Origin: Candidatus Woesearchaeota archaeon
GTDB taxonomy: Archaea; Nanobdellota; Nanobdellia; Woesearchaeales; ARS49
Assembly: GCA_019323575.1 (NCBI GenBank)
Contig: JAHWHB010000013.1
Span: 1 to 38,465, forward strand
DNA length: 38,465 nt
Direction: 5' to 3'
Part shown: positions 1 to 38,465 of the stretch, piece after piece
Position numbering within the stretch: the first letter of the stretch is position 1
How the letters are laid out: every line of letters starts with the position of its first letter
Position numbers and translations under genes: made by a program
The notes under the pieces: generated by a model
What the model saw: only the letters and a program-made list of their open reading frames with translations
What the model was told of the DNA's origin: nothing
The model's database searches: none

Positions 1-254
1 GGGTTCCCGGGAAACTGAGGAAAGTCTGCCCACCATTAAAAGGCGACTCGGAGAAATCTGAGATTCAGTAATGGATGGCTCCATCACAGAAACGGACCTT
101 GCATGAGGAGGATGATGCGTGACTCCCGTGGTGACACGGGCATACGCGTTGACGCTCTCATGCGATTGGATGAAACGGATAGCCCTCGTTGGTGCAAGCA
201 CAGAACGTGCGCTAAGTAGAATGCCCTGAACGCCTGTCCCGGCGGTTAAAACCC
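1..254 (+). ncRNA. rnpB: RNase P RNA (archaeal), apparently complete at the window start
   Basis: Universal CR-I motif GAGGAAAGTC at 17-26. ACAGAA motifs at 86-91 and 200-205, the second followed by CGTGCGCTAAG (CR-V-like). The termini can pair as P1: 1-5 GGGTT with 250-254 AACCC, and 7-11 CCGGG with 238-242 CCCGG. No credible ORF. Confidence 0.8.
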
Positions 255-322
255 GTCACCAGTGTGTTATCATTGGTTTTGGAGGCGTACAAAAGGTAGC
301 TTATGCTTACCCAACCCTTACC

Positions 323-330
323 TTTATATA
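323..330 (+). promoter_or_regulatory. TATA box (TTTATATA) for the sec61beta-nac unit
   Basis: TTTATATA lies 23 nt upstream of the ATG at 353. The same spacing recurs at most first genes in this window and implies leaderless or near-leaderless mRNAs. Confidence 0.6.
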
Positions 331-352
331 CAAACACCAAATTCCAAGGAAC

Positions 353-526
353 ATGGCTCAGGAAAAATCTCGTATGCCGATGTCGACTGCTGGTATTACT
401 TCTTATTTTGAGGAGTATAAGAGCAAGATCGAGTTCAAGCCTGGTCATATCATTATTTTCTCTGTTATCGTTGTTTTGATTGTTATTGCTTTGCACATTT
501 GGGGTTCTTCGTTTTTGGGACTATGA
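353..526 (+). CDS. Preprotein translocase subunit Sec61beta (57 aa; absent from the supplied ORF track because it is short)
   Basis: My translation is MAQEKSRMPMSTAGITSYFEEYKSKIEFKPGHIIIFSVIVVLIVIALHIWGSSFLGL. It has the archaeal Sec61beta pattern (S-x-AG-x-x-x-Y-x-E ... KI..KP followed by one C-terminal TM helix). Its stop overlaps the next ATG (ATGA at 523-526). Confidence 0.8.
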   Translation: MAQEKSRMPMSTAGITSYFEEYKSKIEFKPGHIIIFSVIVVLIVIALHIWGSSFLGL

Positions 527-855
527 AACTTAATCCTCGTGACTTGCAGAAGGCGATGCAGCGTTTTGGTATTCAGCAGCAGGAGGTTGATGCCCAAGAA
601 GTCATTATTCGATGTTCTGACAAGGATATTGTTATAGAAAAGCCTCAGGTTGCCAAGGTTAATATGATGGGCCAGGATACTTGGCAGATTTCTGGTAATG
701 CTGTTGAGAAGCCTCGTTCTTCTGAGCCTGAGATTAAGGAGGAGGATATCCAGACCGTTATGCAGCAGGCCAATGTTTCTAAGGAAAAGGCTTTGGAAGC
801 CATTAAATCAGCTAATGGTGATTTAGCCCAGGCAATACTGAATTTACAATCTTAA
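523..855 (+). CDS. nac: Nascent polypeptide-associated complex protein (NAC domain plus C-terminal UBA-like domain)
   Basis: MKLNPRDLQKAMQRFGIQ...VIIRCSDKDIVIEKPQVAKVNMMGQDTWQISG is a NAC domain. The C-terminal EEDIQTVMQQANVSKEKALEAIKSANGDLAQAI is UBA-like. I take the ATG at 523 as the start, not the upstream TTG at 499. Confidence 0.9.
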   Translation: MKLNPRDLQKAMQRFGIQQQEVDAQEVIIRCSDKDIVIEKPQVAKVNMMGQDTWQISGNAVEKPRSSEPEIKEEDIQTVMQQANVSKEKALEAIKSANGDLAQAILNLQS

Positions 856-953
856 AGTAACAACTTATATTCTGTAGTATATACTTTTTGCATACCCTTT
901 ATATATGTGGCTTTCTTTTCTTTGGGATTGCGCGCACGAAATGACCGTAGTGA

Positions 954-1442
954 GTGGACATTTCTTGCCGTGTTCAAATAATGAGTCCGGAAGAATCATT
1001 GCAGCTTGCGCAACAGGAATTAAAGCGGGCGGATCATAGTATCTCTGTTAGTTTGAAGTATACTCGTACTGTTGATGTCATTAAGAGTATTATTGAGCGT
1101 TTGATTAATACTGTTGGTTTTTGTTTGGATGCTTTGGTTGCTCATGCCAAAACTCAAAAGAAGATTTCTGAGGCTTCTGCTCTGCCTAAGGTTAAGGTTG
1201 AGCAGGTTCGTATGCTGTATGCTCATGACCAGAACATTCTTGATTTTTGTGATTTTTATTTGAAATTGCGTGTTATTGACAAGGCGAAGTTTAGTCGTGC
1301 GCAGGAGTACAGGCGTCATGTTACTATGACTGCTCATCTGGATGATGGTGATTTTGACATCACCATTGATATCATTTCAGATTACTTCGAGCGTGCTAAG
1401 GAATTTTTGAACTACGTTTCTAGGTTGATCCAGGGTGAATAA
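954..1442 (+). CDS. Hypothetical alpha-helical cytoplasmic protein, first gene of a three-gene overlapping unit
   Basis: The ORF uses the + strand codon dialect (NNT/NNG). The start is uncertain (GTG 954 or ATG 981). TATA CTTTATATAT at 897-906. Its stop overlaps the next gene's GTG start by 8 nt. I recognise no family. Confidence 0.55.
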   Translation: MDISCRVQIMSPEESLQLAQQELKRADHSISVSLKYTRTVDVIKSIIERLINTVGFCLDALVAHAKTQKKISEASALPKVKVEQVRMLYAHDQNILDFCDFYLKLRVIDKAKFSRAQEYRRHVTMTAHLDDGDFDITIDIISDYFERAKEFLNYVSRLIQGE

Positions 1443-2151
1443 GGTTTTTCTGGTTTCGGGGAATGCAGGGCAGGGCAAGACTACGATAGCCAAGAATCTT
1501 GCTGTTGCGTTGAGGGGTTTTGGTTTTGACGTTTTGCTTGTTGATTCTGATTTGAGGACTCCTAGGCTTGGTCATCATGTTGGCACCCCTCTTGCCGGCA
1601 GGACTATTCAGGAGGTTTTGCTTGGTGTAAGAAAATTGGAGGATGCTGTTTATTGTTGTCCTTCTGGCTTGAAGTTGTTGTTGAGCAGTATTGGTGCTGT
1701 TGATGTTCCTCATCCTTCTGTTTTGCTGCCTAAGCTTAAGGCTATTGCTGATGTTATTATTGTTGATGTTCCGACGTTTGACAAAAAGTGGTATGATACC
1801 GGTTGTGATTTGTTGCTTGTCACTCATTCTGATTTTCCTAGTGTTTTGGACATAAAGAAGCTTTCAAAGTTCGGCAAAGTGCATGGAATTGTTGTCAATC
1901 AGTTTCATGATGATGGTTTGGGGCTTTCTGGAATTAATATTGAGAAGTTGATTTCTTTGCCTGTTTTTGGTGTTGTTCCTTATGAGCCTTGTTTTAGGGA
2001 GGCTTTGCATCATGGTTATTCTCTTGTTGAGTTTCATCCTGATTTGAGTGCTGCTGTTGTTTTGAAGCAGATTGCCGCAAAACTTATGAACTTGGAGTAT
2101 TCTTCTCCTGTTCAGCCTGCCTCTTTGTTGGCTAAGCTTGGTTTGAAATGA
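1435..2151 (+). CDS. ParA/MinD-superfamily P-loop ATPase with BY-kinase-like (CapB/Wzc-type) Walker motifs
   Basis: Walker A is VSGNAGQGKTT, which lacks the MinD signature Lys of GKGGxGKT. Walker A' is VLLVDSDLRTP (DxDLRxP, as in BY-kinases). Walker B is VIIVDVPT. There is no C-terminal Tyr cluster. Confidence 0.7.
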   Translation: MNKVFLVSGNAGQGKTTIAKNLAVALRGFGFDVLLVDSDLRTPRLGHHVGTPLAGRTIQEVLLGVRKLEDAVYCCPSGLKLLLSSIGAVDVPHPSVLLPKLKAIADVIIVDVPTFDKKWYDTGCDLLLVTHSDFPSVLDIKKLSKFGKVHGIVVNQFHDDGLGLSGINIEKLISLPVFGVVPYEPCFREALHHGYSLVEFHPDLSAAVVLKQIAAKLMNLEYSSPVQPASLLAKLGLK

Positions 2152-2630
2152 AACACGTTCATAAAGAATGGTCGCCGGAAATGGCGGCTAAGACAGAGAA
2201 GATTTTTGCTGCTGCTGAGAAGAAGAAGCCTTCTTGGATTATGACAGTTGATGTTGCGTTATTCTGGGTTTTGCTTTTGATGGCTATTCTTGCTAATTTT
2301 ATTTTATCTGTTGTTCTTGTCCCTTTTTTGCTTATTTTGAAGGGTTGGACTTTGTATTTTTCTTTGTTTTTTGTTGCTGCTAGTTTTGGTTTTGTGTTTA
2401 CTTTTATTTTGCATAGTCTTGAGAAGGTTGAGAAGCAGAGGCATGTTGTTGCTTCTGTGTTTATTCCCTGTCTTGCTTTGATTAACGTTGGTATTTTTGC
2501 TGTGCTTTCCAACAAGCTGATTATTTTGTTGAAGCTCGCTACCCCGCCTCATAATCCTTTGCTTGTTGGTGCTGTTTATGTTTTGGGTTATGTTTTGCCT
2601 AGTTCTGTTTTTCATCTTAGGAAGAAGTGA
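2148..2630 (+). CDS. Hypothetical integral membrane protein (about 4 TM helices)
   Basis: ATGA start/stop overlap with the ATPase gene. A cytoplasmic Lys-rich N-terminus is followed by four hydrophobic segments. Codon dialect fits the + strand. Confidence 0.6.
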   Translation: MKHVHKEWSPEMAAKTEKIFAAAEKKKPSWIMTVDVALFWVLLLMAILANFILSVVLVPFLLILKGWTLYFSLFFVAASFGFVFTFILHSLEKVEKQRHVVASVFIPCLALINVGIFAVLSNKLIILLKLATPPHNPLLVGAVYVLGYVLPSSVFHLRKK

Positions 2631-2632
2631 AG

Positions 2633-2704
2633 GGCGACTGCCGGGAGTTGAACCCGGTCCAGAGGAGTCACAGTCCTCTACGCTACCGTTACGCCACAGC
2701 CGCC
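2633..2704 (-). tRNA. tRNA-His (GUG) with genomically encoded G-1
   Basis: The reverse complement folds as a cloverleaf. Acceptor GCGGCTG/CAGTCGC with an extra 5' G opposite discriminator C73. Anticodon arm GAGGA-CTGTGAC-TCCTC. T arm CCGGG-TTCAACT-CCCGG. TATA (ATTTATAA on the minus strand) at 2731-2738. Confidence 0.9.
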
Positions 2705-2756
2705 ATATGAGTGTGGGCAATATTCATAACTTATAAATCTAACTCTGACCGTAATC

Positions 2757-2764
2757 TTTATAAA
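2757..2764 (+). promoter_or_regulatory. TATA box for the S13 operon
   Basis: TTTATAAA lies about 87 nt upstream of the rps13 ATG. This is one of the few genes here with a long 5' leader. Confidence 0.45.
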
Positions 2765-2850
2765 CCACCCCCTTTCCCTTCGTATATCGCCCGAGTTCGA
2801 AAGAGCGAGTGTTAGGGTGGAATGATTCTTCATTCTACCAAAAATCAAAA

Positions 2851-3324
2851 ATGGCAGAATTTAAACACCTTGTTCGTATCGCGAACACAGACCTTGATGG
2901 CAAGAAAGCAATAGTTTATGCTATGAAGCACATTAAGGGTGTTAGTGTTCCTCTTGCTCATGCTGTTTGCAAGCTTGCTAATGTGAATGAGTTTGAGAAG
3001 TGCGGTAATCTTTCTGATGATGTTATCAAAAAGCTTGATGAGATTGTCAGGACTCTTGACAAGCAGCCCTTGCCTTCTTGGCTGTTTAATAGAAGAAAGG
3101 ATCTTGAGACTGGTGAGAATAAGCATTTTGTTACTAATGATTTGATTTTCAACAAGGAGAATGATATTAAGTTGATGAAGAGGATTAAGTGTTATAGGGG
3201 TGTTCGTCATTCTCAGAATGCTCCTGTGCGCGGTCAGCGTACTCGTAGCAATTTCAGAGCTAACAAGGGCAAGGTTATGGGCGTTAAGACCTCGGGTAAG
3301 AAGGGCGGCCCATCGGGTGGTTAA
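2851..3324 (+). CDS. rps13: 30S ribosomal protein S13 (uS13)
   Basis: MAEFKHLVRIANTDLDGKK...YRGVRHSQNAPVRGQRTRSN is the typical uS13 signature. I prefer the ATG at 2851 over the upstream ORF start at 2809. Confidence 0.95.
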   Translation: MAEFKHLVRIANTDLDGKKAIVYAMKHIKGVSVPLAHAVCKLANVNEFEKCGNLSDDVIKKLDEIVRTLDKQPLPSWLFNRRKDLETGENKHFVTNDLIFNKENDIKLMKRIKCYRGVRHSQNAPVRGQRTRSNFRANKGKVMGVKTSGKKGGPSGG

Positions 3325-3981
3325 ATGGGAGATCCAAGAAGGTTTAGGAACCAGTATTCTCGCCCAAGGCATCCTTGGCAGCTTGCGCGTATTGAAGAGG
3401 AGCGATTGCTTGTTAAAGAGTATGGTTTGAAGACCAAGCGAGAGTTGTGGAAGGTTGATAGTAAACTGAAATCTTTTGCAGAGCAGGCTAAGCGTTTGAC
3501 TGCTTTGCGTACTGAGCAGGCAGAGCTTGAGAAGAAGCAGTTGTTGGAGCGTTTGAACCGTCTTGGCTTGTTGCCTGTTGGCGCTGGCTTGGATGACGTT
3601 CTTGGTTTGAATGTTAAGAATTTGCTTGAGCGTCGTTTGCAGACTCTTGTTTTCAAGAAGGGTTTTGCGAGAAGTCCTAGGCAGGCTCGTCAGTTTATTT
3701 CTCACAGGCATGTTTTGATTGGAAACAAGCAGATGAGTGCTCCTGGTTATCTTGTTCCTGCTGCTGATGAAGAGAGTATTTCTATTGTTGCTACCAGCTC
3801 TTTGTCAAATCCTGAGCATCCTGAGAGAGTTAGGGTTGTTAAGGAAGTTCCTGCAGAGCCTGAACCGGCTCCTGAGAAAAAGCCAAAAGCGCCTAAAAAG
3901 GAAGTGAAAAAGAAGGCTCCTGAGAAAGAAGTGAAAAAGAAGGTTCCTGAAAAAGAGCCTGTGAAGGGTGAGGCGAAATGA
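3325..3981 (+). CDS. rps4: 30S ribosomal protein S4 (uS4) with a Lys/Pro/Glu-rich C-terminal extension
   Basis: [18 protein letters not shown]...[28 protein letters not shown] contains the S4 domain. The last ~45 aa are low-complexity [43 protein letters not shown]. Confidence 0.95.
3901..3954 (+). repeat. Tandem 27-bp duplication inside the rps4 3' end
   Basis: GAAGTGAAAAAGAAGGCTCCTGAGAAA (3901-3927) is followed by GAAGTGAAAAAGAAGGTTCCTGAAAAA (3928-3954), with 2 mismatches. It encodes [18 protein letters not shown]. Confidence 0.9.
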
Positions 3982-4370
3982 GCGAGATCAGATGGGGTGT
4001 GGCTCACATTTATGCTTCTTATAATGACACGATTATTCACATTACTGATATTACGGGTACAGAAACGCTTGCTATGGCTAGCGGTGGTATGATGGTTAAG
4101 GCTTCTCGTCTTGAGAGCTCGCCTACTGCTGCTATGATGGCTGCTAAGCGTGCTGCTGAGACTGCTATGGATAAGGGTGTTATGGGTGTTCATGTTAAGG
4201 TTAAGGCTCCTGGCGGTCATAACGGTCCTCATTCTCCTGGCCCTGGTGCTCAGGCCGCTATCCGAGCTATGAGCAGGATGGGTTTGAAGATTGGAATCAT
4301 TGAAGATGTTACGCCGGTTCCGCACGGCGGTTGTCGTAAGAAAGGTGGAAAGCGGGGAAGGAGAGTATGA
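3978..4370 (+). CDS. rps11: 30S ribosomal protein S11 (uS11)
   Basis: [27 protein letters not shown]...[37 protein letters not shown] overlap with rps4. Confidence 0.95.
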
Positions 4371-5131
4371 TTGAGTTGTTGAAAAAGGATAAGAAGACTG
4401 GAAAGGTTACTTTTGTTTTGAAGAACTCTACTCCGGCTCTTGCTAATGCTTTGCGTCGTGCTATGATGGAAGCTGTTCCTACTATGGCTGTTGATAGTGT
4501 TGAGTTTGTTCAGAATGATGGTGTTTTGTATGACGAGATGGTTGCTCACCGTCTTGGTCTTATTCCTTTGACTACTGATTTGAAGGGTTATGATGTTAGA
4601 AAGCCTGGTGACGAGTTGAGCGCTAAGAACTCTGTTAAGTTGACTTTGAAGGCAAAGGGTCCTTGCACTGTTTATGCAGAGGATCTTAAGAGTAAGGATC
4701 CTAAGATTAAGCCTGTGCATCCCAAGATTCCTATTGCTAAATTGTTGAAGGGGCAGGAGATTGAGCTTATGGCTACTGCTGTTTTGGGTGTTGGCAAGGA
4801 GCATGTTAAGTTTTCTCCCTGTCTTGCTTGGTACACTTACAAGCCTAAGGTTACTGTTAATAACAATCATAAGGATTTTGAAAAGTTCAGGGAGAAATAT
4901 CCTCCTCAGGTTTTCAGCAATGGCAAGATTGATGCCAAGCTGATTGAACAGCATAATTTGTTTGAGGCCTGTGAGGGTGTTAATGATGATATTGTCAAGA
5001 TTGAGTATGATCCTGAAACGTTCATATTTAACATAGAGCCGTGGGGACAGCTTTCCCCGGCTGAGATTTTGGCCTGTGCTGCTGACCACTTATCAAACTT
5101 GTGTGACGATTTTGTCAGCAAGCTCCCCTGA
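4367..5131 (+). CDS. rpoD: DNA-directed RNA polymerase subunit D (Rpo3)
   Basis: [53 protein letters not shown] is the RpoD/Rpb3 dimerisation domain. The position after S13-S4-S11 is the conserved archaeal order. Confidence 0.9.
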
Positions 5132-5132
5132 T

Positions 5133-5218
5133 GCGGGGGTGGCAGAGCTTGGTCAAATGCGCCAGCTTGAGGGGCTGGTTCCTTAGTGGATGCGAGGGTT
5201 CAAATCCCTTCCCCCGCA
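5133..5218 (+). tRNA. tRNA-Leu (GAG), long variable arm
   Basis: Acceptor GCGGGGG/CCCCCGC plus discriminator A. Anticodon arm CCAGC-TTGAGGG-GCTGG. Long variable arm. T loop TTCAAAT. It starts 2 nt after the rpoD stop. Confidence 0.9.
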
Positions 5219-5223
5219 TGGAA

Positions 5224-5280
5224 GCTTCGGGGATCGAGAAGGGGCTGGGAGTTAAGGCCCCTTCGGTATGACTGCGAAGC
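5224..5280 (+). other. Nested stem-loop RNA element between tRNA-Leu and rpl18e
   Basis: Outer stem GCTTCG (5224-5229) / CGAAGC (5275-5280). Inner perfect 8-bp stem GAAGGGGC (5238-5245) / GCCCCTTC (5257-5264) with an 11-nt loop. The asymmetric internal loop contains GA and TGA. Function unknown. Confidence 0.35.
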
Positions 5281-5304
5281 CAAAAATAAAAAATCAGAGT
5301 AAAA

Positions 5305-5667
5305 ATGAAAAGAACAGGTCCGACAAACCCGGTATTGAAGGAGCTCATTCAGAGCTTGAGGAAGGAAAGCACTAGCTCCAAGGCCGCTCTTTGGGACCGT
5401 GTTGCTGATGATTTGGAAAAGTCTACAAGGCAGAGGCGTGTTGTTAATGTGAGCTGCATTTCCCGTTTTACAAAGCCTAATGAGACTGTGATTGTTCCAG
5501 GCAAGGTTTTGGGTTCTGGTGCTGTTGCTCATAGTGTTGTTGTTGCTGCTTTGTCTTTCAGCCAGGGTGCGCGTGAGCGTATTGAGGAGGCTAAGGGTAA
5601 GGCTATCACGATTGAACAGTTATTGAAGCAGAAGCCTAAGGCTAGAGATCTTAGGTTGTTGGGATAA
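5305..5667 (+). CDS. rpl18e: 50S ribosomal protein L18e
   Basis: MKRTGPTNPVLKELIQSLRK...VNVSCISRFTKPNETVIVPGKVLGSG matches L18e, and its position before L13-S9 is conserved. Confidence 0.9.
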   Translation: MKRTGPTNPVLKELIQSLRKESTSSKAALWDRVADDLEKSTRQRRVVNVSCISRFTKPNETVIVPGKVLGSGAVAHSVVVAALSFSQGARERIEEAKGKAITIEQLLKQKPKARDLRLLG

Positions 5668-5669
5668 AC

Positions 5670-6095
5670 ATGGCAGAGATAAATATTGATGCAACTAATG
5701 CGATTGTTGGTCGTTTGGCTACTTATGTTGCCAAGCAGGCTTTGCTTGGTAATTCTGTTAATATTTTTAATTGTGAAAGTGCTGTGATTAGTGGAAAGTT
5801 TTCTTTTGTTCGTCATAAATGGTATCTTCGCTTTTTTGATTTGGGAAGGCCTGAAAAGGGTCCTTTTAGAAGCAGGATGCCTGATCGTTTTGTCAGGAGA
5901 AGTATTCGTGGCATGCTGGATTACAAGCATGAGCGCGGCCGTTCTGCTTTTGAGCGGGTTATGTGTTATATTGGTGTTCCTGAGAAGTTTAAGGACAAAA
6001 AACTTATTAAAGTTTCAAAGGAGGCAAAATCTTTGCCAAGTCATTATTACGTTAAGGTTGGCGATCTTTGTAAGTCTCTTGGAGGAAAGGTATGA
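5670..6095 (+). CDS. rpl13: 50S ribosomal protein L13 (uL13)
   Basis: IDATNAIVGRLATYVAKQALLG...RMPDRFVRRSIRGMLDYK. Confidence 0.95.
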   Translation: MAEINIDATNAIVGRLATYVAKQALLGNSVNIFNCESAVISGKFSFVRHKWYLRFFDLGRPEKGPFRSRMPDRFVRRSIRGMLDYKHERGRSAFERVMCYIGVPEKFKDKKLIKVSKEAKSLPSHYYVKVGDLCKSLGGKV

Positions 6096-6487
6096 AAGTC
6101 ATTCATGAAGTTGGGACTCGTAAAACTGCTGTTGCTCGTGCTACTTTGACTGCTGGCGCGGGTGTTGTTAGGGTTAACAGTCGTTTGTTTTCAACTTTGC
6201 CGAATAACATGTTCCGTGCCAAGATTGAGGAGGCTTTGTTGCTTGCAGGTGATAGCGCCAAGAAGGTTAACATTAGTGTTAATGTTTGTGGCGGCGGTGT
6301 TAACAGCCAGGCAGAGGCTGCTCGTCTTGCTATTGCCAAGGTTTTGGCTGGTTTTGATAAGAAGTTGCGTTCAAAATATTTGGATTATGATCGTGCATTT
6401 ACTGTTGCTGACGTTCGCAGGAAGGAGGCAAGCAAGCCTAACTGTCATGGTCAGGCGCGTGCTAAGCGTCAGAAGTCGTATCGTTAA
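6092..6487 (+). CDS. rps9: 30S ribosomal protein S9 (uS9)
   Basis: GTRKTAVARATL...GGGVNSQAEAARLAIAKVL...ARAKRQKSYR is the typical C-terminus. ATGA overlap with rpl13. Confidence 0.95.
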   Translation: MKVIHEVGTRKTAVARATLTAGAGVVRVNSRLFSTLPNNMFRAKIEEALLLAGDSAKKVNISVNVCGGGVNSQAEAARLAIAKVLAGFDKKLRSKYLDYDRAFTVADVRRKEASKPNCHGQARAKRQKSYR

Positions 6488-6503
6488 GGAGGAAACTAAA
6501 AAA

Positions 6504-6701
6504 ATGATTATTCCAGTTCGTTGTTGGACGTGTGGAAAGCCGGTTGCTCAGTTGTGGGAGGAGTATGACGAGCGTGTCAAGAAGGGCGAGAACAAGAAGG
6601 ATGTTTTGGACGAGCTTGGTCTTGAGCGCTATTGCTGCCGTGCAATGTTCTTGAGCCACGTTGATTTGATTGATACTGTTGCTCAGTTTAAGAAGACGTG
6701 A
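6504..6701 (+). CDS. rpoN: DNA-directed RNA polymerase subunit N (Rpo10), 65 aa
   Basis: MIIPVRCWTCGKPVAQLWEEY...LERYCCRAMFLSHVDL contains the zinc motif CxxC...CC. A Shine-Dalgarno-like AAGGAGG lies at 6487-6493. The supplied ORF 6162..6701 is an artefactual upstream extension into rps9. Confidence 0.95.
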   Translation: MIIPVRCWTCGKPVAQLWEEYDERVKKGENKKDVLDELGLERYCCRAMFLSHVDLIDTVAQFKKT

Positions 6702-7252
6702 TGTTTGTTATTGAGCACCTGGAACCAAAACTTTTCAAATGGTGTTTTCTTGAGTATTTGCATATTTCTTCTTTTGTTGGTAAGGAGAATCTTTTTTTTA
6801 CCAACATTAAGAGCGAGAAACTAAAGAAGTATGGCAAAGTTGAGGAGAAAAGTGTTAGAGAGCTTCATTTTGAGAATGCTTGTGTTCTTGATCCTGAGGC
6901 AGAGGAGACTTTGACTCCTGAGATCGCAAAAAAATTCAATTATTTCATTTTTGGTGGTATTCTTGGTGATGACCCTCCTAAATTGCGTACTAAGGTTGAG
7001 CTTACGAAGTTTTTGCCTTATCCTGCGTTTAATCTTGGCAAGGCTCAGATGTCTACTGATACTGCTGTTATTGTTACTAAGCTCATTGTTGACGGCAAAA
7101 AACTCTCAGAGCTTGAGTTTCAGGATGGTGTTGATATTCCTATTGCAGAGGGCGAAGAGGTTCACTTGCCTTACAAGTATCTTTTAGTTGGCAATAAGCC
7201 TTTGCTTGCCCCTGGTATTGTTGATATGCTTAAGAAGCAGAAGAGTTTCTAA
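6701..7252 (+). CDS. SPOUT-family methyltransferase, DUF431 (yeast Sfm1-like)
   Basis: MFVIEHLEP..W..LEY at the N-terminus, then CVLDPEAE, FIFGGILGDDPPKLRT and AQMSTDTAV. These match the DUF431/Sfm1 pattern as I remember it. The start overlaps the rpoN stop (TGATG). Confidence 0.7.
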   Translation: MFVIEHLEPKLFKWCFLEYLHISSFVGKENLFFTNIKSEKLKKYGKVEEKSVRELHFENACVLDPEAEETLTPEIAKKFNYFIFGGILGDDPPKLRTKVELTKFLPYPAFNLGKAQMSTDTAVIVTKLIVDGKKLSELEFQDGVDIPIAEGEEVHLPYKYLLVGNKPLLAPGIVDMLKKQKSF

Positions 7253-7950
7253 GCAATCATTCTGAATCTTTCTTGAAGAGTGGTATTTGCAGGACAGAAC
7301 CCCTGTTTCTTCCATAAAAGATATTTTGTGAAACTTGCTTGATTATTCATTCCGATAAGTTGTATCCACTTTTCAAGCATATTAACACCGCGTATAGTAA
7401 TAACTGCTGCAGGTTTTTCCCATTCATAACTTGGTTTGTGGATATTAAAAGTTGCTCGAATTTCTAGTTTTGTAAGTAATTTGTGAATTTGGCGTATTAA
7501 TTCAAACGATCTGGAAGAAAGGAATATTCTTGGGTAAGTGTGATGTTCTTTCTTGAATTGTGAAGCAGTGCCCTTTCTTTTGCTAAAATTAAGACAACCA
7601 TCGCCGTCAAAAAATCCTCTGATAAAACTTGTCCATATTTCAGGATTGTTGCTTTTTATTATTTTTTCAGGTATTTTTACGGTATATGTCTTTTTGCCTG
7701 CATTAAAACCAAGTTTATTGAATGTTTTTATTACTTTTTTATCACATATATAGAAACCATAAACCGAATTGCTTCTTTTTTCATGGCATCTTGGTGTTAT
7801 TTTGAATTCTTTTTTGAATAATTTAGTTAAAACTTGGTCGTAATATGCTCTGTCTTCAGTAATGTTGCCCCAAATACAAAGGTGGGCCTTCTGTATGGAC
7901 CCGTCTGCAGCGAAAATGCCCGCTATTTCAGCCAGCTCTTTTGAAATCAT
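7249..7950 (-). CDS. Free-standing LAGLIDADG homing endonuclease-like protein (two motifs, monomeric type)
   Basis: Motif 1 is LAEIAGIFAADGSI and motif 2 is FIRGFFDGDGCL, about 100 aa apart. I prefer the ATG at 7950 (TATA-like GTTTAAAAG at 7972-7980, 22-30 nt upstream); the track ORF starts at GTG 7992. It is not embedded in any host gene, so it is neither an intein nor intron-encoded. Confidence 0.8.
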   Translation of the reverse strand: MISKELAEIAGIFAADGSIQKAHLCIWGNITEDRAYYDQVLTKLFKKEFKITPRCHEKRSNSVYGFYICDKKVIKTFNKLGFNAGKKTYTVKIPEKIIKSNNPEIWTSFIRGFFDGDGCLNFSKRKGTASQFKKEHHTYPRIFLSSRSFELIRQIHKLLTKLEIRATFNIHKPSYEWEKPAAVITIRGVNMLEKWIQLIGMNNQASFTKYLLWKKQGFCPANTTLQERFRMIA

Positions 7951-8043
7951 TAAAATTGTAAAGTTTCCGAAGTTTAAAAGCGCTGCGCGCACGTGTCCAG
8001 TGGAAAACTTTAAAAGGAGTGAAGGTGGAATTCTTATGATAGT

Positions 8044-8147
8044 GGGGCTGTAGCTCAGCTTGGATAGAGCGGCTGTGCAAAAGCGCCGAACCTTCTATTC
8101 CGAGAGGAGAGAGCAGAAGATCGGGGGTTCAAATCCTCCCAGCCCCG
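8044..8147 (+). tRNA. tRNA-Arg (UCU) interrupted by two short introns (8076-8090 and 8098-8111)
   Basis: Acceptor GGGGCTG/CAGCCCC with discriminator G. The D arm is identical to that of tRNA-Arg(CCU) at 34106. T arm GGGGG-TTCAAAT-CCTCC. The gene is 104 nt, and removing 15 + 14 nt gives a 75-nt tRNA with anticodon arm GCTGC-CTTCTAA-GCAGA. Each insertion is flanked by a bulge-helix-bulge arrangement (details in findings). Confidence 0.75.
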
Positions 8148-8150
8148 CTT

Positions 8151-8738
8151 TTATATTCTTGGTTTTCTTAGAAGTTGTTCTATCACAAGTGCTAAGTCAA
8201 GACTTTTTGTTCTTTTTCTGCTTTTTATTGGTTGTTTTTTGTAGCTGTCTCTGACATATTCCCAACCGGAAAATAAGTTGCTGTTGGGTCTTGTTGTAAT
8301 TGCTACATATCCTCCTGGTTTTGTGTGCTGGATTATGTACTCTACCAGTTTTTGTTTTTCGTCAGGAGGGAGGTCTATTAGTGCGTGTATTGCTACAACT
8401 CCATCAAATTGTATTTCTGGTAGACTTTCTATGCCTTCTATTATTGTTAATGTTCCAGGCAGGCTGTTGCAACGTCTTTTTCTTTTTTGTTCAAATTCTG
8501 CTTTATATCTTTCAGCTGCCTTTGTCCATTCTTCATTTTCTCTTAGTTTTTCCATATCTGTATTTTTATTGATTAATGCATATACATCGTATCTTTTTGA
8601 TAGTAATTCTCCTAAATTTTCGCAGTTTCCTGGTTCTATGTCAAGAATTAGTCTTTGACAATTAATTAATGGAAGGTGATGCATTAATTCTTTTACGATT
8701 TCACTCACATATTCGGTTTTCTTGGCGTACTTGCTCAT
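8151..8738 (-). CDS. Class I (Rossmann-fold) methyltransferase-like protein with a degenerate SAM motif
   Basis: ILDIEPGNCENLGELL sits where motif I (VLDLGCGTG) is expected. Also FDGVVAIHALIDLP (motif II-like) and KPGGYVAITT. It is the last gene of the KH-top6B-top6A unit. The call is by pattern only. Confidence 0.45.
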   Translation of the reverse strand: MSKYAKKTEYVSEIVKELMHHLPLINCQRLILDIEPGNCENLGELLSKRYDVYALINKNTDMEKLRENEEWTKAAERYKAEFEQKRKRRCNSLPGTLTIIEGIESLPEIQFDGVVAIHALIDLPPDEKQKLVEYIIQHTKPGGYVAITTRPNSNLFSGWEYVRDSYKKQPIKSRKRTKSLDLALVIEQLLRKPRI

Positions 8739-8771
8739 GATTGATTTATTAGAATTCTTCTTTTTATATTC

Positions 8772-9848
8772 TTATTCTATCCAGTCTTGTTTTTTTATCT
8801 TTTCAGGTAAGTACTTATCAGTTATGAAGCTGATTCCCCTGCTGCTGAGTGCCTGGATTTCTGCTTTTGCTTTGAGTGTTTTCATTAGTTTGAATTGTCT
8901 TTGCCATGGTTTGTTGTCTTTGAACCATTCGTAGTTCTTGAGCTGCTCTATTCTTTTCAGGTCTATGTCTTTAAAGGCAATCAGATGCTTTTTCAATCCG
9001 TAGTTTTCTATGTCGTCTGCTGTTATTCCTATGAATCTGGCTGTGTTCAAGGTCATGCTTTCTGCCATGTGTGCTAAATTGATGGAGCCGAATTTCAAAA
9101 CAGAGTAAATGTAGAATCCCCACGGGTCAAAGTCCGCCAGGACATAAATCGGCAGTTTGTGTTCGTTGCTTAATCTTTGCAATAATCTCCTGATTCCTCT
9201 TGTTGTCTGTCCTTGTGAGCTCATGATTATGCAGTTTTGTTTGTCCCAGAATTTGTCTTCGTGCAGTCTTTCCCATACTGCTGCTTTTTCCATGTAGATT
9301 ACGTATTTTGCTTTGACTTTTTTGAATTTTATTTCTTCGACGTTGGATGGCACGCTCCATCCTCCGCTTCCCATTCTGCTCCAGTCTATTTCATCTCCTT
9401 TGTCTTCTACCACAACATTTCCTGCTACTGAGCCCATTTTGTTTGCGTTGATGTTTAGTTGTTCTCTTGAGTTGCCTGTTAGTAATTCCATGTCTTCTAT
9501 TGCGCTGTCGCTTTCTGATTGTTCGTCTACCACGTTTGTTTTTGTGTTTGGTATTGTTCTTTTTACCATGTAGAATACGTCTCTGAGTGATGCGTGTTTT
9601 CCTTCTTCCAGCAGTTCTTTGCTTACTGCTGCTACTTCCAGCGTCTGCAAAAACTTTTTGGCATGCGCCACATTAAAGAAGTTTCTTTCTGCTGTTTTGT
9701 TTCCCAGTTCTAGTGTTTCTGTTTTTTTGTTGAAGCTTACGTTAGACAAAGCCCTGATGGGCACTGTCATTTTTGGTTGTTTGTTTGCCAATACGTCTTT
9801 TACTAGTTCTTTTCCGAGTTCTTCTATTGCTTGTTTTGGTTTACTCAT
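8772..9848 (-). CDS. top6A: DNA topoisomerase VI subunit A (Spo11 family)
   Basis: LRDVFYMVKRT... and the Toprim region PIYVLADFDPWGFYIYSVLKFGS. I prefer the ATG at 9848 (the track start at 9854 is TTG). It overlaps the top6B stop (ATGAGTAA). Confidence 0.95.
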   Translation of the reverse strand: MSKPKQAIEELGKELVKDVLANKQPKMTVPIRALSNVSFNKKTETLELGNKTAERNFFNVAHAKKFLQTLEVAAVSKELLEEGKHASLRDVFYMVKRTIPNTKTNVVDEQSESDSAIEDMELLTGNSREQLNINANKMGSVAGNVVVEDKGDEIDWSRMGSGGWSVPSNVEEIKFKKVKAKYVIYMEKAAVWERLHEDKFWDKQNCIIMSSQGQTTRGIRRLLQRLSNEHKLPIYVLADFDPWGFYIYSVLKFGSINLAHMAESMTLNTARFIGITADDIENYGLKKHLIAFKDIDLKRIEQLKNYEWFKDNKPWQRQFKLMKTLKAKAEIQALSSRGISFITDKYLPEKIKKQDWIE

Positions 9849-11469
9849 CTTCAAATCCTTTTAGTTCTACTTGTTCTTCTTTGTCTTTTTTCTCTTTTTT
9901 TTCTACTTGATGTGCTTCTTTGTGTGCTTGTATGTATTCTTTGTTTTTTGCCAGCATTTTTTTCATGCTTTCTGCTATTTTTTCTTTTCCTATCCCGCTT
10001 ATTCTTGATAGTGCATCTGCTACTTCTGGGATGTAATTCTCGAATATGTTTACTCTTTCTTGTTGTTCTGATACTCTTCTTTTTTTGTTGACGTAGCTTC
10101 CTAGTCTTCTGCCGGCTTCCTGTAAAGCAAGTTTCATTTCTTTGATGATTTCTGGATAGTGTGCTATTGCCTCTTTTGCTTCTGATGTGAATGGCGGCCA
10201 TACTGATACCATTGAGACTACTACTGTTAATGGTCCTGATGGTATTGCGCCTTGGCTTTGTGTTAGTCCGTAGGGTTTCCAGTTTGTTTGGATTAGTGAT
10301 TTTGTGCACGCGCACGAGCCTTGCTGGTATAGCAATGGCACTCTGTTCGCAAATCTCAGTAAATTTACCGAGCCTTCTGCTTGTTGTTCTCCTCCGTATG
10401 CTAGTGCTACTTCTATTACGAATGGTATTCCTCTGTATACGTCTGGCGAGCGTGATACTGATGTGTAGAATTCTGCTGCTACTTCTTTGCGCAGTCCTTT
10501 CTCAAGCAGTTGTTCGCCTATGGGCACTATGCAGTCCGTGCTTGGTGCTATGATTTTTGTGTTTTTGATTGCTTCTATGAGTTTTTCCACGTGTGGCAGC
10601 TGCATCTCATGTGGTTTCATGTTTGTGAATAGTCCTGCTTTGTCGCAGATTTCTTTTGCTGTTTGTGGTCCTACTCTGCTGAACTCTTGTGTTAGGAAGC
10701 TTTGTAGTGTTCTGCAGACTGTTGCTTTTATCATTTTGAGCATTATTCCCAGTTCTACTCCGTATGGGTGTGGTTTGATTTCTGTTGGTTCTTTTGGTAG
10801 TTTGTCTGTTGCTCTTGGGAATATTAGTTGTTCTGCTTTTGGGTTTGTGTAGACTATTGTTGCGTGCGGGTTTGCGATTGCTGTTTGTTTTAGATATGAG
10901 TCGACGCTTTGGTCTCCTTTTTGGTAGCTTGCGTCTATGTCTAGTTCTATTTTTGTTCCGTGGTCTTTTTTCCAGGGTACTTCTTGGTCTTTTACTATTT
11001 CTGGTATGTTTTTTATTGTGTCAATGTGTAATTCGTAGTAGAATGATGGCTGGTTTTCTTTTATGCTGCTCCATATTTTTGCCGGTCTTCCTGTTGTTAA
11101 TTGTGCGTAGAGTACTGCTGCGCTGATTCCTATTCCTTGTTGTCCTCTTGCCTGTTTCATTGTGTGGAATTTGCTTCCGTACAATAGTTTTGCAAAGATG
11201 TTTGGGATTTGTTTTTTGACTATTCCTGGACCGTTGTCCTCTACTGTTATTCTGTATCTGTCGTTTCCCATTTCTACAATCTGGATGTTGATTTCTGGTA
11301 GTATTTTGGCGTCTTCGCATGCGTCTAGTGCGTTGTCTACTGCTTCTTTTACCACCGTCAATAGTGCTTTTCTTTTGTTGTCAAATCCTAGTAAGTGTCT
11401 GTTTCTTTCGAAGAATTCTGCTACTGAGATGTCTTTCTGTTTTTTTGCAAGTTCGTCTGCGACTGTCAT
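9841..11469 (-). CDS. top6B: DNA topoisomerase VI subunit B (GHKL ATPase)
   Basis: SVAEFFERNRHLLGFDN...EAVDNALDA (Bergerat N box), TVEDNGPGI, LLYGSKFH and GQQGIGISA. The true start is the ATG at 11469 (MTVADEL), which overlaps the upstream stop as ATGA. Track ORF residues 1-50 are an artefactual extension. Confidence 0.95.
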   Translation of the reverse strand: MTVADELAKKQKDISVAEFFERNRHLLGFDNKRKALLTVVKEAVDNALDACEDAKILPEINIQIVEMGNDRYRITVEDNGPGIVKKQIPNIFAKLLYGSKFHTMKQARGQQGIGISAAVLYAQLTTGRPAKIWSSIKENQPSFYYELHIDTIKNIPEIVKDQEVPWKKDHGTKIELDIDASYQKGDQSVDSYLKQTAIANPHATIVYTNPKAEQLIFPRATDKLPKEPTEIKPHPYGVELGIMLKMIKATVCRTLQSFLTQEFSRVGPQTAKEICDKAGLFTNMKPHEMQLPHVEKLIEAIKNTKIIAPSTDCIVPIGEQLLEKGLRKEVAAEFYTSVSRSPDVYRGIPFVIEVALAYGGEQQAEGSVNLLRFANRVPLLYQQGSCACTKSLIQTNWKPYGLTQSQGAIPSGPLTVVVSMVSVWPPFTSEAKEAIAHYPEIIKEMKLALQEAGRRLGSYVNKKRRVSEQQERVNIFENYIPEVADALSRISGIGKEKIAESMKKMLAKNKEYIQAHKEAHQVEKKEKKDKEEQVELKGFEDE

Positions 11470-12011
11470 ATTTCTGTTCTTCTTTGTTTTTTTCTTTTCT
11501 CTAGCCATCGGTATATGTGTGCGTGCGGGCTTCCTGCGAGCAGGCTTTCTATTGCTCTTCTGGCGTCTGTTATGTTTTCTGCAGGTCCTATTATTCCTAT
11601 TGTTTTTCCAAAAACGCACACGTTTGTTTGTGTTAGTTCTTCTATTATTCGCCTGCTTTTTCCTCCTTCTCCTATTACTCTTCCTCTTAGTCTTTCGAGG
11701 TCTTTTTGTGATTTGGAGTAGTCTTGTGCTGACACGAGCTCGAATGCGTAGTCTTGTTTTAGCAGTAGCAATGCGATTTCTGGGTTGAATCCTCTTCCTA
11801 TTGCTCTGACTATCTCTCTTGCGAGATAAAGTAACAGTGCGTCTTCTCCTGAAAGGCCTACTATTCCTTCTTCGCTGTTTACCTGTATTTTTGTTTTTGT
11901 TTCGTGCTCTATTGCGCGCTTTGTTTCGCCTTTTTTTCCTATGAGCACGGCGACGCGTTCTTTTGGAATGCGTAGTTCATATGTGAACTCCTGTTTAGGA
12001 GTGGAGGTCAT
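11466..12011 (-). CDS. KH-domain RNA-binding protein (archaeal Dim2/Pno1-like)
   Basis: Two KH modules: RVAVLIGKKGETKRAIEHETKTKIQV and RGRVIGEGGKSRRIIEELTQTNVCV. TATA (GGTTTAAAAAC, 12033-12043) lies 22-32 nt upstream of the ATG. Confidence 0.8.
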   Translation of the reverse strand: MTSTPKQEFTYELRIPKERVAVLIGKKGETKRAIEHETKTKIQVNSEEGIVGLSGEDALLLYLAREIVRAIGRGFNPEIALLLLKQDYAFELVSAQDYSKSQKDLERLRGRVIGEGGKSRRIIEELTQTNVCVFGKTIGIIGPAENITDARRAIESLLAGSPHAHIYRWLEKRKKQRRTEI

Positions 12012-12106
12012 GTTTCTGGCAAGTAAGCTAGTGGTTTAAAAACGTTGCGTTTAGCTACATAAAAACATATATATGGGTTGTTTTAGTGAATGTTTGAGGG
12101 GTGTTT

Positions 12107-13807
12107 ATGAAAGAGGAAGAGTATTTTGTGAAAACTAAGACTTTTGGTCCTGTTTTGGAGACTAGAGAGTTTACTGATGACGAGAAGGTTGTTTTAGGGC
12201 ATTTTTTTACTAATATTGACAGAAACATTTACGCTGCCACTGATGCTATGCCTAATTCTTTGTGGGCTTTGCTTGAAGGCGGGTATAGCAGAAGTCAGGT
12301 TTCTATGCGTATGCGTTTTCTTAATATTTTTGAGGAAATGAAAGAGGAGTGTGATAAGGGTTTGTTGCCTGAGGGGGATGTTGTTTCTGTTAAGGATTTT
12401 GCAAGTCAGATTCGTGATAATAAGGGTTTGAATATGTCTTTTTTCTTGCGCAAGGCGGAGCAGTTTATGCGCAAGTGGGCCGTGCAGTATGGTCATGATT
12501 CTCTTAAGGATTCTGATGTTGTCCGTTTTGCTGTTGAGAATATTACCCAGCTTGCTGTTCCTGCTATTCAGGAGGCGAGGCTTGGTGCTTATCAGGAAAA
12601 ATCTTCCAGGTATGTTCCTTTTTCCAAGGAGTCTTTGGTCGTTCCAATTGAGCTGAAGGATTTTGAGAAGGAGATTCGTGAGTGGAATGATTTTCTTCTT
12701 GATAGTTATAATGAGTCTAAGTCTTTTGTAAGTGATTTTTTCAGGAAAACTTTGAATCAATCTGCTTTTGCTTCTGAGGCTGCTTTTGATAGGACTGTTA
12801 ATGCCAAGACTTTGGATGTTATTCGTTATTTTTTGCCTGTTACAATTATGACTTCTTTGGGTATTGTTTGGCCCACTCGTGAGGCTGAACGCCATATCTC
12901 TCGTTTGATGAGCGATTCTAGGCAAGAGATTCAGGAGATTGGCAGAGCTTTGCTTGAAGAAGGCAAAAAGGTTTCTCCTGGTTTGTTGAGTCATGTTGCT
13001 GTTAATGATTATCAGCAAGTTAGGGAGAAAAATATTCGTTCTATGCCCGGGATCTCTTTGAATAAGCCTTCTCAGGAAAAGGGTCGTTCTTCTGATGCTG
13101 TGAAGCTCATTTCAATCTCTCCTGACATTGAGGCGGGAATGGCTGCTGCTGTCTTGTTTGAGCATTGTTCTTCTGGCAATAGTTATGATGAGTATTTGCA
13201 GGCCTGTCTTAAAGATAAGGCTCTTGTTGAAAGTGTGCTTAAGGAATATCTGGAAAATAGAGGGAAATTTGACTCTGTTCCTGTTCCGATTGAGACTGGC
13301 AATCTTCTTTTTGAAGTCACTGTTGATATGGGTGCGTTTCGCGATTTGAAAAGGCATCGCAGGAATTTGTTTTTGTGGGCTCCTTTTACTGCTTTGAAGG
13401 GTTTTGAGTATCCTGAGCACGTTTCTTCCGCTCCTGAGCTTGTTGAAGTTAAGAAGAAGATTGAGTTGTGTGCTGAAAAAACTGCTAAGCTTCATGAAAA
13501 GGTTCTTGCAAAGAATCCTAGGCTTGCTGAGTATATTGTTATGATGGCTAATAAGCAGCGTATGTTGTGGCAGATGGATCCTAGGCAGTTTGTTTATGTG
13601 ATGGAATTGCGCACTACTCCTGCTGGTCATTATTCTTATCGTACTATCTGCCAGAAGATGTTCAGGCTTGCTTCTCCTCATCTTCCTGTTCTAAGCAAAT
13701 ATACCAGGATTAATCTTACTTCTGGTGATGAGGGCAGGAAGCAGCAGGAGGAGAAGACTGTTGAGAAGCTTAAGGCTCTTGGTGCTGATGTTAGGAGAGT
13801 TTCGTGA
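12107..13807 (+). CDS. thyX: Long (about 566 aa) ThyX-like flavin-dependent thymidylate synthase homologue, apparent two-lobe fusion
   Basis: The C-terminal half has FEVTVDMGAFRDLKRHRR (ThyX RHR motif context) and QFVYVMELRTTPAGH (the ThyX ..ELR...H helix). The N-terminal half has GGYSRSQVSMRMRF, which resembles the S-x(n)-S-x-R part of the ThyX signature. It lies directly upstream of glyA. Confidence 0.55.
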   Translation: MKEEEYFVKTKTFGPVLETREFTDDEKVVLGHFFTNIDRNIYAATDAMPNSLWALLEGGYSRSQVSMRMRFLNIFEEMKEECDKGLLPEGDVVSVKDFASQIRDNKGLNMSFFLRKAEQFMRKWAVQYGHDSLKDSDVVRFAVENITQLAVPAIQEARLGAYQEKSSRYVPFSKESLVVPIELKDFEKEIREWNDFLLDSYNESKSFVSDFFRKTLNQSAFASEAAFDRTVNAKTLDVIRYFLPVTIMTSLGIVWPTREAERHISRLMSDSRQEIQEIGRALLEEGKKVSPGLLSHVAVNDYQQVREKNIRSMPGISLNKPSQEKGRSSDAVKLISISPDIEAGMAAAVLFEHCSSGNSYDEYLQACLKDKALVESVLKEYLENRGKFDSVPVPIETGNLLFEVTVDMGAFRDLKRHRRNLFLWAPFTALKGFEYPEHVSSAPELVEVKKKIELCAEKTAKLHEKVLAKNPRLAEYIVMMANKQRMLWQMDPRQFVYVMELRTTPAGHYSYRTICQKMFRLASPHLPVLSKYTRINLTSGDEGRKQQEEKTVEKLKALGADVRRVS

Positions 13808-15073
13808 ATGGACAATCTGAAAAAGTCTGATGTGGAAGTTTATAATGCGATGGTTAGCGAGCTGGATAGACAGCGGAATGTTATTGAGCTTGTTGCTTCT
13901 GAGAATATTGTAAGTAAGGCTGTGCTTGAGGCTACTGGAAGCTGGTTGACCAATAAGTACAGCGAGGGGCTTCCTAACAAGCGGTATTACGGCGGCAATC
14001 AGTTTATTGATGTTACTGAGCAGTTGGCGATTGATCGTGCTAAGAAGTTGTTTGGTGCTGAGCACGCTAATGTTCAGCCTCATTCTGGTAGTTCTGCTAA
14101 TCTTGCTGCTTATCTTGCTGTGCTTAAGCCTGGTGATGCTATTTTAGGTATGGATTTGGCGCATGGCGGTCATCTTACTCATGGTTCTCCTGTGAATTTT
14201 TCCGGGAAGCTTTTCAATTTTGTCTCTTATGGTGTTGATAAGGATTCTGAACAGGTTGACTTGAAGGTTGTTGAGGCGCTTGCTTTGAAGCATCGTCCGA
14301 AATTGATTCTTGCTGGTTTTTCTGCGTATCCGAGATTTCTGGACTTTAAAAAATTCCGGGAAATTGCTGACAAGGTTAATGCTTATTTGATGGTTGATAT
14401 GGCGCATGTTGCCGGCCTCATCGCTGCAAAGGTTTATCCTGATCCTGTTCCTTTTGCTGATATCATCACAACGACCACTCATAAGACTTTGCGTGGTCCT
14501 CGTGGTGCTTTGATTCTTTGCAAGACTGCTGATCGTTTGAATCCTTCTGATAAGAAGAATCTTGCTCAGAAGATGGATTCTGCTGTTTTTCCTGGAACTC
14601 AGGGAGGTCCTTTGGAGCACGTCATTGCTGCGAAGGCTGTTGCCTTTGGCGAGGCTTTGCTTCCGTCTTTTGTTGATTACCAGAAGCGGGTTGTTAAGAA
14701 CGCTCAGGTGCTTGCCAAGGTTTTGATTGATAATGGTTTTCGTCTTGTTTCTGGCGGTACTGATAATCATTTGATTTTGGTTGATGTTACTAATAAGAAT
14801 TTGAGTGGCAAGATTGCTGAGCATGCTCTTGATAAGGCTGGTATTTGTTGTAATAAGAATATGATTCCTTTTGATAGGCGTTCTCCTTTTGACCCTTCTG
14901 GTATCCGCTTGGGCACTCCTGCTGTTACAACCAGGGGTATGAAGGAGTCAGAGATGGAGCTTATTGGTGCTTGGATTTCAGAGGTTCTTCAGAATGTTAA
15001 TGACTCTGTTGTGCTGTCTTCTGTGCGTGAGAGAGTTTTGTCTCTTTGCCGTAAGTTTCCGATTTATGACTGA
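13808..15073 (+). CDS. glyA: Serine hydroxymethyltransferase
   Basis: [44 protein letters not shown], and [13 protein letters not shown] (the PLP lysine motif). Confidence 0.95.
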
Positions 15074-16181
15074 TTTCCATGATTTTTCCTGTTAGATAGC
15101 AGCTTCCTGTTACAAAGATTAGGTCGTCTTCTCTTGCTATGTTTTGTGCAAACCTTAGTGCTTCTGCAGGCTCTTCGACTATTGCGCATGGCCCGTCGTA
15201 TGCTAGCTTTGCTGGGTCTAGTGCTCTTTCAATCGGCGGCTTTGTCAATATGAGAAAGTCTGGTTTTGGTAGTGCTTTTATCATTTTTTTGTAGTTTTTG
15301 TCTGCTAGCACTCCGAATACTACTACTAGTTTTCTTTTTGGCAGTGCTTTCACGTATGGTGCTGTTGCTTTTATTGCTGTTAGATTGTGTGCGCAGTCCA
15401 CTAATAGATTTTTTGCCAGGTATTCCATTCTTCCCGGCCATTTGACGTGTGCTATTCCTTCTTGGATTATTTCTTCGTCTATTTCTAGTTGTTTGCAGAT
15501 TTCGTATGCTATTCCTGCGTTTGTTTTTTGGAAGCTGCCTCTTAGTCCGACTGTTCCTGTGTATGATTGTGTTGTTATTAGTTTTTTGCTTGCCTCTTTT
15601 ATCCATTTTAGTCCTGCATTGTTGTTGCATGTTATGACTGTGCTGTTTTTCTTGATTATGCCTGTTTTTTCTTTTGTTATTTCTTCTATTGTTTTTCCAA
15701 GTATGTGCGTGTGGTCTTCTCCTATGCTTGTTATTGCTGCTATTTCTGCGTCGCATACTGTTGTTGGATCGTTTTTTCCTCCCATCCCTGCTTCTAGTAT
15801 TGCGTAGTCCACTTTTTTTCTTGCAAAATAAAGAAGTGCCATTGCTGTGCAGAACTCAAAGAATTTTAATTCTAATCCTGTGCTTTTCACTTCTTTTATC
15901 AATTGTTTTATTTCGTCGTCTGTTATCTGCTGCCCGTTTACCTGTATTCTTTCGTTGAATTTCACCAAATGCGGGGAGGTGAACAAGCCTGTTTTTTTTC
16001 CGGCCCTTCTTAGCACTTCTGCTGTCATTGCTGCTGTGCTTCCTTTTCCGTTTGTTCCTGTTATTTGCATTACTCTGAGTTTTATGTGGGGGTCTCCAAG
16101 TCTTTTCATTGATTCTGTTATGTATTTGAGTCCTTTTTCTCCGTACCTGTTTAGTTTGTATAGCCAGTCCAGTTCTTTCAT
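14997..16181 (-). CDS. folC: Folylpolyglutamate synthase / dihydrofolate synthase (Mur ligase family)
   Basis: [40 protein letters not shown] (P-loop plus the FolC motif). I take the start as ATG 16181, which overlaps the rio stop as ATGA. The 3' end runs 77 nt into the convergent glyA. Confidence 0.85.
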
Positions 16182-16888
16182 TTTGTGATTTCTTTCAGAA
16201 CTTGTTCTTCGTCTGCTTCCACTCCCCATTTCTTGAATAGTGTGCACACGTTATAGATGTCTCTTTTCAGATATTCTTGTGCGTTTTGGTTGTTTAATGG
16301 TGTTGTTTGTGACATGTCTATGAATACTGGTTTTTGGTTTAGGTTTAGTATGTTGAATCCGCTTAGGTCCGCGTGGACTAGTCCTGCTTTGTATAGTTTT
16401 TTCATCTGCTTAACTACTTCTTCAAAGAATTCTTTTGGGTTTTCTGGTTTGTCTTTTGTGAGTTTTTGTGCTGGCTGCTCATCTCCAATAAACTCCATTA
16501 TCAGGATGTTGGACAGCACAACATATGGTGTTGGTACTCTTGCTTCTGCCTCTCTTGCTTTCAGTAAATTTCTATACTCCCTGTGCGCCCATGCGAATAT
16601 AACCTCTCTTCTTTTGTTTTTTAATCCCAGATATCTTGGGTCTGCTTTTATGTAATCGTACATTTTGTTGAAGTCGCAGGTTTGTAGTCTGTAGATCTTG
16701 ACGATTCTTGTTTCATCATCTTTTTTTGCTGTGAAGATGTTTGCTTCTTTGCCTATGCTTATAGGGCTTTCTAATCCGTCTATATATCCTTGGCTGATTA
16801 GTTTGAATAGGTTTTTTTCTGTAAAAAGGTCAAACACTTGTTTTAGTGTTTTGAATTTTTCTTTGTGTTTTGTTCCCATTCTTGGCAT
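16178..16888 (-). CDS. rio1: RIO-type serine/threonine protein kinase (Rio1-like, no N-terminal wHTH)
   Basis: ISIGKEANIF..K......VKIYR (ATP-binding Lys), LVHADLSGFNIL (catalytic loop) and FIDMSQ. TATA (TTTATAAT on the minus strand) at 16912-16919. Confidence 0.9.
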   Translation of the reverse strand: MPRMGTKHKEKFKTLKQVFDLFTEKNLFKLISQGYIDGLESPISIGKEANIFTAKKDDETRIVKIYRLQTCDFNKMYDYIKADPRYLGLKNKRREVIFAWAHREYRNLLKAREAEARVPTPYVVLSNILIMEFIGDEQPAQKLTKDKPENPKEFFEEVVKQMKKLYKAGLVHADLSGFNILNLNQKPVFIDMSQTTPLNNQNAQEYLKRDIYNVCTLFKKWGVEADEEQVLKEITK

Positions 16889-16933
16889 TTTAGCTTGTTG
16901 TTTGTTTTGGGATTATAAACCCTTTTGGTAAAG

Positions 16934-16941
16934 TATATAAA
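16934..16941 (+). promoter_or_regulatory. Orphan TATA box (TATATAAA) with no downstream ORF
   Basis: It lies about 45 nt upstream of the hairpin-ACA element at 16986-17063. It is separate from the rio1 TATA on the other strand. Confidence 0.5.
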
Positions 16942-16985
16942 TAGCAGAATCCTTAATTTTCTTCATTAAGAAAGGTCATATTCAC

Positions 16986-17063
16986 GGCCCTTCACGAGAG
17001 TACCCAGCGGAGCTGACGGCTTTGCCAAGCAATGACTCTTGGGGGTTAGTGTCTAGGGCTACA
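16986..17063 (+). ncRNA. Candidate single-hairpin H/ACA-like guide sRNA
   Basis: Lower stem GGCCCT (16986-16991) / AGGGCT (17055-17060), immediately followed by ACA (17061-17063) and a T-run (17069-17074). There is a large symmetric internal loop (about 11 + 11 nt, a candidate pseudouridylation pocket). Upper stem CCCAG/CTTGGG. CTGA (17013-17016) facing TGA (17033-17035) could form a K-turn. No target was identified. Confidence 0.35.
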
Positions 17064-17244
17064 AGACCTTTTTTATGTTTAAAATCAAATTCGAGCGGAA
17101 ATAGAACAAGTAAATTAATGATAATCATTCATCATCAAAATCAATTGAAAATGAATCAAAAACACCCTAAATCAGCATAAATAAGGTTGATTTAGTCTGT
17201 TTTGGCTTAACTTGTTCTGTTTTAGCCCGTTTGGGGGAAATAAA

Positions 17245-18465
17245 ATGGGAAAAATCAGTCCTGTATCATCGAAATACATTATTAATGCAACGATTGAGAT
17301 AGAAGGAGTAGTTGATAGGCCTGACGTTATTGGTGCTATTTTTGGCCAGACTGAAGGTTTGTTAGGTGAGGATTTGGAGCTTAGGGAGCTTCAGCGTTCT
17401 GGAAGGATTGGCCGTATTGAGGTTAATGTTGATACCAAGGGCGGCAAGAGTATTGGCACAATTATAATTCCAAGCTCTTTGGACAAGGCAGAGACTGCTA
17501 TTGTTGGTGCTGCTTTGGAGATTATCCAGCGTATTGGTCCTTGTAATGCCAAGGTCAGGGTTCAGAACATTGAGGACGTTCGTATTAGCAAGCGCAACTT
17601 TGTCATCGAGAGAGCTAAGCAGTTGCTGAAGCAGTTGATGGACAAGGTCATGCCGGATTCAAGTGAGATTGCAGAGGAGGTTGCTCACTCTATCCGTGTT
17701 ATGGAAGTTTGTGAGTATGGAAGAGACCGTCTTCCTGCCGGTCCTGCTGTTGAGGAGTCTGATGAGCTGATTGTTGTTGAGGGTCGTGCTGATGTTCTTA
17801 ACCTGTTGAAGCACGGTTTCAAAAACGTTATAGCTATGAATGGAACCTCTGTTCCTCAGACTATTGTTGAGTTGAGTCATCGCAAGGACTTGGTTGCTTT
17901 TGTTGATGGCGACCGTGGCGGTAACTTGATTCTTCGAGACTTGCTTAATGTTGCAGAGGTTGACTTTGTGACTAGGGCTCCTGACGGCAAGGAGGTTGAG
18001 GAGCTTGCTAAGAAGGAGATTCATAAGGCTTTGCGTAGCAGGATTACTGCTGAGCAGGCTAAGTTGGAGTTGTCTCACATCGACACTTCTCAGTCTGTTA
18101 GAAGGCCTGTTATTTCAAGACCGGCTCCGCGTCCGTCTCATCCTGCGCCTCGTGCTAGGCCGGCTGTTTTGCGTGATGATGAGCGCAAGCGTTTTGGTGA
18201 GATGTTGGAGTCTCTTATAGGCACTCGTGGTGCTTATGTCTTGGATGACAAGATGAATGTGCTTGGCAAGGTTCCTTTTGCTGAGTTGAATGGCACTTTG
18301 AAGTCTTTGAACACGGGCGTTTATGCTGTTGTGTTTGATGGTGTTGTTGACCAGCCTCTTGTTGATGTTGCTGAGCGCTCTGCCATTAAGCATATTGTTG
18401 CTATGGACTCAAAGGTTGACCCTTCTAGTTCAAGATTGAACATTGTTACAGCTGCAATGCTGTAA
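17245..18465 (+). CDS. dnaG: Archaeal DnaG primase / exosome-associated Toprim protein
   Basis: VDRPDVIGAIFGQTEGLLG is the archaeal DnaG N-terminal domain. The Toprim region is LIVVEGRADVLNLLKHG...VAFVDGDRGG. I prefer the ATG at 17245, which has a G-rich SD-like GGGGG 8-12 nt upstream. Confidence 0.9.
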   Translation: MGKISPVSSKYIINATIEIEGVVDRPDVIGAIFGQTEGLLGEDLELRELQRSGRIGRIEVNVDTKGGKSIGTIIIPSSLDKAETAIVGAALEIIQRIGPCNAKVRVQNIEDVRISKRNFVIERAKQLLKQLMDKVMPDSSEIAEEVAHSIRVMEVCEYGRDRLPAGPAVEESDELIVVEGRADVLNLLKHGFKNVIAMNGTSVPQTIVELSHRKDLVAFVDGDRGGNLILRDLLNVAEVDFVTRAPDGKEVEELAKKEIHKALRSRITAEQAKLELSHIDTSQSVRRPVISRPAPRPSHPAPRARPAVLRDDERKRFGEMLESLIGTRGAYVLDDKMNVLGKVPFAELNGTLKSLNTGVYAVVFDGVVDQPLVDVAERSAIKHIVAMDSKVDPSSSRLNIVTAAML

Positions 18466-18502
18466 ACCTTTTTATACTTCTTTTTTTTGTTCTTGTTAAA
18501 AG

Positions 18503-19831
18503 ATGGTGTATGAGATTATTCTAGGAAGGGAAAAGGCGGATCAGGATAAGTTTGGGACTAAGGGTTCTGTTCTTCTTGGCAAGCATTATGTTAAGATGGG
18601 TGCTGTTACTGCTCTTTCCCAGCCTGTTTTTCTTGACTTGAATAAGGCTCACGTTGTTTTTGTCTGTGGCAAGAGGGGTTCTGGTAAGTCGTATTGTTTG
18701 GGTGTTATTGCTGAGGGTATTGCCCAGCTTCCTGATGAGTATCGTAATCGTTTGTCTGTTATTCTTCTTGATACTATGGGAATTTATTGGACTATGAAGT
18801 ATCCTAATCATAAGGATGAGGATTTGCTTAAGGAATGGGGTTTGGAGGGCAAGTCTATTGATGTTAAGATTTACACTCCTTTTGGTTTTTTTGACAAGTG
18901 GAAGGAGGAGGGCATTCCTACTGATTTTCCTTTTGCTTTGAACCCTGTTGAGCTTTCTCCTGAGGATTGGAATCTGACTTTTGAGCTTGAGAGTACTGAT
19001 CCTGTTGCTGTTTTTATCGAGCGTATTGTTCTTCAGTTGAAGAAGGCCGGGAAGCAGTATGATATTCCTGATATTGTTGATGCTATTGATGATGATAAGG
19101 ATGAGGAGTTGCGTGTTAAGCAGGCTGCGCGTAATCGTTTTCTTGCTGTTGAGGACTGGGGTGTTTTTTCTTCTAAGGCCACTCCTGTGAAAGAGCTTGC
19201 AAAGCCCGGCCAGATTACTGTTTTGGACTTGAGTGCCTATGCGATTATGCCTAATGGCTGGCGTATTAAGCATTTGGTGCTTGGTATTGTTTGTATGAAG
19301 TTGTTTATTGAGAGGATGAAGGCCAGAAAGGATGAGGAGTATGCTTCTGTTCATGAAGCTATTCACTATCTTATTGAGGAGCATGAGGAGCCTAAGGAGT
19401 CTGAGATGCCTATTTGTTGGCTTTTGATTGATGAGGCTCACGAGTTTTTGCCTAGTGTTGGTAAGACTGCTAGTTCTGATGCTTTAATCACTCTTCTTAG
19501 GGAGGGGCGTCAGCCTGGTATTGCTATGGCTATGGCTACTCAGCAGCCTGGCAAGATTCATACTGATGCTATGACGCAGTCTGATATTATTCTTGCTCAT
19601 CGTTTGACCGCTAAGATTGATACTGATGCTCTTGGTTCTTTGCTGCAGAGTTATTTGAGGACTGGTCTTGATAAAGAGTTAGCTAATCTTCCTCGTGTTG
19701 CTGGTGCTTGTATTGCTGTTGATGATGTTAATGAGCGCATGTATCCTATGAGGATTCGTCCTAGGTTTAGCTGGCACGGCGGTGGCGCTCCTGGTGTTTT
19801 GCGGGAGAAGAAAGAGGCTTTTGAATTCTAA
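18503..19831 (+). CDS. HerA/FtsK-like P-loop ATPase (DUF87-type)
   Basis: Walker A is VFVCGKRGSGKSY and Walker B is WLLIDEAHEFLP. ATQQPGKIHTDAMTQSDIILAHRL resembles the HerA C-terminal motif. There is no adjacent NurA-like gene. Confidence 0.7.
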   Translation: MVYEIILGREKADQDKFGTKGSVLLGKHYVKMGAVTALSQPVFLDLNKAHVVFVCGKRGSGKSYCLGVIAEGIAQLPDEYRNRLSVILLDTMGIYWTMKYPNHKDEDLLKEWGLEGKSIDVKIYTPFGFFDKWKEEGIPTDFPFALNPVELSPEDWNLTFELESTDPVAVFIERIVLQLKKAGKQYDIPDIVDAIDDDKDEELRVKQAARNRFLAVEDWGVFSSKATPVKELAKPGQITVLDLSAYAIMPNGWRIKHLVLGIVCMKLFIERMKARKDEEYASVHEAIHYLIEEHEEPKESEMPICWLLIDEAHEFLPSVGKTASSDALITLLREGRQPGIAMAMATQQPGKIHTDAMTQSDIILAHRLTAKIDTDALGSLLQSYLRTGLDKELANLPRVAGACIAVDDVNERMYPMRIRPRFSWHGGGAPGVLREKKEAFEF

Positions 19832-19849
19832 AAAGAAAAATAAAAAAAT

Positions 19850-20638
19850 TTAATCGCAGGGCGGATTGAAGTCGTTTTCCCTGAGATTGTTGAATTTCAT
19901 GTCGTTGAACTGGTGTTTGATTGTGTCTCCGCCGCTTGTTATTAACACTTTGTGTGGCACTCCGTATGTGTCGTCTACCCACATTTCGTATTGTGCTCCG
20001 TCTTTGTCGAACTTGATGTATGTTACTGTTCTTTCGTTGAATGTTTGCGGTCCTACTATTACTGCTGATGCGGGTATTTCTTTTGTCCATTGTATTGGTG
20101 TTTTTGGTATGTTTAGCATCTGTGCGTCCACTTCAAATTTCTGTACGGTGTTGTCTATGTTGTGGCTTTGACATCTGCTTCTTTCTTCGCAGCAGCCTAT
20201 TCCTAAGTCAACATATACTGTGTCATAGTAGCCTTCTCTTACATAGAAGTCTTCTTCGTATTTCTTTATCTTCATCTTGCCGTCTAGTAGGTAGTACGTG
20301 TCAAGGAATAGGTTCTTTGTTGATGTTCCGCCATAGAGATATTCTAGGCCTGATGTTATTTTGTCATCTGCCCTTTTCAACAAACTCTTTAGTTGTGGGC
20401 TCATCTCTTCTTTTACCACTGGTTCTGGTGGTGGTGCTGTTGCTGTTCTTTCTGATGGTAGTGTTTCTACTGGTGGCTGCGTTTTTACTTCTGGTTCTTT
20501 TGGTGGCGGCGTTTCTGTTGTTACTGGCGCCTTTTCTACTGGCGCTTCTGGTTGTGTTTCTTCTTTTGGCATCTCTTTTGGTGCGCACGCAGCCAGTATC
20601 AAAATTAGTATTGCTGCTAATATCCACATTTTCTTCAT
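19850..20638 (-). CDS. Putative secreted lipoprotein with a Pro/Glu/Thr-rich linker
   Basis: The N-terminus MKKMWILAAILILILAAC has a lipobox-like LAAC. A ~70-aa PE/PT-rich low-complexity linker is followed by a Cys-containing globular domain. I recognise no family. Confidence 0.6.
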   Translation of the reverse strand: MKKMWILAAILILILAACAPKEMPKEETQPEAPVEKAPVTTETPPPKEPEVKTQPPVETLPSERTATAPPPEPVVKEEMSPQLKSLLKRADDKITSGLEYLYGGTSTKNLFLDTYYLLDGKMKIKKYEEDFYVREGYYDTVYVDLGIGCCEERSRCQSHNIDNTVQKFEVDAQMLNIPKTPIQWTKEIPASAVIVGPQTFNERTVTYIKFDKDGAQYEMWVDDTYGVPHKVLITSGGDTIKHQFNDMKFNNLRENDFNPPCD

Positions 20639-20648
20639 TTTACTCCCC

Positions 20649-20849
20649 CTATCTGTGGTACTTTTGTATTGGACCCCAGATCATTGATACTATACTTGCT
20701 ATGAACATTATTACAAACACTAGTCCAAATGCAAATGCCCATGTTTGTGATATTTTTGGTATCAGTAGAATGCTTGCCAGTATGCCTATTATGCTTATTG
20801 CGAACAGACTTGCTTTTAATGGTGCTATTTTTGCTATTTTTTTTGCCAT
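20649..20849 (-). CDS. Small two-TM membrane protein (66 aa), co-oriented upstream of the lipoprotein gene
   Basis: Two hydrophobic helices. Its own TATA (ATATATAAAG on the minus strand, 20873-20882) lies 24-33 nt upstream of the ATG. There is a 10-nt gap to the next gene. Confidence 0.5.
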   Translation of the reverse strand: MAKKIAKIAPLKASLFAISIIGILASILLIPKISQTWAFAFGLVFVIMFIASIVSMIWGPIQKYHR

Positions 20850-20902
20850 TCTCTTGTTTTTGTGCTGTTATGCTTTATATATTTTTCTGGCAAATGGTTA
20901 GA

Positions 20903-20910
20903 TTTATAAA
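20903..20910 (+). promoter_or_regulatory. TATA box for the presenilin-like gene
   Basis: TTTATAAA lies 23-30 nt upstream of the ATG at 20933. Confidence 0.55.
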
Positions 20911-20932
20911 CGGTTGGGGTTTTGGGTTTTTT

Positions 20933-21781
20933 ATGAAGCATACGTGGATTATTACTTGTTTTTTGCTTGTTTTGTTTTTTGCTGCCCAGATTATCGGTCT
21001 TGCTATCACCCAGTCTTATGTTGATGTTGATAAGAGTATAGAAGCTGGCGAGGTTGTTTGGAAGGATTTGTCTTTTATTGAGCGTCCTGATGTTGAGCCT
21101 CAGTTCAGCATTTGGTATATTATCGGCGCTGTTATTCTTGGTACAGTTCTTATTTTGTTGATAATTAAGTTTAAGACTGTATTGTTGTGGAAATTGTGGT
21201 TTTATTTCGCGGTTGTTTTGTGTTTGCAGGTTGCTGTTGCATCTTTCATCCCTGCGATTTATGCTGCGATTCTTGCTTTGATTTTGGGATTCTTTAAGGT
21301 GTTTAAGCCTAATGTTTTCATTCATAATTTGACTGAGTTGTTTGTTTATGGCGGGCTTGCTGCTATTTTTGTTCCTATTTTGAATGTTTTATATGCGTTT
21401 ATTCTTTTGCTGGCTCTTTCCTTGTATGATATGTATGCGGTTTGGAAGAGCAAGCACATGGTTAAGATGGCTAAGTTTCAGACCAAGAGCGGCATTTTTG
21501 CTGGTTTGTTGCTGCCTTATGTTGCTCCTTCTTTCAGGAAGGGAGCGAAGATGAAGGTTAGGACTGCTGTTCTTGGCGGCGGGGATATTGGTTTTCCTTT
21601 GATTTTTGCTGGTACTGTTCTTATTTCGTATAATTTCTTGTCTGCGCTTGTTGTTTCTGCTTGTGCCACTCTTGCCTTGCTTGTTTTGTTGTTGCTTAGC
21701 CAGAAGGATAGGTTTTATCCTGCTATGCCTTTCTTGACAGCTGGTTGTGCTGTTGGTTATCTTATTGTTTATTTTCTGTGA
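20933..21781 (+). CDS. Presenilin / signal-peptide-peptidase family intramembrane aspartyl protease (A22, PSH-like)
   Basis: A multi-TM protein with the catalytic motifs LSLYDMYAV (YD) and LGGGDIGFP (GxGD), plus PAMPFL (PAL-like). I prefer the ATG at 20933. The upstream 68 codons of the track ORF are antisense to the neighbouring gene. Confidence 0.8.
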   Translation: MKHTWIITCFLLVLFFAAQIIGLAITQSYVDVDKSIEAGEVVWKDLSFIERPDVEPQFSIWYIIGAVILGTVLILLIIKFKTVLLWKLWFYFAVVLCLQVAVASFIPAIYAAILALILGFFKVFKPNVFIHNLTELFVYGGLAAIFVPILNVLYAFILLLALSLYDMYAVWKSKHMVKMAKFQTKSGIFAGLLLPYVAPSFRKGAKMKVRTAVLGGGDIGFPLIFAGTVLISYNFLSALVVSACATLALLVLLLLSQKDRFYPAMPFLTAGCAVGYLIVYFL

Positions 21782-22346
21782 ATTTAGAAAGTGCTTTTTG
21801 TTCTGAGATTGCCGAGTAGGCGTATAGTTCTACTATTAGTCCGTCTTCTGCTGATATTGTTTGGGCTCCTGTTTTTTGTTTTAGCTCTCTTGCTATGTAT
21901 ACCGGGTTTTTTTTGTGCATCTCTTCGTCATAGCAGGTCAATATTGCCAGTCTTGGTTTTAGTTTTGTGATTATTTTTTCTGTTTGCTTATGTTCTGCGA
22001 ATACTATTGTGTCTGCTTTGTATTCTTTGATTTCTTTTGTCTCTATTTTGTCTGTGATGTATGCTAGCACTCCATCTGGCAGTTTGAATATTGTTCCTGA
22101 TTTTTTTTGTATTATTTCCACGTCTGGTGTGTTTTCTGTTGTTTTGATTAGGTCTGCGTCGTGCCCTCTTTCTTTTTTTGTGACTACGATTTTGTCTACT
22201 GTTTTGTTGCCTAGTGCTTGTGACGCTCCTGGTCCTGGGTCTACTGCTATTGTTGTTTTGTCTGTTTTTATTAGAAATCCGCCTGCATTTCTTAATCCCA
22301 CTATTTCAGGGCTTCCTGTGCCTATGAACTGGAGTTTTGGGTTCAT
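21762..22346 (-). CDS. Metallo-beta-lactamase-fold-like protein lacking the canonical HxHxDH motif
   Basis: The N-terminal LQFIGTGSP and IAVDPGPG resemble RNase Z/MBL motif 1. KERGHDADL sits where HxHxDH is expected. Weak assignment. Confidence 0.35.
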   Translation of the reverse strand: MNPKLQFIGTGSPEIVGLRNAGGFLIKTDKTTIAVDPGPGASQALGNKTVDKIVVTKKERGHDADLIKTTENTPDVEIIQKKSGTIFKLPDGVLAYITDKIETKEIKEYKADTIVFAEHKQTEKIITKLKPRLAILTCYDEEMHKKNPVYIARELKQKTGAQTISAEDGLIVELYAYSAISEQKALSKFTENKQ

Positions 22347-22376
22347 GCCCTATACAGTAAAGCGTCCATGTATAAA

Positions 22377-22592
22377 TTAATTTGTTGTCTCTAGTTTGAA
22401 TCTTGGTACTTTCTGTCCGTTTACTTCTACTTCTTCTAGGAACATTTTTTTGGGTCTTACCCATATCTGTCCTTCTCCGTATAATGCCTTGTATACCACG
22501 AGTTCTTCGAGGGTTTCGCTGTGTTTTGCGGTTCCTATTACTTCGTATTCGTTGCCTTTGTAGTGTTTGTACTTGCCTGGTTTTACTTCCAT
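22377..22592 (-). CDS. DUF1653 family protein (71 aa)
   Basis: [49 protein letters not shown]......PRF matches the DUF1653 consensus as I remember it. Confidence 0.75.
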
Positions 22593-22612
22593 ATGATTGG
22601 TATTGCAGAAAA

Positions 22613-22622
22613 CTTTAAAAAC
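22613..22622. promoter_or_regulatory. Single TATA element shared by the divergent DUF1653 gene and SRP RNA
   Basis: CTTTAAAAAC is centred about 25 nt from the minus-strand ATG (22592) and about 26 nt from the predicted SRP RNA 5' end (22643). The whole spacer is 50 nt. Confidence 0.5.
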
Positions 22623-22642
22623 CCTCTTTCTACTGTTTGTAT

Positions 22643-22888
22643 GGGCGGACTAGGCAGGGAGGTTAGCCCTCTCCTGTTACCGTTAATGGGCTTTAAACGG
22701 TGCTGAAGTTCAGGAAGCAGCATAATTCCTGCGTGTAGTCTTTGGCTGGACGTTGAAGTTCTGTCCGGCAGGATTGTGGCTGCAGGAACCGCGCCAGGAC
22801 CGGAAGGTAGCAACGCTCACTGTAGTTTCTCAATGCTTGTCGGGTCGCGGAGCTGAGGAAGGTCAAAGGTTAAACTGCATTGTAGGTT
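22643..22888 (+). ncRNA. ffs: Signal recognition particle (7S) RNA
   Basis: Conserved S-domain motif GCCAGGACCGGAAGGTAGCAAC (near 22794-22815). G-rich 5' end GGGCGGACTAGGCAGGGAGG...CCTCTCCTG (Alu-domain hairpin). It terminates at a T6 run (22887-22892). The ends are approximate. The ORFs across it are not credible. Confidence 0.8.
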
Positions 22889-22894
22889 TTTTGT

Positions 22895-23422
22895 TCATTC
22901 TTGGACGTGTCCGCCTACTTTATATTTCTCCATCAGTTTGTTCAAGCTGTCGCTTGTTGTTTGTTTCATTGTATAGCCTAGCATTTTTACCGCTTTTTTG
23001 ATATCTTCTTCTGTTTCTGCTTCTATTTCCAGATATGTTGGCATTCCTGGAAAGTTATCTATCTCAAATCTTGTGTTGTTTAGCTTGTACGACTCCCTGT
23101 GCTTTTTGTATTTTAGTGTTTGTTGTAGTCCTAGTTTTGTGAAGATGGTTATGACATCTTCAAAATTTCCTACTTCTATGTCTGTTTCTTTTCTTTTTTT
23201 GAAGCTATCAGATTCTATTTTTTCTTTGCAGCATAGTTCTACTTTGTCTCCAATTTTTCTTACTCTTAGGAATATTCCTGAATTTTTCAGGCGTTTATCT
23301 GGGTAATCAAATGATTTTGCGTGTATCTCTCCTTCAAATATTTTTTTTGCCCCTTTTTTTTGCAGTTTTTCCCGTATCTCTTTTTCATTTATCTCTAGGA
23401 TTTTGACTTCTATTTCGTTCAT
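22895..23422 (-). CDS. CYTH-domain protein (CyaB-like class IV adenylyl cyclase / triphosphatase family)
   Basis: The N-terminal MNEIEVKILE contains the ExExK signature. Length is about 175 aa with alternating charged beta-strands (FLRVRK, ELCCKEK, FEIDNF). ATGA overlap with the leuS stop. Confidence 0.75.
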   Translation of the reverse strand: MNEIEVKILEINEKEIREKLQKKGAKKIFEGEIHAKSFDYPDKRLKNSGIFLRVRKIGDKVELCCKEKIESDSFKKRKETDIEVGNFEDVITIFTKLGLQQTLKYKKHRESYKLNNTRFEIDNFPGMPTYLEIEAETEEDIKKAVKMLGYTMKQTTSDSLNKLMEKYKVGGHVQE

Positions 23423-26223
23423 TTTACCAATATCGCAGGTTTTCCCGGCATTGCTTGTTTTGCTTTTTGTTCTGGGCTTTCCTGCTCTTTTATGATTTCT
23501 ATTGGGCAGTTGAACTCTTGTTTTAAGAATGTGAGTGCATCGATTAGGTTTTGGTATTCTGCTTCTTGGTGTGCTACTTGTGTTGGTAGTTTGCTTGGGT
23601 CTTTTACTATTTTTTGGACTAGTTGTCCTGCTTCTGGGAATTCCGGCATTATTGTTTTCATTATTTCTCCCATGTCTCTTGTCTTGCTCATTATGTCTTT
23701 GAGTTTTGTAAATAACTTTGCTTTCCAGTCTTGTGCTACAAACAATGTTATCATTGTTGGTCTGTCTACTTTTGCTAGTTTTATCACTTGGCTTATGTCT
23801 TCTATTGTTTTTGACATTAGTTCTTCTGCTTGTTCTATTGATGGGTTTATCTTGCTTTCATCATAAGAAGGCCATTTCTCATTGATTATTAATCCTGGTT
23901 TTTCTATTTTGAACCATATTTCTTCGCACAGGTGTGGCGTGAATGGCTGCAGCATTATTGTTTGTGCTTCTATTACCTGGTTGATTATGTCTTTGTTTGT
24001 TTTTCCTGCTGTTCTTCTTTGATACCATTTCAAATATCTTTGCAGGTCAAAGAATCCTTTTGCTATTGCTGTTCTGTATAGTGTTTCGTCCATTGCTTTT
24101 GTTGTGTCTCTTATGCAGATGTTTAGCTGGTGTTCCATCCATTTGTCGATTTCTTTTTTTGGTTCTGAGTCTCTTTCGTGGTCTCTTGTGTAGTTTTTGA
24201 TTGCGAAGTCATACCATTGTGTTAGTTTTACTTTCATGCTTTCTGCTACTTCTGTGTCCCAGTCTGTGTCGTTCATCTCTTCTGCGTTTGTTAGTATGCT
24301 TATTCTTACTACATCTGCTCCGAATGTTTTGATGAGCTCTCTTAGTGTTTTGAATGTTCCTTTGCTTTTGCTCATCTTTGCTTTTTGTACTGTTACGTAG
24401 CCGTTTACTCCTATTCCTCTCGGCCAGCATCGTTCTGGGAATATGGCTGTGTGGTTGAATATGTAGAATGTTAAATGGTTCTGCACCAGGTCTTTTCCGC
24501 TGTTTCTGAAGTCTACTGGGTACCAGTATGTGAACTCGTGCCTCATCTCTTCAAGCAGTTTTATATCTACTTCTAGCTCGTCTGGGTTTCCTTCTCCTAA
24601 AAAGACGTAGTCGAAGAATCTGTCTTTTATCTTGCCTAGTGGTACTTTTTTGAGTTTGTGTGCTATTGTGTAGAATGCGTTGTAGATTGTGCTGTCGCTT
24701 AGGCTTTCTATTTTCCATTTTTTGTCCCAGGGGAGGTTTGTTCCCATTCCGTATTCTCTTGTGCATGCCCAGTCCCTTAGCCAGTCTATTACGTATTCGA
24801 ATTGTGGTCTGACTTTTTCTGGGTAGAGTTTCATTGTTTGGAGGCATTTCATTGCCTCTTGTTTCCATGTTGGGTCTGAGTATTTCAAAAACCATTGGTC
24901 GTCTACAATTTTGACGTGGCATCTTGCAAGGCTTCTTGTTATTACTGGGTTCATCAGCTCATACATGATTGTTGCTTTTCCTTCTGTTGTGAAGTCTTTG
25001 ATCAGTTCTGGTTTTGCTGCTTGTATGCTTTTTCCTGAGTACTTTCCTGTTTTTTCGTTTAATCTGCCGGTATGAAACTCTTTTTTGTAGACTTCGTTTG
25101 TTGCTTCCTCTAGTTTTGGGTCTTTGCTGTTGCTTATTTTCATTTGCGTGCATACTTCTATTGCCGGATGTTCTTTGTAGCCTTCTACAGAAATGAGTGA
25201 TATTGGTTTGAGTTCTTTTGTTCCTGGGTAGTTTTTGTCTTGTAGTTCTTTTAGTGCTATCCAGTCGTATGGTGCGTGGCTTGGCACGCTCATTACTACT
25301 CCTGTTCCTGTTTCTGCTGTTACGAATGTTGCGGGAAGTATTGGTATTGTTTGTCCTGTGAGTGGGTTTTCTGCTTTTGCGTCAATTAGTTCTTTTCCTG
25401 TCAGTCTTCTTTTTTCTGTTACTTGGCGTTTTTGGTCTTTTAGTTTTAGCATGCATTGTTCTGTTATTATCCAGTTTTCTCCGTCTACTTCTGCTTCTAT
25501 GTATGTTAGTTCTGGGTTTATCCAGATGTTTGTTACTCCGTATATTGTTTCTGGTCTGAATGTTGCGCACGGAAGTATCAGGTTGTCTTTTTTGAACTTG
25601 AGGAGCACCATTTCTTGTGGTGTCTCTCCTTCGCCTTCTGCTCTGTCGTGGTCTCCTACGGGCATGTTTTCTTTTGGCGACCATACCACTGGGTGTTCTC
25701 CTTTGATTACCAGTCCTTTTTTCTTAAGCGTGTTGAATTGCCATTTGATGAATTTGTCGTATCTTGGGTTTAGGTCTGTTGTTATGAAGCTTCTTCTCCA
25801 GTCTATGCTCATTCCGTAGTCTTTGATGTCTTTTTCTATTTCTTTTGAGAATGTTTTTATCCAGTGTAGTGGGTCTTCAAATGCTGGTATTTGTTCGTCT
25901 GTGAAACCCATTAGTTTTAGTGTGTTGATTTGTTTTTCTTCTTTTTCTTTTACTCTTCTTGCTGCTGCGTCTATTGGGCTTCCTGTTGCGTGGAATGCCC
26001 ACGGGAATAATACGCTGAACCCTCTTGTTCTTTTGTATCTTGCAAACGCGTCTACTCTCATGTATGTGTAGGTGTGTCCTATGTGCAGTAGTCCGTTTAC
26101 GTATGGGTATGGTGTTGTTAGCATGAATTTTGGTTTGTTCAGGTCTGCATCTGCTTCGAACACTTTTTGTGTTTTCCATCGTCTTTGCCATTTTCTGGCT
26201 AGTTTGTGGAAGTCGATTGCCAT
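23419..26223 (-). CDS. leuS: Leucyl-tRNA synthetase (archaeal type)
   Basis: The HIGH motif is PYVNGLLHIGH and the KMSKS motif is KMSKSKG. TFRPETIYGVTN is the archaeal LeuRS editing-domain signature. 934 aa. Confidence 0.95.
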   Translation of the reverse strand: MAIDFHKLARKWQRRWKTQKVFEADADLNKPKFMLTTPYPYVNGLLHIGHTYTYMRVDAFARYKRTRGFSVLFPWAFHATGSPIDAAARRVKEKEEKQINTLKLMGFTDEQIPAFEDPLHWIKTFSKEIEKDIKDYGMSIDWRRSFITTDLNPRYDKFIKWQFNTLKKKGLVIKGEHPVVWSPKENMPVGDHDRAEGEGETPQEMVLLKFKKDNLILPCATFRPETIYGVTNIWINPELTYIEAEVDGENWIITEQCMLKLKDQKRQVTEKRRLTGKELIDAKAENPLTGQTIPILPATFVTAETGTGVVMSVPSHAPYDWIALKELQDKNYPGTKELKPISLISVEGYKEHPAIEVCTQMKISNSKDPKLEEATNEVYKKEFHTGRLNEKTGKYSGKSIQAAKPELIKDFTTEGKATIMYELMNPVITRSLARCHVKIVDDQWFLKYSDPTWKQEAMKCLQTMKLYPEKVRPQFEYVIDWLRDWACTREYGMGTNLPWDKKWKIESLSDSTIYNAFYTIAHKLKKVPLGKIKDRFFDYVFLGEGNPDELEVDIKLLEEMRHEFTYWYPVDFRNSGKDLVQNHLTFYIFNHTAIFPERCWPRGIGVNGYVTVQKAKMSKSKGTFKTLRELIKTFGADVVRISILTNAEEMNDTDWDTEVAESMKVKLTQWYDFAIKNYTRDHERDSEPKKEIDKWMEHQLNICIRDTTKAMDETLYRTAIAKGFFDLQRYLKWYQRRTAGKTNKDIINQVIEAQTIMLQPFTPHLCEEIWFKIEKPGLIINEKWPSYDESKINPSIEQAEELMSKTIEDISQVIKLAKVDRPTMITLFVAQDWKAKLFTKLKDIMSKTRDMGEIMKTIMPEFPEAGQLVQKIVKDPSKLPTQVAHQEAEYQNLIDALTFLKQEFNCPIEIIKEQESPEQKAKQAMPGKPAILVK

Positions 26224-26304
26224 ACCTTTTATCTTTGATAGCTTTCTTAAAAAGGTTGCGATGGAAAAACTTATATAAAGCAGGTTAGACGGTGTTCTTA
26301 GGGT

Positions 26305-26377
26305 GGCGAGGTAGCCAAGCGGCTAAGGCAACAGGCTGCAACCCTGTCATTCGGGGGTTCGAGTCCCTCCCTCGCCT
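26305..26377 (+). tRNA. tRNA-Cys (GCA)
   Basis: Acceptor GGCGAGG/CCTCGCC with discriminator U73. Anticodon arm ACAGG-CTGCAAC-CCTGT. T loop TTCGAGT. TATA (CTTATATAAAG, about 26269-26279) lies about 26-36 nt upstream. Confidence 0.9.
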
Positions 26378-26385
26378 TTTTTTTT
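26378..26385 (+). terminator. Oligo-T terminator after tRNA-Cys
   Basis: An uninterrupted T run immediately follows the discriminator base. This is a typical archaeal termination signal. Confidence 0.6.
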
Positions 26386-26423
26386 CGCAATTCTTTTAAA
26401 GCGCTCGAGTGGAATTCTTGTAC

Positions 26424-27197
26424 ATGAAGGTCTTAATCCATAAGGAGAAGCGGGAGGTTGTTGATGGCAGGGAGTTTGTTGTAGCTAAGAGCCGTCAGTA
26501 TTTTGTTAGTGACCTTTCTAAGGATGTTAGTACTCTTTATGGGACTATTCCAAAATCAGAGCTTTCCAAGCCTTCTGGCAGTGTTGTTAAGTCTGATACT
26601 GGCAAGGATTTTTTCCTGCTTGATGCTTCTTATATTGACATATACAAGCGTTTTCGAAAACTGCCTCAGACCATTCCTCTGAAAGACATTGGTCTTATCA
26701 TCGGTGAAACCGGTATTAATAACGATTCTATTGTTGTTGATGGCGGTCTTGGCTCTGGTGCTTTGGCTGCTGCTCTTGCTCATGTTGCCAAGCACGTTAC
26801 TAGTTATGAAGTGAGGGATGATTGTATTGAGACTGCTGAGGCTAACATCAAGAAGCTCGGCTTAACCAATATTTCTGTGAAAAAGAAGTCTCTTTATGAT
26901 GGCATTGATGAGTCTGATGTCGACCTTATCACTTTGGACTTGCCTGAGCCTTGGAAAGTTGTCCAGCACGCTTCCAAAGCTTTGAAAACAGGCGGTTTTC
27001 TTATCAGCTACTCTCCTAGTGTTCCTCAGGTTCAGGATTTTGTTAATGAGCTGCACAAGAATGACCAGTTGTTATACCTTAAAACAGTAGAACTTATTGA
27101 GCGTTTGTGGGAGATTGAGGGTAGAAGAGTCCGTCCTAAAAGTACAGGTATAGGTCATTCTGGTTTTATTGTTTTTGCTAGAAAAATCAAACTTTAA
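26424..27197 (+). CDS. trmI: tRNA (adenine58-N1)-methyltransferase TrmI (Gcd14 family)
   Basis: The SAM motif is VVDGGLGSGALAAALA, followed by DLITLDLPEPWKVV and GGFLISYSPSVPQV, typical of TrmI. I prefer the ATG at 26424, with TATA-like TTCTTTTAAAG 23-33 nt upstream. Confidence 0.8.
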   Translation: MKVLIHKEKREVVDGREFVVAKSRQYFVSDLSKDVSTLYGTIPKSELSKPSGSVVKSDTGKDFFLLDASYIDIYKRFRKLPQTIPLKDIGLIIGETGINNDSIVVDGGLGSGALAAALAHVAKHVTSYEVRDDCIETAEANIKKLGLTNISVKKKSLYDGIDESDVDLITLDLPEPWKVVQHASKALKTGGFLISYSPSVPQVQDFVNELHKNDQLLYLKTVELIERLWEIEGRRVRPKSTGIGHSGFIVFARKIKL

Positions 27198-27216
27198 ATT
27201 CGAAGAATTCTAAAGG

Positions 27217-27236
27217 CTCGTGAACTTGTTCACGAG
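27217..27236. terminator. Inverted repeat between convergent trmI and the DUF885 gene
   Basis: CTCGTGAAC (27217-27225) - TT - GTTCACGAG (27228-27236). The right arm overlaps the stop region of the minus-strand gene. Confidence 0.35.
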
Positions 27237-28828
27237 AGCTTAAACTTCTTTCTCAGTCTTCTCTCGAATATGCTTCTTGCTGGGAATCCGCTGCTTGCCA
27301 CGTATGTGTTGAATTCTTTTTGTGTGTATCCTTTTTTGATGGCTTTTGCTTGGTATTCTTTTAGTTTTTGTCCGAATATGCTGTATGTTGGTGCGTATCC
27401 TGGCATTCTTTGGAAGTGGAATATTAAATCAAAGATTGCTTTTTTGCTTAGTCCTGTTTTTTTGTGTGCCCATTCTATGAACTCAGGGAAGGTCTGCACT
27501 TCTCTGTTCAGTCTTGAGTCGCTTACTGCTCGTAGGAATCTTCCCATTCTCCAGTGCATTACTACAAATTTTTCTGCGTCTACAAAGTCTTTGTATGGCA
27601 CGTATTTTTCTATCTCTTTTTTTGCTTCTTTGTCTGTTTTTTTTTCAAATGTTTTGACTGATTCTAGTTCTCTGTAGAATGATAGTCCTTCTGTTATTGG
27701 TATGCATAGTGTTGATTCTATGATTTCTATTTTTCTGTTTTTGCTGGTGCAGATGTTCATGAAGTTTACACAGTGTCCGTATTCTTCGTGGATTATGATT
27801 TGTGCCGCGTCTGGTAAAGAGTTTGGTGGGCTTGCTCTTGGGTCTGTTGTTGTGTAGAACAGGCAGTGTGGTTTTCCAAGCGCGCCGAATGCCTGCATTG
27901 CTCCTGTGGGCATGAATGGGACGAGGTAGCTTGGCGTTTCTATTAGTTTTACGTTGTATTTTGGTGTTATTTTTACCCATTCTTTTTCTGCTACTTTTTG
28001 TAGTGTTTTTCTTAGTTTTTTTATTTCTGGTATGAGTTTCTTTAATGGTATTGCTTGGTGTTTTTTTATTGCTTTGTCTATTTCTTCTGCTGTTGGCTTG
28101 CACTTGTATTTTCTGGCTAGTTTGTTTATTATCTTGTTGAACTCTGGGAGTTCTTGTTCTATCCATTTTACTGCTAGTTGTTCTATTTGTTCTGGTGTTT
28201 CTGTGTAATCGTACAAATCTTTAAGATATGAGTTGTATGTTTTTTTTCTTCCGAGCCCTTTTGATTTTTTTTGTAGTATTGGGTATATTTCTTTGTAGTC
28301 TTTTGTTTTTAATTTGAGTTTTGTTGTTTTGTTTTTCCAGTCTTCTATTCTTTTTTGTAGTGCCGTTAATGCTTGTTTTGTTTCTCCTTTTGTTTTTTTC
28401 TTTATGGTTTCCAGTATTGCTTTTGCTCCGTCGCATTGTTGTATTGTGAATATCTGGATTTCTATCGGCCATTTTTTGTTTGTTGTCTCTTCTTGGACTG
28501 CCAGCAGGTTGATGCTTTGTTCTGCCAGTGTCAATATTCTTTTTTCTTTGATTCCTTCTAGTATCAGATGTGCGAAGAAGATGTCTAGTATTTCTCCTGG
28601 TGGCCTGTGTGGTTCTTCAAACATCAGGTCGCGTTTTATCGCTTTTAGGAATTTTTTTGTTACCTCGTCTGCTTTTTTCTCTATTTTTTGTATTCTTGCG
28701 AGTGTGTTTTTTTTGTTGTGGTGTGATGGTATCCAGATTTGGCCTGCGTATTGTTTTAGTCCTGCTATGTATGCTAGTATTGGGTATGTCTCTTTCCAGA
28801 TTTGTATTGCCTCTTTTTCTGCGTTCAT
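27230..28828 (-). CDS. DUF885-family putative zinc metallopeptidase
   Basis: HExxH motif IIIHEEYGHCVNF, then ITEGLSFYRE, RFLRAVSDSRL and QRMPGYAPTYSIFGQ...G. These follow the DUF885 pattern (HE..GH, EG..Y.E, R..RA..D, PG.A..Y..G). Confidence 0.6.
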   Translation of the reverse strand: MNAEKEAIQIWKETYPILAYIAGLKQYAGQIWIPSHHNKKNTLARIQKIEKKADEVTKKFLKAIKRDLMFEEPHRPPGEILDIFFAHLILEGIKEKRILTLAEQSINLLAVQEETTNKKWPIEIQIFTIQQCDGAKAILETIKKKTKGETKQALTALQKRIEDWKNKTTKLKLKTKDYKEIYPILQKKSKGLGRKKTYNSYLKDLYDYTETPEQIEQLAVKWIEQELPEFNKIINKLARKYKCKPTAEEIDKAIKKHQAIPLKKLIPEIKKLRKTLQKVAEKEWVKITPKYNVKLIETPSYLVPFMPTGAMQAFGALGKPHCLFYTTTDPRASPPNSLPDAAQIIIHEEYGHCVNFMNICTSKNRKIEIIESTLCIPITEGLSFYRELESVKTFEKKTDKEAKKEIEKYVPYKDFVDAEKFVVMHWRMGRFLRAVSDSRLNREVQTFPEFIEWAHKKTGLSKKAIFDLIFHFQRMPGYAPTYSIFGQKLKEYQAKAIKKGYTQKEFNTYVASSGFPARSIFERRLRKKFKLS

Positions 28829-28846
28829 ATTTTTTTCTCCAATATC

Positions 28847-28858
28847 TTTTTATAAAAA
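28847..28858. promoter_or_regulatory. Perfectly palindromic TATA element shared by two divergent leaderless genes
   Basis: TTTTTATAAAAA is its own reverse complement. Its centre (28852/28853) is 24.5 nt from both the minus-strand ATG (28828) and the plus-strand ATG (28877). Confidence 0.6.
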
Positions 28859-28876
28859 CCTTTCCTTCTGTAATGC

Positions 28877-29449
28877 ATGCGTAAGCTTGTTCGTAAGGAG
28901 GCTCGTGTTATTGGTATTGATGATGGTCCTTTTTTCAAGTTTAGGAGGGGCAGGGTTCTTGTCGTCGGCACTATTTATCGGGGCGGCAGTTATATGGATG
29001 GTGTTGTCTCTACTGCCGCTAAGGTTGATGGTTCTGACAGCACGGTTAACATCGCTCGTATGATTAATAAGTGTAAGTTTAAGTCTCAGCTTCGTTGTAT
29101 TTTTTTGAATGGTATTGGTGTTGGTGGTTTTAACATTATTGACCTGCCTAGGTTGTCTAAGCTTACTAAGATTCCTGTTATTGCTGTTACTCGCCGGTTT
29201 CCTGACATTCCTTTTATCATAAAAACACTAGTCAACCTGAGAATGTCTAAGAAAGTCAAGCTTATTACCCAGCTTCCTCAGCCTGTTAAGGTTGGTGATG
29301 TTTATGTTCAGGTTATCAATATGGATTTGGAGCGCGCAAAGCAGTATCTTAAGCTTACAACCTTGCATTCTTACATTCCAGAACCTTTAAGAATTGCGCA
29401 TATTATTGCTGCTGGTATTGTTAAAGGAGAAAGCAGAGGGAGGGCGTAA
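28877..29449 (+). CDS. DUF99 / UPF0215 family protein (endonuclease V-like fold)
   Basis: The N-terminal RVIGIDDGPF is the DUF99 hallmark. About 190 aa. Confidence 0.75.
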   Translation: MRKLVRKEARVIGIDDGPFFKFRRGRVLVVGTIYRGGSYMDGVVSTAAKVDGSDSTVNIARMINKCKFKSQLRCIFLNGIGVGGFNIIDLPRLSKLTKIPVIAVTRRFPDIPFIIKTLVNLRMSKKVKLITQLPQPVKVGDVYVQVINMDLERAKQYLKLTTLHSYIPEPLRIAHIIAAGIVKGESRGRA

Positions 29450-29450
29450 A

Positions 29451-29729
29451 ATGAATTGGTTTGTTATATATCCTCAGAAGAATAAGGAAATAATTAAACA
29501 GGAGTTTGATAAACTCCAGCTTAAAGATTTTGAAGTGGGTGTGATTATCATTGATGCTGCAGATGAATATGTTGAATTTGTTAATAAAAATCTGAAATAC
29601 ACTGGTCACATTAACACTTCTTCTGTAGAGAATTTGTTGGACACAATAGAGAGCATGGGTGGTGTGGATGATGATGATTTGTATGTTCTCAAAAATGGGA
29701 AAATAACTCATAAGAAAGTGAAATTTTAG
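29451..29729 (+). CDS. Hypothetical small acidic protein (92 aa), compositionally atypical
   Basis: The ATG lies 1 nt after the DUF99 stop, preceded by the SD-like GAGGGAGGG. Unlike other + strand genes it prefers AAA over AAG (9 vs 3 by my reading) and uses ATA and GAA. I recognise no family. Confidence 0.45.
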   Translation: MNWFVIYPQKNKEIIKQEFDKLQLKDFEVGVIIIDAADEYVEFVNKNLKYTGHINTSSVENLLDTIESMGGVDDDDLYVLKNGKITHKKVKF

Positions 29730-31480
29730 ACGTAATACAGCTTTCCTGTTTCTCTTTGTTCTCTGTCTAGTCTGCTTTCTGGTTTGTTGATTCTTGGTCT
29801 GTTTGTTTCTTTGTCTCTTCGCATTGTTATCTTTAGGTCTGTTAGGAATTTGTTCATTCCTTGTTCCATTGAGAATGGTCCTTCTACTTTTCCTTGTTTT
29901 GCTGGTTTTCCGTCAAATACTATTAGCTTGTCAGAAAGATAATCTATGAACAGTAAGTCGTGGTCCACTATTAGTATGCTTACTCCTCTTTGTTCTGCTA
30001 TGTCTCTGATTACTTTGCTGAAAGCCAGTCTTTGTTCGATGTCTAGATAGGCGCTTGGCTCGTCTAATAAGTACAAGTCTGCTGGCTGTGAGAGGCATCT
30101 TGCTATTGCTACTCTTTGCAGCTCTCCTCCTGACAATGTGTTTAGTGGTTTCAGAAGTAAATTGTGTATCTCTAACGGTTTTACTATTTGGTTGTTGTAT
30201 TTTTCTACTGCTTGTTTTAGTACTGTCATGACTATTTCTTCGCTGCTGGCTTCTAGGTATTGTGGTTTGTATGATACTTTTATTTTTGTGTCTACTTCTC
30301 CTTTGTCTGGGTTTATCTCTCCTGCTAGTATTTTTACAAATGTTGTTTTTCCTATTCCGTTCTCGCCTAATATGCCTAGTATTTGGTTTCTTCCTATGTT
30401 TCCTTCTTTTGCGTTTAGGTGGAAGCTTCCTAGTGTTTTTTGTATATCTCCCCAGTTTGTTAGTGTTACTTTGCTGATTGGTTTTGGTGGTGGTTTTGAT
30501 GTGAATGCTATTTTGTGGTCTCTGAATCTCATGTTTTCGTCTGCTATGAATCCGTCTAGGTAGATGTTCATTCCTGTTCGTGTTGTTTTTGGAAGGCTTA
30601 CTATTCCGTATGCTCCTTCTTTTCCGTACATTATGTGTAACAAATCCGTCATATAATCCAGAATTATCAAATCGTGCTCTACTACTAATACTGCTGTTTT
30701 TTCGTCTGCTAGTGTTTTGATGAATTTGCTTACTCTTATTCTTTGTTTTATGTCAAGATAAGAAGATGGCTCGTCGAAGATGTACAGGTTTGCTTTTCTT
30801 AGTACTGTTGCTGCTATTGCTGTTCTTTGTAGTTCTCCTCCTGATACTTGTGTTATGTCTCTGTCCAGCACTTCTCTGAGGTCTAGCGCATCTACGACTT
30901 CATCGAACTTTCCTGTTTCGTCTACTTTTTTGAGTAAGTCTGCTACTTTTCCTTTCATTGCTTGTGGTATTAGTTCTACGTGTTGTGGTTTGTATGAGAC
31001 TTTGATTTTTCCGTCTCTTACTGCTTCGAAGTATGTTTGTGCTTCTTTGCCTTTGAAGAATTTGACCAGTTCTTTCCATTCTGTTTCTTTGTCTGTTCCT
31101 AGGTTTGGTTTTAGTGTTCCTGCTAGTATTTTGATTGCTGTTGATTTTCCTATTCCGTTTTTGCCTACTATTCCTACTACTTTGCCGAATAGTGGTGTTG
31201 GTAGAGAATAAAGGTGGAATCCGTTTGGTCCGTATCTGTGGATTGGGTTTTCTAGTTGTTCTGGTAGGTTTATGATGTCTATTGCTTCGAATGGGCATCT
31301 GTTTGGGCAGATTCCGCATCCTGTGCATAGTGTTTCATCTATTTTGGGCTTTTTTTCTGGTGTTTCTGTTAGTATGCAGTCCTTGCCTTCCATGTTGACC
31401 GGGCAGACTCTTGCGCATAGGAAGCCTCCGCATCCTTGCGGGTTGCACCGGTCTTTTCTTACTATGGCTATTCGTGGCAT
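29726..31480 (-). CDS. ABCE1 / RNase L inhibitor-type ribosome recycling ATPase
   Basis: The N-terminal double 4Fe-4S domain is CNPQGCGGFLCARVCP...CTGCGICPNRCP. It has two ABC cassettes (GIVGKNGIGKST, LSGGELQR; GILGENGIGKTT, LSGGELQR). Confidence 0.95.
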   Translation of the reverse strand: MPRIAIVRKDRCNPQGCGGFLCARVCPVNMEGKDCILTETPEKKPKIDETLCTGCGICPNRCPFEAIDIINLPEQLENPIHRYGPNGFHLYSLPTPLFGKVVGIVGKNGIGKSTAIKILAGTLKPNLGTDKETEWKELVKFFKGKEAQTYFEAVRDGKIKVSYKPQHVELIPQAMKGKVADLLKKVDETGKFDEVVDALDLREVLDRDITQVSGGELQRTAIAATVLRKANLYIFDEPSSYLDIKQRIRVSKFIKTLADEKTAVLVVEHDLIILDYMTDLLHIMYGKEGAYGIVSLPKTTRTGMNIYLDGFIADENMRFRDHKIAFTSKPPPKPISKVTLTNWGDIQKTLGSFHLNAKEGNIGRNQILGILGENGIGKTTFVKILAGEINPDKGEVDTKIKVSYKPQYLEASSEEIVMTVLKQAVEKYNNQIVKPLEIHNLLLKPLNTLSGGELQRVAIARCLSQPADLYLLDEPSAYLDIEQRLAFSKVIRDIAEQRGVSILIVDHDLLFIDYLSDKLIVFDGKPAKQGKVEGPFSMEQGMNKFLTDLKITMRRDKETNRPRINKPESRLDREQRETGKLYYV

Positions 31481-31514
31481 ATTATCTGTTACGAGAAAGT
31501 GAGTTTTTAAAGGT

Positions 31515-31814
31515 TTAGCCTAGTCCTGGTCTTGTGTCTAGTTGTCCATATGCTAGTTTGTTTCCTCTTCTGCCAACGCTGTACATTTGTTGGCATCTGT
31601 TGTTGCAGGTCTCGTCTGTCATCTGTCTGCTTTTTACTTTTAGTTGTTGTATTTGTATTCCAACAGGATTGCCGTAGAAGTCGCGTTGTTCTATGACGCA
31701 TTCGCATCCTGTTCTGACTTGTGCTGCTCCTGTAATTTGTAGTCCTACTAGTGATGTCGCCCCTACTATTAAGACTCCGATAAGAACTATCACCGTCACC
31801 GCTTTTTCTTGCAT
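31515..31814 (-). CDS. Small secreted or membrane-anchored Cys-containing protein (99 aa)
   Basis: N-terminal hydrophobic helix AVTVIVLIGVLIVGATSLVGL. The mature part contains C-x-C and C-x3-C. Its own TATA (CCTTTTAAAC on the minus strand, about 31838-31848) lies 24-34 nt upstream. I recognise no family. Confidence 0.5.
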   Translation of the reverse strand: MQEKAVTVIVLIGVLIVGATSLVGLQITGAAQVRTGCECVIEQRDFYGNPVGIQIQQLKVKSRQMTDETCNNRCQQMYSVGRRGNKLAYGQLDTRPGLG

Positions 31815-31855
31815 TTTATGTATTAATGATTTGTTGTTTAAAAGGTTTTTGATAG

Positions 31856-31940
31856 AGCCTCCGGGGGGAGTTGCACCCCCGACCTGCTGATTGCTTGGTC
31901 TCTTACAAGTCAGCCGCTATGGCTACTAAGCTACGGAGGC
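31856..31940 (-). tRNA. tRNA-Thr (UGU) with a 12-nt intron at 37/38 (31892-31903)
   Basis: Acceptor GCCTCCG/CGGAGGC. Anticodon stem GCTGA/TCAGC encloses 19 nt: CTTGTA | AGAGACCAAGCA | A. Positions 32-35 (CTTG) pair with the intron's CAAG, leaving a 3-nt bulge (CA|A), a relaxed BHB. The T loop reads TGCAACT. Confidence 0.8.
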
Positions 31941-32024
31941 ATAGTAGTTATTCACTCAAACAGACACTATAAAAAGCTTTTCCTGACGCAAACTTTATAA
32001 AACAATCCATTCAGCGTTTGTGTT

Positions 32025-32486
32025 ATGGACAAGGAAGCTTATGATAAACTGAAAAAAGAGCATGGCATTCTGCCTGATTTTAATGCTATTAACAGGGAGT
32101 TTGAGTTGGAGTTTATTGAGCCTCAGTGTTTTCCTTTGAGGCTTATCAAGCGTAAGATTGCTGAGAGGCTTGAGCCTGTTTTGGAGATTCTTGAGCACGT
32201 TGTTAATCCTGATCCTAACAATTTTGTTGATATGTGTGAGTGCAGGTGTTTTACTAATGGTGAGAAGAAGCAGATTCTTGACATTTTCCGTCATATGATG
32301 GAGGAGTATCGTTCTTTGTTGGAGACTGATTTGTTGTGTGATGACGAGAAGGATGCTCAGCTGATTAGGAAAATATATGATCTTTGGGTTCAGGAAAAAA
32401 AGCTTGTTCTGCCTATTATTAAAAAATTGAAGGGTTGCTGGCAGAAGCATGTTGAGCCTAAGGAAGTTTTGGAGTATTTGGGATGA
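32025..32486 (+). CDS. Hypothetical protein (153 aa), translationally coupled to adk
   Basis: TATA (CTTTATAAAA, about 31994-32003) lies 22-31 nt upstream of the ATG. ATGA overlap with adk. Codon dialect fits the + strand. I recognise no family. Confidence 0.55.
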   Translation: MDKEAYDKLKKEHGILPDFNAINREFELEFIEPQCFPLRLIKRKIAERLEPVLEILEHVVNPDPNNFVDMCECRCFTNGEKKQILDIFRHMMEEYRSLLETDLLCDDEKDAQLIRKIYDLWVQEKKLVLPIIKKLKGCWQKHVEPKEVLEYLG

Positions 32487-33106
32487 ACATTATTCTTTTT
32501 GGCGCGCAGGGTTCTGGTAAAGGCACTCAGGCCAAGCTTCTTGTTGAGAAGTTTGGTTTTAAGCATATTTCTACTGGTGATTTGATTAGGAAGGGTGTTG
32601 CTGATAATGATCCTGATGCTTTAAAACTGAAAAAAGAGTATATGGACAAGGGTCTTCTTGCTCCTGACGAGCTTGTTGTTAAGATTGTTGAGAAGAATCT
32701 TTCAGAAAAAAATATTTTTGATGGTTTTCCGAGGACTCTTGCTCAGGCTGAAATGCTTGACGAAAAAACTGCTATTGCTGCTGTTATTGAGCTTAAGATT
32801 CCTGATGAGGTTTCTGTTAAGAGATTATCCAGTCGTCGGCAGTGCAGGAAGTGCAATGCGATTTACGGCGCCGAAAATCCTTCTAAAGAGGAAAACAAGT
32901 GTGATGCTTGTGGTGGCGAGCTTTATCAGCGTGATGACGACAAGCCCGATGCTATTAAGAAGCGTTTGGAGTTGTATCATGATGAGACTGAGCCTTTGCT
33001 TGAGTATTATAAGCCGAGAAAGATAGTGCACGAGGTTGACGGCACTAAGAGCATTCAGGACATTTTCAAGGATGTCTGCAAGATCATAGAAACCATAGGA
33101 ATTTGA
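32483..33106 (+). CDS. adk: Adenylate kinase (long, bacterial-type with a zinc-binding lid)
   Basis: The P-loop is ILFGAQGSGKGTQ, followed by ISTGDLIR. The lid is CRKCNAIY...CDACGGELYQRDDD (CxxC...CxxC). Confidence 0.95.
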   Translation: MNIILFGAQGSGKGTQAKLLVEKFGFKHISTGDLIRKGVADNDPDALKLKKEYMDKGLLAPDELVVKIVEKNLSEKNIFDGFPRTLAQAEMLDEKTAIAAVIELKIPDEVSVKRLSSRRQCRKCNAIYGAENPSKEENKCDACGGELYQRDDDKPDAIKKRLELYHDETEPLLEYYKPRKIVHEVDGTKSIQDIFKDVCKIIETIGI

Positions 33107-33139
33107 GAATTCCGTGGGATTCAAGAATTGCATATTCAT

Positions 33140-34051
33140 TCATTTTTGCAATTCTTGAAACGCTTGCCTTATGAATTCTGTTGCGTAGCTTCCTTTTGGC
33201 AGAAAGAACTCGAGTATTATTTTCCCGTCTTCTTCTGTAATCTTTAGTTGTTTTGCTTCTGCCCAGACTTTTCTTGTTGCTCCTTCTGTGCTTGCTTCTG
33301 GCAGTTCTCTGATTATGAAGTCTGATAATTTGAGTTTTTCCTCATTGAGTATTTTTTGTGTTGTTTCATCGATTTCTTCTGTTCCAAACCCTATTATCGG
33401 TAATTCTTCTTTGTCTGTTCGCATTGCTGCTTTATTCCATAGCTGGCTTTGGTATGCGTGTATGTATAAGAGCAATAGTTTTCTTGGGATGCATCTTAGT
33501 GCTCCTATCCAGTCTTTTTTGTCTGTGTGTGTTCTTATTTTGGCTGCTGCCTGCGGGTTTGACTCCACAATTTTTTTCACTGCTTGTTCAAACTCTCTTT
33601 TTACTATGTGCTTGCCAATTTCCGCATTATTTGTGCTGAATCTTTGCTCTCCGAACAAGTTTCTGAATTTTCGTTTTATCTCTTTTTTTTCTGCATTTCT
33701 GACTGTTATTCTAAACTGGTTTCCTTCTAGCTGTCCTAGGTGTACTGGTTCGTCTCCGTATCCTAGAAAGGTGAGTTTGATGTCTTGCAGTTGTGTGTTT
33801 TCTAGTTTTTCTTTTGTTATTCCGTAGGCTCCGCAGGTTTGTTCTGTTATTGCTTTTCTGTCTTTGTTGCCTGCATACGATAGTGCTCCTGCCGGTACGC
33901 GCCATGCTGTTGCCAGTCTTTTTAGCGCCTCCATTGTTGTGAGGTCTTTTTTCCATAGTCTGAAGTAGATGTATTTGCCTGAGCTTTTCGTTCTTACTGT
34001 GCTTTTTTCTGTTACTTGGAAGTCTTCTGGCTCTTGCTTGATTGTGTACAT
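33140..34051 (-). CDS. truD: tRNA pseudouridine synthase TruD/Pus7 family
   Basis: PEDFQVTE at the N-terminus, the catalytic motif YAGNKDRKAITEQ (GxKD) and FGEQRFS. Confidence 0.85.
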   Translation of the reverse strand: MYTIKQEPEDFQVTEKSTVRTKSSGKYIYFRLWKKDLTTMEALKRLATAWRVPAGALSYAGNKDRKAITEQTCGAYGITKEKLENTQLQDIKLTFLGYGDEPVHLGQLEGNQFRITVRNAEKKEIKRKFRNLFGEQRFSTNNAEIGKHIVKREFEQAVKKIVESNPQAAAKIRTHTDKKDWIGALRCIPRKLLLLYIHAYQSQLWNKAAMRTDKEELPIIGFGTEEIDETTQKILNEEKLKLSDFIIRELPEASTEGATRKVWAEAKQLKITEEDGKIILEFFLPKGSYATEFIRQAFQELQK

Positions 34052-34073
34052 ATGTCGTCGACAAAGATAAAGG

Positions 34074-34081
34074 TTTAAAAA
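34074..34081. promoter_or_regulatory. Single TATA-like element shared by divergent truD and tRNA-Arg(CCU)
   Basis: TTTAAAAA is centred about 26 nt from the truD ATG (34051) and about 28 nt from the tRNA 5' end (34106). The spacer is 54 nt. Confidence 0.45.
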
Positions 34082-34105
34082 GTCTTCGTAGAAAGGAATT
34101 GTTAT

Positions 34106-34180
34106 GCGCCTGTAGCTCAGCTTGGATAGAGCAGTCGGTTCCTAACCGAAAGATCCGGGGTTCAAATCCTCGCAGGCGCG
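34106..34180 (+). tRNA. tRNA-Arg (CCU)
   Basis: Acceptor GCGCCTG/CAGGCGC with discriminator G. Anticodon arm GTCGG-TTCCTAA-CCGAA (G27-A43 mismatch). T arm CGGGG-TTCAAAT-CCTCG. Confidence 0.9.
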
Positions 34181-34181
34181 T

Positions 34182-35234
34182 ATGTACCGTCCTATTCATG
34201 TTTTGCAGGGTTTGAGGTATTTTTCTGAGTCTTTGAAGCAGAAGTTTCTGGGTTCCAAAAAATACAAGGGCAGTGCAGATGAAATCTGCGCTAAAATAGT
34301 TAAGGATTGTTGGAATGGTGTTTATTTTCAGGCGAGCCCTCATCATTATAGGGAGTTTTGGACTAGGGATTTTGGTTATTGTGCTGGAAGTCTTGTTAAG
34401 TTGGGTTATTTGAAAGAGGTGAAGAAGACTCTTGCTTTTGCTCTTGAAAAATTCTCTAAAACTGGCATTAAGACTACTATTAGCAGGGATGGCATTCCTT
34501 TTTCTTTTCCTAATGTTTATAGTCCTGATTCTGTTGCTTTGCTGCTCCACGCCTTAAGGATTGCAAACGATAAAGCGCTTGTAAAAAGATACAAATCTTT
34601 CTTGCAGAGGGAGGTTGATGCTTTCTCGCATCTTGTTCTGGAGGATGGCAGAGTCAGAAGGAATATTCATTTTTCTGGTATGCGGGATTATGCTTTAAGG
34701 GACAGCAGTTGTTATGATCATTGTATGGCTGTTTTGCTTGCAAGAGAGGCTAAGAAGCTTGGCTTTAAGTTTGCTTATACTGAAAAGGAACTTGTCAAAA
34801 AGCTTGATGACTATTGGAGGGGTTATTATTGTGATGATAGGAGTAGTTCTGAGCCAAGCGGTGATGCTAATGCTCTTCCTTACTGGTTGGGTGTTGGCAG
34901 GAACTTTGATAAGAGTCTTAGAACTATTCGTAAGAAAGGGCTTGATGTTCCTCTTCCTTTGAAATATGGCAGTAAGCCGAAGATGATTAAGTCAGAGGTT
35001 TTTGTTCCTAATTGGGAGACTCAGGCAACTTGGCCTTTTCTTGGTTTTATCTGGTTGCAGGCTGTTAGGAAGTACAAGCCTGCTCTTGCTAAGAAATACA
35101 GGGCAGATTATGCTAAAATCATAGAAAAATATAGTACTTTGTATGAGGTTTACATGAATGGCAGGCCTTACAGGTCTTTGTTTTATCATGCAGATGAGGG
35201 CATGCTTTGGTCTGCTATGTTTTTGACTATATGA
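34182..35234 (+). CDS. Putative (alpha/alpha)6-barrel glycoside hydrolase-like protein
   Basis: FWTRDFGYCAGSL resembles the W/F-x-RD motif of six-hairpin glycosidases (GH15/GH63/GDE-like). The pattern is helix-rich. The ATG begins 1 nt after the tRNA's discriminator base. Weak functional call. Confidence 0.4.
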   Translation: MYRPIHVLQGLRYFSESLKQKFLGSKKYKGSADEICAKIVKDCWNGVYFQASPHHYREFWTRDFGYCAGSLVKLGYLKEVKKTLAFALEKFSKTGIKTTISRDGIPFSFPNVYSPDSVALLLHALRIANDKALVKRYKSFLQREVDAFSHLVLEDGRVRRNIHFSGMRDYALRDSSCYDHCMAVLLAREAKKLGFKFAYTEKELVKKLDDYWRGYYCDDRSSSEPSGDANALPYWLGVGRNFDKSLRTIRKKGLDVPLPLKYGSKPKMIKSEVFVPNWETQATWPFLGFIWLQAVRKYKPALAKKYRADYAKIIEKYSTLYEVYMNGRPYRSLFYHADEGMLWSAMFLTI

Positions 35235-35278
35235 ATAGCTGCGCGGATATATTCTTCTTGTCTGGTGTTTTTGGATTG

Positions 35279-35317
35279 AATTTCTTCTCCCCTTAGCTTG
35301 CGCGGGGAGAAGAAATT
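35279..35317. terminator. Perfect 14-bp inverted repeat in a convergent intergenic spacer
   Basis: AATTTCTTCTCCCC (35279-35292), an 11-nt loop, then GGGGAGAAGAAATT (35304-35317). It lies between the stops at 35234 (+) and 35345 (-). Confidence 0.5.
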
Positions 35318-35344
35318 TAGTGAATGCGCGAAGAAAAAAGGGTA

Positions 35345-36583
35345 TTACCACTTTCTTTTTGTTCTTGCCAGTTCGTGGTAGATTGAGGATACCCAGTTTA
35401 GTGTTGAGAAGTATGGCATTAATACTACGTAGGAGAATAGCGGTGTTAGCTGGTTGCTTAGTCTTTCCTTGAATAGTCTGTGGGCGAAATATATTAGGTA
35501 CGCGCCGAGGATGAACACCAGTATTACCGGCAGGTATACTTGTACGTTTCTTGCTAGTATGAACTCGTTTAGTGTTGGCAGGCTTGTGATTCTGTCCAAA
35601 AAGTATCCTGGTATTGTCATGCTTCTGAATGAGAAGTTTATCAGCCTGTCTATTCCGTCGTATGATATTATGCTGATGTTTGCTATTAGCAGCAGTATTG
35701 CTAGCACGTTGACTGGCAGCTGGAACACTCCGAATAGTCCGTGTTTATTTGAGAAGAACATGCTTTTGTATTTCCAGTGGTTTATGATGTATCCTCTGGT
35801 CCATCTTATTCTTTGCCTCCAGAGGTCTGCTAATGTTTCTGGTACTTTTGTGTAGGTTATGCTTTCCGGCTCCATTACTACGTCGTAGCCTTTGTATTTT
35901 AGCCTCATTGCTATTTCCAGGTCTTCTGTGAGGTTGTTTCTGTCTTTTGTGAACCCTCCTATTTTCTTGAGGGTTTTTGTGCGGTATAATGATAGGACTC
36001 CGGGCGTCATTGACAGTGTTCCGAAGTTCGACATGATTTTTCTTACCATGCTGGACATTATGTATTCTACTCTTTGTAGTCTTTCGAGGAAGTTTTCTGC
36101 TTTTTCTACTTTTATCCTGCTTATTACTGCTCCTACTTTTTTGCTTGTGTAGTTTGATAGTGAGATGGTTATGCTGTCTTTTGATATTTTGCTGTCTGCG
36201 TCTACTACTGCGAAGAATTCTCCTTTTGCTTTTTTCAGTGCGACGTTTAGCGCTGATGCTTTTCCGCCGTTTTCTTTGTGATATACTCTTAATGGTAGTT
36301 CTGGGTGTTGTTTTTTGAATTTTTTGAGTTTTGATAGCGTGTTGTCTTCGCTTCCGTCATCTACTGCTATGACATCTAATAGCTCTTTTGGGTATCCTGA
36401 CGCGAATATTGATTTTATGGTTCTTATGGCGTCTTTGTCATTGTTTTTGCTGTATACTGGTATTCCTATTGTGATTGTTGATATTACATTCGCTCGTTTT
36501 ACTGGTGCGTATAGGAAGTTCAGCCAGACTATGGTAAGCCATAGTGTGATGAATGAAATTCCCCATAACATATACTGTAGCAT
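35345..36583 (-). CDS. Processive family-2 glycosyltransferase (PgaC/NodC/cellulose-synthase-like) with flanking TM helices
   Basis: VIAVDDGSEDNT (DxD-type UDP-sugar site), VVDADS, LTEDLEIA and the processivity motif QRIRWTRG (QxxRW). There is an N-terminal TM helix and about 4 C-terminal TM helices. A palindromic TATA, CCTTTATAAAGG, lies at 36605-36616. Confidence 0.8.
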   Translation of the reverse strand: MLQYMLWGISFITLWLTIVWLNFLYAPVKRANVISTITIGIPVYSKNNDKDAIRTIKSIFASGYPKELLDVIAVDDGSEDNTLSKLKKFKKQHPELPLRVYHKENGGKASALNVALKKAKGEFFAVVDADSKISKDSITISLSNYTSKKVGAVISRIKVEKAENFLERLQRVEYIMSSMVRKIMSNFGTLSMTPGVLSLYRTKTLKKIGGFTKDRNNLTEDLEIAMRLKYKGYDVVMEPESITYTKVPETLADLWRQRIRWTRGYIINHWKYKSMFFSNKHGLFGVFQLPVNVLAILLLIANISIISYDGIDRLINFSFRSMTIPGYFLDRITSLPTLNEFILARNVQVYLPVILVFILGAYLIYFAHRLFKERLSNQLTPLFSYVVLMPYFSTLNWVSSIYHELARTKRKW

Positions 36584-36666
36584 ATAGGTTAAAAGCTTAT
36601 TATCCCTTTATAAAGGTTGCGCTAGTTTTATATACGAGAAACAGGGTTTTTGGCTATGGGGGTAAA

Positions 36667-37347
36667 ATGGACAATTATGTGCGTATTTTGACTGTTATCA
36701 GCCTTCTGATTTTCCTAGTTATGATTCCTTTGGCCTTGCTTACTGGTGTGCCTGGCTTTATTCCTGATATTGTTTTTTTCATGGTTTTGGTTTTGTTTTA
36801 TTATTGGACCTATGATGCTTTTAGGAATAATATGCCTATTTTTACACTGTTAGTCATAGGCCACCTGTTGCACGCGTGCGGTATTTTTGGCTGGTATAAT
36901 ATTTCTCCTGTTCCTATTCAATGGGATCATTTGACTCACTTTTTTGGCACTCTGCCTTTTGCTTTGTTGTTTTTCAGGTGGGCTGGGCAGTGGATGGATG
37001 CCAAGTTTTTGACTAAGAAGAATCTTTTGTTAGTTATTGTTGTTTTCTTTGCAGCTATGGGTGTTGGTGCTATGGTTGAGCTTATTGAGTTTCTTGGCTA
37101 CCTGTCTCTTGGCTTTGGCGAGGGCGCTTTGATGTTTGGCACTGGCGATGGTATTGCTGGTCTAGGCGGTACTGATTTGATTGATGCGCTTGGCGGTGGC
37201 TGGATTAATGAGGGCTGGGATTTTGTGTTTAACACTTTTGGAATACTGTCGGGTATGTTTTTGATGATTATTCTCAAAATTATCAATCGAAAGCCGCAGA
37301 AAGCCTATTATTACGTGCCTATTGAGAGTTATTCTAAGAAAATTTAA
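36667..37347 (+). CDS. Hypothetical polytopic membrane protein with a Gly-rich loop
   Basis: I prefer the ATG at 36667, with TATA TTTTATATA at 36626-36634. About 6 hydrophobic segments, plus GFGEGALMFGTGDGIAGLGGTDLIDALGGGW. Family not recognised. Confidence 0.55.
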   Translation: MDNYVRILTVISLLIFLVMIPLALLTGVPGFIPDIVFFMVLVLFYYWTYDAFRNNMPIFTLLVIGHLLHACGIFGWYNISPVPIQWDHLTHFFGTLPFALLFFRWAGQWMDAKFLTKKNLLLVIVVFFAAMGVGAMVELIEFLGYLSLGFGEGALMFGTGDGIAGLGGTDLIDALGGGWINEGWDFVFNTFGILSGMFLMIILKIINRKPQKAYYYVPIESYSKKI

Positions 37348-37753
37348 AATGTTTGTTTAATTCTAATTTATTGAAGATATCAACTTCTTCGTGGAAGAAA
37401 TCAGCCAGTTTTCTTTTGCAGGAGTGTAATGGCAGCCATTCAAATTTTGTGTGTTCCTCGCTTAAGCGTATTTTGTTGTTTAGGGCTTTGCATAAGTATA
37501 TTATCATGGTGATGGTTTGGCCGTCTTTTCTGACGAAATGTTGTACGTTTAAGGGCTGCAGAATTTCAATGTCTAGGTCTGCTTCTTCTTTTACCTCTCT
37601 TTTTAGTCCTTCTTCTGGGTTTTCGCCGATTTTCAGACGTCCGCCGGGAAGTTCGTAGATGTCGGGATTTTGGCTGTCGTTTGGAGCTCTTTTTAGTGTT
37701 AGTAATTCATTTTTTTTGATGATGAATGCTTTGACGGCAACTCTAAAATCCAT
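37334..37753 (-). CDS. NUDIX hydrolase
   Basis: The Nudix box is GGRLKIGENPEEGLKREVKEEADL (GX5EX7REUXEEXGU). It lies 4 nt downstream of gatE. Confidence 0.85.
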   Translation of the reverse strand: MDFRVAVKAFIIKKNELLTLKRAPNDSQNPDIYELPGGRLKIGENPEEGLKREVKEEADLDIEILQPLNVQHFVRKDGQTITMIIYLCKALNNKIRLSEEHTKFEWLPLHSCKRKLADFFHEEVDIFNKLELNKHFKFS

Positions 37754-37757
37754 TTCT

Positions 37758-38465
37758 TTATCCCTTTGCGAGTTTCTTCAGCAGTTCTGCAATCTTTTGT
37801 CCTGATGCTTTTCCTCTTAGTTGTGCCATTGCTTTGCCCATTAATGCGTTTGGTGGTGCTCCTTTGTTTTGTTCTATGATTTTTGTTAGTTCTCGCAATA
37901 GTTCTCCTTCTGCTAGTGTTTTGTATTTGTTCAGCACTGTCTTTACTGGTTTGTTCTCTTTTAGTATGTCCAGCACGCTTTCTTTTGATATCTCGTCGTG
38001 TTCTAGTGCTGTGAATAGTGTGCAGTAGTCTTCGTCTGTTGGTGTGATTTCTATGTTGAATTGTCGTTTGATGGTTCTTTCTGCGGTCATTAGTATTTCT
38101 GCTATGTATGCTGGTTTTAATGTTTTGAATGACTTCACGAATTGGTCGAATAGTGCTGCTTTTTCTGATTTTGCTGTTAGTTCTGCTAAATCTGCTCCTA
38201 TTCCCATTTTTTCGTATCTTTTTATTTTGTGTTCTATGAGTTCTGGCAGTTCTACTTCCAGCATTTCTTTTGTTAGTTTTATTGGCAGCACGTCTGTTTC
38301 TGGGTACATTCTTGCTGCTCCTGGCATTAGCCGCATGAATGTTGTTGTTCCGTCTTCGTTTGGCTTTCTGACTTCTTTTGGTACTCCTTTTATTGCGTCG
38401 TTTGCTCTTATTATTACTGCTTGCAGTGCTTTTTCTGATTTTTCTTTTGTGTCTGCTACTATTAC
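37758..38465 (-). CDS. gatE: Glutamyl-tRNA(Gln) amidotransferase subunit E, C-terminal part (gene continues beyond the window end)
   Basis: RLMPGAARMYPETD is the GatE signature. The frame stays open upstream of the track's Met to position 38465 (my translation: ...KPNEDGTTTFMRLMPG). The C-terminal domain is GatB/YqeY-like. Confidence 0.8.
   Translation of the reverse strand, partial: VIVADTKEKSEKALQAVIIRANDAIKGVPKEVRKPNEDGTTTFMRLMPGAARMYPETDVLPIKLTKEMLEVELPELIEHKIKRYEKMGIGADLAELTAKSEKAALFDQFVKSFKTLKPAYIAEILMTAERTIKRQFNIEITPTDEDYCTLFTALEHDEISKESVLDILKENKPVKTVLNKYKTLAEGELLRELTKIIEQNKGAPPNALMGKAMAQLRGKASGQKIAELLKKLAKG

Follow-up and report, generated by a model that had tools for sequence, protein, structure and literature searches.

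Strand-specific codon usage has been described in Borrelia burgdorferi, Ehrlichia, Blochmannia, Lawsonia and Chlamydia and attributed to replication-associated mutation bias (PMC2099444, PMC2671203, PMC3023944). In a 2007 survey of 352 bacterial chromosomes, the largest T excess at four-fold degenerate sites was 0.30, in B. burgdorferi, and the largest overall skew was 0.446; the typical bacterial leading and lagging strands differ in four-fold T by about 1 percentage point. The CPR order UBA1400 (Ch65, Collierbacteria, Beckwithbacteria) shows a G/C disparity across whole chromosomes (Kadnikov et al. 2020, PMC7143001); in the closed 801-kb chromosome of Ch65 and in two relatives, one strand contains 29.8% C and 15.0% G, the cumulative skew is monotonic and there is no gene-strand bias (PMC7143001). 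Vertebrate mitochondria have a G+T-rich heavy strand, with an asymmetry that is strongest at four-fold sites, is reversed by inversion of genes or of the control region, and affects proteins (PMC3269012, PMC4182315, PMC2779903). Among archaea, a bacterial-type peaked cumulative GC skew was detected in 18 of 224 RefSeq genomes and in one DPANN genome (PMC7111523), and several species, including Nanoarchaeum equitans, show no skew (PMC3269017). We found no description of such a bias in Woesearchaeota or DPANN in the open-access literature.

Here, we analysed a 38,465-nt stretch of woesearchaeotal DNA (the window), which displays a known kind of mutational strand bias of far greater strength than the published maximum. 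As in the Borrelia type, strand is the main divide in codon usage, the strand presumed to be leading carries an excess of T and, overall, of G, the amino-acid content of proteins is altered, and the cause is attributed to mutation rather than selection. In contrast to that type, A/T asymmetry dominates, the four-fold G/C skew is nil, genes are not biased towards one strand, the host is an archaeon, and no origin-centred switch has been seen so far. Our own version of the published T index puts the fractional four-fold T excess at about 0.85, approximately three times the 0.30 record, and four-fold T differs between the strands of the window by 66 points, far from the roughly one point of typical bacteria. 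The initial annotation had suspected a bias well above the usual skews, and these values bear it out and surpass what it had guessed. The replichore skews ordinarily seen in archaea, in Pyrococcus and further Euryarchaeota and in the DPANN 'Forterrea', are weak and usually described for G/C, unlike the skew of the window.

The similarity to UBA1400 lies in an ultra-small uncultured organism, a very large strand disparity, an even gene split (36 genes on the + strand and 31 on the - strand in 62 kb) and a trait of clade level. However, the disparity of UBA1400 is between G and C (skew about 0.33) with A approximately equal to T, whereas that of the window is between T and A with a modest overall G/C skew; furthermore, theirs is known from whole closed chromosomes and ours from 62 kb (156 kb in a relative). 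Animal mitochondria, among which those of flatworms and nematodes have T-rich coding strands, share with the present case the T+G-enriched strand, the peak effect at four-fold sites, the reversal with inversion and the shift in protein composition. Their genomes are organellar, span 15 kb, replicate by strand displacement and show a gradient of skew from one part to another, whereas the bias described here resides in a cellular chromosome and displayed no gradient over 52 kb.

Results

The features of the window are listed in Table 1; gene coordinates come from our own simple caller and agree with external gene calls.

Table 1. Features along the window, with strand, codon dialect where assigned, and basis.
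Position	Strand	Feature	Basis
1..38465		Single skew domain; + strand T-rich and A-poor, overall G>C	Base counts
1..312	+	RNase P RNA, truncated at window start; structure constrained, low skew	
2851..6701	+	Ribosomal protein and RNA polymerase operon: S13, S4, S11, RpoD, tRNA-Leu, L18e, L13, S9, RpoN; T/G dialect (NNT, NNG)	Gene calls, Pfam
7249..7992	-	LAGLIDADG-like gene	
8044..8147	+	Intron-containing tRNA	Rfam match; missed by ARAGORN
8772..12011	-	top6A, top6B, KH-domain gene; mirror A/C dialect (NNA, NNC)	
12107..15073	+	thyX, glyA; T/G dialect	
14997..15073		Convergent 3' overlap of glyA (+) and folC (-), 77 nt	Gene coordinates
17245..19831	+	DnaG primase, DUF87 ATPase; T/G dialect	
22643..22916	+	SRP RNA; low skew	
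22895..26223	-	CYTH gene, leucyl-tRNA synthetase (LeuRS); A/C dialect, four-fold A skew 0.88 in coding sense	
27230..31480		DUF885 (-), Endo_dU (+), small ORF (+), ABCE1 (-); order kept in relative L020, dialects opposite there	
32025..38465		153-aa ORF, Adk, TruD, tRNA-Arg, 350-aa ORF, GT2, DUF2238, NUDIX, 3' part of GatE (the GatE block); orientation and dialects flipped in relative GCA_040961615.1	

The + strand of the window holds 15,031 T, 7,802 A, 8,892 G and 6,740 C (39.1%, 20.3%, 23.1% and 17.5%), a composition that departs from the UBA1400 pattern of G/C disparity with balanced A and T. Across the whole window, (A-T)/(A+T) is -0.317, far outside the limit of +/-0.1 that the initial annotation had set for its claim of a strong T excess, and (G-C)/(G+C) is +0.138. 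When 500-nt windows are taken along the sequence, the AT skew is negative in 97.6% and the GC skew positive in 86%. The hand counts of 60-nt lines in the initial annotation were exact in six of seven cases; positions 36301-36360 contain 31 T, not 32.

The bias is most extreme at four-fold sites, where the + strand over 62 kb (67 genes) has a T fraction of 0.72, with 0.06 A, 0.11 C and 0.10 G. On this strand, + genes give a (T-A)/(T+A) of +0.83 and - genes one of +0.87, so that complementary bases are unequal with one sign per DNA strand whatever the gene orientation. The excess of G over C that had also been proposed stands for the sequence as a whole and fails at four-fold sites (GC skew -0.03); it is confined to the overall sequence and to two-fold purine sites, and in relatives the T-rich strand is slightly C-rich at four-fold sites. 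A keto skew, with G>C and T>A on one strand at neutral sites, is therefore absent. A four-fold GC skew of about zero or slightly towards C also runs against the G>C signature of cytosine deamination that is usual in bacteria.

At two-fold sites on the + strand, T/(T+C) is 0.80 and G/(G+A) is 0.79, while pyrimidines make up 83% of four-fold sites; together, these values indicate that asymmetries in both transitions and transversions are needed. Read on the + strand, the influence of neighbouring bases on four-fold sites is alike in + and - genes: C is retained after G (0.28 and 0.23, respectively) and depleted after T (0.06 in both), an agreement not expected from codon-level selection.

The low-skew patches correspond to structural RNA genes (RNase P RNA, SRP RNA and tRNAs) and to the LAGLIDADG-like gene, the sole sizeable gene without the bias (four-fold T 0.34 and A 0.41 on the + strand). 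Because the strand bias is absent from it, this gene is probably a recent arrival that the bias has still to reshape. By comparison, each gene of the ribosomal protein and RNA polymerase operon has a four-fold AT skew of -0.6 to -0.9 on the + strand, and ribosomal protein genes and ORFs of unknown function have the same skew values. Spacer DNA is nearly unskewed, with an AT skew of -0.06. True spacer amounts to only 2.06 kb, in pieces of 10-356 nt with evident TATA/BRE promoter motifs, and other 'intergenic' stretches are RNase P RNA, SRP RNA and tRNAs; it was consequently dropped as a neutral reference. We assume that the weak spacer skew is due to constraint on these short, promoter-packed pieces.

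In codon usage, the two gene orientations speak mirror-image dialects, as the initial annotation had read from the first codons of glyA and top6A (its counts were correct, except that AAG occurs six rather than seven times in the first 105 codons of glyA). In coding sense, third positions of + genes have T 0.525 and A 0.086, and those of - genes A 0.578 and T 0.066; at four-fold sites the values are T 0.718 and A 0.070 against A 0.719 and T 0.053. All synonymous families are mirrored between + and - genes, for example GCT 0.70 versus GCA 0.84, AAG 0.75 versus AAA 0.89, and GAT 0.75 versus GAC 0.84. The ordination of codon usage by strand that had been suggested, performed here as a PCA of relative codon usage in 40 genes, placed strand on the main axis of variation: axis 1, with 81% of the variance, keeps + and - genes fully apart. 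Protein composition follows the strand as well. Val, Leu, Ser, Phe and Gly are more frequent in proteins encoded on the + strand, and Thr, Lys, Ile, Gln and Glu in those encoded on the - strand (Val 8.3% versus 5.0%; Thr 3.8% versus 6.5%).

Stop codons had been thought depleted in all non-coding frames. This is so in specific frames only: in the antisense frame aligned with the codons of + genes, stops fall to 1.15 per 100 codons, and in two frames of - genes to 1.6 and 2.1, but other frames are enriched, with up to 12.9. Base composition would lower the expected frequency only from 6.2 to 5.3-5.9 per 100 codons. The surplus of spurious long ORFs that had been noted is real, with 14.6 ORFs of at least 100 aa per 10 kb, compared with 1.8-5.7 in unskewed archaeal loci of similar G+C. 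Gene finders contradict each other on this DNA and call numerous antisense ORFs, and five of the nine convergent protein-gene pairs overlap.

Relatives were located with LeuRS as the marker gene; we scanned 43 GTDB loci around LeuRS and 80 metagenome loci around GyrA, most of the latter from unskewed, distant organisms. Related Woesearchaeota show graded degrees of bias, with both signs, whereas unskewed archaeal control loci have four-fold TA skews within about +/-0.1, with one at -0.19. The lineage of a 505-kb contig is unskewed, and the sampled stretch of the 875-kb contig Ga0247727_10000001 was 38.7-60 kb. In the relative L020, the order ABCE1, Endo_dU, DUF885, Trm61, LeuRS is kept and every gene has the mirror dialect; in GCA_040961615.1 (L146), the GatE block has the opposite orientation with respect to LeuRS, and its genes carry flipped dialects. 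Inverted segments have thus adopted the bias of their new strand, which shows that the bias belongs to the chromosomal strand and not to the genes. It is a strand property independent of coding sense, shared within the clade to graded degrees, and it re-forms after block reorientation. In a set of 45 orthologues, the skew at the first two codon positions tracks four-fold skew (r = 0.62, p = 6e-6), and orthologues on the T-rich strand gain Val and lose Thr, in agreement with the anticipated effect of the strand on amino-acid composition. A horizontally acquired island was ruled out, as the region consists of housekeeping genes syntenic with relatives.

More than 18 independent assemblies contain the window sequence at 99.93-100% identity; the 18-20 contigs concerned stem from several sequencing projects unconnected with one another and include the NCBI MAG GCA_019323295.1. 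Reading frames are intact, catalytic motifs are conserved, and orthologues are 73-87% identical. Same-species assemblies differ at about 14 real positions, which was insufficient for deriving a mutation spectrum from polymorphisms.

In the same species, the skew keeps one sign over 62 kb, from a point approximately 18.7 kb before the window to position 43.2 kb, 4.7 kb beyond its end (L156, L007, L059), and the sign switch of an origin or terminus is absent from this walk. Three points spread over 156 kb of the 229-kb contig of a relative (JBFONE010000054.1) had the same sign, and about 20 skewed loci showed no switch either. No Orc1/Cdc6-like ORF was present in any locus retrieved, and skew showed no significant slope with position over 52 kb, a short span in which four-fold sites are near saturation.

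Discussion

We consider a strand-asymmetric mutation pressure that is linked to replication direction and overwhelms codon selection to be the best account of this bias, with a probability of roughly 70%. Most probably, the two strands would mutate differently because they play different roles during the passage of a fork in one direction, and unconstrained sites on the + strand would be pushed to T and away from A. Three changes on this strand would have to be asymmetric, namely C to T, A to G, and purine to pyrimidine, mostly T. They may stem from excess damage on one strand, through deamination of C and A and through lost or oxidised purines, opposite which A is then inserted. Such a pressure would far exceed synonymous selection, leaving + genes with codons ending in T or G and opposite-strand genes with codons ending in A or C, and would leak into codon positions 1 and 2 to shift amino acids. 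That strand pressure outweighs codon selection, as had been proposed, is supported by the mirrored preferences, the shared neighbour effects and the opposite dialect of reoriented orthologues.

We infer the replication link by analogy, along with the lesion chemistry and the T-rich strand as the leading strand. The T-rich strand carries the ribosomal protein and RNA polymerase operon, SRP RNA, RNase P RNA and five of the six tRNAs, and this placement of highly expressed genes fits co-orientation with the replication fork. The data are consistent with a single replichore in which the + strand is leading. Several observations sit uneasily with this model: the sign does not switch in any stretch followed, strong skew occurs without gene-strand bias, the four-fold GC skew departs from the usual bacterial signature, and a pure mutation model predicts a spacer skew larger than the one observed.

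An unlikely alternative is that the asymmetry has a single sign over the whole chromosome, with replication essentially in one direction, or by a strand displacement that keeps one strand single-stranded for a long time as in animal mitochondria, and with one T-rich strand round the circle, without replichores. Unidirectional replication has been proposed for Ch65 and two relatives (PMC7143001), and the magnitude and the T/G-rich direction of the bias resemble those of the mitochondrial heavy strand. The lack of a switch in 62 kb and over 156 kb of the relative's contig and the even gene split would also suit it; but, by our own estimate, if the genome measured about 1 Mb and had two replichores, a span of 156 kb would lack a switch in about 70% of cases, so that this negative result carries little weight. 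Moreover, no skew gradient is seen over 52 kb, other archaea and one DPANN genome have ordinary peaked cumulative skews (PMC7111523), and the CPR precedent, a G/C disparity without an A/T disparity, is the reverse of the woesearchaeotal case.

Selection on translation, nucleotide cost or mRNA properties, differing between the two gene sets, would account for nearly unskewed spacers beside extreme third codon positions. Nevertheless, one tRNA pool cannot prefer opposite codons, the DNA-strand pattern is identical for both gene orientations down to its neighbour effects, orthologues switch dialect upon block inversion, and ribosomal protein genes share their values with unknown ORFs; this explanation is highly improbable and close to refuted. 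Asymmetric damage or repair coupled to transcription, acting on sense versus template strands, produces skews in other organisms, and coding density at this locus is about 90%. However, it would give one sign in coding sense, whereas the four-fold AT skew is -0.82 in + genes and +0.86 in - genes, and it is already refuted, with next to no probability left. Least probable of all is a technical artefact arising from sequencing damage specific to one strand, from a converted library or from chimerism in the assembly: damaged or chemically converted DNA can show C-to-T type changes on one strand, but the recurrence of the sequence across unrelated projects and in the NCBI MAG, the intact frames, conserved motifs and similar orthologues, and the presence of both skew signs among relatives already refute it.

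If the survey comparison holds, the chromosomal strand bias of this clade is stronger than any other that we found for a cellular organism, and it occurs within the archaea, where skews are usually weak. Replication-linked mutation pressure of this strength would make Woesearchaeota a natural system in which to ask which lesions, polymerases or missing repair functions cause the strands of archaeal DNA to mutate differently, and would open a route to the replication mode of DPANN, be it one origin with two forks or one direction. In practice, binning and detection of horizontal transfer based on composition or codons would split one genome into two dialects, and the dependence of amino-acid content on gene orientation adds compositional heterogeneity to the disputed DPANN phylogeny. 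Should the less probable reading prove true, that an entire chromosome has one T-rich and one A-rich strand as a result of one-direction or strand-displacement replication, it would mean organelle- or plasmid-like replication in a free cellular lineage, in parallel to the G/C disparity of some CPR bacteria.

Results

The + strand of the window contains 15031 T, 7802 A, 8892 G and 6740 C, which gives (A-T)/(A+T) = -0.317 and (G-C)/(G+C) = +0.138, and T exceeds A in 97.6% of 500-nt windows. In the coding sense, third codon positions hold T 0.525 and A 0.086 in + genes, and A 0.578 and T 0.066 in - genes. The two gene sets mirror each other almost perfectly at four-fold degenerate sites, with T 0.718, A 0.070, C 0.114 and G 0.098 in + genes versus A 0.719, T 0.053, C 0.115 and G 0.113 in - genes. 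All synonymous families are inverted between the strands (GCT 0.70 versus GCA 0.84; GTT 0.80 versus GTA 0.62; AAG 0.75 versus AAA 0.89; GAT 0.75 versus GAC 0.84; CGT/AGG versus AGA), and when the relative codon usage of 40 genes is submitted to principal-component analysis, 81% of the variance falls on one axis, along which the strands separate without overlap. The strong asymmetry and mirror-image codon dialects proposed in the initial annotation are therefore borne out, and its hand counts of bases and codons proved essentially exact on recount. The TA skew is clearly not small, and the third-position preferences of the two gene sets clearly differ in the coding sense.

The window, 38,465 nt long, is a complete contig of an uncultured DPANN archaeon; its LeuRS, GatE and RNase J are best matched by proteins labelled Candidatus Woesearchaeota, Nanoarchaeia or Nanoarchaeota. 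According to Pfam families, the housekeeping genes of the window comprise an S13-S4-S11-RpoD-L18e-L13-S9-RpoN operon together with ThyX, GlyA, FolC, RIO kinase, DnaG, Top6A/B, LeuRS, ABCE1, TruD, Adk and the start of GatDE; RNA genes are those for RNase P RNA, SRP RNA and six tRNAs. An assembly or library artefact is ruled out as the source of the bias, since several unrelated sequencing projects yielded the sequence at 99.93-100% identity, in 18-20 contigs altogether, and the NCBI MAG GCA_019323295.1 contains it too. The species also encodes a DNA gyrase A subunit, of which close relatives carry copies 85-87% identical. The type of thymidylate synthase has been swapped within the clade, thyA plus DHFR adjoining glyA in the relative GCA_040961615.1. 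Endo_dU and NUDIX genes indicate that the species encodes at least part of the means to deal with damaged or deaminated nucleotides.

Coordinates of features discussed in the text (L-numbers denote loci fetched from other assemblies)
Feature	Sequence	Position	Strand	Remark
LAGLIDADG-like gene	window	7249-7992	-	only sizeable, clear exception to the bias; four-fold T 0.34, A 0.41
tRNA, 104 nt, presumably with intron	window	8044-8147	+	Rfam match; not reported by ARAGORN
top6B	window	9841-11619		called at 542, 555 or 592 aa across assemblies
thyX-glyA-folC cluster	window	12107-16181		
Endo_dU family gene (PF01949)	window	28877-29449	+	
NUDIX hydrolase gene	window	37334-37753	-	skew weaker than that of neighbouring genes
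DNA gyrase A subunit gene	L007, window species	4943-7381		~3.6 kb left of window start
RNase J gene	L007/L008, window species	1-1300		in some calls, four short opposite-strand ORFs stand in its place
Antisense 137-aa ORF	L002, window species	18160-18573		called in place of the real gene
thyA plus DHFR	L144, GCA_040961615.1	20761-22793		
LAGLIDADG_3 gene	L146, GCA_040961615.1	16179-17174		unskewed
Genes just beyond ABCE1	L020, relative	42-2949		little or no strand bias
Genes just beyond ABCE1	L021, relative	144-2347		little or no strand bias
Genes just beyond ABCE1	L022, relative	277-3884		little or no strand bias
Archaeal locus, G+C 34%	L034, GTDB contig CAYVNO010000003.1	22946-45771		whole-sequence GC skew +0.35

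Further assemblies of the species, reached through look-up of the window proteins, add 18.7 kb on the left of the window and 4.7 kb on the right, for a total of 61.9 kb. The skew has the same sign in all 67 called genes, save one or two small ones; on the + strand, four-fold (T-A)/(T+A) comes to +0.83 for the 36 + genes and +0.87 for the 31 - genes. These gene numbers show no gene-strand bias across the 61.9 kb, and no trend of the skew with position along the species sequence was detected.

Four independent lines of evidence support the bias as a property of the DNA strand rather than of the genes. First, the neighbouring bases affect four-fold sites equally in + and - genes when the sites are read on the + strand: C is found after G at 0.28 and 0.23 and before A at 0.20 and 0.19, and is scarce where T precedes (0.06 in both gene sets) or G follows (0.07 in both). 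Such agreement across both coding senses argues against selection acting via codons. The second line is the graded occurrence of the bias in relatives, described below. The third comes from blocks that carry the opposite dialect in relatives. In the relative's locus L020, the block ABCE1, Endo_dU, DUF885, Trm61 and LeuRS keeps the order and relative orientations of the window, with the opposite dialect in every gene. The GatD-GatE-DUF2238-GT2-TruD-Adk block of GCA_040961615.1 has the reverse orientation to LeuRS from that seen in the window, and the dialect of its genes is flipped. Finally, the LAGLIDADG-like gene of the window fits a recent arrival not yet reshaped by the bias; a LAGLIDADG_3 gene in GCA_040961615.1 lies at a different location and is likewise unskewed, which suggests that both copies are mobile and were inserted recently. 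In the window, 50 nt separate the gene from the intron-containing tRNA gene. The weakly biased genes just beyond ABCE1 in three relatives have no homologue in the window, synteny with which stops there, and they may represent DNA acquired not long ago, at a site prone to rearrangement.

The bias reaches the proteins. Amino-acid composition differs between + and - encoded proteins (chi-square 218, 19 d.f., p = 7e-36), with Val at 8.3% versus 5.0%, Leu 10.8% versus 8.6%, Ser 5.6% versus 4.2%, Thr 3.8% versus 6.5%, Lys 9.2% versus 11.4% and Ile 6.7% versus 8.2%. GatE has 5.3% Val and 6.6% Thr when encoded on the A-rich strand in the window species, versus 8.4% and 3.3% on the T-rich strand in GCA_040961615.1, and LeuRS has 4.8% Val and 7.5% Thr in the window versus 7.8% and 5.0% in L020. 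Among 45 orthologues of six proteins, the skew at codon positions 1 and 2 correlates with the four-fold skew (r = 0.62, p = 6e-6).

Spurious ORFs are abundant, as the initial annotation had proposed: 56 ORFs of at least 100 aa lie outside called genes (14.6 per 10 kb; four unskewed archaeal loci with comparable G+C have 1.8-5.7). Its explanation, a depletion of stops in all non-coding frames, holds only in part, since the effect is frame-specific. The stop frequency expected from base composition is 5.3-5.9 per 100 codons versus 6.2 for a symmetric sequence, so that a general stop shortage is not the reason for the excess. In the codon-aligned antisense frame of + genes, most codons start with A, the complement of third-position T, and stops number only 1.15 per 100 codons; a further two frames, in - genes, show 1.6 and 2.1, and some frames are enriched, up to 12.9. 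Overlaps at 3' ends, which the initial annotation had also noted, occur in five of the nine convergent protein-gene pairs. Public gene calls for identical sequence disagree between assemblies (RNase J, top6B and L002 in the table), likely as a consequence of the skew-driven excess of antisense ORFs.

The bias is common to relatives, in graded strength. Around LeuRS, the magnitude of the four-fold TA skew is 0.35-0.78 in GTDB species representatives whose LeuRS is 66-77% identical (L013-L025), and it reaches up to about 0.4 in the more distant DPANN loci L033 and L053. Controls (Methanocellales, Methanofastidiosa and other DPANN) stay mostly within about +/-0.1, one of them, L043, being at -0.19. 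The sampled part of the 875-kb contig Ga0247727_10000001, from a close relative, is strongly skewed, at 0.58 for four-fold sites. On our four-fold index, relatives span the range from 0 to 0.85. Locus L034, with 22 of its 24 genes on one strand, shows a strong asymmetry of a different kind.

Discussion

A strand-asymmetric mutation pressure that overrides codon selection is the well-supported core reading of these data. Our estimates take both four-fold and two-fold sites to be almost neutral and close to equilibrium. On that assumption, the two-fold ratios on the + strand (T/(T+C) = 0.80; G/(G+A) = 0.79) mean that the strand asymmetries of C-to-T and A-to-G multiply to about 15, and a pyrimidine share of 83% at four-fold sites means that purine-to-pyrimidine change on that strand is about five-fold over the reverse. 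G equals C at four-fold sites (GC skew -0.03), and several relatives have a slight C excess at these sites on their T-rich strand; the overall G excess of the window stems from NNG over NNA at two-fold sites and from codon position 1. The signature is thus T over A and pyrimidine over purine, not the usual bacterial G over C. It could arise if one strand took far more hydrolytic and oxidative damage, through deamination of C and A and through purine loss or oxidation with A inserted opposite. On the T-rich strand of the window and its relatives, four-fold C is kept where the preceding base is G (about 0.25) and lost where it is T or C (0.06-0.09); this dependence on context might be the mark of a particular lesion, enzyme or pattern of methylation. 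True spacer DNA is a caveat to this mutational model, its A/T skew being only -0.06 over a total of 2.06 kb, made up of pieces 10-356 nt long. In strand component it resembles codon positions 1 and 2 (about -0.14 and -0.08), and the spacers are visibly made of TATA/BRE-like promoter motifs, the larger 'intergenic' gaps being RNA genes; we assume that the near-absence of skew reflects constraint in a very compact genome.

It is plausible that a single replichore contains the window and that the T-rich strand is the leading one. That strand carries the ribosomal protein and RNA polymerase operon, the SRP RNA, the RNase P RNA and five of the six tRNAs, a placement of highly expressed genes that fits this assignment. 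Kadnikov et al. (PMC7143001) described closed CPR genomes in which, over the entire chromosome, one strand holds 29.8% C against 15.0% G, and proposed one-directional replication for those bacteria. The window species would be a possible archaeal, A/T-type counterpart, and the skew sign indeed did not change in 62 kb of the species, in about 20 skewed loci of relatives, or among three points of the 229-kb contig JBFONE010000054.1 (14.6-36.5, 115.3-138.1 and 148.9-170.2 kb), where the same strand is A-rich throughout. However, with two replichores in a genome of about 1 Mb, we estimate that no switch would be seen roughly 70% of the time; the result therefore decides nothing on replication mode, and we regard one-directional replication as unlikely.

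Replication-dependent fractional T and G excess at four-fold sites of 352 bacterial chromosomes peaked at 0.300 for T (Borrelia burgdorferi), 0.433 for G (Blochmannia) and 0.446 combined in the work of Morton and Morton (PMC2099444). Our own counts, which approximate that index of 2007 for bacteria only, give a T value of about 0.86 and a G value of about -0.07 in the window species, and more than 15 relatives exceed 0.30 for T on the same approximation. Khrustalev and Barkovsky (PMC3269017) reported weak, often inconsistent asymmetries in 25 archaea and a mean leading/lagging four-fold T difference of 1.0 percentage point in bacteria, against 66 points between the strands of the window species. 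No description of the bias in Woesearchaeota or DPANN was found in the open-access papers searched. The phenomenon is a known kind of strand bias; what is new and striking is its magnitude, its A/T-dominated pyrimidine signature, its occurrence without gene-strand bias, and its spread across a DPANN clade.
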